Shown piece after piece: positions 1 through 64,000 of a DNA stretch of 64,000 bases. Origin of the DNA: Hamiltosporidium tvaerminnensis FI-OER-3-3 (Eukaryota; Fungi; Microsporidia); assembly GCA_022605425.2 (NCBI GenBank), contig JAKIMF020000004.1, positions 496,001-560,000 of the forward strand, given 5' to 3'. Each line of letters opens with the position of its first letter. Within the stretch, counting starts at the first letter, position 1. The translations under genes and the position numbers were made by a program. The notes beneath the pieces are model-generated. The model had not been told where the DNA came from, did not search any database, and saw only the letters and a list, made by a program, of their open reading frames with translations.

Positions 1-3000
1 TAGAGTCATAATCAGTAGTATCATAGATAACACCCCTTTTTTTATTACTATTAGTAGTAGTAGTGTTAAGAGGGTTTTGCTTATTAGTAGTAGTGTTAAG
101 AGGGTGATAAGTATTAGTAGTAGTGTTAACAGGGTTTTGCTTATTAGTAGACTGGTTAACACCCTGTTGTTTACTAGTACTGTTACTAACACCTTGTTGT
201 TTACTAGTACTGTTACTAACACCTTGTTGTTTATTAGTAGTATTGTTAACACTCTGTTGTTCATTACTACTGTTACTAACACCTTGTTGTTTATTAGTAG
301 TATTGTTAACACCCTCTAATCTATCCTTATTACTAACACCTTTTATATCCTTATAATTACTAGTAGTGTTATTAACACCCTCTAACCCATCTCTATCATT
401 AACACCCCCATTACTACTATTACATATAATAACATCCCCCACCCTATTCTCCACCTTACCACCACTACTACATATAACACCCTCTGTCCCTTCAATACTA
501 AATCTAAGACTAGGTATATTAACAGTAAATATAATATTTGGTACATTCTTATTAAAATTAAATATTTCTTTTAATTTATTATTTATATGTGTATCTGTAC
601 ATAATTTAAATATCAAATTATTTATATCTTCTATACCAATAAGTTTTAAATTACAATAATCTAATAACTGAGATAGTATATCAATAAAGGTATTGGTAGT
701 AGTGTTGTTAACACCCTGTTGTTCATTAGTACTGTTAATAGTGTTATTAACACCCTGTTGTTCATTAGTACTGTTAATAGTGTTGTTAACACCCTGTTGT
801 TCACTACTACTATAGTTAACACCCTGTTGTTCACTATTACTGTTAATAGTGTTGTTAACACCCTTATAATCATCCCTACTATTATTAACACCCCTATAAT
901 CACTATACTTATTATTAACACCTGTTACATACTCATATGTTATTCTACTTGTATATCCAGTGTTAATATTAACAAGTGGATATTTAACAGTTGTAGTATT
1001 ACGTTCTATCTTAGTATTAAGATATATTAATCCTTTATTTAAATCTATAATACCTTTACGTAATGTAATAGTAAATATAAAGTAATTTATATATATTTTT
1101 ATATTAAAATTTTTAGATGTAAATATAATGTTTGGGTTATTTCTTATGTTTATAACTGTACGTAAATAAAGGGTGTTATTTATACAAGTAAAGGTATTAG
1201 AAATAAGGGTAGTAGTAGTGTTAGTATGATTATTAGTATGGTTGTTGTTAATATGGTTGTTGGTGTTATTTACATCACTGTCAACTAAAGGGGTGTTATT
1301 ATCTGTACTGTCAGTTAATGGGGTGTTATAACCTGTACTGTCAGTTAATGGGGTGTTATTACCTGTACTGTCAGTTAATGGGGTGTTATTACCTGTATTG
1401 TCTGTTAATGGGGTGTTATTTACACAGCCCTCTACCAATGGGGTGTTAACTACACTACTATCTACTAACGGTATTTCTCTTCCATTTCCATTTTCTATAT
1501 AATTATTACCTTTTATAGAGGCAATAGGTTTATTAAACATATAAAGGGTTTTATCTTTATATATTACAGACATAACACTTAACAATAAAGATAAAGGTGT
1601 ATCACATATAGGTTGTATAATAATAGGAGTGTTAAGTTTCTTAATAAGTAATTCAAAACTATAAACTGTTAAATATGTATTTATCTTTATACCTTGTTTG
1701 TATAATAATACTTGTAAAGTACCAATACCATATACTGAGTTAAAGGGTGTTGTTAATATGTCGGTATTGATAACAGGGTGTTGTTTATTAGTATTGGTGA
1801 TAACAGGGTGTTGTTTATTAGTATTGGTGATAACAGGGTGTTGTTCATTACTCTTATTACTAACACCGTGTTGTTTAGTACTAGTGTTACTAACACCCTC
1901 TGATCTATCCTTATTATTAACACCCTCTAATCTATCCTCTACTATATTAACACCCTCTAATCTATCCTCTACTATATTAACACCCTTATAATCATTACTC
2001 TTATCACTCTCTAACATATCCTTTATACTATCCTTACAATATATATAATCATAAGTACAATTACTTGTTATATTCTTATTTCCATATATATATTTAATAG
2101 GTGGTAATACAGTATTAGTAATAAGTGAAATATCTAAAGGTATTATATTATTATGTATAAAAGTACTAAAAACAATATTATTGTCTTTAATACTGTGTAG
2201 GTTAAAACGTATGTTAGGTATTTTATAATAGGTGTTATTATTATTCCTTTTTGTAGTATTAGAGGTGTTGTTAGGTATCATATGTGTTATATCTGTGTTA
2301 TTAAAGAGGGTTTTAATTGTGTTATTTAAAGTACCTTTAATACTGTTAATTATTAGTCTTTTAAATAAGACCCCTTTAATTATAGAGAGAGATATTTTGT
2401 AGGAAATAAAGGGTATGTATATTTTAAAAGGGTGTAACACCCCTTTAGTTATTGTAATATTGGATGTAAATAAAGGGGTGTTATTTATTGTAATACATAA
2501 GGGTTGTAAATAAAGGGAAATAAAAGGGGAGAATTGTAAATTATTAGGAGATATCGATATTTGTATGGTATTGGGGGTCTTAACAGTTGTATTGTTTTCT
2601 GTTTGGGTTTTGGTGCTTTGGTTTTGTGTGGTATTGGAGGTTTTATCAGAAGTGAGACATTCTGCTGTCAAATTATTGGTATTTAGAGGTTGGTTTTGTG
2701 TAATATTGGGGTTCTTATCTGATCTTTCACTTTCTTCTGTCATATTCTTGGTATTGTCACTCTTTGCTGGTGTGGTGTTTTTCTGAGTTAAAAAATCATC
2801 AAAATTAATGATTTTTTGTTGGTAAATATCTGTATTATCGATAAGAGTAACGACCTTTTGTGGAGTAAGAGATGGATTATCTAAATTAATAACGTTTTTA
2901 AGACATATTTCAGTGACTTTATAGGTGCCTTTTTGTTCAGAGGCTGGTGGTGGAATTGAAAAGGTGGATTCTTTATTAAACGAGAATTCAAAACTGAAAA

Positions 3001-3445
3001 GATGTAAAATAACTTTACATTTGATTGTAAAATGTAAATGATTTCTTTTTTTAAGAAAATTTAAGACATTTTGTTTGTTTAAAGAGGTTATTTTCAAATT
3101 TGATTCGAATTTAATTTCTTGTCGTCGTTTCAAAAATATATTTGAAGATGCAAACGTAGAAATAAATTTTTGATCGGTAAATGTGTCGGATGCGGATTGT
3201 GTGGTAATATGGATGTCTTTTATTGATGTGTTTAGTGGTATAGTGGATCCTTGGTGTTGATATGATAATGATATTATATTTGGTTGTGTAACGGAATATG
3301 AGAGAGAGGATATATTATATTTACAAAATAGGAGATGGTAGGTACGAAGAAACACTATTGCGAACTTTATAAAGATTGCGGTTGGGATTATGGCTAGTGT
3401 TAGGTTAGTAAGTATTTGGTTTTTGAGTGTCGGGAAGTATTTCAT
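1..3445 (-). CDS. Large (>1148 aa, runs off the window) hypothetical protein with an N-terminal hydrophobic anchor and in-frame N/T/S-rich repeat blocks
   Basis: Hand translation of the minus strand from the ATG at 3445 (MKYFPTLKNQILTNLTLAIIPTAIFIKFAIVFLRTYHLLFCKY...) stays open to base 1. It is presumably absent from the ORF track because the stop lies outside the window. A CCC motif lies ~10 nt upstream of the ATG (GGG at 3455-3457 on +). Confidence 0.9.
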   Translation of the reverse strand, partial: MKYFPTLKNQILTNLTLAIIPTAIFIKFAIVFLRTYHLLFCKYNISSLSYSVTQPNIISLSYQHQGSTIPLNTSIKDIHITTQSASDTFTDQKFISTFASSNIFLKRRQEIKFESNLKITSLNKQNVLNFLKKRNHLHFTIKCKVILHLFSFEFSFNKESTFSIPPPASEQKGTYKVTEICLKNVINLDNPSLTPQKVVTLIDNTDIYQQKIINFDDFLTQKNTTPAKSDNTKNMTEESERSDKNPNITQNQPLNTNNLTAECLTSDKTSNTTQNQSTKTQTENNTTVKTPNTIQISISPNNLQFSPFISLYLQPLCITINNTPLFTSNITITKGVLHPFKIYIPFISYKISLSIIKGVLFKRLIINSIKGTLNNTIKTLFNNTDITHMIPNNTSNTTKRNNNNTYYKIPNIRFNLHSIKDNNIVFSTFIHNNIIPLDISLITNTVLPPIKYIYGNKNITSNCTYDYIYCKDSIKDMLESDKSNDYKGVNIVEDRLEGVNIVEDRLEGVNNKDRSEGVSNTSTKQHGVSNKSNEQHPVITNTNKQHPVITNTNKQHPVINTDILTTPFNSVYGIGTLQVLLYKQGIKINTYLTVYSFELLIKKLNTPIIIQPICDTPLSLLLSVMSVIYKDKTLYMFNKPIASIKGNNYIENGNGREIPLVDSSVVNTPLVEGCVNNTPLTDNTGNNTPLTDSTGNNTPLTDSTGYNTPLTDSTDNNTPLVDSDVNNTNNHINNNHTNNHTNTTTTLISNTFTCINNTLYLRTVINIRNNPNIIFTSKNFNIKIYINYFIFTITLRKGIIDLNKGLIYLNTKIERNTTTVKYPLVNINTGYTSRITYEYVTGVNNKYSDYRGVNNSRDDYKGVNNTINSNSEQQGVNYSSSEQQGVNNTINSTNEQQGVNNTINSTNEQQGVNNTTTNTFIDILSQLLDYCNLKLIGIEDINNLIFKLCTDTHINNKLKEIFNFNKNVPNIIFTVNIPSLRFSIEGTEGVICSSGGKVENRVGDVIICNSSNGGVNDRDGLEGVNNTTSNYKDIKGVSNKDRLEGVNNTTNKQQGVSNSSNEQQSVNNTTNKQQGVSNSTSKQQGVSNSTSKQQGVNQSTNKQNPVNTTTNTYHPLNTTTNKQNPLNTTTTNSNKKRGVIYDTTDYDS
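35..420. repeat. Coding minisatellite, mostly 30-bp units (NNTTNKQQGV / NTTTNKQNPL-type)
   Basis: Tandem units such as TGTTACTAACACCTTGTTGTTTACTAGTAC, in frame within the large ORF. Confidence 0.85.
700..925. repeat. Coding minisatellite, 27-39-bp units (NNTINSTNEQQGV)
   Basis: Repeated TTAACACCCTGTTGTTCA core. Confidence 0.85.
1261..1450. repeat. Coding minisatellite, 30-bp units (NNTPLTDSTG), with the core inverted relative to the other blocks
   Basis: About six units of GGGTGTTATTACCTGTACTGTCAGTTAATG. Confidence 0.9.
1765..1990. repeat. Coding minisatellite, 30-bp units (ITNTNKQHPV / VNIVEDRLEG)
   Basis: Units TAACAGGGTGTTGTTTATTAGTATTGGTGA and CACCCTCTAATCTATCCTCTACTATATTAA. Confidence 0.9.
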
Positions 3446-3709
3446 TTTTTTTAAGGGTTAGAAAATATATTTTAATGAATTGGATTGAAGACCGTTGGAA
3501 ATTAAAAAATAGAAAAAAATATAATTGATGGGTGGTTTTTTAAGGAATAAAAAAATTAATTTTATATTTCTATATTTGAACATGTAAAAATTAAAAAATA
3601 AATGGAAATTAGAAAAAGAAGAAAGAAAATTTTCTATATTTGATAAATTAAAAAATAAATGGTAAATTATAATATTAGGAAATTAAAAAATTATGGAAAT
3701 TAGGAAAGG

Positions 3710-3886
3710 AAAAACGGTTTGGCGGTAAAATCACTTTGATAAATTATATAATAAATTAGGAAATGAAATTAAAAACTGTTTGGCGGTAAAATCACTTTGA
3801 TAAATTATATAATAAATTAGGAAATGAAATTAAAAACGGTTTGGCAGTAAAATCACTTTGATAAATTAAATAATAAATTAGGAAAT
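3710..3886. repeat. 61-bp VNTR (3 units here, 1 in cassette 2, 2 in cassette 3)
   Basis: AAAAACGGTTTGGCGGTAAAATCACTTTGATAAATTATATAATAAATTAGGAAATGAAATT three times. Confidence 0.9.
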
Positions 3887-5491
3887 TATTGGAAAAAAGT
3901 AAATTTAGATAGGAACTACCCAAAAAATTTATATATTTAATATTCAAAGATATAAATTTTAAAATAAATTGAAATTAGAAAGTAAATGTCTGAAAATCTG
4001 TATTTTTGATAAATTAAAATGAATAATAAAAGATTTAATTAAATTTTTAATTAAAGAGGAACATTTTTTCAAATTTTAAATTAAAAACAAATATGTTTGT
4101 TTTTATACAATGATGCTATCGTAAGGTACTTAATATTTTAAAACTGCAGAAAAAAATTGTAGAAAAATTAAATGAAATAATGTCTTCAGTTAGTTTTTAA
4201 AAAAAGAAGATAATAATTTTAAAGAATTATTTAAAAGTTACTTTATATGTAGATATATCACAAATTTAGGAATATATTTAGAAGAAATATCAGTAAACAT
4301 ATTCTTTGAAATTTTTGACATTGATATGGTTATATGACATTTAAATTATACCCATCATTTGTATTTTCAAAATAAATTAAAACTGAATATCAAATCCTTA
4401 GAACAAATTGAATACAAAAAGTGAAACAAATGGTTCTTTGTTAAATATCTGTTGAGGAATACACTACTCTTGATTGTCTGGATTGATTTACAATAGTGCT
4501 TATACTATCCAAGACTCACCATATTTTTCATAAACCGGCAACTGGTAAAGAGATACTTAGGTTTATGATGAAAGAAAAATATAGAAAATGAAATTTTTTT
4601 TCGACTTTCCTAAAATTTCTATAACTAGCTCGTAGACAAAAATAATATGGAATATTCGAAAAAAAAAAGATGTTTAATAATATTTTCAAGTTGAATATTT
4701 AAAATCCAAAAAAAATGATTTTTCAGATGCTTTAGTTAAGAAAATAAGTCAATGGATGTTTTTGTTCCAGAAAATCAGATTTTATGGAAATATAAAGTTG
4801 TTACTTTGAAGTAATTGTATGTTTGAGTTATTTAAGCTCGAAATTATTATAAAATTTTAGGATATTTTATTTAAAAATATAGCAAATTTTGATGAAAGTT
4901 GGTTCTTTTCTACGAATTGAAACAAAAAAAATGAATCGCCCAAATTAAAATAACATTTACTATTCTTTGTTAAAAATACATTTCACTTCATGTTTCATAT
5001 AATTTATAAGTTTTAAAATTATATTGTTTGGCTTCAATTTTGAAAAGCTGCTGGAATTGATGGTATCTAATTTTTCCATCGCGAAAATTGCTAATATGCG
5101 TAATATCAGTATTATTTTGCGAAAGTAATAGGCTACGAAAGAATAAATCTATTGTTTGGATCTTCATCGTGTCATGGATCAGATTCTCAAAAGACGACTC
5201 ACAACAAAGTTTTGCGTGGATATCAATTACTTTTATAAGTTGATACTCATTAAAACAGAAGTCAGCTTAAGTAAAATGTAAAACGATCTCTGTTTGGAAA
5301 AATCAGCCCAAAGTAAAAGGTATCTAAAAGTTCAAAGAGAATGCTGCGTTGGATTTTTCTCCTATTAAAAAATATAGAAACAACCAGGAATTGAGATCAG
5401 TTATAAAAAATCTAGGATTCTAAAAATACTAAAAAAACTCTCTGTTCAAATTCTAATTTAAATCGATTAAATATATCGAAATATTAATCTA

Positions 5492-6180
5492 TTGCGGAAA
5501 GAAAACACATCTGAAATTTTTTACTTTGTAATGGTTTAATGACATTTGTGGGAAAATTATTGTTTAAATTTTTGTTGGGATAAGATCCACATCCAATTTT
5601 TAGTGTTACCTGGCAATTTGTGTAAAGTACATATCTCAAAATGGCGAAATATTTATAAAGCTTAGATTTTACTTTTTAATATAACTAGATCGGAACTTAT
5701 GGAAAATACATTGTAAAGTATGTAAAATTTACCTGGTATACTCGATTAGAAGACTTGGCGCTCGTGAATCCAAAATATCTACTTTTAAAAATTCAAGAAT
5801 TTAAAGTAACAGGCTATGCTTGTTGATTTCAAATAACAATATACGATTGACTCTGTATGGCTCTATGAGAAATGTTTTAACGGAAGTCTTTCGGCCCGAA
5901 AGCTTAGGGTAAGCCGAAATGCTGCTGACATTGTTATCCCAAACTTGGATTCTACCCGAAATCACTCACTAAGCAAAGATCATTTAAGAACCTAAAGCAA
6001 CTTCTTCACTTATTAAAAAAGTTTTATAATCTTTCGATGAAATACATTGCGATGTATGTATCGAAAAATCACTGACAGTGTGTTGAGATTCATTTATCTA
6101 TTTTAAACCTTGAACTTCGTTAATGTCATGAAGAACATAACATTTGCAACTGTTTTAAAAAGATGTGATGTTTTTTAAAA
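5492..6180 (+). mobile_element. Old, diverged, apparently full-length relative of the structured SINE-like element at 17699-18430
   Basis: Collinear similarity from the 5' end through TTAGAAGACTT(G/A)GCGC and AATGCTGC to the 3' end (AAACCT.GAACT.CGTTAATGTCAT...AAAAGATGTGAT). Confidence 0.75.
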
Positions 6181-7022
6181 GAGTTTATAATTAAAATATA
6201 GGTAGGCAGTGGTTTTAACATATCTCTTTTTTGCTATATTTATCCCTATTAAATTTCCTTCTGTCATGATTAGTTTTTAACAATTAAATAATCGAATTTG
6301 TTTGCTTAAAAGATTAAATAATGTGTTTTAAGCATTGATACAAATAATTTCCACATATTTTTTTCGGATGATCAATTAAATTTAACTACTTATAAATTAA
6401 ATTTTTATTTCTACATGTTTTCTTTCTTATAATAGACATGTAATTTTTCGTTATTGTACATAAAAAAATATGCTTGTTCCTTCAAATTTGAAAGCTGCTT
6501 ATCATGAGTTAATTGTAAAAATTAGATTTCAAGATTAGATATACTGCCTTGATTTTTTTAACTAAAACTTTGTATTATTTATTCTGAATTCGAAAGATTT
6601 TCTAATGAACCTATATTAAACATTAGTTGAGTCGAGAAGCTCAACGACTATAAAAATGCCATGAAAATCAAGATTTTTTGTCGAAATATATTGATAAAAA
6701 CACAGACGTACAAAAATGTTTTAATATACGCCTAAATACCAGGATCTACGTGTTTCTGGGTAACTTATTCAAAAATACTATTTAATCAGTAATTTCTAAA
6801 TATTCAAATTTTTTAGGCCGAATTATGTTTTGAATTCTTTGAAAAAAAAGTATACTATTCCATTTGTGTGCAGAGTAAACCCTATGTTATATATTCCACA
6901 GGAAAAAGTATATGATTTATAAAAATATTTGATATATTAAATTAAAGTTTTTTAGGTCTTTAAAATTATAATTAAAATTAAATTGGAAATGATATATTCT
7001 ATGAATTTATTTGTAAATTTTT

Positions 7023-7895
7023 CTAATCTAAAAATGAAATGCCATCATAAATTCCATCAGCAATATGAAATCCAAGTATCTCCGAAGTAGACAATGATGT
7101 GATATCACCTTGATCGTGCGATTGCTGCACTTTTTTAAGTATACTTTCATCCAAAGTTTCGACTACGATGGTATCATAAGGGCCAATTTTTGGATTTTTT
7201 CTTTTTAAGCCATTACATAATATTTCATTGTCTGTTGGAATATTGTGATTTATTACACATGGCTTGTTAATTTTAACAGTTTTTTTACTTTGGACCTTGT
7301 TTTTTGTGGCTGAAGTATTATTTTTAGCAGATTTTTTATCTGTTTTGTTATGACGAATAATTTCCGGTTGATTGTTGGTATCTTGTGCCTCCAATTCATT
7401 TATTCCAGCTTCCATATTATCGTGACTAATCTCCGTAAATCCAAAAAAGGCTCCAATATCTTTAAAACATATATTTTTTCTTAATGTTGTAATAGTCTTT
7501 TCAGAAAATATATGTATACCATACAATGATATAGCAAATAATCTATAACTCTTTTGCCATTTTGAATAGCCGGTGGGTGTTCTTTTGTATTCTATGCCGC
7601 CATATACACATATAGGAAGCAAACACGAATTATATATCATCACAATGATTTTTTTTAAAAATTGTGCAAGTTTACATGTAATTTTATAATGCAAATAAAT
7701 AAGAAATAATATAGACTTAATAGTTCTCGTCCATGATTTTTCTAAAATGAATTTGACTATCTTTATCACCTTTGATATGACACCATACACAATAGCCATT
7801 TTTAAAACATAGACAATCATTTTAAATCCTACAAGAAGAATTGTGCTAATGAGCAAAATCAGGTTTTTCCTCAACCACGTGCTAGAAATATTCAT
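7023..7895 (-). CDS. Hypothetical protein 'family A' (290 aa), hydrophobic N-terminal half, paralog of the 299-aa gene
   Basis: Intact ORF in all three cassettes. Shares the LLPI.V.GG.E, YS.WQ, IHIF.E, NICFKDI and GDITS.STSEIL.F.I.DGI.DG.SFLD blocks with gene B. Confidence 0.85.
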   Translation of the reverse strand: MNISSTWLRKNLILLISTILLVGFKMIVYVLKMAIVYGVISKVIKIVKFILEKSWTRTIKSILFLIYLHYKITCKLAQFLKKIIVMIYNSCLLPICVYGGIEYKRTPTGYSKWQKSYRLFAISLYGIHIFSEKTITTLRKNICFKDIGAFFGFTEISHDNMEAGINELEAQDTNNQPEIIRHNKTDKKSAKNNTSATKNKVQSKKTVKINKPCVINHNIPTDNEILCNGLKRKNPKIGPYDTIVVETLDESILKKVQQSHDQGDITSLSTSEILGFHIADGIYDGISFLD

Positions 7896-9951
7896 TGTTT
7901 TGTTATTGTGTTTTTTTATTTATAGACAAAAATATAAACAAATTGTAATGAAACAATTATGTCTTATCTCTAAATATGTATCAAATAGATAAACTTAAAC
8001 AAAAAAAATCAAGGATTATTTATACTTTACTGATAAATCAATCAAAAATTATGAAATTTCAATCAAAACCATACAAAATTTGTCATAATAAATGAAATTT
8101 ATTAAAATTGGTGTATACTAGATCTTACGTCATTAATTCAAATTATCTATAAAAAATTTATAGTTTAAATTCACGTGACAACATATTGCATCATCTCAAT
8201 ATTATGTTTTTTTATTAATTCTTGTTATGTATTGCCAAAATATATTATATAACATTTTTGTCTCTGAAAGATCAAATCATCTTTTCATAGAATTTAAATC
8301 TCAAAAAGGAACATTTAATCTGTTTACATGTTCTCATAGAGCTAAACAATAGTAATTTAAATTTAAATACTTTATTTTACAATGATATAAGAAGGAATAT
8401 AAATTTTAAACATAAATTACTCAAGCAAAGCTTTTGATTTTTTTGCGGTTTAAGGCTGCATTCGGATCTGATATTAAGGAATGGGTTTTGCTCATTAGGC
8501 TTTTATCTAGGATATTTAATTATTTAAATCTACATAACATTTTGCTTGGAACAATATTCTAGAACAATACAAATCACGATCACATTATCAATTTATGGGG
8601 GAAAATAAAAAACTTTATCATTGAAATTTCCTAAAAAATACCTTTTAGATTTTTCACACATAAAATTTGAAACTAAAATTTATTTCAAATCATTTAGAAT
8701 AATAGCATTTCCTTGAATTTTGAATTTTAATACACATTTTTTGTTCTGAAATACAAATCTTGCTATAAATGTGTAACTATGTATTCTTAAAAGAGATAAA
8801 TTTTTATAATGCGATGGTCTAAACTGTGATTTCTTTCATTTTGCTTAAATTATGGAAATTACTTTAATAGAAAAAAAATTATACGTCCTTTCAATATTAG
8901 ATATGACGAGTTAACGATTTTTAAACACAATTATTCATAACATAAAACAAAGAATATTATTTAATTTTCCCGATGCTTATAAATATGTTCTGGTCGATTC
9001 CAGAATAATTGAAACAAAAAAAATGTTCGTTCTAAATTTTTAACCCGAAAGACTAAATTCACAATAGTTGATAAAAGATTGATAATATTTACTAGTTAAA
9101 AATTCTAATAATTTGTTCTGATTCGAACCTTATTTACTAATTTAAATTTTTTGTTAAATAATATATATACATTCAGTATAGTACGATCTAGATTTGGATT
9201 CGGCATTACAAAACTATAGACCGTGAGCCAAATCGAACCGTCATGAATTTTTTTGTACAGTAGGTGTTTTAAAATGGAAAATAAAATAAAAAAATATAAA
9301 TACATATACAAAAAAGTTCACAGCGTGAATAATTTTTATTATGAATTTGTAATACAATAAAGATATTTGGTTTTCAAGATTTTTTCAAACCTCTATCATA
9401 TTTCTTATTAATTATTGATTTAATCAAAGAATCTTATCAATAATTCCTTAAAAACGTAAGTCTAATTGACGTTTAAAATTTTTCATAAACTTCTTCGGTG
9501 GCTTATCTGTAAAATTTGGATCTGTTTTTTTTGTGCATTCCATTTTTGAAGTTGTTTTTTCATGCAGTAGGCAAAGCCAAAAGCGGAAACAAACCTTTGA
9601 GCAAATTATGAACGTGATGGCGTTGCGTGGCTGAAAAACTCTTATAAAAATTTGGTATTTGATTTTGATATTTTTATTTGAAAATGTTGTAAAGAATACA
9701 TTATAATTTAATTGAACATATGTATGAACGTTTTAGATTTCAGCCAAAATATTAATAATAAATATCGAGGTTATTCCAAAATCATTATCTATACCAAAAT
9801 CAAATTTCAAGTAAAAAAAATAAATTTAATGGAATTAATTTTTTTCTGCAAACTTTCTAATTATTAGAGTTAGATTTTTTCGTTCATATTCATGTTTTGG
9901 ATTTAAAAAATAAATTATATTTTTAGCCGATAAAAATTTTTTAAAAATAAA

Positions 9952-11280
9952 ATGAATTGCGACAAATATGAAATTAGAAGGCTTTAAAAATTTATATTTT
10001 CAAGAAATTTACCGTAAAATATGAATTGCAATCAGAAAAGATGCTTTATAAAACGAGAAGGCGATATATAGATCGAAAATGGTAAAATAATTAAAACGGA
10101 TATCAACTTTCATTAAAGAAGTTATAGCAGATTTGATAAATAAGCATAAACCAATTTTTTGCTTCTATAAATTTTTCTGGCTACATTAATATCTAAACGA
10201 ATGCATCAAGAAATCATAAGAAAATACTGCTGGTTTAAGCGAGAGAAAATAGAACTATTCGTTAAAACATGCCAAGATTGCCAGTATTATCAGACTTTAA
10301 GCGAAATGATGCAATTTGAACGATACCTCTAAATTATCCATGAGAAAGAATTCAGATGGATCTTGTTGATATGCGGAAATATTCAATGGATAATGATGGG
10401 GTTGGATAGATCTTACACACTTTAGATGCACACTCTAAATTTTTATTTGGGGCACCATTGCAAAAAAAATCAGGAGTGGTGTTGCAAATACGCTGAGAAA
10501 TCTTATTTAATTCGAAAGTGCGCCTAATATAATACAAACAGATAACGAATAGAAGTTTGTGTGTAACGAAATACAAATATATGTTGATCACAACATTTCT
10601 TTTATAACTGGAAGTGCAAAGTACATACAAAATCAAGGGAAAAAGAGAAATGCAACTAGACAATTATATGCAAACCTGATATAAATTTAAGAACATCTAG
10701 CCGAAAAAGATGGATCGATTTAAGTAAGAAATTTGTACATAGCTACAATCAGATTAGAGCAGGGCAATAAACATGACCCCAATGGCAGCAAGTATAGGTC
10801 TTATAGGCAAAAAATCTTATTACGAGGAAGATGCAATTCATAAAAAATATTTTTCAAGCTATGAATTGAAGAAATATCTTGAAAATACAGATCTAAACAT
10901 AAAAAGTCTCGTTATGAAGATAAAGTATATATCGAGGATAAAATATCTAATAAAATCGATATTATTCGACTGATCTCGCTAAAATATTGAGACTTATATG
11001 TATCTCGATGAAAAATGATGCGGATGTACACTTCTCTTGCTTAAAATTTACTTCTTGTGATGTGGCTCTACTAAAGAGAGATTTCGATAACAATCAAAAG
11101 ACTAAAAAAAGCAAAATTATTAACTTATATGAAGAGAGGTTCTAAAAAGTTGTTCTCAGAAGTAGCGGCGATAAATTTTTATACAGTGTGACGACAAGCA
11201 GAAAATTATTTGCAAAAATCGAATTAAGAAGTATCATGAAAATGAATTATCTCATCTTCACAAAAACACGAATGATTAAA
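9952..11280 (+). pseudogene. Decayed retroviral-type (rve) DDE integrase/transposase, KRBA2/SCAND3/Ginger-like
   Basis: Fragments separated by stops and frameshifts: MHQEIIRKY...FVKTCQDCQ (zinc-binding end), ERIQMDLVDMRKYS..NDG, ILHTLDAHSKF..GAPLQKKS, PNIIQTDN, QNQGKRE, RAINMTP, LLKRDFDNNQKTKK. Confidence 0.85.
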
Positions 11281-11970
11281 TTCCGCTTCTGAATATCTAC
11301 AGTTTGTTTCTTTTAAAGTAACATTTTTCCATTATTTTTCATTTTAACTTCTTAATGATTGTTTTTTTGTTTTCTACTTCCTTGCATTTCTTAAAGTAAA
11401 AAAAATATAAGAATATAAGAGAAATATTAAATGATGATAAAATGGCTTAAAAAGGAATTGGAGTGATTAAAGTAATTTTTTTATAAATTGAAATCATAAA
11501 ATGTTTTTAGAGCTTTATGTGAAATTTCTTTTATGGATGTAGAATCGGTTTGAAATAAACATGAAAAAGTACTTTTCAATATGTTGGTTTAAAGGCTAAT
11601 GGGTTCATGACCCTCTAGACTTTTTATAGAACTAAATAAAGCTTACTGAATAAAAAGTTTTGTGGCTCTTAGTGTAAACGCTATTTTAAATTTTAGATCA
11701 AATATCATTATATCCTAGAGAACAATTTCGGCTGTTTCGAAATAATCTAGATACTAATTATGAATTTTTGGCATATTAAGTTTCATATTTTTCGAAACTA
11801 GATTAATACACAAAAAATTTTATTGGTTTGTTTTATAATAAATTATTTTCATAATTTTGATAAAATTTACCAATTTATTTGATATCAAAGATAAGGGGAA
11901 TATGTTCAAATCTAATTTGTTCTCTATTTTCAGAAAAATATAATAGACGGAAATAATAGTAGTAACAAAA

Positions 11971-12870
11971 ATGCGCATCGACAATATAATAATCTTGATT
12001 TTTTTTACTATTCCATCTGAAGTTTTAAAATCAATTTTATACTTGACAAATATCGGCATTGAATACAATTTGATTACGAAAATTATGAAATTTATAGACA
12101 TTTTTCTCTGTTATATTTTAAATCCAGTTGTAAAAGTAATAATATTTGCCGTCCGAATACATTGTTTTTTTATATTACAAACCAAGGAAATAATTAAAGT
12201 TATCATCCTGTTTTTGTATAAAAAATATTTGCTGCCTATTTTTGTTCTGGGAGGTCTCGAATGTAGAAATAGATCCATTAGTTATTCACTTTGGCAAAGA
12301 TATTATAAAATATTTGCTATGACAACATATAAAATACATATATTTATTGAAAATTTTGTATTCCAAATTCGAAGAAATATATGTTTTAAAGACATATGTA
12401 CATATCTTGGATTTCCACTCAATTTAGAATCTGTTGATATGGTTGCAGAATTAGAAAGACCTAGCCTAATTCAGGATGTTGAGACTAAGGGCATTTTAAA
12501 GCCTAAAACCTGTGTCGAAAAGGAAAACTCTCATATTTATAATGAAGCAAATGATATTCCTAAAAAAAATTACAACGCGATATTGAAAAATCAAAAACAG
12601 ATACAGAAAACTGTAAAAATCGAAGAAATCACAATAAATAATAATGAAATCGTAGATAAAGAAAAAAAATTTAGTAGCGGGCCAAACGAAAAAATATCAA
12701 CAGTGCCGCTTCTTACTGTACACGATTTGAACAGTTCGAATGTTAACACATTAAAAAAAATACAAGCTGCTCGAAATCGAGGGGATATAACATCCATGTC
12801 AACATCTGAAATACTTGCGTTCAACATCGTCGATGGTATTTTCGACGGTGTTTCTTTTTTAGACGAATAA
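11971..12870 (+). CDS. Hypothetical protein 'family B' (299 aa), paralog of the 290-aa gene
   Basis: Intact ORF in all three cassettes, with motifs shared with gene A. Confidence 0.85.
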   Translation: MRIDNIIILIFFTIPSEVLKSILYLTNIGIEYNLITKIMKFIDIFLCYILNPVVKVIIFAVRIHCFFILQTKEIIKVIILFLYKKYLLPIFVLGGLECRNRSISYSLWQRYYKIFAMTTYKIHIFIENFVFQIRRNICFKDICTYLGFPLNLESVDMVAELERPSLIQDVETKGILKPKTCVEKENSHIYNEANDIPKKNYNAILKNQKQIQKTVKIEEITINNNEIVDKEKKFSSGPNEKISTVPLLTVHDLNSSNVNTLKKIQAARNRGDITSMSTSEILAFNIVDGIFDGVSFLDE

Positions 12871-13639
12871 ATTATAAATTTTTTGTCATTTATTTTTAAA
12901 TTAAATTACAAAAGAATCAAAAATAATAAAAACATTTTATAATTAATTTTTTTTTGTTTTTTGTCTAATAATTTATGTTTAAATACAAAAATATAAATAG
13001 CGAATTCGAAGTTTAATTTTATACAATCTTTTAACAAGGGAATACTTATTTGAAGTAATCAAAAAATTTATGAAAAGCAAAAAAATAGTACTAATAAAAC
13101 ATAGAATTTAAATAATAAAAGTAGTTTTGTAAACAAAATAAAACAATCCTTTTATAGTGGTGTTTGTATGCTAATCGAATCTCTCCCTCTAATAAATCAC
13201 TTTTAAACTCAAGAAATATAATTTATAATCGAGCATTATAACATTGGTTTTTCTATTTAATTACCGTTTCTGTAAAATAAGATAAGAGTAAATATATGTT
13301 CTATTATGAATAAGCTTATTTTCAATGGGAAAATTTATAACAATATTATTAAAATGCTAAAAATACTTATATGTCTCTTTTCTATACGCTTTATAAATCA
13401 CTATATCAATTATTCTATATTTGACACAAAACTTGACTTTTCATTAGTAACTTCTGCTTTGAATATATCATTGGAATTTTTAGATTCTGTATTTATTTAT
13501 TATTTGGAATCTTTTTTTTGGCCAAATATTTTATGAAAGAGAGAGCAAAACTTAGTATGTTTTTCTATCTTTTGCCTGCTTCGAATCTACATTTAGTAAT
13601 ATCAAAGAAGTTAGTTAGATGTTTATAGTTGCTGTTCTG

Positions 13640-14760
13640 AATTAGAAGAAATGATATGCAAGATTTTAAGCGACCATCAACTCTATCAAGCCTATATAGT
13701 TATTTATATTTCACTTCGTAAGTTTTTTCTTATAATATTATGCAATCATATCATCCCGAGATTTGATTAAACAAGAGTTCTACTTCAAAATTTATAGAAG
13801 AATCATAAAAACTTTAATTTCTTTGTTTTTAATGTTTGAAATAATTAAGTAAAAATCAAAATAACAAAAAGGTGTCTTTCTAGAATTAACTTAACAATCC
13901 AAATATATATGATTTTGTATCCTGGCTTTTTAAATCTGTTTTTTATTAGTTTCGTTTTTTCCGCATACTTTTTTTTGAAAAGCCAGGCTCTGTGTGAACT
14001 TATTCGTTTTGCAAAAATTAAATTTTATTTATTTTTTGGTGTGAAATAAACACAGAGAGCTCTTCGTTCCACCTTCTGTACATATAGATGTATTTTTTTC
14101 AAACTTGGAGTCAAAATTTTATAACATTACTTGATTTATTATTTTATTGAGATATTTTTTCTGATTTGTATAACACATATCTTTTTAGATTATTAAAATA
14201 CTGCTTCATCTCATATTTAATTTTTAATGTCCTGTCGTATTTCAGATAGCCTTAATATAACGCTGGTTAATGGCATTTGCCTTTATTTATCTTTGAATGT
14301 AATTTTTGATTGTCTATTTCGTCATATAAATTTTTTATTTAAGCGTTTTAAATTTGATCTAATAAAAATCTCTAATATAATATATTTGACCAGTTTAACG
14401 TTTATTATTGAGGCTAGATATCCTTATTACTATTAATTATTTTTAAGGTTGTCTTTTTAAGTCGAAATTCAACACATTCTTCCAAAAATGTAAGAAACAA
14501 GACCTTAGGTCGACTTTAAAGGCAAAAATACAGCAGTTTATTTCCAGATTCTGTTCTACCTAAGCTTTATTCGTTGTTATACAAGTGATTTTTTTTAATT
14601 ATAAAAAAAATGCATTTCTTAATGACATTCCAGCAACTTTCTTAGCTACATCTAAAAAAATCAGAAGTTTTTTTATTACACACTCTATAATCTTTTGAAG
14701 TATGAAGATTTATTGAGTTAGAAAACAAGTTTAAAAATTATAGCAAGAATATTCGGATAT
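13640..14760 (-). mobile_element. Ancient degenerate 3' fragment of an R4/Dong-like LINE related to the junction elements
   Basis: Broken-frame peptides LGRTESG, VDLRS, KNLYDEIDNQKLHSK, DEAVF, YRRWNE, AKRISSH, IKTDLK are collinear with LPRTELG, VELRS, KLYNEIEKRKLHSK, NEAVF, YTRRHNE, SKRIRSH, IKTDVK of the junction LINEs. Confidence 0.8.
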
Positions 14761-14817
14761 TTTCTTGAAAAAAACACGATTACAGCAGTATTGTTTTAAA
14801 TAAAAAATCATAAAAAG

Positions 14818-14963
14818 TTTTCTTCTCAAAAGAGACAATTTGATAGAAATATCAAATTTAAATAAAATTTAAAACAATTCTACCTAGCTATTTTCTTCTA
14901 CAAAAGAGAAAATTTGATAGAAATATCAAATGTAAATAAAATTTAAAACAATTCTACCTAACA
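14818..14963. repeat. ~72-bp tandem duplication private to cassette 1
   Basis: TTTTCTTCT(A)CAAAAGAGA.AATTTGATAGAAATATCAAAT.TAAATAAAATTTAAAACAATTCTACCTA twice; single in cassettes 2 and 3. Confidence 0.85.
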
Positions 14964-15245
14964 ATTTTCTTTCTAAAAAAGAGAGCAACCGTATTTCAGC
15001 TCATCAAAATATTAAAAAAGATAATTTAATTAGAAATACGAGAATAATTGCGTAAATTTAGAAAATAGTACCGAAGAAATCGATTCGAGATTCTACATCA
15101 TAAAAAATTAATTAAAATTACAATATTTAAAATATATTATATTTGATCAAATAATAAAATAAAAACTGATTGAAATGAATAATTAGAATATTTAAATAAT
15201 TGTTTAATATTCAACTATTGAGATATAATTATAGAAATAGAATAT

Positions 15246-17639
15246 TTATATAACAATTTGGTAATTGTCTCTTTCCTTTTTTATCAAATATCCTTGATGG
15301 TTTAATAATTCTATAATCTCCTGTGAGCTTTTTTTCATTTCGAAATTGTTCAATTCATTTATTAATTCCATATAACTTAAAACGGTTTTTTTTGTATTAA
15401 TTGCTAGATTTTTTAGATGCGTTATAATATCTTTAACATTATTTACTTTCTTTTTACTTGTATTTGTGGTATTTTTAGAAGAAAAATTCATACTTTTTTT
15501 GTAAAAATTTATAATAAATTCTGCATCTTTTTGATTTGCAATCATTCTTAATTCTGTTTTGGCCTTTGCTTCTGTAAGTCGCATTAAAGCTTCCAAATGT
15601 CTTATTCCGACATTTTCTTTGTTTCTTATACTCAAATAAAAAGTTTTTAAAATATTTTTTGCTTGTGTTGAAAGAATTGGATTTACGTATTCTCTAGCAT
15701 AAGAAATATATTTAGAAATAAGTTCTTTTTGATACAACACTGTTTCTGCATTCATTTTTAGATTTTGTGTTATATCATTTCTTAATATTCCAATCATTTC
15801 AGATATTTTATTATCAGATCTTTCCGTTGAAATAGCTGAGGATGTTTTTTTTGAATCGTTATTTATGATGTATTTCGATAATTCTTGATTATAATTTTCA
15901 TCTAAATTATCTTTTAAAACAAATATTAAATCAAATCTTGATAAAAGAGCTTCATTAAAATTTAGATTTTCTTTCAACGTTTTATTTTCTTTGAAAAATC
16001 CATATTTTGGATTCGTAGCACTTATTATTGTTGTGCGAGCCGGAACAGTACATATTACTCCTCCTTTGGCTATTGTAAAAGACTGTTGCTCCATTATTTC
16101 ATATAAAACTTTAAAATCATTTAATTTATCGAATTCATCAAGGCAACACACACTATTATCAGAAATTACCAAAGCACCTGCATCTACCACATATTCAGAT
16201 GTAATAGGATCATGTATCATGGAAACTGTCAGACCAGCACTTGTTGTAGAACTACCGCATATAAAAGTACTTTTTGGAAGAATTTCGGATGTCAAAGTTA
16301 AAAATTTACTTTTTCCAAGTCCAGGTTCTCCTATCAATAACACATGTATTTCTTTTCTAATACAAGTATTTCCACAAAATTTTTTTGTACCTCCAAATAA
16401 ACTCAAAACGATTCCAATTTTAATCAATTCATTTCCATAAATATTTTTAAATAAAGAATGTGCCAGTGAACAAATTATATTTTTATTTCTCGAAATATCT
16501 TTAAAGACGTTGAAATCAGAATCTTTGGTTTCTTTTTTCAGATTTAAAATGTTTTTATTTTTCAATATTTTTAAATTATTTACGTAAATATTTAATTTAT
16601 AAAGACCGTTACTTTCTTTTTCAGCTTTAATTATTCCAATTACTGAAACTACATCTCCAGGAACTACCGTGTTTACTAAGTCATCAAATAAATAACAATC
16701 TGTCATATTCAATTTTTTTGTGTTTTCATAATCATTATCGATTTCTTTAAACCCGAAATCTTTATTTTTAAGTTCATTAGCACAATTTATATCAATTTTT
16801 TCTTTTGAATCTTCATTTGAATCATAATAATATTCACTACTATTCTCTTTATATTCTTCATCACACTTCAAATCAATACTTTGCTTTCTATTTTCATTTA
16901 TTTCATTAAATTCTTTGTTTTCGTTTATAGCAAATTTTTCTTTTGATTTTTCGTTTGTTTCTTTAAAATCCAAATCAAAATTTATTTCGCTATTTTCATC
17001 TGAAAAATCAAAAATATTTTCAAAATTACCACAATAATTCTGATAATTTGGTATTTCTTGGATTTTAATTTCTTGAAAATCTTTAATAAGCAGCTCGGGA
17101 TGATCATTTAAAAAGACAAATTTTTTAGATTTACAACCACCAACACATTTCTTTGGTGTTTTATACACATTAGACACAATTTTAATTTCAAGTATTTCTT
17201 TACATTTCAAACATTCAAAAAATACTTTTTTAAAAATAAGTTTTTTACATCCAACACGACACACAGTACCTATAAGACTAACAAGATGCTCTACCTTACT
17301 AACTGACACACCAAAAGAAGAAACAATATTATAATTTGTTATACGAATACCAACATACATCTTAATATCATATTCGTTATAAATTATTTCTGAAACAGCA
17401 CATGCAATACATTTTATTGTATTTTCTGGTTGCTCATAAATTTGATTTTTTGATATAATTTTTACTAAAAAACGCATGCTTATTTTGTAAATACCTCGCT
17501 CTTTTATTATAAGAATTTTGTTTGTTACATTATTTCTTAATGTTCGTATAAATTTAATAATTGTTTCATAATTTGTATTGAAAAATGTAATTTCATCTTT
17601 ATCAAAATATAAATCCCAAGATGAAATGTGCGGATGCAT
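15246..17639 (-). CDS. MCM8: DNA helicase MCM8 (copy 1, 797 aa)
   Basis: MCM motifs: C4 zinc finger, Walker A GEPGLGKS, Walker B CCLDEFDK, arginine finger LLSRFDL. MCM8-type segments: WDLYF, CGSSTTSAGLTV, IAKGGVICTVPART, C-terminal LNHQGYLIKK. The start is placed at the first ATG (17639), downstream of a CCC motif; the track's 17651 start is a TTG. Confidence 0.88.
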   Translation of the reverse strand: MHPHISSWDLYFDKDEITFFNTNYETIIKFIRTLRNNVTNKILIIKERGIYKISMRFLVKIISKNQIYEQPENTIKCIACAVSEIIYNEYDIKMYVGIRITNYNIVSSFGVSVSKVEHLVSLIGTVCRVGCKKLIFKKVFFECLKCKEILEIKIVSNVYKTPKKCVGGCKSKKFVFLNDHPELLIKDFQEIKIQEIPNYQNYCGNFENIFDFSDENSEINFDLDFKETNEKSKEKFAINENKEFNEINENRKQSIDLKCDEEYKENSSEYYYDSNEDSKEKIDINCANELKNKDFGFKEIDNDYENTKKLNMTDCYLFDDLVNTVVPGDVVSVIGIIKAEKESNGLYKLNIYVNNLKILKNKNILNLKKETKDSDFNVFKDISRNKNIICSLAHSLFKNIYGNELIKIGIVLSLFGGTKKFCGNTCIRKEIHVLLIGEPGLGKSKFLTLTSEILPKSTFICGSSTTSAGLTVSMIHDPITSEYVVDAGALVISDNSVCCLDEFDKLNDFKVLYEIMEQQSFTIAKGGVICTVPARTTIISATNPKYGFFKENKTLKENLNFNEALLSRFDLIFVLKDNLDENYNQELSKYIINNDSKKTSSAISTERSDNKISEMIGILRNDITQNLKMNAETVLYQKELISKYISYAREYVNPILSTQAKNILKTFYLSIRNKENVGIRHLEALMRLTEAKAKTELRMIANQKDAEFIINFYKKSMNFSSKNTTNTSKKKVNNVKDIITHLKNLAINTKKTVLSYMELINELNNFEMKKSSQEIIELLNHQGYLIKKERDNYQIVI

Positions 17640-17698
17640 TTTTTTATGCAAATCTAGGGTATATTTTTTTAAATGAAGTATTACTATTATTATGGTAT

Positions 17699-18430
17699 TT
17701 GTGGAGGGAGGATAACCACATAAAAAACTTTCTGCTTGGCAATGATTGTGTGAAACTGGTGTGAGATCATTGTTTGGATTTTTGGTGGGAATAAAACCAC
17801 ACTACATCTTCGGTTGTTCCATGGGAGTTGTTATTACGAGGAGAGGTCTAAGAAATGGAGAAACTTTTTCTACAAATTTATTTGTAGTTTTTTATGTAAC
17901 CAGATTGCAGACCGCAGCTGAACATGTAGGTAATTGCCATGTAAAAACATGGAAACCTAGCCTTGCTCACTCGGGTTAGAAGACTTAGCGCCTGGGAGAT
18001 ATAAAACAAAAAACCATATAAAGCCAGGAAAGCTAAGTAGCAGGTTATACCTGTTGGTATGACATTGCACTGTCTAGGTGGACCCCATGTAAATCTCTGA
18101 AATATATCTTAGCTAGAAGTTTATTGGGTTCAGAAAGTGTAGAGTAAGTGGGAATGCTGCATAGTCTTGGGGGAGCCCAGGGAGGGCCTCGGCCTTCGAT
18201 CACACTCCATGCAACGGACATTAACGAACTCCGGGCAACTGCCTCGCCTAGTAATTAGGTTCTACACACCTGGTAGATGAAAGGCTTTGGGACGTAGGTA
18301 TCGCAGGGGTTACCGATGGAGTGTTGGGGTAGCAGTCATTTATGTTAAACCTAGAACTGCGTTAATGTCATAAAAACAAATATAACACTTGCCACTGGTT
18401 TAAAAAAAGATGTGATACTTTTAAATAAAG
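17699..18430 (+). mobile_element. Young 732-bp non-coding SINE-like insertion with 14-bp target-site duplication (TSD)
   Basis: Absent from cassettes 2 and 3, which show the empty site. TATTATTATGGTAT is duplicated at 17685-17698 and 18431-18444. No terminal inverted repeats, elevated GC, many hairpins. Confidence 0.9.
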
Positions 18431-18604
18431 TATTATTATGGTATGAAGATTTAATTATGTTTAAAAATGTAGAATGTAAGTGTATTATTAAATGTTGTTT
18501 AAATGTTATTTAAATATTTTAATTTTTATTAAAAAAAATCTTTACTGATTCTTAAAAAATTTTTATTTATAAATATTTTAAGCAATTTAGATTGGATTTT
18601 TATT

Positions 18605-21600
18605 TTATTTAATAAAATTCTGGGTTAAAATATTTTTAACATTTTTATATGTTTTCTTCTACCTCTTTAACCACTATTGTCTCTTCTTCCAAATCCGACT
18701 CTTTATTTATGTTATTGGTCGGTTCCTCTAAAGTGGTTCCTCCTTGTGAAATAAAGGGTGCTTTATTTTTTGGTTTAAAATTTTTTGCACCATATTCCTC
18801 TCTACTCGCTTGTTTTAAAGCGAGTGTTGGTTCCTCATGCATCTCTGCTCTCATAATAACACCCATTGACGCTCTCTCCCAGCTCTCTTCGACATTTAGT
18901 CCTGACTCAAGTCCTCTTCGTCGATCAAAGGAAATTGTTTCGACTGTCTTCGTAAGTACTATAGACTGAATGTATGCCTCTACATTCATGGGTATTTCTA
19001 GTCTTTTAAGATGAGATTTATGGTATTTTGTCACAATACCGCCCCAGGTCATCACATAGGGGATTATCTCAACACTACACTTATAAATAAGACCCAACTC
19101 ATTGGCTAGCAGGTCATACTTCCTAAGTTTTTCAATTTCAACTATTTGAAGTGAATATTAGGAAGTGATTCCTACTTCAATGAGTGTTATCTTATTCTTC
19201 TTCTTATCTAAAATAAATATGTCGGGTCTGTTATTCCAAATTTTAACATCAGTTTTTATTCTGGTGTCTACTATTATCTCTGGATACTCATTATCAAGAA
19301 TTTCTTGAACTGAGTGACTCCTAATTCGTTTTGAAGACTTAAACTTATATCTATTGAAGAGAAATAAGTGTACGCATCTAACCACTTCATTATGCCGTCT
19401 GGTGTAGTCATGGTCTAGCATTTTTTCACATCGAGTTGCTAGATGATCTACTGTCTTACCAGACTTCCCGCAGTGTTGACACATACCATCTGCTCTCCAG
19501 AATACATTTCTATCCTGGATATAGCAGAACACAGCTTCATTTCGTAGCCTAATATTCCCTCTCTTTAGCCATCTTGAAGAGTCACTAACACTTACAAGCT
19601 CATTTTTTCTTGCATTATATAACTTTATATGGAGTTTTCGTTTTTCTATTTCGTTATATAGTTTTGCAAGTTGAGCTTCTTCTAAACTTTTCTTAGTGAC
19701 TTCTTCTACCAACCTGTACTTTACTTTTAAGAAGCCTTTTATTTGTGCAAGATGGGTTTTATTATTATTCTCCACCTTGAGGATTGCTGTTCGTCTAGTT
19801 GATATTTCTTTACTTTTTTCCAGACAATCCAAGAGTTGCAGAAGCATATGTTCGCTTCGCAACTCAACACTATCTAGGCCTCTTCCAAGTTCTGTTCTTG
19901 GAAGGTACAAACGCTCTTTACATCCTGGGCGGAGATGTATCTTATTCTTCACCAACACCGCACGCACTGCATCATCTAACTTAGAGAAGTCAGCCGGTTC
20001 AAGTCGAAGTACTCCTATGTGATAGTTGATTAACGATATCGCATGTTGATTGATTGCAGAAAATAAATTTTTTGCGTTTAATCTAGTGTGACAAAGTCTT
20101 TCAACTCTTAATATCAGTTTGCTCTGTACTTCTTCAAATGAGCTACGTGTTGGAATTCCTCTGCTATCTTCTATTATTCCTAAATATTTGTAAACACCAA
20201 CACCTTCTAGAAGAGTAGCAGTATCTTCACAACACTTATCATTTGTGGCTGACTTCTCTTTGTTAATCTCTAACCCAATCACCTCTAAAAATTCCTTTGC
20301 CTCGTCTGTCATAGCACTCAATGTCGAACTGTCTTTAGCGAGGAGCTTTAGATCATCAATAAACAAGAGATGATTAGTAGAATGGGATTCTGCATCTGTT
20401 TGTACTGTCACTTTTGTATATTTTTCATTAAGCTTTCGACTAAATGGATCCATACACAACACAAATAACAATGGTGACAAACTATCTCCTTGTAGAATCC
20501 CTCTATCAATCTTCTTGCTCATGATTTTTTCAGGCCCTACTGATATATCAATTTTCCATTTTGATATAATTACCTTAATAAATTTCAGGATCCAATCAGG
20601 TAAATTGAGATTTTCAATGTATTGAGTTAAATAAGCATGATCTATTGAATTATAAGCTTTTTTAACATCAATCCATGTTGCCTTAAGATTATTTCCATAC
20701 TCTTTATTTAAGGCAATATTCAGTAGAGCCTGCTCTTTCGCTCCCTGCACACCTCTTACCGCCCCTAATTGGTTCTCTGCAAGCAACCCTCGCCTTTCCA
20801 CTTCAATTTGAACGACTTTCGTTACACACTTTGTCGTTAACTTATAGAGGTTGGACATACAAGTGATTGGCCTGTAGTCAGAGCCTCTTTGTGGAATTTC
20901 TTTGGGTATCAAATAGGTAAGCCCGCAGTAAAACCAATCAGCTTGAGGTGTTCCTTCTAAACATATAACTTTCACAATATCATAAAGATATTTGTGTAGA
21001 GTTGTAAGTTTCTTAATAAAAAAATTGTAAATACCTTCAATTCCAGCAGCTTTCCAATTAGGAAGCCAATTAATGATATTTACAAATTCATCAAGTGAAG
21101 GAAACGTGGTCGGATGATTATCTGATACAAATGGAATCAAATAATCATCATACGTGACTGTGTCATCATTTTTGTTCCACATTGTAGACCAAAAACTCAC
21201 AATTTCATCACGACTAATCACATGCTCGGATTCCACACGCTCAGATAACCAGCGATAAAATCGACCTCGGAAAAGCTCAAACATACGATTCTCATTTCGG
21301 AATTGCTTCCTACTTTCATGCATCGTAATTTTTTTCTCGTACACATTCAAAGACTCATTCTTCTTAACTAAAGCCTCAGAAAGATCAGTTACGCTCCTCA
21401 AGTTTAAATTAAACCCTCGCATGATTTTTTTAAGGCTCTTCGTTTCCGAAGTGGAGAGCTTTTCCTGCTTACGAGCCTTCTCGAGAAGATCTTTGGAAAG
21501 TACTAACTTAGAAATTTTACTTTCTATGTTTTCCTTCCAAGCGGATCTAGGCTTTTCTTTGTGTGTTGCCTCGTCATAGCATACCTGGGCTGCCTGGATT

Positions 21601-22382
21601 ATCCGTACCACTGCAGTTATCGTCATCGGCACACAAGAATCAGCATACTCACCGATAATTCGATTAATAAGGTCCAAAACTTTACTGTCAACCAATTCAC
21701 TTGGAAGCTTTCGAGTTCGGACCATCACTTTTCCAATTTCCTTCTCCGAGATTTTACTCGAAAATTTATCTCTCAGGTTTATGTACTCCGTGGTGTCAGT
21801 CAGGGTGTTTGGCTCAGTGAGACAAGTGGTGATTCTACGTCGCTCTCCATTCTCTTCTTGCCTTATTTCCCTTTCTGCCTCATTTTGTGCGAGTTTTTTA
21901 AACGCATCGATATCTAGTGTGCAGCTAAATTTCTCATTATAGTACCTCAGAGTAGCAGGCCAGCCATTTCTGGGCATTCTCTCACACCTCTTTTGCACTG
22001 CTAGAATAGCAGATCTAGGCCATTCCTGTTCTACGACTGTGACAGAGTCAAGTATTGAGTGCAATATCATCAGTCGATTCCCTTCTAGAATGGCATCTGT
22101 ATTGAGGTTTGTCATGTCGTTGGCTGGTCCAAACGCAGTGGCATCAGTACTAGAAGACGAGGGTATGGTGTCAACCAAGCAGACTGGACTAGTCTGGCAA
22201 CTACTGCTTGGTGGTTGGTGGGTAGTGTCATGGAAGGTCGGTGGAGGTGGAAGTCTCTCGGATAACATTGCTACATCTACATCACACATTAAAATCTCTC
22301 CTGCGCTGTTCTCCAAGTTGTTTACAGCCTTTATTTTTTCATTTTTTATATTTTCGCTGTCTACTTTTTTCCTTCTACTCAT
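18605..22382 (-). mobile_element. Non-LTR retrotransposon, RLE type (R4/Dong-like), at the cassette 1/2 junction
   Basis: Boundaries come from comparison with the LINE-free outer cassette ends. The 3' UTR is ~40 nt, and the ATG directly abuts cassette 2. Confidence 0.92.
18645..22382 (-). pseudogene. RT-CCHC-RLE polyprotein (1245 codons) broken by one in-frame TAA at 19158-19160 in the endonuclease domain
   Basis: RT motifs: YRPITC, WIDVKKAY, RGILQGDSLSPLLF, LFIDDL, YKYLG. Zinc knuckle CQHC..H..C. RHN and RPD..IEVG (RLE). ORFs 19158..22382 and 18645..19097 are in the same frame, and copy 2 has CAA at the stop. Confidence 0.9.
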
Positions 22383-24113
22383 TTTGATAAATTAAAAAAT
22401 AAATAGTAAATTATAATATTAGGAAATTAAGAAATTATGGAAATTAGGAAATGAAATTAAAAACGGTTTGGCAGTAAAATCACTTTGATAAATTAAATAA
22501 TAAATTAGGAAATTATTGGAAAAAAGTAAATTTAGATAGGAACTACCCAATAAATTTATATATTTAATATTCAAAGATATAAATTTTAAAATAAATTGAA
22601 ATTAGAAAGTAAATGTCTGAAAATCTGTATTTTTGATAAATTAAAATGAATAATAAAAGATTTAATTAAATTTTTAATTAAAGAGGAACATTTTTTCAAA
22701 TTTTAAATTAAAAACAAATATGTTTGTTTTTATACAATGATGCTATCGTGAAGTACTTAATATTTTAAAACTGCAGAAAAAAATTGTAGAAAAATTAAAT
22801 GAAATAATGTCTTCAGTTAGTTTTTAAAAAAAGAAGATAATAATTTTAAAGAATTGTTTAAAAGTTACTTTATATGTAGATATATCACAAATTTAGGAAT
22901 ATATTTAGAAGAAATATCAGTAAACATATTCTTTGAAATTTTTGACATTGATATGGTTATATGACATTTAAATTATACCTATCATTTGTATTTTCAAAAT
23001 AAATTAAAACTGAATATCAAATCCTTAGAACAAATTGAAGACAAAAAGTGAAACAAATGGTTCTTTGTTAAATATTTGTTGAGGAATACACTAATCTTGA
23101 TTGTCTGGATTGATTTACAATAGTGCTTATACTATCCAAGACTCACCATATTTTTCATAAACCGGCAACTGGTAAAGAGATACTTAGGTTTATGATGAAA
23201 GAAAAATATAGAAAATGAAATTTTTTTTATACTTTCCTAAAATTTCTATAACTAGCTCGTAGACAAAAATAATATGGAATATTCGAAAAAAAAAAGATGT
23301 TTAATAATATTTTCAAGTTGAATATTTAAAATCCAAAAAAAATGATTTTTCAGATGCTTTAGTTAAGAAAATAAGTCAAAGGATGTTTTTGTTCCAGAAA
23401 ATCGGATTTTATGGAAATATAAAGTTGTTATACTGAAGTAATTGTATGTTTGAGTTATTTAAGCTCGAAATTATAATAAAATTTTAGGATATTTTATTTC
23501 AAAATATAGCAAATTTTGATGAAAGTTGGTTCTTTTCTACGAATTGAAACAAAAAAAATGAATCGCCCAAATTAAAATAACATTTACTATTCTTTGTTAA
23601 AAATACATTTCACTTCATGTTTCATATAATTTATGAGTTTTAAAATTATATTGTTTGGCTTCAATTTTGAAAAGCTGCTGGAATTGATGGTATCTAATTT
23701 TTCCATCGCGAAAATTGCTAATATGCGTATTCGTTTATTTGCGAAAGTAATAGGCTACGAAAGAATAAATCTATTGTTTGGATCTTCATCGTGTCATGGA
23801 TCAGATTCTCAAAAGACGACTCACAACAAAGTTTTGCGTGGATATCAATTACTTTTATAAGTTGATACTCATTAAAACAGAAGTCAGCTTAAGTAAAATG
23901 TAAAAAGATCTCTGTTTGGAAAAATCAGCCCAAAGTAAAAGGTATCTAAAAGTTCAAAGAGAATGCAACGTTGGATTTTTCTCCTATTAAAAAATATAGA
24001 AACAACCAGGAATTGAGATCAGTTATAAAAAATCTAGGATTCTAAAAATACTAAAAAAACTCTCTGTTCAAATTCTAATTTAAATCGATTAAATATATCG
24101 AAATATTAATCTA

Positions 24114-24802
24114 TTGTGGAAAGAAAACACATCTGAAATTTTTTACTTTGTAATGGTTTAATGACATTTGTGGGAAAATTATTGTTTAAATTTTTGTTGG
24201 GATAAGATCCACATCTAATTTTTAGTGTTACCTGGCAATTTGTGTAAAGCACATATCTCAAAATGGCGAAATATTTATAAAGCTTAGATTTTAGTTTTTA
24301 ATATAACTAGATCGGAACTTATGGAAAATACATTGTAAAGTATGTAAAATTTACCTGGTATACTCGATTAGAAGACTTGGCGCTCGTGAATCCAAAATAT
24401 CTACTTTTAAAAATTCAAGAATTTAAAGTAACAGGCTATGCTTGTTGATTTCAAATAACAATATACGATTGACTCTGTATGGCTCTATGAGAAATGTTTT
24501 AACGGAAGTCTTTCGGCCCGAAAGCTTAGGGTAAGCCGAAATGCTGCTGACATTGTTATCCCAAACTTGGATTCTACCCGAAATCACTCACTAAGCAAAG
24601 ATCATTTAAGAACCTAAAGCAACTTCTTCACTTATTAAAAAAGTTTTATAATCTTTCGATGAAATACATTGCGATGTATGTATCGAAAAATCACTGACAG
24701 TGTGTTGAGATTCATTTATCTATTTTAAACCTTGAACTTCGTTAATGTCATGAAGAATATAACATTTGCAACTGTTTTAAAAAGATGTGATGTTTTTTAA
24801 AA
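24114..24802 (+). mobile_element. Old SINE-like element (cassette 2 copy)
   Basis: Duplicate of 5492-6180. Confidence 0.7.
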
Positions 24803-25641
24803 GAGTTTATAATTAAAATATAGGTAGGCAGTGGTTTTAACATATCTCTTTTTGTGCTATATTTATCCTTATTAAATTTTCTTCTGTCATGATTTGTTTT
24901 TAACAATTAAATAATCGAATTTGTTTGCTTAAAAGATTAAATAATGTGTTTTAAGCATTGATACAAATAATTTCCACATATTTTTTTCGTATTATCAATT
25001 AAATTTAACTACTTATAAAGTAAATTTTTATTTCTACATATTTCTTTCTTATATAGACATGTAATTTTTCGTTATTGTACATAACAAAATATGCTTATTC
25101 AATCAAATTTGAAAGCTGCTTATCATGAATTAATTGTAAAAAATAGATTTCAAGATTAGATAAACTGCCTTGATTTTTTTAACTAAAACTTTGTATTATT
25201 TATTCTGAATTTGAAAGATTTTCTAATGAACCTATATTAAACATTAGTTGAGTCGAGAAGCTCAACGACTATAAAAATGCCATGAAAATCAAGATTTTTT
25301 GTCGAAATATATTGATAAAAACACAGACGTACAAAAATGTTTTAATATACGCGTAAATACCAGGATCTACGTGCTGCAAGGTAACCTATTCAAAAATACT
25401 ATCTAATCAGATAATTTCTAAATATTCAAATTTTTTAGGCCGAATTATGTTTTGAATTCTTTAAAAATTTATACTATTCCATTTGTGTGCAGCGTAAACC
25501 CTATGTTATATATGCCACAGGAAAAAGTATATGATTTATAAAAATATTTGATATATTAAATTAAAGTTTTTTAGGTCTTTAAAATTATAATTAAAATTAA
25601 ATTGGAAATGATATATTTTATGAATTTATTTGTAAATTTTT

Positions 25642-26514
25642 CTAATCTAAAAATGAAATGCCATCATAAATTCCATCAGCAATATGAAATCCAAGTATCT
25701 CCGAAGTAGATAATGATGTGATATCACCTTGATCATGCGATTGCTGCACCTTTTTAAGTATAGTTTCATCCAAAGTTTCTACTACGATGGTATCATAAGG
25801 GGCAATTTTTGGATTTTTTCTTTTTAAGCCTTTACATGATATTTCATTGTCTGTTGGAATATTGTGATTTATTACACATGGCTTGTTAATTTTAACAGTT
25901 TTTTTACTTTGGACCTTGTTTTTTGTGGCTGAAGTATTATTTTTAGCAGATGTTTTATCTGTTTTGTTTGGACGAATAATTTCCGGTTGATTGTTGGTAT
26001 CTTGTGCCTCCAGTTCATTTATTCCAGCTTCCATATTATCGTGACTAATCTCCGTAAATCCAAAAAAGGCTCCAATATCTTTAAAACATATATTTTTTCT
26101 TAATGTAGTAATAGTCTTTTCAGAAAATATATGTATACCATACAATGATATAGCAAATAATCTATAACTCTTTTGCCATTTTGAATAGCCGGTGGGTATT
26201 CTTTTGTATTCTATGCCGCCATATACACATATAGGAAGCAAACACGAATTATATATCATCACAATGATTTTTTTTAAAAATTGTGCAAGTTTACATGTAA
26301 TTTTATAATACAAGTGAATAAGATAAAATATAGACTTAATAGTTCTCGTCCATGATTTTTCTAAAATGAATTTGACTATCTTTATCACCTTTGATATGAC
26401 ACCATACACAATAGCCATTTTTAAAACATAGACAATCATTTTAAATCCTACAAGAAGAATTGTGCTAATGAGCAAAATCAGGTTTTTCCTCAACCATGTG
26501 CTAGAAATATTCAT
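25642..26514 (-). CDS. Hypothetical protein family A (copy 2)
   Basis: 290-aa ORF near-identical to 7023-7895. Confidence 0.85.
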   Translation of the reverse strand: MNISSTWLRKNLILLISTILLVGFKMIVYVLKMAIVYGVISKVIKIVKFILEKSWTRTIKSIFYLIHLYYKITCKLAQFLKKIIVMIYNSCLLPICVYGGIEYKRIPTGYSKWQKSYRLFAISLYGIHIFSEKTITTLRKNICFKDIGAFFGFTEISHDNMEAGINELEAQDTNNQPEIIRPNKTDKTSAKNNTSATKNKVQSKKTVKINKPCVINHNIPTDNEISCKGLKRKNPKIAPYDTIVVETLDETILKKVQQSHDQGDITSLSTSEILGFHIADGIYDGISFLD

Positions 26515-28620
26515 TGTTTTGTTATTGTGTTTTTTTATTTATAGACAAAAATATAAACAAATTTCAATGAAACAATTATGTCTTATCTCTAAATATGTAT
26601 CAAATAGATAAACTTAAACAAAAAAAATCAAGGATTATTTATACTTTACTGATAAATCAATCAAAAATTATGAAATTTCAATCAAAACCATACAAAATTT
26701 GTCATAAAAAATGAAATTTATTAAAATTGGTGTATACTAGATTTTACGTCATTAATTTAGATTATCTATAAAAAATTTATAGTTTAAATTCACGTGACAA
26801 CATATTGCATCATCTAATATTATGTTTTTTTATTAATTCTATTTATGTATTACCAAAATGTATCATATAACATTTTTGTCTCTGAAAGATCAAATCATTT
26901 TTTTCATAGAATTTAAATCTCAAAAAGGACCATTTAATCTGTTTACATGTTCTCATAGAGCTAAACAATAGTAATTTAAATTTAAATACTTTATTTTGCA
27001 AATATATAAGAAGGAATATAAATTTTAAACATATATTTACTCAAGCAAAGCTTTTGATTTTTTTGCGGTTTAAGGCTGCATTCGGATATGATATTAAGGA
27101 ATGGGTTTTGCTTATTAGGTTTTTATCTAGGAATATTTAATTATTTAAATCTACAGAACATTTTGCTTGGAACAATATTCTAGAACAATACAAATCACGA
27201 TCACATTATCAATTGATGGGGGAAAATAAAAAACTTTATCATTAAAATTTCTTAAAAAATACTTTTTAGATTTTTCACATATAAAATTTGAAACCAAAAT
27301 TTATTTCAAATTATTTAGAATAGTAGCATTTCCTCGAATTTTGAATTTTAATACACATTTTTTGTTCTGAAATACAAATCTTACTATAAATGTATGACTA
27401 TGTATTCTTAAAAGAGATAAATTTTTATAATGCGATGGTCTAAACTGTGATTTCTTTCATTTTTCTTGAATTATTGAAATTACTTTAATAGAAAAAAAAT
27501 TATACGTCCTTTCAATATTAGATATGACGAGCTAACGATTGTATAACACAATTATTCATAACATAAAACAAAGAATATTATTTAATTTCCCCGATGCTTA
27601 TAAATTTGTCTGGTCGATTCCAGAATAATTAAAACAAAAAAAATGTTCGTTCTAAATTTATAAGATATCTAAATTTATATTTAGATAATCTATTCAGACA
27701 GTATATTTATAACCCGAAAGACTAAATTCATAATTTTGGATGTAAGATTGATAATATTTACTAATTTAAAAGTTCTAATAATTTGTTCTGATTCGAACCT
27801 TATTTACTAATTTAAATTTTTTGAAAATAATATATATACATTCAGTATCTTAAGATCTAGATTTGGATTCGGCATTACAAAACTATGGACTGTGAGCCAA
27901 ATCGAACCGTCATGAATTTTTTTGTACAGTAGATGTTTTAAAAAGGAAAATAAAATAAAAAAATATAAATAAATATACAAAAAAGTTCACAGCGTGAATA
28001 ATTTTTATTATGAATTTGTAATACAATAAAGATATTTGGTTTTCAAGATTTTTTCAAACCTCTATCATATTTCTTATTAATTATTGATTTAATCAAAGAA
28101 TCTTATCAGTAATTCCTTAAAAACGTAAGTCTAATTGACGTTTAAAATTTTTCATAAACTTCTTCGGTGGCTTATCTGTAAAATTTGGATCTGTTTTTTT
28201 TGTGCATTCCATTTTGGAAGTTGTTTTTTCATGCAGTAGGCAAAGCCAAAAGCGGAAACAAACCTTTGAGCAAATTATGAACGTGATGGCGTTGCGTGGC
28301 TGAAAAACTCTTATAAAAATTTGGTATTTAATTTTGATATTTTTATTTGAAAATGTTGTAAAGATTACATTATAATTTAACTGAACATATGTATGAACGT
28401 TTTAGATTTCAGCCAAAATATTAATAATAAATATCGAGGTTATTCCAAAATCATTATCTATACCAAAATCAAATTTCAAGTAAAAAAAATAAATTTAATG
28501 GAATTAATTTTTTTCTGCAAACTTTCTAATTATTAGAGTTAGATTTTTTCGTTCATATTCATGTTTTGTATTTAAAAAATATATTATATTTTTAACCGAT
28601 AAAAATTTTTTAAAAATAAA

Positions 28621-29947
28621 ATGAATTGCGACAAATATGAAATTAGAAGGCTTTAAAAATTTATATTTTCAAGAAATTTACCATAAAATATGAATTGCAA
28701 TCAGAAACGATGCTTTTTAAAACGAGAAGGTGATATATAGATCGAAAATGGTAAAATAATTAAAACGGATATTAACTTTCATTAAAGAAGTTATAGCAGA
28801 TGTTGATAAAGAAGCATAAACCAATTTTTTGCTTCTATAAATTTTCCTGGCTACATTAATATTAAACGAATGCATCAAGAAATCATAAGAAAATACTGCT
28901 GGTTTAAGCGAGAGAAAATAGAACTATTCGTTAAAACATGCCAAGATTGCCAGTATTATCAGACTTTAAGCGAAATGATGCAATTTGAACGATACCTCTA
29001 AATTATCCATGAGAAAGAATTCAGATGGATCTTGTTGATATGCGGAAATATTCAATGGATAATGATGGGGTTGGATAGATCTTACACACTTTAGATGCAC
29101 ACTCTAAATTTTTATTTGGGGCACCATTGCAAAAAAAATCAGGAGTGGTGTTGCAAATACGCTGAGAAATCTTATTTAATTCGAAAGTGCGCCTAATATA
29201 ATACAAACAGATAACGAATAGAAGTTTGTGTGTAACGAAATACAAATATATGTTGATCACAACATTTCTTTTATAACTGGAAGTGCAAAGTACATACAAA
29301 ATCAAGGGAAAAAGAGAAATGCAACTAGACAATTATATGCAAACCTGATATAAATTTAAGAACATCTAGCCGAAAAAGATGGATTGATTTAAGTAAGAAA
29401 TTTGTTCGTAGCTACAATCAGATTAGAGCAGGGCAATAAACATGACCCCAATGGCAGCAAGTATAGGTCTTATAGGCAAAAAATCTTATTACGAGGAAGA
29501 TGCAATTCATAAAAAATATTTTTCAAGCTATGAATTGAAGAAATATCTTGAAAATACAGATCTAAACATAAAAAGTCTCGTTATGAAGATAAAGTATATA
29601 TCGAGGATAAAATATCTAATAAAATCGATATTATTCGAATGATCTCGCTAAAAATTGAGACTTATATGTATCTCGATGAAAAATGATGCGGATGTACACT
29701 TCTCTTGCTTAAAATTTACTTCTTGTGATGTGGCTCTACTAAAGAGAGATTTCGATAACAATCAAAAGACTAAAAAAAGCAAAATTATTAACTTATATGA
29801 AGAGAGGTTCTAAAAAGTTGTTCTCAGAAGTAGCGGCGATAAATTTTTATACAGTGTGACGACAAGCAGAAAATTATTTGCAAAAATCGAATTAAGAAGT
29901 ATCATGAAAATGAATTATCTCATCTTCACAAAAACACGAATGATTAA
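28621..29947 (+). pseudogene. Decayed rve integrase (copy 2)
   Basis: Duplicate of 9952-11280. Confidence 0.8.
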
Positions 29948-30638
29948 ATTCCGCTTCTGAATATCTACAGTTTGTTTCTTTTAAAGTAACATTTTTCCAT
30001 TATTTTTCATTTTAACTTCTTAATGATTGTTTTTTTGTTTTCTACTTCCTTGCATTTCTTAAAGTAAAAAAAATATAAGAATATAAGAGAAATATTAAAT
30101 GATGATAAAATGGCTTAAAAAGGAATTGGAGTGATTAAAGTAATTTTTTTATAAATTGAAATCATAAAATGTTTTTAGAGCTTTATCTGAAATTTCTTTT
30201 ATGGATGTAGAATCGGTTTGAAATAAACATGAAAAAGTACTTTTCAATATGTTGGTTTAAAGGCTAATGGGTTCATGACCCTCTAGACTTTTTATAGAAC
30301 TAAATAAAGCTTACTGAATAAAAAGTTTTGTGGCTCTTAGTGTAAACGCTATTTTAAATTTTAGATCAAATATCATTATATCCTAGAGAACAATTTCGGC
30401 TGTTTCGAAATAATCTAGATACTAATTATGAATTTTTGGCATATTAAGTTTCATATTTTTCGAAACTAGATTAATACACAGAAAATTTTATTGGTTTGTT
30501 TTATAATAAATTATTTTCATAATTTTGATAACATTTACTAATTTATTTGATATCAAAGATAAGGGGAATATGTTCAAATCTAATTTGTTCTCTATTTTCA
30601 GAAAAATATAATAGACGGAAATAATAGTAGTAACAAAA

Positions 30639-31538
30639 ATGCGCATCGACAATATAATAATCTTGATTTTTTTTACTATTCCATTTGAAGTTTTAAAATC
30701 AAATTTATACTTGATAAATATCGGCATTAAATACAATTTGATTACGAAAATTATGAAATTTATAGACATTTTTCTCTGTTATATTTTGAATCCAGTTGTA
30801 AAAGTAATAATATTTGCCGTCCGTATATACTGTTTTTTTATATTACAAACTAAGGAAATAATTAAGCTTATCATCCTGTTTTTGTATAAAAAATATTTGC
30901 TGCCTATTTTTGTTCTGGGAGGTCTCGAATGTAGAAATAGATCCATTAGTTATTCACTTTGGCAAAGATATTATAAAATATTTGCTATGACAACATATAA
31001 AATACATATATTTATTGAAAATTTTGTATTCCAAATTCGAAGAAATATATGTTTTAAAGACATATGTACATATCTTGGATTTCCAATCAATTTAGAATCT
31101 GTTGATATGGTTGCAGAATTAGAAAGACCTAGCGTAATTCAGGATGTTGAGACTAAGGGCATTTTAAAGTCTACAACCAGTGTCGAAAAGGAAAACTCTG
31201 ATATTTATAATGAAGCAAATGATATTCCTAAAAAAAATTACAACGCAATATTGGAAAATCAAAAACAGATACAGAAAACTGTAAAAATCGAAGAAATTAC
31301 AATAAATAATAATGAAATCGCAGATAAAGAAATAAAATTTAGTAGCAGGCCAAACGAAAAAATATCAACAGTGCCGCTTCTTACTGTACACGATTTGAAC
31401 AGTTCGAATGTTAACACATTAAAAAAAATACAAGCTGCTCGAAATAGAGGGGATATAACATCCATGTCAACATCTGAAATACTTGCGTTCAACATCGTCG
31501 ATGGTATTTATGACGGTGTTTCTTTTTTAGACGAATAA
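30639..31538 (+). CDS. Hypothetical protein family B (copy 2)
   Basis: 299-aa ORF near-identical to 11971-12870. Confidence 0.85.
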   Translation: MRIDNIIILIFFTIPFEVLKSNLYLINIGIKYNLITKIMKFIDIFLCYILNPVVKVIIFAVRIYCFFILQTKEIIKLIILFLYKKYLLPIFVLGGLECRNRSISYSLWQRYYKIFAMTTYKIHIFIENFVFQIRRNICFKDICTYLGFPINLESVDMVAELERPSVIQDVETKGILKSTTSVEKENSDIYNEANDIPKKNYNAILENQKQIQKTVKIEEITINNNEIADKEIKFSSRPNEKISTVPLLTVHDLNSSNVNTLKKIQAARNRGDITSMSTSEILAFNIVDGIYDGVSFLDE

Positions 31539-32308
31539 ATTATAAATTTTTTGTCATTTATTTTTAAATTAAATTACAAAAGAATCAAAAATAATAATAA
31601 CATTTTATAATTAATTTTTTTTGTTTTTTGTTTAATAATTTATGTTCAAATACAAAAATATAAATAGCGAATTCGAAGTTTAATTTTATACAATCTTTTA
31701 ACAAGGGAATACTTATTTGAAGAAGTCAAAGAATTTATGAAAAGCAAAAAAATAGTACTACTAAAACATAGAATTTTAAATAATAAAAGTAGTTTTGTAA
31801 ACCAAATAAAACAATCCGTTTACATTGGTGTTTGTATGCTAAATCAAATTTTTCTCTCCAATAAATCACTTTTAAACTCAAGAAATATAATTTATAAATG
31901 AGTATTAAAACATTGGTTTTTTTATTTAATTACCGTTTCTGTAAAATAAGAAAAGAGTGTATTATGTTCTATTATGAATAAGCTTATTTTCAATGGGAAA
32001 ATTTATAACAATATTATTAAAATGCTAAAAATACTTGTTAGTCTCTTTTCTATACGCTTTATAAATCACTATATCAATTTATTCTATATTTGGCACAAAA
32101 CTGGACTTTTCATTAGTAACTTCTGACTTTGAATATATCATTGGAATTTTTAGATTCTGTATTTATTTATTATTTGGAATCTTTTTTTGGCCAAATATTT
32201 TATGAAAGAGAGAGTAAAACTTAGTATGTTTTTCTATATTTTGCCTGCTTCGAATCTACATTTAGTAATATCAAAGAAGTTAGTTATATGTTTATATTTG
32301 CTGTTCTA

Positions 32309-33430
32309 AATTAGAAGAAATGATATGCAAGATTTTAAGCAACCATCAACTCTATCAAGCCTATATAGTTATTTATATTTCACTTCGTAAGTTTTTTCTT
32401 ACAATATTATGCAATCATATCATCCCGAGATTTGATTAAACAAGAGTTCTACTTCAAAATTTATAGAAGAATCATAAAAACTTTAATTTCTTTGGTTTTA
32501 ATGTTTGAAATAATTAAGTAAAAATCAAAATAACAAAAAGGTGTCTTTCTAGAATTAACTTAACAATCCAAATATATATGATTTTGATTCTGGCTTTTTA
32601 AATCTGTTTTTTATTAGTTTCGTTTTTTCCGCATACTTTTTTTTGAAAAGCCAGGCACTGTGTGAACTTAATCGTTCTGCAAAAATTAAATTTTATTCAT
32701 TTTTTGGAGTGAAATGAACACAGAGAGCTTTTCGTTCCACCTTCTGTGCATATGGATGTATTTTTTTCAAATTTGGATGTCAAAATTTTATGACATTAAT
32801 TGATTTATTATTTTATTGAGATATTTTTTCTGATTTGTATAACACATTTCTGTTTTAGATTATTAAAATACTGCTTCATCTCATTCAAATTTTCAATGTC
32901 CTGTCGTATTTCAAAAAGCTTTAATATTACGCTGGTCAATGGAATTTGCCTTTATTTATCTTTGAATGTAATTTTTGATTGTCTATTTCGTCATATAAAT
33001 TGTTTATTTAAGAGTTTTAAATTTGATCTAATAAAAATCTCTAATATAATATATTTGACCAGTTTAACGTTTATTATTGAAGCTAGATATCCTTATTACT
33101 ATTAATTATTTTTAAGGTTGTCTTTTTAAGTCGAAATTCAACACATTCTTCCAAAAATGTAAGAATCAAGACTTTAGGTCGACTTTTAAGGCAAAAATAC
33201 AGCAGTTTATTTCCAGATTCTGTTCTATCTAAGCTTTATTCGTTGTTATACAAGTGATTTTCTTAATTATAAAAAAAATGCATTTCTTAATGACATTCCA
33301 GCAACTTTCTTAGCTACATCTAAAAAAATCAGAAGTTTTTTTATTACACACTCTATAATCTTTTGAAGTATGGAGATTTATTGATTTAGAAAACAAGTTT
33401 AAAAATTATAGCAAGAATATTCGGAATATT
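32309..33430 (-). mobile_element. Ancient LINE 3' fragment (cassette 2 copy)
   Basis: Duplicate of 13640-14760. Confidence 0.75.
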
Positions 33431-33841
33431 TTCTCGAAAAAAACACGACTAAGGCAATATTGTTTTAAATTAAAAATCATAAAAAATTTTCTTCTACAAA
33501 AGAGACAATTTGATAGAAATATCAAATGTAAATAAAATTTAAAACAATTCTACCTAACAATTTTCTTTCTAAAAAAGAGAGCAACCGTATTTCAGCTCAT
33601 CAAAATATTAAAAAAGATAATTTAATTAGAAATACGAGAATAATTGCGTAAATTTAGAAAATAGTACCGAAGAAATCGATTCTAGATTCTACATCTTAAG
33701 AATTAATTAAAATTAAAATATTTAAAATATATTATATTTAATCAAAATAATAAAATTAAAACTGATTGAAATGAATAATTAGAATATTTAAATAATTGTT
33801 TAATATTCAACTATTGAGATATAATTATAGAAATAGAATAT

Positions 33842-36235
33842 TTATATAACAATTTGGTAATTGTCTCTTTCTTTTTTTATCAAATATCCTTGATGGTTTA
33901 ATAATTCTATAATCTCCTGTGAGCTTTTTTTCATTTCGAAATTGTTCAATTCATTTATTAATTCCATATAACTTAAAACGGTTTTTTTTGTATTAATTGC
34001 TAGATTTTTTAGATGCGTTATAATATCTTTAACATTATTTCCTTTCTTTTTATTTGTATTTGTGGTATTTTTAGAAGAAAAATTCATACTTTTTTTGTAA
34101 AAATTTACAATAAATTCTGCATCTTTTTGATTTGCAATCATTCTTAATTCTGTTTTAGCCTTCGCTTCTGTAAGTCGCATTAAAGCTTCCAAATGTCTTA
34201 TTCCGACATTTTCTTTGTTTCTTATACTCAAATAAAAAGTTTTTAAAATATTTTTTGCTTGTGTTGAAAGAATTGGATTTACGTATTCTCTAGCATAAGA
34301 AATATATTTAGAAATAAGTTCTTTTTGATACAACACTGTTTCTGTATTCATTTTTAGATTTTGTGTTATATCATTTCTTAATATTCCAATCATTTCAGAT
34401 ATTTTATTATCAGATCTTTCCGTTGAAATAGCTGAGGATGTTTTTTTTGAATCGTTATTAATGATGTATTTCGATAATTCTTGATTATAATTTTCATCTA
34501 AATTATCTTTTAAAACAAATATTAAATCAAATCTTGATAAAAGAGCTTCATTAAAATTTAGATTTTCTTTCAATGTTTTATTTTCTTTGAAAAATCCATA
34601 TTTTGGATTCGTAGCACTTATTATTGTTGTACGAGCCGGAACAGTACATATTACTCCTCCTTTGGCTATTGTAAAAGACTGTTGCTCCATTATTTCATAT
34701 AAAACTTTAAAATCATTTAATTTATCGAATTCATCAAGGCAACACACACTATTATCAGAAATTACCAAAGCACCTGCATCTACCACATATTCAGATGTAA
34801 TAGGATCATGTATCATGGAAACTGTCAGACCAGCACTTGTTGTAGAACTACCGCATATAAAAGTACTTTTTGGAAGAATTTCTGATGTCAAAGTTAAAAA
34901 TTTACTTTTTCCAAGTCCAGGTTCTCCTATCAATAACACATGTATTTCTTTTCTAATACAAGTATTTCCACAAAATTTTTTTGTACCTCCAAATAAACTC
35001 AAAACGATTCCAATTTTAATCAATTCATTTCCATAAATATTTTTAAATAAAGAATGTGCCAATGAACAAATTATATTTTTATTTCTCGAAATATCTTTAA
35101 AGACGTTGAAATCAGAATCTTTGGTTTCTTTTTTCAGATTTAAAATGTTTTTATTTTTCAATATTTTTAAATTATTTACGTAAATATTTAATTTATAAAG
35201 ACCGTTACTTTCTTTTTCTGCTTTAATTATTCCAATTACTGAAACTACATCTCCAGGAACTACCGTGTTTACTAAGTCATCAAATAAATAACAATCTGTC
35301 ATATTCAGTTTTTTTGTGTTTTCATAATCATTATTGATTTCTTTAAACCCGAAATCTTTATTTTTAAGTTCATTAGCACAATTCATATCAATTTTTTCTT
35401 TTGAATCTTCATTTGAATCATAATAATATTCACTACTATTCTCTTTATATTCTTCATCACACTTCAAATCAATACTTTGCTTTCTATTTTCATTTATTTC
35501 ATTAAATTCTTTGTTTTCGTTTATAGCAAATTTTTCTTTAGATTTTTCGTTTGTTTCTTTAAAATCCAAATCCAAATTTATTTCGCTATTTTCATCTGAA
35601 AAATCAAAAATATTTTCAAAATTACCACAATAATTCTGATAATTTGGTATTTCTTGAATTTTAATTTCTTGAAAATCTTTAATAAGCAGCTCGGGATGAT
35701 CATTTAAAAAGATAAATTTTTTAGATTTACATCCACCAACACATTTCTTTGGCGTTTTATACACATTAGACACAATTTTAATTTCAAGTATTTCTTTACA
35801 TTTCAAACATTCAAAAAATACTTTTTTAAAAATAAGTTTTTTACATCCAACACGACACACAGTACCTATAAGACTAACAAGATGCTCTACCTTACCAACT
35901 GATACACCAAAAGAAGAAACAATATTATAATTTGTTATACGAATACCAACATACATCTTAATATCATATTCGTTATAAATTATTTCTGAAACAGCACATG
36001 CAATACATTTTATTGTATTTTCTGGTTGCTCATAAATTTGATTTTTTGATATAATTTTTACTAAAAAACGCATGCTTATTTTGTAAATACCTCGCTCTTT
36101 TATTATAAGAATTTTGTTTGTTACATTATTTCTTAATGTTCGTATAAATTTAATGATTGTTTCATAATTTGTATTGAAAAATGTAAATTCATCTTTATCA
36201 AAATATAAATCCCAAGATGAAATGTGCGGATGCAT
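33842..36235 (-). CDS. MCM8: DNA helicase MCM8 (copy 2)
   Basis: Intact ORF with the same motifs; first ATG at 36235. Confidence 0.88.
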   Translation of the reverse strand: MHPHISSWDLYFDKDEFTFFNTNYETIIKFIRTLRNNVTNKILIIKERGIYKISMRFLVKIISKNQIYEQPENTIKCIACAVSEIIYNEYDIKMYVGIRITNYNIVSSFGVSVGKVEHLVSLIGTVCRVGCKKLIFKKVFFECLKCKEILEIKIVSNVYKTPKKCVGGCKSKKFIFLNDHPELLIKDFQEIKIQEIPNYQNYCGNFENIFDFSDENSEINLDLDFKETNEKSKEKFAINENKEFNEINENRKQSIDLKCDEEYKENSSEYYYDSNEDSKEKIDMNCANELKNKDFGFKEINNDYENTKKLNMTDCYLFDDLVNTVVPGDVVSVIGIIKAEKESNGLYKLNIYVNNLKILKNKNILNLKKETKDSDFNVFKDISRNKNIICSLAHSLFKNIYGNELIKIGIVLSLFGGTKKFCGNTCIRKEIHVLLIGEPGLGKSKFLTLTSEILPKSTFICGSSTTSAGLTVSMIHDPITSEYVVDAGALVISDNSVCCLDEFDKLNDFKVLYEIMEQQSFTIAKGGVICTVPARTTIISATNPKYGFFKENKTLKENLNFNEALLSRFDLIFVLKDNLDENYNQELSKYIINNDSKKTSSAISTERSDNKISEMIGILRNDITQNLKMNTETVLYQKELISKYISYAREYVNPILSTQAKNILKTFYLSIRNKENVGIRHLEALMRLTEAKAKTELRMIANQKDAEFIVNFYKKSMNFSSKNTTNTNKKKGNNVKDIITHLKNLAINTKKTVLSYMELINELNNFEMKKSSQEIIELLNHQGYLIKKERDNYQIVI

Positions 36236-36454
36236 TCTTTTATGCAAATCTAGGGTATATTTTTTTAAATGAAGTATTACTATTATTATGGTATGAAGAT
36301 TTAATTATGTTTGAAAATGTAGAATGAAAGTGTATTATTAAATGTTGTTTAAATGTTATTTAAATATTTTAATTTTTATTAAAAAAAATCTTTACTGATT
36401 CTTAAAAAATTTTTATTTATAAATATTTTAAGCAATTTAGATTGGATTTTTATT

Positions 36455-39400
36455 TTATTTAATAAAATTCAAGGGTAAAAATATTTTTACCATTTTTATA
36501 TGTTTTCTTCTACCTCTTTAACCACTTTTGTCTCTTCTTCCAAATCCGACTCTTTATTTATGTTATTGGTCGGTTCCTCTAAAGTGGTTCCTCCTTGTGA
36601 AATAAAGGGTGCTTTATTTTTTGGTTTAAAATTTTTTGCACCATCTTCCTCTCTTTCCTCTTCTTTTAAAGGGGATGTTGGTTCCTCATGCATCTCTGCT
36701 CTCATAATAACACCCATTGACGCTCTCTCCCAGCTCTCTTCGGCATTTAGTCCTGACTCAAGTCCTCTTCGTCGATCAAAGGAAATTGTTTCGACTGTCT
36801 TCTTAAGTACTATAGACTGAATGTTTGCCTCTACATTCATGGGTATTTCTAGTCTTTTAAGATGAGATTTATGGTATTTTGTCTCACACCGTCCCAGGTC
36901 ATCACATAAGGGATTATCTCAACACTACACTTATAAATAAGACCCAACTCATTGGCTAGCAGGTCATACTTCCTAAGTTTTTCAGTTTCAACTATTTTAA
37001 GTGAATCTTGGGAAGTGATTCCTACTTCAATGAGTGTTATATTATTCTTCTTCTTATCTAAAATAAATATGTCGGGTCTGTTATTCCAAATTTTAACATC
37101 AGTTTTTATTCTGGTGTCCACTCTTATCTCTGCATACTCATTATCAAGAATTTCTTGAACTGAGTGACTCCTTATTCGTTTTGAAGACTTAAACTTATAT
37201 CTATTTAGAAGAAGATGGTGTAGGCATATAACCACTTCATTATGCCGTCTGGTGTAGTCATGGCCTAGCATTTTTTCACATCGAGTTGCTAGATGATCTA
37301 CAGTCTTACCAGACTTCCCGCAATGTTGACACATACCATCTGCTCCCCAGAATACATTTCTATCCTGGATATAGCAGAACACAGCTTCATTGCGTGGCCT
37401 AATATTCCTTCTCTTTAACCATCTTGAAGAGTCACTAACACTCACAAGCTCATTTTTTCTTGCATTATATAACTTTGAATGAAGTTTTCGTTTTTCTATT
37501 TCGTTATATAGTTTTGCAAGTTGAGCTTCATCTAAACTTTTCTTTGTGACTTCTTCTACCAACCTGTACTTTACTTTTAAGAAGCCTTTTATTAGTGCAA
37601 GATGGGTTTTATTGTTATTCTCCCTTGAGGATTGCTGCTCGTCTAGTTGATATTTCTTTACTTTTTTCCAGACAATCCAAGAGTTGCAGAAGCATATGTT
37701 CGCTTCGCAACTCAACACTATGTAGGCCTCTTCCAAGTTCTGTTCTAAGAAGGTATAAACGCTCTTTACATCCTGGGCGGAGATGTACCTTATTCTTAAC
37801 CAACACCGCACGCACTGCATCATCTAACTTAGAGAAGTCATCCGGTTCAAGTCGAAGTACTCCTATGTGATAGTTGATCAACGATATCGCATGTTGATTG
37901 ATTGATTGCAGAAAATAATTTTTTTGCGTTTAATCTAGTGTGACAAAGTTTTTCAACTCTTGATATAAGTTTGCTCTGTACTTCTTCAAATGAGCTACGT
38001 GTTGGAATTCCTCTGCTATCTTCTATTATTCCTAAATATTTGTAAACACTAACACCTTCTAGAAGAGTAGCAGTATCTTCACAACACTTATCATTTGTGG
38101 CTGACTTCTCTTTGTTAATCTCTAACCCATTCACCTCTAAAAAATCTTTTGCCTCGTCTGTTATAGCACTCAATGTCGAACTGTCTTTAGCAAGGAGCTT
38201 TAATCATCAATAAACAAAAGATGATTAGTAGAATAGGATTCTGCATCTGTTTGTACTGTCACTTTTGTGTATTTTTCATTAAGCTTTCGGCTTAGTGGAT
38301 CCATACACAACACGAACAACAATGGTGACAAACTATCTCCTTGTAGAATCCCTCTCTCAATCTTCTTGCTCATGATTTTTTCAGGCCCTAATGATATATC
38401 AATTTTCCATTTTGATATAATTACCTTAATAAATTTCAGGATCCAATCAGGTAAATTAAGGTTTTCAATGTATTGAGTTAAATAAGCATGGTCTATTGAA
38501 TCATAAGCTTTTTTAACATCAATCTATGTTGCCTTAAGATTATTTCCATACTCTTTATTTAAGGCAATATTCAGTAGAGCCTGCTCTTTCGCTCCCTGCA
38601 CACCTCTTACCGCCCCTAGTTGGTTCTCTGCAAGCAACCCTCGCCTTTCCACTTCAATTTGAACGACTTTCGTTACACACTTTGTCGTTAACTTATAGAG
38701 GTTGGACATACAAGTGATTGGCCTGTAGTCAGAGCCTCTTCGTGGAATTCCTTTCGGTATCAAATACGTAAGCCCACAGTAAAACCAATCAGCCTGAGGT
38801 GTTCCTTCTAAACATATAACTTTCACAATATCATAAATATATTTGTGAAGAGTTGTAAGTTTCTGAATGAAAAAATTGTAAATATCATCAATTCCAGCAG
38901 CTTTCCAATTGGGAAGCCAATTAATGATATTTACAAATTCATCAAGTGAAGGAAACGTGGTCGGATGATTATCTGATACAGATGGAATCGAATAATCATC
39001 ATATGTGACTGTGTCATCATTTTTGTTCCACATCGTAGACCAAAAACTCACAATTTCATCACGGCTAACCACATGCTCGGATTCTACACGCTCAGATAAC
39101 CCACGATAAAATCGACCTCGGAAAATCTCAAACATACGATTCTCTTTCCGGAATTGCTTCCTACGTTCATACATCGTAATTTTTTCCTCGTAAACATTCA
39201 AAGACTCATTCTTCTTAACTAAAGCCTCAGAAAGATCAGTTACGCTGCTCAAGTTTAAATTAAACTCTCGCATGATTTTCTTAAGGCTCTTCGTTTCCGA
39301 AGTGGAGAGCTTTTCCTGCTTACGAGCCTTCTCGAGAAGATCTTTGGAAAGTACTAACTTAGAAATTTTACTTTCTATGTTTATCTTCCAAGCGGATCTA

Positions 39401-40241
39401 GGCTTTTCTTTGCGTTTTGCCTCGTCATAGCATACCTGGGCTGCCTGGATTATCCGTGCGATTGCAGTTATCGTCATCGCCACACAAGAATCGGCATACT
39501 CACCGATAATTCGATTAATAAGATCCAAAACTTTACTGTCAACCAATTCAGTTGGAAGCTTTCGAGTTCGGACCACCACTTTTCCAATGTCCTTCTCCGA
39601 GATTTCTTTGAGTTTACTCAAAAAGTTATCTCTCAGGTTTACGTACTCCGTGGTGTCAGGCAGGGTGCATGGCTAAGTGAGACAAGTGGCGATTCTACGT
39701 CGCTCTCCATTCTCTTCTTGCCTTATTTCCCTTTCTGCCTCATTTTGTGCGAGTTTTTTAAACGCATCGATATCTAGTGTGCAGCTAAATTTCTCATTAT
39801 AGTACCTCAGAGTAGCGGGCCAGCCATTTCTGGGCATTCTCTCAAACCTCTTTTGCACTGCTAGAATAGCAGATCTAGGCCATTCCTGCTCTACGACTGT
39901 GACAGAGTCAAGTATTGAGTGCAATACCATCAGTCGATTCCCTTCTAGAAGGGCATCTGTATTGAGGTTTGTCATGCCGTTGGCTGGTCCAAACACAGTG
40001 CATCGGTACCAGAGGACGAGGGTATGGTGTCAACCAAGCAGACTGGACTAGTCTTGCAACTACTGCTTGGTGGTTGGTGGGTGGTGTTATGGAAGGTCGG
40101 TGGAGGTAGAAGTCTCTCGGATAACATTGCTACATCTACATCACGCATCAAAATCTCTCCTGCGCTGTTCTCCAAGTTGTTTACAGCCTTTATTTTTTCA
40201 CTTTTTATATTTTCGCTGTCTACTTTTTTCCTTCTACCCAT
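36455..40241 (-). mobile_element. Non-LTR retrotransposon, R4/Dong-like, at the cassette 2/3 junction
   Basis: Same 5' and 3' breakpoints as the first element, with a few percent divergence. Confidence 0.92.
36496..40241 (-). pseudogene. RT-CCHC-RLE polyprotein with multiple frameshifts and stops
   Basis: Track fragments 39972-40241, 39673-39996, 38524-39621, 37847-38173, 37615-37881, 36849-37823 and 36496-36840 are collinear with the copy-1 ORF. Confidence 0.9.
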
Positions 40242-41999
40242 TTTGATAAATTAAAAAATAAATAGTAAATTATAATATTAGGAAATTAAAAAATTATGGA
40301 AATTAAGAAATGAAATTAGAAATGTTTGGTGATAAAATCACTTTAATAAATTAAATAATAAATTAGGAAATGAAATTACAAACGGTTTGGTGGTAAAATC
40401 ACTTTGATAAATTATATAATAAATTAGGAAATTATTGGAAAAAAGTAAATTTAGATAGGAACTACCCAATAAATTTATATATTTAATATTCAAGGATATA
40501 AATTTTAAAATACAATGTAAATTAGAAAGTAAATGTCTGAAAATCAGTATTTTTGATAAATTAAAATGAATAATAAAAGATTTAATTAAAAAGGAACATT
40601 TTTTCAAATTTTAAATTAAAAACAAATATGTTTGTTTTTATACAATGATGCTATCGTGAAGTACTTAATATTTTAAAACTGCAGAAAAAAATTGAAGAAA
40701 AATTAAATGAAATAATGTCTTCAGTTAGTTTTTAAAAAAAGAAGATAATAATTTGAAAGAATTATTTAAAAGTTACTCTATATGTACATATATCACAAAT
40801 TTAGGAATATATTTAGAAGAAATATCAGTAAACATATTCTTTGAAATTTTTGACATTGATATGGTTATATGACATTTAAATTATACCCATCATTTTTATT
40901 TTCAAAATAAATTAAAACTGAATATCAAATCCTTAGAACAAATTGAATACAAAAAGTGAAACAAATGGCTTTTTGTTATATATTTGTTGAGGAATACACT
41001 AATCTTGATTGTCTGGATTGATTTAAAATTGTGCTTATACTATCCAAGTCTCACCATATTTTTCATAAACCGGCAACTGGTAAAGAGATACTTAGGTTTA
41101 TGATGAGAGAAAAACATAGAAAATAAATTTTTTTTTATACTTTCCTAAAATTTCTATAACTAGCTCGTAGACAAAAATAATATGGAATATTCGAAAAAAA
41201 AAGATGTTTAAGAATATTATACAGATGAATATTTAAAATCCAAAAAAAAATGATTTTTCAGATGCTTTAGTTAAGAAAATAAGTCGATGGATGTTTTGGT
41301 TACAGAAAATCGGATGTTATGGAAATATAAAGTTGTTACTTTGAAGTAATTGTATGTTTGTGTTATTTAAGCTCGAAATTATTATAAAATTTTAGGATAT
41401 TTTATTTCAAAATATAGCAAATTTTGATGAAAGTTGGTTCTTTTCTGCGATTCGAAACAAAAAAAATGAATCGCCCAAATTAAAATAACATCTACTTTTC
41501 TTTGTTAAAAATACATTTCACTTCATGTTCTTATAATTGATGAGTTTTGAAATTATATTATTTGGCTTCAATTTTGAAAAGCTGCTGGAATTGATGGTAT
41601 CTAATTTTTCTATCGCGAAAATTGCTAATATGAGTAATAGGCTATGAAAGAATAAATCTATTGTTTGGATCTTCATCGTGTCATGGATCAGATTCTCAAA
41701 AGACGACTCACAACAAAGTTTTGCGTGGATATCAATTACTTTTATAAGTTGATGCTCATTAAAACAGAAGTCAGCTTAAGTAAATGTAAAAAGATCTCTG
41801 TTTGGAAAAATCAGCCCAAAGTAAAAGGTATTTAAAAGTTCAAAGAGAATGCAACATTGGATTTTTCTCCTATTAAAAAATATAGAAACAACCAGGAATT
41901 GAGATCAGTTATAAAAAATCTAGGATTCTAAAAATACTAAAAAAACTCTCTGTTCAAATTCTAATTTAAATCGATTAAACATATCGAAATATTAATCTA

Positions 42000-42688
42000 T
42001 TGTGGAAAGAAAATACATCTGAAATTTTTTACTTTGAAATGATTTAATGACATTTGTGGGAAAATTATTGTTTAAATTTTTGTTGGAATGAGATCCACAT
42101 CTAATTTTTAGTGTTACCTGGTAATTTGTGTAAAGCACATATCTCAAAATGGCGAAATATTTATAAAGCTTAGATTATAGTTTTTAATATAACTAGATCG
42201 GAACTTATGGAAAATACATTGTAAAGTATGTAAAATTTACCTGGTATACTCGATTAGAAGACTTGGCGCTCGTGAATCCAAAATATCTACTTTTAAAAAT
42301 TCAAGAATTTAAAGTAACAGGCTATGCTTGTTGATTTTAAATTACAATATACGATTGACTATGTATGGCCCTATGAGAAATGTTTTAACGGAAGTCTTTC
42401 GGCCCGAAAGCTTAGGGTAAGCCGAAATGCTGCTGACATTGTTATCCCAAACTTGGATTCTACCCGAAATCACTCACTAAGCAAGGATCATTTAAGAACC
42501 TAAAGCAACTTCTTCACTTATTAAAAAAGTTTTATAATCTTTCGATGAAATACATTGCGATGTATGTATCGAAAAATCACTGACAGTGTGTTGAGATTCA
42601 TTTATCTATTTTAAACCTTGAACTTCGTTAATGTCATGAAGAATATAACATTTGCAACTGTTTTAAAAAGATGTGATGTTTTTTAAAA
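42000..42688 (+). mobile_element. Old SINE-like element (cassette 3 copy)
   Basis: Duplicate of 5492-6180. Confidence 0.7.
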
Positions 42689-43528
42689 GAGTTTATAATT
42701 AAAATATAGGTAGGCAGTGGTTTTAACATATCTCTTTTTGTGCTATATTTATCCTTATTAAATTTTCTTCTGTCATGATTTGTTTTTGACAATTAAATAA
42801 TCGAATTTGTTTGCTTAAAAGATTAAATAATGTGTTTTAAGGATTGATACAAATAATTTCCACATATTTTTTTCGTATTATCAATTAAATTTAACTACTT
42901 ATAAAGTAAATTTTTATTTCTACATATTTCTTTCTTATATAGACATGTAATTTTTCGTTATTGTACATAACAAAATATGCTTATTCAATCAAATTTGAAA
43001 GCTGCTTATCATGAATTAATTGTAAAAAATAGATTTCAAGATTAGATAAACTGCCTTGATTTTTTTAACTAAAACTTTGTATTATTTATTCTGAATTTGA
43101 AAGATTTTCTAATGACCTATATTAAACATTAGTTGAGTCGAGAAGCTCAACGACTATAAAAATGCCATGAAAATCAAGATTTTTTGTCGAAATATATTGA
43201 TAAAAACACAGACGTACAAAAATGTTTTAATATACGCGTAAATACCAGGATCTACGTGTTTCAGGGTAACGTATTCAAAAATACTATTTAATCAGTAATT
43301 TCTAAAAATTCAAATTTTTTAGGCCGAATTATGTTTTGAATTCTTTGAAAAAAATGTAATCTATTCCATTTGTGTGCAGCGTAAACCCTATGTTATATAT
43401 GCCACAGGAAAAAGTATATGATTTATAAAAATATTTGATATATTAAATTAAAGTTTTTTAGGTCTTTAAAATTATAATTAAAATTAAATTGGAAATGATA
43501 TATTTTATGAATTTATTTGTAAATTTTT

Positions 43529-44401
43529 CTAATCTAAAAATGAAATGCCATCATAAATTCCATCAGCAATATGAAATCCAAGTATCTCCGAAGTAGATAA
43601 TGATGTGATATCACCTTGATCATGCGATTGCTGCACCTTTTTAAGTATAGTTTCATCCAAAGTTTCTACTACGATGGTATCATAAGGGTCAATTTTTGGA
43701 TTTTTTCTTTTTAAGCCTTTACATGATATTTCATTGTCTGTTGGAATATTGTGATTTATTACACATGGCTTGTTAATTTTAACAGTTTTTTTACTTTGGA
43801 CCTTGTTTTTTGTGGCTGAAGTATTATTTTTAGCAGATGTCTTATCTGTTTTGTTTGGACGAATAATTTCCGGTTGATTGTTGGTATCTTGTGCCTCCAG
43901 TTCATTTATTCCAGCTTCCATATTATCGTGACTAATCTCCGTAAATCCAAAAAAGGCTCCAATATCTTTAAAACATATATTTTTTCTTAATGTAGTAATA
44001 GTCTTTTCAGAAAATATATGTATACCATACAATGATATAGCAAATAATCTATAACTCTTTTGCCATTTTGAATAGCCGGTGGGTATTCTTTTGTATTCTA
44101 TGCCGCCATATACACATATAGGAAGCAAACACGAATTATATATCATCACAATGATTTTTTTTAAAAATTGTGCAAGTTTACATGTAATTTTATAATACAA
44201 GTGAATAAGATAAAATATAGACTTAATAGTTCTCGTCCATGATTTTTCTAAAATGAATTTGACTATCTTTATCACCTTTGATACGACACCATACACAATA
44301 GCCTTTTTTAAAACATAGACAATCATTTTAAATGCTACAAGAATAATTGTGCTAATGAGCAAAATCAGGTTTTTCATCAACCATGTGCTAGAAATATTCA
44401 T
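43529..44401 (-). CDS. Hypothetical protein family A (copy 3)
   Basis: 290-aa intact ORF. Confidence 0.85.
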   Translation of the reverse strand: MNISSTWLMKNLILLISTIILVAFKMIVYVLKKAIVYGVVSKVIKIVKFILEKSWTRTIKSIFYLIHLYYKITCKLAQFLKKIIVMIYNSCLLPICVYGGIEYKRIPTGYSKWQKSYRLFAISLYGIHIFSEKTITTLRKNICFKDIGAFFGFTEISHDNMEAGINELEAQDTNNQPEIIRPNKTDKTSAKNNTSATKNKVQSKKTVKINKPCVINHNIPTDNEISCKGLKRKNPKIDPYDTIVVETLDETILKKVQQSHDQGDITSLSTSEILGFHIADGIYDGISFLD

Positions 44402-46507
44402 TGTTTTGTTATTGTGTTTTTTTATTTATAGACAAAAATATAAACAAATTTCAATGAAACAATTATGTCTTATCTCTAAATATGTATCAAATAGATAAAC
44501 TTAAACAAAAAAAATCAAGGATTATTTATACTTTACTGATAAATCAATCAAAAATTATGAAATTTCAATCAAAAACATACAAAATTTGTCATAAAAAATG
44601 AAATTTATTAAAATTGGTGTATACTAGATTTTACGTCATTAATTTAGATTATTTATAAAAAATTTATAGTTTAAATTCACGTGACAACATATTGCATCAT
44701 CTAATATTATGTTTTTTTATTAATTCTATTTATGTATTACCAAAATGTATCATATAACATTTTTGTCTCTGAAAGATCAAATCATTTTTTTCATAGAATT
44801 TAAATCTCAAAAAGGACCATTTAATCTGTTTACATGTTCTCATAGAGCTAAAAAATAGTAATTTAAATTTAAATACTTTATTTTGCAAATATATAAGAAG
44901 GAATATAAATTTTAAACATATATTTACTCAAGCAAAGCTTTTGATTTTTTTGCGGTTTAAGGCTGCATTCGGATATGATATTAAGGAATGGGTTTTGCTT
45001 ATTATGCTTTTATCTAGGAATATTTATTTATTTAAATCTACAGAACATTTTGCTTGGAACAATATTCTAGAACAATACAAATCACGATCACATTATCAAT
45101 TGATGGGGGAAAATAAAAAACTTTATCATTGAAATTTCCTAAAAAATACCTTTTAGATTTTTCACATATAAAATTTGAAACCAAAATTTATTTCAAATTA
45201 TTTAGAATAATAGCATTTCCTTGAATTTTGAATTTTAATACACATTTTTTGTTCGAAAATACAAATCTTACTATAAATGTATGACTATGTATTCCTAAAA
45301 GAGATATATTTTTATAATGCGATGATCTAAACTGTGATTTCTTTCATTTTGCTTGAATTATGGAAATTGTTTAATAGAAAAAAATTAGACGTCCTTTCAA
45401 TATTAGATATGACGAGCTAACGATTGTTAAACACAATTATTCATAACTTAAAACAAGGAATATTATTTAATTTTCCCGATGCATATAAATTTGTCTGGTC
45501 GATTCCAGAATAATTAAAACAAAAAAAAATGTTCGTTCTAAATTTATAAGATATCTAAATTTATATTTAGATAATCTATTCAGACAGTATATTTATAACC
45601 CGAAAGACTAAATTCATAATTTTGGATGTAAGATTGATAATATTTACGAATTTAAAAGTTCTAATAATTTGTTCTGATTCGAACCTTATTTACTAATTTA
45701 AATTTTTTGTTAAATAATATATATACATTCAGTATAGTACGATCTAGATTTGGATTCGGCATTACAAAACTATAGACCGTGAGCCAAATCGAACCGTCAT
45801 GAATTTTTTTGTACAGTAGATGTTTTAAAATGGAAAATAAAATAAAAAAATATAAATACATATACAAAAAAGTTCACAGCGTGAATAATTTTTATTATGA
45901 ATTTGTAATACAATAAAGATATTTGGTTTTCCAGATTTTTTCAAACCTCTATCATATTTCTTATTAATTATTGATTTAATCAAAGAATATTATCAATAAT
46001 TCCTTAAAAACGTAAGTCTAATTGACGTTTAAAATTTTTCATAAACTTCTTCGGTGGCTTATCTGTAAAATTTGGATCTGTTTTTTTTGTGCATTCCATT
46101 TTGGAAGTTGTTTTTTCATGCAGTAGGCAAAGCCAAAAGCGGAAACAAACCTTTGAGCAAATTATGAACGTGATGGCGTTGCGTGGCTGAAAAACTCTTA
46201 TAAAAATTTGGTATTTGATTTTAATATTTATATTTGAAAATGTTGTAAAGAATACATTATAATTTAATTGAACATATGTATGAACGTTTTAGATTTCAGT
46301 CAAAATATTAATAATAAATATCGAGGTTATTCCAAAATCATTATCTATACTAAAATCAAATTTCAAGTAAAAAAAATAAATTTAATTGAATTAATTTTTT
46401 CCTGCAAACTTTCTACTTATTAGAGTTACATTTTTTCGTTCATATTCATGTTTTGGATTTAAAAAATAAATTATATTTTTAGCCGATAAAAATTTTTTAA
46501 AAATAAA

Positions 46508-47830
46508 ATAAATTGCGACAAATATGAAATTAGAAGGCTTTAAAAATTTATATTTTCAAGAAATTTACCGTACAATATGAATTGAAATCAGAAAAGATGC
46601 TTTATAAAACGAGAAGACGATATATAGATTGATAATGGTAAGATAATTAAAACGGATAGCAACTTTCATTAAAGAAGTTATAGCAGATTTGATAAATAAG
46701 CATAAACCAATTTTTTGCTTCTATAAATTTTCTTGGCTACATTAATATTAAACGAATGCATCAAGAAATCATAAGAAAATACTGCTGGTTTAAGTGAGAG
46801 AAAATAGAACTATTCGTTAAAACATGCCAAGATTGCCAGTATTATCAGACTTTAAGCGAAATGATGCAATTTGAACGATACCTCTAAATTATCTATGAGA
46901 AAGAATTCAGATGTATCTTGTTGATATGCGGAAATATTCAATGGATAATGATGGGGTTGGATAGATCTTACACTCTTTAGATGCACACTCTAAATTTTTA
47001 TTTGGGGCACCATTGCAAAAAAAATCAGGAGTGGTGTTGCAAATACACTTAGAAATCTTTTTATTTCGAAAGTGGCCTAATATTCTACAAACAGATAACG
47101 AATAGAAGTTTGTGTGTAACGAAATACAAATATATGTTGATCACAACATTTCTTTTATAACTGGAAGTGCAAGGTACATACGAAATCAAGGGAAAAGGAG
47201 AAATACAACTAGACAATTATATGCAAACCTGATATAAATTTAAGAACATCTAGCCGAAAAAGATGGATCGATTTAAGTAAGAAATTTGTACATAGCTACA
47301 ATCAGATTAGAGCAGGGCAATAAACATGACCCCAATGGCAGCAAGTATAGGTCTTATAGGCAAAAAATCTTATTACGAGGAAGATGCCATTCATAAAAAA
47401 TATTTTTCAAGATATGAATTGAAGAAATATCTTGAAAATACAGATCTAGACATAAAAAGTGTCGTTATGAAGATAAAGTATATATCGAGGATAAAATATC
47501 TAATAAAATCGATATTATTCGACTGATCTCGCTAAAATATTGAGACTTATATGTATCTCGATGAAAAATGATGCGGATGTACACTTCTCTTGCTTAAAAT
47601 TTACTTCTTGTGATGTGGCTCTACTAAAGAGAGATTTCGATAACAATCAAAAGACTAAAAAAAGCAAAATTATTAACTTATATGAAGAGAGGTTCTAAAA
47701 AGTTGTTCTCAGAAGTAGCGGCGATAAATTTCAAACAGTGTGACGACAAGCAGAAAATTATTTGCAAAAATCGAATTAAGAAGTATCATGAAAATGAATT
47801 ATCTCATCTTCACAAAAACACGAATGATTT
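46508..47830 (+). pseudogene. Decayed rve integrase (copy 3)
   Basis: Duplicate of 9952-11280. Confidence 0.8.
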
Positions 47831-48521
47831 AATTCCGCTTCTGAACGTCTACAGTTTGTTTCTTTTAAAGTAATTTTTTCCAGTATTTTTCATTTTAACT
47901 TCTTAATGATTGTTTTTTTGTTTTCTACTTCCTTGCATTTCTTAAAGTAAAAAAAATATAAGAATATAAGAGAACTATTAAATGTCGATAAAATGGCTTA
48001 AAAAGGAATTGGAGTGAGTAAATGAATTTTTTTATAAATTAAAATCATAAAATGTTTTTATAGCTTTCTGTGAAATTTCTTTTATGGATGTAGAATCGGT
48101 TTGAAATAAACATGAAAAAGTACTTTTCAATATGTTGGTTTAAAGGCTAATGGGTTCATGACCCTCTAGACTTTTTATAGAACTAAATAAAGCTTACTGA
48201 ATAAAAAGTTTTGTGGCTCTTAGTGTAAACGCTATTTTAAATTTTAGATCAAATATCATTATATCCTAGAGAACAATTTCGGCTGTTTCGAAATAATCTA
48301 GATACTAATTATGAATTTTTGGCATATTAAGTTTCATATTTTTCGAAACTAGATTAATACACAAAAAATTTTATTGGTTTGTTTTATAATAAATTATTTT
48401 CATAATTTTGATAAAATTTACTAATTTATTTGATATCAAAGATAAGGGGAATATGTTCAAATCTAATTTGTTCTCTATTTTCAGAAAAATATAATAGACG
48501 GAAATAATAGTAGTAACAAAA

Positions 48522-49421
48522 ATGCGCATCGACAATATAATAATCTTGATTTTTTTTACTATTCCATCTGAAGTTTTAAAATCAATTTTATACTTGACAA
48601 ATATCGGCATTGAATACAATTTGATTACGAAAATTATGAAATTTATAGACATTTTTCTCTGTTATATTTTAAATCCAGTTGTAAAAGTAATAATATTTGC
48701 CGTCAAAATACATTGTTTTTTTATATTACAAACCAAGGAAATAATTAAAGTTATCATCCTGTTTTTGTATAAAAAATATTTGCTGCCTATTTTTGTTCTG
48801 GGAGGTCTCGAATGTAGAAACAGATCCATTAGTCTTTCGCTTTGGCAAAGATATTATAAAATATTTGCTATGACAACATATAAAATACATATATTTATTG
48901 AAAATTTTGTATTCCAAATTCGAAGAAATATATGTTTTAAAGACATATGTACATATCTTGGATTTCCACTCAATTTAGAAGCTGTTGATATGGTTGCAGA
49001 ATTAGAAAGACCTAGCGTAATTCAGGATGTTGAGACTAAGGGCATTTTAAAGTCTACAACCAGTGTCGAAAAGGAAAACTCTAATATTTATAATGAAGAA
49101 AATGATATTCCTAAAAAAAATTACAACTCGATATTGAAAAATCAAAAACAGATACAGAAAACTGTAAAAATCGAAGAAATTACAATAAATAATAATGAAA
49201 TCGCAGATAAAGAAAAAAAATTTAGTAGCAGGCCAAACGAAAAAATATCAACAGTGCCGCTTCTTACTGTACACGATTTGAACAGTTCGAATGTTAACAC
49301 ATTAAAAAAAATACAAGCTGCTCGAAATGGAGGGGATATAACATCCATGTCAACCACTGAAATACTTGCGTTCAACATCGTCGATGGTATTTATGACGGT
49401 GTTTCTTTTTTAGACGAATAA
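48522..49421 (+). CDS. Hypothetical protein family B (copy 3)
   Basis: 299-aa intact ORF. Confidence 0.85.
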   Translation: MRIDNIIILIFFTIPSEVLKSILYLTNIGIEYNLITKIMKFIDIFLCYILNPVVKVIIFAVKIHCFFILQTKEIIKVIILFLYKKYLLPIFVLGGLECRNRSISLSLWQRYYKIFAMTTYKIHIFIENFVFQIRRNICFKDICTYLGFPLNLEAVDMVAELERPSVIQDVETKGILKSTTSVEKENSNIYNEENDIPKKNYNSILKNQKQIQKTVKIEEITINNNEIADKEKKFSSRPNEKISTVPLLTVHDLNSSNVNTLKKIQAARNGGDITSMSTTEILAFNIVDGIYDGVSFLDE

Positions 49422-50189
49422 ATTATAAATTTTTTGTCATTTATTTTTAAATTAAATTACAAAAGAATCAAAAACAAAAAAAACATTTTATAATTAATCT
49501 TTTTTGTTTTTTGTCTAATAATTTATGTTTAAATATCAAAATTTAAATAGCAATTCGAAGTTTAATTTTAAACAATCTTTTAACAAGGGAATACTTATTT
49601 GAAGTTGTCAAAGAATTTATGAAAAGCAAAAAAATAGTACTAATAAAACATAGAATTTTAAATAATAGAGTAGTTTTGTAAACCAAATAAAACAATCCTT
49701 TTACATTGGTGTTTGTATACTAAATCAAATCTTTCTCTCCAATAAATCACTTTTAAACTCAAGAAATATAATTTATAAATGAGTATTATAACACTGGTTT
49801 TTTTATTTAATTACCGTTTCTGTAAAATAAGAAAAGAGTGTATTATGTTCTATTATGAATAAGCTTATTTTCCAGGGGAAAATTTATAAAGATATTATTA
49901 AAATGCTAAAAATACTTGTTAGTCTCTTTTCTATACGCTTTATAAATCACTATATCAATTTATTCTATATTTGGCACAAAACTGGACTTTTCATTAGTAA
50001 CTTCTGACTTTGAATATATCATTGGAATTTTTAGATTCTGTATTTATTTATTATTTGGAATCTTTTTTTTGGCCAAATATTTTATGAAAGAGAGAGCAAA
50101 ACTTAGTATGTTTTTCTATCTTTTGCCTGCTTCGAATCTACATTTAGTAATATCAAAGAAGTTAGTTAGATGTTTATAGTTGCTGTTCT

Positions 50190-51310
50190 GAATTAGAAGA
50201 AATGATATGCAAGATTTTAAGCGACCATCAACTCTATCAAGCCTATATAGTTATTTATATTTCACATCGTAAGTTTTTTCTTATAATATTATGCAATCAT
50301 ATCATCCCGAGATTTGATTAAACAAGAGTTCTACCTCAAAATTTATAGAAGAATCATAAAAACTTTAATTTCTTTGTTTTTAATGTTTGAAATAATTAAG
50401 TAAAATTCAAAATAACAAAAAGGTGTCTTTCTAGAATTAACTTAACAATCCAAATATATATGATTTAGTATTCTGGCTTTTTAAATCTGTTTTTTATTAG
50501 TTTCGTTTTTTCCGCATACTTTTTTTTGAAAAGCCAGGCTCTGTGTGAACTTATTCGTTTTGCAAAAATTAAATTTTATTTATTTTTTGGAGTGAAATAA
50601 ACACAGAGAGCTCTTCGTTCCACCTTCTGTACATATAGATGTATTTTTTTCAAACTTGGATGTCAAAATTTTATAACATTACTTGATTTATTATTTTATT
50701 GAGATATTTTTTCTGATTTGTACAACACATTTCTGTTTTAGATTATTAAAATACTGCTTCATCTCATTCAAATTTTCAATGTCCTGTCGTATTTCAAAAA
50801 GCTTTAATATTACGCTGGTCAATGGAATTTGCCTTTATTTATCTTTGAATGTAATTTTTACTTGTCTATTTCGTCATATAAATTTTTTATTTAAGCGTTT
50901 TAAATTTGATCTAATAAAAATCTTTAATATAATATATTTGACTAGTTTAACGTTTATTATTGAGGCTAGATATCCTTATTACTATTAATTATTTTTAAGG
51001 TTGTCTTTTTAAGTCGAAATTAAACACATTCTTCCAAAAATGTAAGAATCAAGACCTTAGGTCGACTTTAAAGGCAAAAATACAGCAGTTTATTTCCAGA
51101 TTCTGTTCTATCCAAGCTTTATTCGTTGTTATACAAGTGATTTTCTTAATTATAAAAAAAATGCATTTCTTAATGACATTCCAGCAACTTTCTTAGCTAC
51201 ATCTAAAAAAATCAGAAGTTTTTTTATTACACACTTTATAATCTTTTGAAGTATGAAGATTTATTGATTTAGAAAACAAGTTTAAAAATTATAGCAAGAA
51301 TATTCGGAAT
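50190..51310 (-). mobile_element. Ancient LINE 3' fragment (cassette 3 copy)
   Basis: Duplicate of 13640-14760. Confidence 0.75.
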
Positions 51311-51724
51311 ATTTTCTCGAAAAAAACACGACTAAGGCAATATTGTTTTAAATTAAAAATCATAAAAAATTTTCTTCTACAAAAGAGACAATTTGATAGA
51401 AATATCAAATGTAAATAAAATTTAAAACAATTCTACCTAACAATTTTCTTTCTAAAAAAGAGAGCAACCGTATTTCAGCTCATCAAAATATTAAAAAAGA
51501 TAATTTAATTAGAAATACGAGAATAATTGCGTAAATTTAGAAAATAGTACCGAAGAAATCGATTCTAGATTCTACATCTTAAGAATTAATTAAAATTAAA
51601 ATATTTAAAATATATTATATTTAATCAAAATAATAAAATTAAAACTGATTGAAATGAATAATTAGAATATTTAAATAATTGTTTAATATTCAACTATTGA
51701 GATATAATTATAGAAATAGAATAT

Positions 51725-54118
51725 TTATATAACAATTTGGTAATTGTCTCTTTCTTTTTTTATCAAATATCCTTGATGGTTTAATAATTCTATAATCTCC
51801 TGTGAGCTTTTTTTCATTTCGAAATTGTTCAATTCATTTATTAATTCCATATAACTTAAAACGGTTTTTTTTGTATTAATTGCTAGATTTTTTAGATGCG
51901 TTATAATATCTTTAACATTATTTCCTTTCTTTTTATTTGTATTTGTGGTATTTTTAGAAGAAAAATTCATACTTTTTTTGTAAAAATTTACAATAAATTC
52001 TGCATCTTTTTGATTTGCAATCATTCTTAATTCTGTTTTAGCCTTCGCTTCTGTAAGTCGCATTAAAGCTTCCAAATGTCTTATTCCGACATTTTCTTTG
52101 TTTCTTATACTCAAATAAAAAGTTTTTAAAATATTTTTTGCTTGTGTTGAAAGAATTGGATTTACGTATTCTCTAGCATAAGAAATATATTTAGAAATAA
52201 GTTCTTTTTGATACAACACTGTTTCTGTATTCATTTTTAGATTTTGTGTTATATCATTTCTTAATATTCCAATCATTTCAGATATTTTATTATCAGATCT
52301 TTCCGTTGAAATAGCTGAGGATGTTTTTTTTGAATCGTTATTTATGATGTATTTCGATAATTCTTGATTATAATTTTCATCTAAATTATCTTTTAAAACA
52401 AATATTAAATCAAATCTTGATAAAAGAGCTTCATTAAAATTTAGATTTTCTTTCAACGTTTTATTTTCTTTGAAAAATCCATATTTTGGATTCGTAGCAC
52501 TTATTATTGTTGTGCGAGCCGGAACAGTACATATTACTCCTCCTTTGGCTATTGTAAAAGACTGTTGCTCCATTATTTCATATAAAACTTTAAAATCATT
52601 TAATTTATCGAATTCATCAAGGCAACACACACTATTATCAGAAATTACCAAAGCACCTGCATCTACCACATATTCAGATGTAATAGGATCATGTATCATG
52701 GAAACTGTCAGACCAGCACTTGTTGTAGAACTACCGCATATAAAAGTACTTTTTGGAAGAATTTCTGATGTCAAAGTTAAAAATTTACTTTTTCCAAGTC
52801 CAGGTTCTCCTATCAATAACACATGTATTTCTTTTCTAATACAAGTATTTCCACAAAATTTTTTTGTACCTCCAAATAAACTCAAAACGATTCCAATTTT
52901 AATCAATTCATTTCCATAAATATTTTTAAATAAAGAATGTGCCAATGAACAAATTATATTTTTATTTCTCGAAATATCTTTAAAGACGTTGAAATCAGAA
53001 TCTTTGGTTTCCTTTTTCAGATTTAAAATGTTTTTATTTTTCAATATTTTTAAATTATTTACGTAAATATTTAATTTATAAAGGCCGTTACTTTCTTTTT
53101 CAGCTTTAATTATTCCAATTACTGAAACTACATCTCCAGGAACTACCGTGTTTACTAAGTCATCAAATAAATAACAATCTGTCATATTCAGTTTTTTTGT
53201 GTTTTCATAATCATTATCAATTTCTTTAAACCCGAAATCTTTATTTTTAAGTTCATTAGCACAATTCATATCAATTTTTTCTTTTGAATCTTCATTTGAA
53301 TCATAATAATATTCACTACTATTCTCTTTATATTCTTCATCACACTTCAAATCAATACTTTGCTTTCTATTTTCATTTATTTCATTAAATTCTTTGTTTT
53401 TGTTTATAGCAAATTTTTCTTTTGATTTTTCGTTTGTTTCTTTAAAATCCAAATCCAAATTTATTTCGCTATTTTCATCTGAAAAATCAAAAATATTTTC
53501 AAAATTACCACAATAATTCTGATAATTTGGTATTTCTTGGATTTTAATTTCTTGAAAATCTTTAATAAGCAGCTCGGGATGATCATTTAAAAAGACAAAT
53601 TTTTTAGATTTACAACCACCAACACATTTCTTTGGTGTTTTATACACATTAGACACAATTTTAATTTCAAGTATTTCTTTACATTTCAAACATTCAAAAA
53701 ATACTTTTTTAAAAATAAGTTTTTTACATCCAACACGACACACAGTACCTATAAGACTAACAAGATGCTCTACCTTACTAACCGACACACCAAAAGAAGA
53801 AACAATATTATAATTTGTTATACGAATACCAACATACATCTTAATATCATATTCGTTATAAATTATTTCTGAAACAGCACATGCAATACATTTTATTGTA
53901 TTTTCTGGTTGCTCATAAATTTGATTTTTTGATATAATTTTTACTAAAAAACGCATGCTTATTTTGTAAATACCTCGCTCTTTTATTATAAGAATTTTGT
54001 TTGTTACATTATTTCTTAATGTTCGTATAAATTTAATAATTGTTTCATAATTTGTATTGAAAAATGTAAATTCATCTTTATCAAAATATAAATCCCAAGA
54101 TGAAATGTGCGGATGCAT
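51725..54118 (-). CDS. MCM8: DNA helicase MCM8 (copy 3)
   Basis: Intact ORF with the same motifs; first ATG at 54118. Confidence 0.88.
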   Translation of the reverse strand: MHPHISSWDLYFDKDEFTFFNTNYETIIKFIRTLRNNVTNKILIIKERGIYKISMRFLVKIISKNQIYEQPENTIKCIACAVSEIIYNEYDIKMYVGIRITNYNIVSSFGVSVSKVEHLVSLIGTVCRVGCKKLIFKKVFFECLKCKEILEIKIVSNVYKTPKKCVGGCKSKKFVFLNDHPELLIKDFQEIKIQEIPNYQNYCGNFENIFDFSDENSEINLDLDFKETNEKSKEKFAINKNKEFNEINENRKQSIDLKCDEEYKENSSEYYYDSNEDSKEKIDMNCANELKNKDFGFKEIDNDYENTKKLNMTDCYLFDDLVNTVVPGDVVSVIGIIKAEKESNGLYKLNIYVNNLKILKNKNILNLKKETKDSDFNVFKDISRNKNIICSLAHSLFKNIYGNELIKIGIVLSLFGGTKKFCGNTCIRKEIHVLLIGEPGLGKSKFLTLTSEILPKSTFICGSSTTSAGLTVSMIHDPITSEYVVDAGALVISDNSVCCLDEFDKLNDFKVLYEIMEQQSFTIAKGGVICTVPARTTIISATNPKYGFFKENKTLKENLNFNEALLSRFDLIFVLKDNLDENYNQELSKYIINNDSKKTSSAISTERSDNKISEMIGILRNDITQNLKMNTETVLYQKELISKYISYAREYVNPILSTQAKNILKTFYLSIRNKENVGIRHLEALMRLTEAKAKTELRMIANQKDAEFIVNFYKKSMNFSSKNTTNTNKKKGNNVKDIITHLKNLAINTKKTVLSYMELINELNNFEMKKSSQEIIELLNHQGYLIKKERDNYQIVI

Positions 54119-55198
54119 TCTTTTATGCAAATCTAGGGTATATTTTTTTAAATGAAGTATTACTATTATTATGGTATGAAGATTTAATTATGTTTGAAAA
54201 TGTAGAATGTAAGTGTATTATTAAATGTTGTTTAAATGTTATTTAAATATTTTAATTTTTATTAAAAAAAATCTTTACTGATTCTTAAAAAATTTTTATT
54301 TATAAATATTTTTAGCAATTTAGATTGGATTTTTATTAGAAATAAAAAATAATAATTTTAATGTATGGTATGACAATTTAATTCTTTATTGAGGTTTTGA
54401 TTATTTTTATATCTATGTCGTTTATATTAGATTATTTTTCTTATTTTTTATATTAATCTTTTGATTTTGAGCCTTCCATCTCTTTGAATTAACTATTTAA
54501 AAATTTACTTTTTACAGGTGTATTATTGGCATTTTTAATATGTAAAATGTATGTATTAGGCATAATCTTCTTTATTTGTATAATATTCTGGGAATCTCTT
54601 TCTAAGTAAAAACTTTATTTTTGTATCTATCTCATTCTCTTTTAAAACTTAAAAAAACTCGTTTTTGTGAATTTTTTTATATTCTTGAGAGCTAAGTCTC
54701 TTTATATATATGATGAATGAGACCGTCTTAGGATCATCTGCTAACATTTCATTACAATAAACCAAATAATAATTACGTTAATTTATATTTAAAATTATAT
54801 GTGTAAATAATGTTTATCTCATTGCTAAAAAGACACGTTTCCTCAATAAAGTTATATTAAATTTTTTAATAAGAATTAAACATACGATTTTATCATAATT
54901 TATACTCATATGTTTACTTAAATGCTTCGTGATTTATTTGAACTAAAAAGTCAAGGTAGGTTTTTTAAATAAATATTTTTGTTTATATAGAGATTGAATT
55001 TATTTTATATCGAATTCAGAAAATTAGAACAGCATTTTTTCAAAAACGATTCTCATTATAAGTAAAAATAATTTTGAGCTTTTCTTAAAGTTTAAAATTA
55101 AATTTTTCTGATCCGAAATAGATTTTTCATTTATAAATCGATAAGCGGAGTTATTGGCAGTAAAATATTTCTATTAAATATTTCTTTGAAAACCATCT

Positions 55199-55346
55199 TT
55201 ATTGAGTAGAGTAGTTGATATATAGAAGTTGGTGTAAATATTTTTATGTTTCTTTTCTTAACATAATCCTCAAATAAAAACTATCATTATTGAGTAGTGT
55301 ACTTGATATATAAAAGTTGGTGTAAATATTTTTATGTTTCTTTTCT
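55199..55346. repeat. ~60-bp direct repeat, two copies 88 bp apart
   Basis: TTATTGAGTAG.GTA.TTGATATATA.AAGTTGGTGTAAATATTTTTATGTTTCTTTTCT twice. Confidence 0.8.
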
Positions 55347-55660
55347 CTAGATAATCTTTAAAGTAACTTTCAATTATATTTTCTTTCATACCTTAGTTTA
55401 GTCTATATGTTACTTAAATTATGTCTTTGATTTATTAAATATAAATATTATTGTCATATTCTATCATAGAATTACTAATCATTAAATTGTTATTTCTTAC
55501 TTATGGCCAGTCAATCAAAAATTTGTAAAGATAACTGCTTGCCGCCTAACTTATTTTTGATTAAATTCTTTTAAACCAAAGAAATTCAAAAAAAGATTTA
55601 CTTTATATTCCACCTAATATTCACTCGATTCCGAAGTGGAACTAATTACATTCCTTAAGT

Positions 55661-55889
55661 AAAAAACAATCCTCGACACCGAGAGGTAAAAGAGAAATGA
55701 ATGAGTAAGTCAGCAATAAGAAAAATAATCCTTGAGACCGAGAGGTAAAACAGGAATTGAATAAGTAAGCAATAAAAAAACAATCCTTGAGACCGAGAGG
55801 TAAAACAGGAATTTAATAAGTCAGCAATAAAAAAAATAATCCTTGGGACCGAGAGGTAAAACAGGAATTGAATAAGTAAGCAATAAAAA
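55661..55889. repeat. Minisatellite, four ~56-61-bp units with a GC-rich core
   Basis: AATCCTYGRSACCGAGAGGTAAAA...AGCAATAA four times. Confidence 0.9.
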
Positions 55890-56343
55890 GTAAAACATAT
55901 CTGTTCATATTGAATATCTCATACAAATTTTTTGATTTATATTCGGATATTTCTAATAACGTAGGAAATAATTATAGTGCTTAATCCGAAGTGATATGAG
56001 AATATAAGTTCTGATAAAATCCTTTCTTCTATTATAACCCTACAGTAAATCAAATCATTAAAATATTTTATTATCTAATATTCTATGAATCAGAATCGTT
56101 TTATATTTTATATTATTTTTATTTATACTATGAATGAGTGAAAAATATTTTTGTTTGAACACAAAGTATCAAATATGAACTATAGATACATCAGTGATCA
56201 AAAAATATTAAAAGTTGTGATAATTAAAGCAATATTTGTAATTAGCAAGAGAGCATCCTATAATTAGAATTACTTAAATTAATATGAAAATCAATAAAAT
56301 TTTTTACTCTTTAATATTATATCAATCACAAAATAGTTATAAA

Positions 56344-56469
56344 TAAAACGATAAAAAAGTAAAACAACTCAATCTTTTAAATGATCCGTGAAGATTTAAA
56401 CTCATTTATAGAAAAAACGATAAAAAAAGTAAATAAACCCAATCTTTAAATTCTGTGAAGATTTAAACC
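56344..56469. repeat. Imperfect ~58-bp direct repeat, two copies
   Basis: AAAACGATAAAAAA(A)GTAAA...CAATCTTT...GTGAAGATTTAAAC twice. Confidence 0.7.
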
Positions 56470-56600
56470 AAATTAAAAAATAAAATAATCAAAAATTCTG
56501 AGTAAATAAGCTTAATATTTTATAAAGAAAAAGTGAAGAAAAGTAAAAAAAACTTTATCAAAAAAAATAAACTAAAACAATAACATAGGTAATATATATC

Positions 56601-57683
56601 CTATTCCTCCTCACTTTCTTCTAATAATCCTAAAAGACTAAGTCCATCAATTCTTTTTCCCTGTCTTGATATAAATATATCATTACTGTCATCGATTTGT
56701 TTTTTAACTTTTCCTGTTTGAAACAGTGTTTGATTGGCTCTCAAAATACTTTTTTTATTTGGAATTTTTACAAATTTTAAAGAAACTCTTTTTCTGTTTT
56801 CATTTGGATTAAACCACACACCAGTATAAAATTTAATATTTCTAACATTTTTTTTACGCGTAAATATAAAATTATCATAGATATCGATTTCACTGTCTTC
56901 ATTTTTTTTATAAATTTGAATATCTTTGTTTTCTTTTGAAGAAGTTATTTTTACTTTTTTAACCTTTTCTGAATTTTTACTGTTTGAAGTTTTTACTTTT
57001 TTTTTGTTAAAATTATAATTATTTGTTTTTTCAATTGATGGTTCTTTATTGGACAAAGTAGTACTTTGATTAGTAGATCCATATTTTGTAAGATCAGACA
57101 TGACAGAATCTCCTGATAAATGTCCAAAAAGAAATGGAGTTTTAATATTATTAAAATCAGAAATATTTTCAGAAGTGTCGGTATTACAAATAGAAGATTG
57201 TTCGGTCTGATTGTTTTTTAAGACATTTTTTCTATTTCTAAATGACCGGAAATCATCAGAAAGATTTTCTAGGAATTCTTCTTCGTCGCTATTTACACTT
57301 TCAATACAAAATTCTTTTTCTTCATCAATATTTTGACTAGAAACTGTATATGGTTGCTCTTGCTTAATTTTTAATGTCATTCGACCAGACTCGTCTCGTT
57401 TTCCAAGAATATCTACTTCGTCATTCGCAAGTTGTTCATACTCATCTTGAATTGTTAATTTGTCAGTCAATATATCTGTGTCATCGCCTTTAATCCCTTC
57501 ACTTATATCTGAATTCATATTTTTTATAATCTGTGATATTTCTGCATATGTTTTGTTGAAATACTCATTTATAATATCCAATGAAAATTTCTTTGCTGTT
57601 ACCCATACAGATTCATTGTCTTGTGACTCGGAAAGTAGGTATATTTGTTTTTCTTCGATTTTAACACCACTTATTTTTGTCAT
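56601..57683 (-). CDS. Hypothetical protein (360 aa): acidic N-terminal half, basic C-terminal half, possible chromo-like N-terminus
   Basis: Long ORF in AT-rich DNA, with a CCC motif 3 nt upstream of the ATG (AACCCTTCATG). Confidence 0.85.
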   Translation of the reverse strand: MTKISGVKIEEKQIYLLSESQDNESVWVTAKKFSLDIINEYFNKTYAEISQIIKNMNSDISEGIKGDDTDILTDKLTIQDEYEQLANDEVDILGKRDESGRMTLKIKQEQPYTVSSQNIDEEKEFCIESVNSDEEEFLENLSDDFRSFRNRKNVLKNNQTEQSSICNTDTSENISDFNNIKTPFLFGHLSGDSVMSDLTKYGSTNQSTTLSNKEPSIEKTNNYNFNKKKVKTSNSKNSEKVKKVKITSSKENKDIQIYKKNEDSEIDIYDNFIFTRKKNVRNIKFYTGVWFNPNENRKRVSLKFVKIPNKKSILRANQTLFQTGKVKKQIDDSNDIFISRQGKRIDGLSLLGLLEESEEE

Positions 57684-57820
57684 GAAGGGTTCAACTTTAG
57701 AATTATTTTTTATTTTTTTTTGATTGTGACAACTTTTATAGAAAAATTCAAAACTGTTTTATAAATATTTGTTTGAAAATATTTTTGAATTTTTTTAAAA
57801 AAAAATAAATTGGGGAAGGG

Positions 57821-57985
57821 GTGGCAGGATAACCACGTTAAAAACTATCTGCTGGGTAATAAGTCTGTGAAATTGGTGTGAAAATCATTGTTTACATTTT
57901 GGTGGGATATAAGCTACACCGAATCTATAGATAAATCTTCTATAATCCTGTGTTACAACAAATAAATATAAGAAATTGAAAAAAT
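57821..57985 (+). mobile_element. 5' fragment of the SINE-like element family
   Basis: GTGGCAGGATAACCACGTTAAAAACTATCTGCTGGGTAAT...GTGAAATTGGTGTGAAAATCATTGTTT...GGTGGGA matches the start of the insertion at 17699. Confidence 0.8.
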
Positions 57986-60900
57986 CCATTTTTTCATTCT
58001 CGAAAACTAGAGTTGGAAGAGGAATGGAATAAGAAAGTTTAAATAAATTACCTTTTCTTTGAAATTTTTGAATTTATTTTACTGAAGAAAATATAATGCA
58101 CAAATTACAAATTATAATCTTAAATATTTGATTTAACATTTTTAATAGCAGACGGGTTTACATTTAATAAAAATTGACAAAAAATGGAAGCGAAAAATAG
58201 TACAAGAACACTGATAAGATCAAAAGAGAGATAAAATAATGAAAAAAGACCCGTAAAGCCTAGTTTTTATTGCTTCTCTAGGTAATAACAAAATCAAGAT
58301 ACTTTTAAATGTCATAGAAAATAAGAATACCTGAATTCTTACTTTTCATCGTATTCTCACTAAATAAACCATCTTTTTCTTCATTTGTTCTTCTGCATAT
58401 AAATGTATATTATTGAAAGAAGGAAAACTCTTATTTATCGATTATTCCTAAAAAAACCGGCTGAATCCATTACGAAGTATAAATAACTATTTAAATCCAA
58501 CAAAAATAAAAGAAATCATATTTTTTTATTGTATTATGACATTCTATATTATAATGTCTACAAAAAGCTATACATAGCTTATTGATGGTGGAATAATATA
58601 TTTGAACGTTAATTTGCTATACATACCTAGAGATTAGGAGATAATTAGACTGAAAAGGAAATAAGTTAAATTAAAGTAAGAAAGTATAAATTATCATTTT
58701 TTCTGGAAAAAAATTCTCATTTTTTACTATTTATAATTGCACTCGAGTGTATATTTTGATTAAAACTATGAAATTACAGAAAGGATAAGGTGGAATATTA
58801 GTTAAACTCGATTATAAATATTTGTGAAAATAATAGATACGTATTTTATTTCTTACTAAAAAAACTACAAATAAGTGTGCATATTCTCATGTAACTTCGT
58901 CAATTACAATAAGCATATTATACAGGCAACATATGTTTTTTTATTACCAAGAAGGCGTAAATATAACCTATATAATCCTAAGTCTTATACTTAACCATAA
59001 ATTTATATTCTAAAAGTATCTTTATTTTTTTTTGAGAAAGCTTATATTTGGATAAAAAAATTCACTTTAAAGTTTAACAATAAAAAATGATTTGTGTATC
59101 ATTTACAATAAAATAAAGGTGCTTTTTTCAAGTAAATATTGAAAATATATGTGTTCAGCAATCTAAATTATAAAACCTACTATTATAAAATATGAAGCGG
59201 TTCAAATATGCGAATATTTTTTAAAATGTTTCTATATTAATATCATCAATGGGATTATAAATTTTTTAAAACAGCATATGATAAATTATAGAAAAAAATG
59301 TTTATTGCCCTACTATATGGCTAAAAGCGAGAAACTGTCACATATGATATGCAATCATACATTCCTGCACTATATATATCGTAAGCTACACCTTTTCCTT
59401 TTGATGCAATTATAAATATCATATTTATAGTTCTAATTATCATCCTCAAATTGCTTTAAGATAAAATTCGACTCTCAATAAATATCATTATGATATTTTA
59501 GAGCTCAAATTCTAGAAGTTCGCAATACTAGGAAAAATTTAACTATTTGTCATTCCGTATATTTCTAAATAGAAGGCCAGGTATTATTTAAGGGAAAAGA
59601 TTGCTATTGTATGTATTTTAAGTTAGCGACGAAAATTGTGTGTTTAAGTTTCTGATTGGTCGACTGCTTTAGAACTTAATCTTTATACTCTAATATGCCT
59701 TAAAAAAATATAAAAAGAGTAGATTTTGTTTTTCTAGATATAGAATATTGTCAAAATTTAAAAGTAATGTATAGAATCAATAATTTGGCAGTAAACAGTT
59801 CATCTTATCATGATAAAATCAATTTAAACCTAAATAGGTCATCGGATCTAAAAATTTTAATAAAAAAATTGAAATATAATTTGATCTATCAATATTTTTT
59901 GAAAAACACTAGCAGTGATTTTTTAGTAATATTTTGTAAGAAAAATGACTTTAATATCTTTTATCTGAAAGTTGTATAGATTTACTGAGCTACAACCTCA
60001 AATGAACTAATAAGAAAGAGATATGTATAAAAATTGTAAGAGCAAATTATTGGTTTTGTTCGAAAATACAAAGCTCCTTGTAACAAGACTAGGATTGGTA
60101 TTTAATTATAAAGGTAGCAATTTTTATAAAATTAGGCCAAAATCGGCTGATGATATAGCGAATTTTTAGCAAAATGCTTTAATTCTCAAAAGTTTAAATC
60201 TTAAAAAAATATTTGGGTGAATAAAAAGTAAGGAGTGCACTGTATATAGCTCATCTAAAGGGATGCAAAAAATCTCTGTCGAAAGCTGTGAAATGCGCCG
60301 AAATACACTAAATATAAGAACTCTATTCAATTTAATTAATAATTTAGAGGTTATTTGACATTCTAATTGTAGGTATTCTGGAAAAAATGGATTGTTTTAT
60401 CAGGTTAAATCCCGAAAAAAACATAACTTTGTACTAAAATTGATTATTTTAGACCAATGTTCAATGAGCATCCATGTTTATAGCGAAATTACGTTTAAAA
60501 GACCTTCACAGTTGATTTGAAACAATTATATCATTAATATTTTAAATTATCATGAATATATAAAGCATTTAAATAAGTGCAAGAATGTCTAATGCGATAG
60601 TAATTTTTACACTTATTTGACATCAAAATATTCCATATAAGTCAAATAGATAACAAAACAAAGTTTTAAAACAAAAATTGGCATCGAACTAAAAATTTAT
60701 CAAACAGGGAAATGTAAATAATGTATTCCTAATTTTGAAAACCAGAAAGAATAAGTTAATTTAGGATAATATAAAATGGTTTGGATAAATCATATCAAGC
60801 CAGTCGAAAACAAATATCTAATACATAGGAATGAAAGAAGGTATTTTGGGTTGCTGATAAATGCCCTAATATGTTAATATTGAAAATATTTGGCTATTTA

Positions 60901-61724
60901 TAGAATAATTCTTAGGATTTAATGTACCAGTTTTTGGAAGTAATATTTGATATGGATTCATTTACTTAGAATTAAAAGTCTACAAAGTGAATTAGGAATA
61001 ATTTCATTGTGTAAATTTTTCAATCTGTGTATGTAAAAGTATATTTTAAAACAAAATAAAATTTAATGATGAACTATGAGATAATGGATCTGATATTATA
61101 AGATTATTGAAAAATAAAAGCCTTTGGTATAGAAATCATAATTTCTCATAATAATAATTCTATTTCGGTACGACTAAAAGAAATTTAAAAAATAAAATTT
61201 AAATCTTCATTTAATATTTTGTGTATATGTTTTGTTGAATAAACAATCTGAATGCAAACATTCTGGTTAATTTGCTATCTAATAACATAAGACATCCAAT
61301 AGATTACCTTTAAATACGGAATAACAGAGGAAAATATATGCGGTCTATAAAAGATAAAATATAGAGACATCTTTCGACGTACAAAGATCAGTAGTTCCCA
61401 TTTAATGCCGAAGGTCTCTGAGGGGTATATATGAAGGCTATACTAATTCGGATACACAATAAAAACATGCCATAGTCATACAAGTAAACCAATCAGTAGT
61501 TTTTTTGGAACCTAAAAGCATCAAAGAATTGAAATTTATTGTAAAGATATGAATAGAAGCTCTTAATAAATCTAATTTTAGAAATAATTTTATTCTAAAA
61601 CAGAGCCAATTAAATTGGAATGATATAGCATTAAACAAATAAAAAAAACTGGTAATAAATTTTTTTTGCAAAAAAACGACTAAAAATCTTAATTCAAAAC
61701 ATAAAACATTTAAAACAAGTATTT

Positions 61725-63137
61725 TTAATTTTTACCAAGAAACATATTAAGTTGATCTACCATGTCCTTCGGTAGAACACCATTCGCTTTTTGTCTTAGT
61801 TTGGCTTTTTGTGTTGTTGTCATTTTTGTTGGGTCCATATTAAACAAATCCATCATTCCAGGATTATTACCTACTTTCTTCATAACAGAATTTATTGTTT
61901 TAAATTGAACAAAAAAATTTTGTACATTTTCAACGGATGTTCCACTTCCCTTTGCTATTCTAAAAATCCTAGAAGGTTGCTTCTCAAAAAAGCTTCCATC
62001 GCTATTTAATTCCTTTTCTGTCAAAGAATCAAAAATATAAATCATTTTTCTAAAATCCTTTTCATCTGGAATAGGCATATTAGAAAAACCAGGTATCATT
62101 GATAGCATCTTACTCATCGGTCCTAAACTCATAATTTGTTGAAATATATCATAATAGTCTCCTAGTGTAAAATTACCGCTTCCTATTTTTTTCATCATTT
62201 CTTTTTCATCAATATTTAATTTTTTTACAGTTTCTACCAAACCTTCTACATCACCTAATCCAAACATTTTATTTATAAAACGTTCTGCATCAAAAGATTC
62301 AATATCATCCATATTTTCACCGATACCTACAAATTCAATAGGACACCCTGTACTAGCTACTGAGCTAAGTGCCCCACCACCATTTTTCGCACCATCTAAC
62401 TTAGTTATAATTATTGAACCTACATCTACTTCATTTTTAAATCCGATGGCTTGTATTTCAGCTGACTGTCCAATACCTGCATCACAAATTAATACAATTT
62501 TAGTTGGAGTGACTTTAGTAATAATATTTTTCATTTCCTGAAACAATTCTCTTTCTTGTGTGTGTCTACCGCTCGTATCAATTATAATCAAATCAAATTT
62601 GTCTTTTTTAAACCTTTCAAAACCTTCAACTGCAACTTTCACAGGATCGGGATCTGAACTTCCAAAATATGGAACTTTTATTTTCAAAGCATTTTGTTTG
62701 ATCTGATCAAAGGCTCCTGCCCTAAATGTGTCTGCACATACGATTCCTGTTTTAAATCCTTTCTTTTTATAATAGTTGGCATATTTACAGACTGTTGTAG
62801 TTTTTCCACTTCCTTGTAATCCAACGAAAACTACCACATTGGTTTTATTTCTTTCAAGTTTTATTGGCGCACTTTTTGGATCCAACATTTTTAAAAGTTC
62901 ATCGTAAACTGCATTGTAGACAAGTTTACCCTTATTAACACCAGCTGGTATTTCTTTAGAAAATACATTTGCACGAATATTTTGTTTTAAAACATCTACG
63001 TATTTTGGACTGACATTTGAAGAAAGAAGTTGATTACAGATATCATGTAATGTTGCTTCTATTTTAGAATCAGTTACTTGTGTTTTTAAAAGTGAATTTA
63101 GAGACGAAGCAATGGATTTTCCTAAATCAAAAATCAT
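61725..63137 (-). CDS. SRP54: Signal recognition particle 54 kDa GTPase
   Basis: GLQGSGKTTT, CADTFRAGAFDQ, DTSGRH, TKLDG..GGGALS and a Met-rich M domain with RIAKGSG. CCCC motif upstream of the ATG. Confidence 0.97.
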   Translation of the reverse strand: MIFDLGKSIASSLNSLLKTQVTDSKIEATLHDICNQLLSSNVSPKYVDVLKQNIRANVFSKEIPAGVNKGKLVYNAVYDELLKMLDPKSAPIKLERNKTNVVVFVGLQGSGKTTTVCKYANYYKKKGFKTGIVCADTFRAGAFDQIKQNALKIKVPYFGSSDPDPVKVAVEGFERFKKDKFDLIIIDTSGRHTQERELFQEMKNIITKVTPTKIVLICDAGIGQSAEIQAIGFKNEVDVGSIIITKLDGAKNGGGALSSVASTGCPIEFVGIGENMDDIESFDAERFINKMFGLGDVEGLVETVKKLNIDEKEMMKKIGSGNFTLGDYYDIFQQIMSLGPMSKMLSMIPGFSNMPIPDEKDFRKMIYIFDSLTEKELNSDGSFFEKQPSRIFRIAKGSGTSVENVQNFFVQFKTINSVMKKVGNNPGMMDLFNMDPTKMTTTQKAKLRQKANGVLPKDMVDQLNMFLGKN

Positions 63138-63370
63138 TCGAAGGGGTTCTTCTAGCTTTATTTATTGCAATGTTTTAAAAAATGGACAAATAAAAAAATT
63201 CAGATAAGAAAGAAATATTTAAATAAAATAAATGAAAGACAAAAAAAATATTCATAATTTTAATTTTCATTGAAATCTGAAGTATTCATCAAATCTTTTG
63301 AAACATAAAAATCCGCTTCAGAAGCATTTTTTGAATTTAAAAAATATATTTGAATAAAAATGACCCTTGG
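63138..63370. promoter_or_regulatory. Short bidirectional promoter region between SRP54 and Med18
   Basis: 233-bp AT-rich gap between divergent ATGs, each preceded by a CCC motif. Confidence 0.6.
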
Positions 63371-63964
63371 ATGTATGAGTGTTCCTTGTATGGTATGACT
63401 ACACAATTAAAGCATCTGCATATGATACTATCGTATAAAAATTTTATACCTCAAAAAATAGCCAGAATCGATACATATCTGAAATCAAAAGATCATAAAA
63501 TTATTTTACAATCGTGTAGTAATTCAAATTTCTTAATTTACAAAAATGAACCAGATCCGACAAAGACACTAAAAACAATTATAAATAAAATAAATCGAAG
63601 TGAAGTTTTGAACTGTGAAGATACAATTTCTTTTTTAAATTTAGCAAATTTTAAACAGGAAAAAAAACTTTTTGTAGAGGGAATTGAATATGTGAAAGAC
63701 AATATTCATATTGAAGTAACCGTACATAGTATAACAAATAGCGAAATAATAATTAACGAAGCTTTTATGGAAAATTTCATTCGTAATTATATGACTAATG
63801 AAATTGATAATTCATTGTTCAATTCGTGTGAGACATTCTTTGTTAAAATTTATACTTTTGCACAAACTTCAGAAGAAGGAGAGAATTTGGTTTTTTCCGA
63901 ATCAATTAATCTTAAAAAATATATTAATTTGCAAAAACCACCCGTAAATTTCTTTAAAAAATAA
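63371..63964 (+). CDS. MED18: Probable Mediator subunit 18 (Srb5), 197 aa
   Basis: N-terminal MYECSLYG and SFLNLANFKQEKKLFVEGIEYVKDNIHIEV resemble Med18 segments. The ATG at 63371 follows a CCC motif; the track start at 63350 is a TTG. Confidence 0.65.
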   Translation: MYECSLYGMTTQLKHLHMILSYKNFIPQKIARIDTYLKSKDHKIILQSCSNSNFLIYKNEPDPTKTLKTIINKINRSEVLNCEDTISFLNLANFKQEKKLFVEGIEYVKDNIHIEVTVHSITNSEIIINEAFMENFIRNYMTNEIDNSLFNSCETFFVKIYTFAQTSEEGENLVFSESINLKKYINLQKPPVNFFKK

Positions 63965-64000
63965 ATCAAATTTTAAAAACAGTTTTATAATTTAAGAAAA

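Follow-up and report, generated by a model that had tools for sequence, protein, structure and literature searches.

A tandem array of three MCM8-bearing cassettes joined by LINE elements in Hamiltosporidium tvaerminnensis resembles a retrotransposition-linked duplication

In a 64,000-nucleotide stretch of the Hamiltosporidium tvaerminnensis genome, referred to here as the window, three copies of a 14-kb cassette (U1, U2 and U3) are separated by two full-length LINE copies (LINE1 and LINE2), and the breakpoints of the cassettes coincide to the base with the termini of the LINE. The locus looks like a natural, inherited tandem duplication linked to retrotransposition, a kind of event known until now chiefly from human L1 in cancer cells.

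Results

Architecture of the array

The order U1, LINE1, U2, LINE2, U3 was confirmed to the base by self-BLAST and junction alignments (Table 1), in agreement with the original prediction of three cassettes joined by LINEs at the same breakpoints. The cassettes share 97.3–97.8% pairwise identity, counted by substitutions. Cassette homology begins with TTTGATAAATT, immediately past the LINE ATG (CAT on the plus strand), and ends with ...GGATTTTTATT, immediately before the LINE 3' end; at each joint, the LINE 3' end adjoins the distal end of a cassette and its 5' end the proximal start of one. In the junction alignments, LINE termini coincide to the base with each of the four inner junctions and with both outer boundaries. 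That the outer ends would be unique and LINE-free, as had also been proposed, was borne out at 3638/3639 and 54337/54338, which lead into differing DNA, and junction alignments of both flanks revealed no LINE at either end of the array. A search of the 21.6-Mb genome with the terminal 2.8 kb of the cassette gave just three occurrences, whereas DNA of the right flank is unique. Close to the cassette start lies a minisatellite with a 61-bp unit, present in 2.9 units in U1, about one in U2 and 2.2 in U3 (40300-40432), and the breakpoint motif TTTGATAAATTA recurs in every one of these units.

Table 1. Coordinates of the array, its flanks and the genes and elements within it (window positions).
Feature	Position	Strand	Remarks
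Left flank	1-3638		Unique DNA
Left-flank open frame	2-3457	-	At least 1152 aa; start about 190 bp from the cassette boundary
Cassette U1	3639-18604	+	14.2 kb without its private 732-bp insertion
Minisatellite, 61-bp unit (U1)	3710-3886		About 70 bp inside the cassette start
290-aa ORF	7023-7895, 25642-26514, 43529-44401	- (U1 copy)	Intact in all three cassettes
299-aa ORF	11971-12870, 30639-31538, 48522-49421	+ (U1 copy)	Intact in all three cassettes
MCM8 of U1	15246-17639	-	797 aa from the ATG
Non-coding G+C-rich element, 732 bp	17699-18430		U1 only; 60 bp upstream of the MCM8 ATG
LINE1	18605-22382	-	Full length, 3778 bp; 3' end at the U1 end, ATG at the U2 start
LINE1 ORF	19158-22382	-	1074 aa; shortened relative to the 1253 aa of young copies
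Cassette U2	22383-36454	+
MCM8 of U2	33842-36235	-	Intact
LINE2	36455-40241	-	Full length, 3787 bp; ORF in pieces; junctions identical to those of LINE1
Cassette U3	40242-54337	+
MCM8 of U3	51725-54118	-	Intact
Right flank	54338-64000		Unique; 360-aa ORF, SRP54 gene, Med18-like gene

The array in independent data

The array is real. In two older short-read assemblies of H. tvaerminnensis, one contig (L033, from GCA_004325075.1) covers the end of U2, LINE2 and the start of U3 at 99.4% identity, and another (L034, from GCA_004325045.1) runs across the U1-specific insertion. Logan contigs of a public sequencing run (X15) show a branch into the LINE 3' end at position 54337. The k-mer depth in the same run is about 2000–2200 across the cassette and about 775–985 in the flank, a ratio of 2.2–2.9 that falls short of a clean 3 and distinguishes poorly between two and three copies. 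The raw-read runs X21 and X22, with one and no aligned read at the right boundary, contain essentially no reads of this organism. Three junction contexts are found in these independent data, namely a cassette end with the insertion (L034 and X15), a cassette end that lacks the insertion and precedes LINE2 (L033), and a cassette end that leads into the flank.

A partial assembly artefact, in which a true U-LINE-U locus would have gained its third cassette and second LINE from the other haplotype or from a duplicated merge, is highly improbable. The published assembly was obtained by merging two assemblies (quickmerge) followed by hand curation, the copies are distinguished by allele-like variants, and the depth ratio falls short of 3, all of which such an artefact could account for. 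It is at odds, however, with the three junction contexts, with the 4.2% difference between LINE1 and LINE2 and with the confinement of the 732-bp insertion to U1. Moreover, two collapsed diverged copies cannot yield a depth above 2x, letters specific to U1 and letters specific to U2 are both contained in run X15, and the ONT reads (N50 32.7 kb) are long enough to span a cassette.

The LINE and its family

LINE1 and LINE2 are 95.8% identical. They terminate where the family as a whole does, at the ATG and at ...AAATAA: the start ATGGGTAGAA is common to at least 27 other copies and the 3' end ...AAATAA to at least 28, each with different flanks. Young copies contain a single 1253-aa ORF from base 1, with a reverse transcriptase (RT) domain (RVT_1, E=1e-27). 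Its C-terminus carries CX2CX8HX4C at residue 976, followed by an RPD...x14...E motif of endonuclease type; a CCHC followed by PD-x(12-14)-D/E is the definition of this motif reportedly given by Yang, Malik and Eickbush in 1999. No APE domain was detected in the LINE by Pfam, and in the Protein Data Bank it matched RT cores from both L1 ORF2p and R2. The element is a single-ORF LINE with, by these motifs, a restriction-like endonuclease (RLE). A 43-bp match upstream of the ATG between a LINE copy of H. magnivora (L038) and LINE1 was considered as a shared 5' UTR and discarded as a weak, A+T-rich extension of the alignment.

Target-site duplications (TSDs) of ordinary copies are 11–21 bp long (20 full-length and about six truncated copies). 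No short TSD was found at the array LINEs, the best match around LINE1 being 4 bp, and the only repeat that flanks them is the 14-kb cassette itself. The 3' flank starts with A in 27 of 29 copies and with AAT at the array junction, which by this measure is probably a typical target for the family. A survey of TSD lengths, as the original prediction had called for, gave the above range for the scored ordinary copies. A search for a second giant TSD with the DNA lying 3' of three further old copies (L002, L003 and L005) found none, each of these flanks being unique. Contig C4, with three LINE matches about 14.1 kb apart, was examined as a second LINE-punctuated array and rejected, the matches being long copies within a near-identical tandem repeat; their 3' flank is found there just three times and in each case beside a LINE, so that no LINE-free end is seen on this contig.

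Gene content of the cassette

The MCM8 protein contains the MCM OB domain, the P-loop, the lid and the MCM8 winged-helix domain, and is 99% identical to H. tvaerminnensis Mcm8 (TBU11463.1). The gene is intact in all three cassettes, with dN/dS values of 0.07–0.19, and all three copies are under purifying selection. Searches for identical proteins found no match to any of the three MCM8 copies or to the protein P0156. The 732-bp element private to U1 is bounded by a 14-bp TSD (TATTATTATGGTAT) and was inserted later than the duplication.

Divergence among copies and comparison with H. magnivora

LINE1 and LINE2 are nearest neighbours in the LINE tree. When substitutions were polarised by agreement among the other LINE copies, the derived changes common to both were no more numerous than in random pairs of the same subfamily. 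Lineage-specific change amounts to 1.65% in LINE1 and 1.83% in LINE2, close to that of the cassette copies (0.9–1.65%) and of other subfamily members (1.8–2.1%), and the duplications therefore appear to have closely followed insertion.

Among positions at which the three cassettes differ, 26–32% are also polymorphic between two isolates of H. magnivora, and almost no site sets all three cassettes apart from both isolates. As differences between the copies are in part polymorphisms of this kind, copy divergence is unusable as a clock, and dating of the duplication by this means was abandoned. The shared polymorphism suggests either the involvement of a homologue at some step or a multicopy state in H. 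magnivora as well. In contigs of the latter species, in which only the right junction is in view, MCM8 runs straight into the right flank with no LINE.

An origin of the middle copy by a single crossover predicts U3 as the sister of the left part of U2 and U1 as the sister of its right part. It was rejected, since the ends of U2 show the opposite sisterhood and the interior of the cassette is a multi-block mosaic.

Origin of the array

The original prediction had tied the LINE to the duplication through two alternative models, a giant TSD or ectopic recombination between LINEs on homologous chromosomes. The tie itself is upheld by the coincidence of breakpoints with LINE termini and by the lack of a short TSD, but neither model is proven; the data fit the giant TSD, or LINE-bridged unequal exchange or break-induced replication, somewhat better. 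We give about an even chance to an origin in which one retrotransposition event joined the end of the cassette to its start, either as a kilobase-scale "TSD" or by LINE-bridged unequal exchange, the third copy being added by unequal exchange and followed by gene conversion.

We infer the single-event origin, the source molecule of the second end and the order of events as follows. The endonuclease would have nicked the plus strand at ...GGATTTTTATT^AGAAAT, then the boundary between a single cassette and the right flank, and reverse transcription primed at the nicked end would have copied the RNA in full, as far as the ATG at its very start. The cDNA end would then have been joined not at the usual distance of 11–21 bp, but 14 kb "behind" the nick, at the cassette start beside the 61-bp minisatellite. 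The partner end could have been supplied by the same duplex, through long unwinding or break-induced replication, or by the sister chromatid or the homologue. The product, left-U-LINE-U-right, would in effect carry a 14-kb target-site duplication. Unequal exchange between the 14-kb repeats would soon afterwards have generated the second LINE and the third cassette, and subsequent gene conversion the present mosaic. It counts against a single-event origin that neither an empty or single-copy allele nor an intermediate U-LINE-U allele has been observed directly, and the polymorphism shared with H. magnivora does not fit copies born as identical sequences on sister chromatids. The unique flanks of the three other old LINE copies and the depth ratio of 2.2–2.9 also weigh against it.

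Recombination, the second of the two models, offers a possible but unlikely alternative, in which two independent full-length LINEs of one subfamily and in the same orientation had inserted at either end of the cassette, each on a different homologue. Crossing over between the two LINEs would have produced the duplication together with a reciprocal deletion, and the third copy would again have arisen by unequal exchange. Exactly the observed structure would result, including the LINE-free outer ends; both junctions do resemble ordinary junctions of the LINE family, and variants of the cassette that segregate between H. magnivora isolates are what the joining of different homologues would leave. 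The demands of such a history are heavy, however, as it requires two full-length insertions of a small subfamily, with only about six members among the scored LINE copies, in the same orientation and within 14 kb of a 21.6-Mb genome but on different homologues, and then crossing over inside a 3.8-kb interval. An allele carrying the LINE at one end only was not seen, and H. tvaerminnensis is regarded as asexual, which also counts against this origin. Recombination in cis between flanking LINEs is excluded, since the outer ends are LINE-free: copies of the repeat at both outer ends of the array, as expected from non-allelic homologous recombination (NAHR) in cis, were not found.

Alternatively, a tandem duplication could have arisen by replication or double-strand-break repair, for instance at a fragile minisatellite, with free LINE cDNA captured as filler at the new junction independently of the endonuclease. 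Capture of retroelement cDNA at breaks is known in yeast and mammalian cells, and here the left breakpoint lies at the edge of the variable 61-bp minisatellite, the unit of which repeats the breakpoint motif. Captured cDNAs, however, are usually truncated and show no target preference, whereas the array LINE is complete from first to last base and its 3' end lies at a typical family target, A-first as in 27 of 29 copies; we consider this origin distinctly unlikely. That a LINE landed later in an older U-U tandem junction is scarcely credible, as neither array LINE has a short TSD although the family makes TSDs of 11–21 bp, and a base-exact strike on the duplication junction would have been needed at both ends; no specific point speaks in favour of such a late arrival.

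Discussion

Insertions of L1 at duplication junctions in tumours and cell clones are somatic dead ends. The Hamiltosporidium locus appears heritable, and involves another class of LINE in a very different organism. Its duplication product has been retained, with three intact MCM8 genes and two other intact ORFs per cassette. The locus therefore provides a concrete case for asking whether retrotransposition itself, beyond later recombination between repeats, helps to enlarge the genomes of large-genome microsporidia, and it lets sister species and isolates be compared for empty, intermediate and amplified states. A broader reading would have an RLE-type LINE recurrently completing its integration kilobases away from the first nick, so that retrotransposition would routinely drive tandem gene amplification in the expanded genome of this microsporidian. 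It would derive the whole triple array, including two LINEs with no exclusive mutations in common, from one replicative event rather than in steps. We regard this broader reading as unlikely.

The element resembles RLE elements of the R2/R4/Dong type in its single ORF, its RT, the C-terminal CCHC followed by PD...E, the lack of a detected APE domain and the fixed short size of its TSDs, a likeness at the level of motifs. It differs in not being site-specific: one specific target sequence, such as rDNA for R4 or TAA repeats for Dong, was not found among the flanks of 29 copies, which are unrelated, and the only preference over these many sites is for a 3' flank that begins with A. With NAHR between flanking transposable elements, which converts L-U-L into L-U-L-U-L, the array shares the alternation of repeat and cassette, and the unequal exchange and gene conversion expected of such arrays are seen as the mosaic. 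It departs from that scheme in its LINE-free outer ends, which leave only the form in trans, between different homologues.

The closest likeness is to the tandem duplications made by human L1 in cancers and L1-expressing clones. The premise of the original prediction that TSDs of non-LTR elements reach only tens of base pairs is outdated, as duplications of this kind by human L1 are on record: L1 insertions have been described at the junctions of tandem duplications of 1–10 kb, termed large TSDs (bioRxiv 10.1101/2024.12.14.628481), and, among rare megabase cases, a 22.6-Mb duplication with L1 at its junction has been ascribed to bridging between sister chromatids (PMC7058536). Both there and here, one LINE lies at the junction of a direct duplication with its 3' end at an endonuclease-type target, the outer ends are LINE-free, and the segment that was duplicated stands in for the TSD. 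The human cases, however, involve an APE-type element, are somatic, and usually carry 5'-truncated, polyadenylated insertions, whereas the Hamiltosporidium array, in which the product rather than the event is seen, contains a full-length, single-ORF LINE of RLE type that lacks a poly(A) tail, and is an inherited feature of a unicellular parasite, expanded to three copies with all their genes intact.

Architecture of the array

Self-comparison of the window and alignment of the six boundaries confirmed the predicted triplication of an MCM8-bearing cassette, with LINEs at the same breakpoints and LINE-free outer ends. The cassette (14.07–14.23 kb) occurs in three copies in direct order, separated by two single-ORF non-LTR retroelements. 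In the boundary alignments, cassette homology starts with TTTGATAAATT, directly after the LINE start codon, and ends with ...GGATTTTTATT, directly before the LINE 3′ end, while the outer flanks (left of 3639 and right of 54337) differ in sequence and carry no LINE. A genome search located the terminal 2.8 kb of the cassette three times only and showed the right flank to be unique. The sole direct repeat flanking LINE1 and LINE2 is the cassette itself, about 700–1000 times the size of the target-site duplication (TSD) that is the norm for the family. The left breakpoint adjoins a variable 61-bp minisatellite, the unit of which repeats the breakpoint motif.

Features of the cassette array (window coordinates)
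Feature	Position	Strand	Basis or description
Cassette U1	3639–18604		Window self-comparison, boundary alignments
LINE1	18605–22382	minus	3.78-kb element, between U1 and U2
Cassette U2	22383–36454		Window self-comparison, boundary alignments
LINE2	36455–40241	minus	3.78-kb element, between U2 and U3; ATG at 40239–40241
Cassette U3	40242–54337		Window self-comparison, boundary alignments

A 290-aa ORF, a 299-aa ORF and a 797-aa MCM8 gene, whose protein is 99% identical to H. tvaerminnensis Mcm8 (TBU11463.1), are intact in all three cassettes. Between copies, MCM8 shows a dS of 2.2–3.6% and a dN/dS of 0.07–0.19, the low ratio indicating purifying selection on the copies or on alleles ancestral to them. 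U1 alone contains a G+C-rich, non-coding insertion of 732 bp (17699–18430), 60 bp upstream of the start codon of MCM8 and bordered by a 14-bp TSD (TATTATTATGGTAT) of the size made by the LINE family; this element probably depends on the LINE as a non-autonomous partner. The insertion was found in another assembly (GCA_004325045.1) and in the public sequencing run X15, and is absent from H. magnivora contigs.

Two further repeats were observed. An inverted 1.55-kb copy, 95% identical to window positions 48235–49787 (a cassette segment containing the 299-aa ORF), lies on the same contig (C13:563668–565226), about 3.7 kb past the window end, and two H. magnivora contigs (L031, L032) end within that segment. 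Positions 46342–48092 and their equivalents in U1 and U2 belong to a dispersed family of at least 15 copies (67–73% identity) on many contigs; either related genes or an ancient mobile element could account for it.

Presence of the array in independent data

The near-chromosome assembly of H. tvaerminnensis (21.64 Mb, 17 contigs, 26.6% G+C) was obtained by merging assemblies from ONT reads (N50 32.7 kb) and PacBio CLR with quickmerge, followed by curation by hand (PMC10542269). The array is real, as three independent sources back it. A 7.8-kb contig from an older short-read assembly of the same species (L033, GCA_004325075.1) connects the U2 end to the U3 start across the complete LINE2, with 99.4% identity to the window (47 substitutions, 2 indels). 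In the third assembly (GCA_004325045.1), a contig (L034) covers the U1-specific insertion and the 5′ part of MCM8 at 99.6% identity. Logan contigs assembled from X15 split at 54337, with the LINE 3′ end on one branch and the right flank on another; they also join the end of the 732-bp insertion at 54164 and carry U1- and U2-specific letters at 9 of 10 variant sites. In X15, k-mer depth averaged about 1940–2220 over the cassette versus about 775–985 in the flank. This ratio of 2.2–2.9 fits three copies, since a divergence of 1–2% is expected to pull the depth of three collapsed copies below 3x and two copies would be capped at 2x. A faulty merge or a haplotype artefact is a very improbable source of the third copy.

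X15 and a second public run, X13, each contain a contig that joins 55255 through one C to 54244 (a "go-back" joint). In X15 this joint is at full single-copy depth, and a similar A+T-rich stretch elsewhere may be its source.

The LINE family

The ORF of LINE1 includes a reverse transcriptase domain and stops at 1074 aa, and that of LINE2 is in pieces. In young genomic copies, a single 1253-aa ORF begins with the first base of the element and ends in CX2CX8HX4C followed by RPD-x14-E, a motif combination that identifies, at the sequence level, a putative restriction-like endonuclease (RLE) of the R2/R4 group; no APE domain was detected in the ORF by Pfam. The genome contains at least 35 long copies. 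As the 5′ start ATGGGTAGAA is common to at least 27 of the 29 copies examined and the 3′ end ...AAATAA to 28, with unrelated flanks throughout, the LINE ends in the window are true family ends. Clear TSDs of 11–21 bp, plus 0–14 extra bases at the 5′ junction, surround 20 full-length copies, about six truncated copies have TSDs of 11–18 bp, and the first base of the 3′ flank is A in 27 of 29. Around LINE1, the best match for a short TSD was only 4 bp. A survey of TSD lengths, as suggested with the original prediction, covered about 27 family copies and revealed no TSD longer than 21 bp. For three further old copies, the 3′ flank had no second genomic occurrence.

In one copy (C7:857336–861139) the first 16 bases of the element (ATGGGTAGAAAGAAAA) are doubled at the 5′ junction, between TSD and element. 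Two head-to-tail LINE-LINE pairs with about 85 bp between copies were detected (C9:86026–93444 and C4:925587–930786), one of them consisting of an old, 82%-identical copy and a young one. Close homologues in a protein search with the LINE1 ORF were nearly all from H. tvaerminnensis, with a handful from H. magnivora, and the only H. magnivora copy fetched is 91.5% identical, with CTG replacing ATG. Expansion of the family may have taken place chiefly in H. tvaerminnensis.

Another tandem array that contains LINEs, with a period of 14.1 kb, lies at C4:492930–524230. Its three long LINE copies (minus strand, spaced 14,075 and 14,120 bp) come from a different subfamily, which has about 94% identity to the young one. 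The flanks of these LINEs are 99–100% identical, and the sequence after each LINE is the same for at least 1.5 kb. On C4, a search for a fourth copy of this 3′ flank that lacked a LINE gave nothing, and one 97% copy is located at C14:954259–955558. LINE-free ends like those of the MCM8 array were not seen here.

Comparison with H. magnivora and divergence of the copies

Contigs from two H. magnivora assemblies (L031, L032) and one from X13 run from MCM8 directly into the right flank, without LINE or 732-bp element. This unbroken crossing suggests that the branch from cassette end to LINE is absent in H. magnivora, copy number aside; the contigs over the left cassette part (L036, L037) end inside the minisatellite, short of the left junction. 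The two H. magnivora isolates are 1.7–3.8% apart across the compared regions, and just 2 sites per region set the three H. tvaerminnensis copies as a group apart from both. Of the sites variable between copies, the isolates also differ at 34 of 132 in the right 4.9 kb; in the left 3.9 kb the figure is 42 of 130, against a chance expectation of about 2–5. Paralogues in one species thus have polymorphism in common with alleles in its sister species. One reading is that the copies derive from different ancestral alleles, in which case a homologue was involved in the formation or a later conversion of the array; the other is that H. magnivora too is multicopy, with mixed contigs. Under both readings, copy divergence is unusable as a clock.

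In a tree of 31 LINE copies, LINE1 and LINE2 group as each other's nearest neighbours. Their identity (95.8%) is barely above that of either to unrelated subfamily members (94.3–95.3%), and their 7 exclusive derived sites do not exceed those of random pairs. Lineage-specific change amounts to 1.65% in LINE1 and 1.83% in LINE2, 1.8–2.1% in three of four other subfamily members and 3.2% in the fourth (L005), and 0.9–1.65% in the non-coding part of the cassettes; G/C sites and A/T sites change at similar rates. These figures imply that the third copy was added soon after insertion, or that the whole array formed at once. Cassette site patterns form a mosaic of blocks in which the agreeing pair of copies varies, a pattern that contradicts one simple crossover and fits repeated exchange or gene conversion.

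Origin of the array

The LINE termini at the junctions and the lack of a short TSD strongly tie the LINE to the duplication. The best-supported reading, which we consider to have an even chance of being correct, is a single LINE-bridged event that left a kb-scale TSD, as one of the two originally predicted models held. In a single retrotransposition event, 5′ joining would have occurred 14 kb away from the first nick, and the minisatellite at the left breakpoint could plausibly have provided the second DNA end. In favour of this model, each junction has the form canonical for the family, the LINE is complete and the 3′ junction is at a typical target.

In the other predicted model, two LINEs would have inserted independently, one at each end of the cassette and on different homologues, and then recombined. 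It is kept alive by the polymorphism common to the copies and the H. magnivora isolates, which favours an inter-homologue step. However, it requires two same-orientation, full-length insertions within 14 kb of a 21.6-Mb genome, from a subfamily in which only about six members were scored. Endonuclease-independent capture of LINE cDNA at a duplication junction is a further, less likely reading. Insertion of a LINE into an older junction of cassette end to cassette start is very unlikely, as the short TSD is missing and a base-perfect match would be needed at both ends. Recombination in cis between flanking LINEs is excluded by the outer ends without LINE, and read-through transduction would not produce the observed layout.

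With its RLE-type LINE, the array adds a microsporidian example that is heritable and gene-amplifying, with no new principle. Human L1 offers a precedent for the same outcome, an L1-linked duplication of 22.6 Mb ascribed to invasion of a broken sister chromatid by L1 cDNA (PMC7058536).
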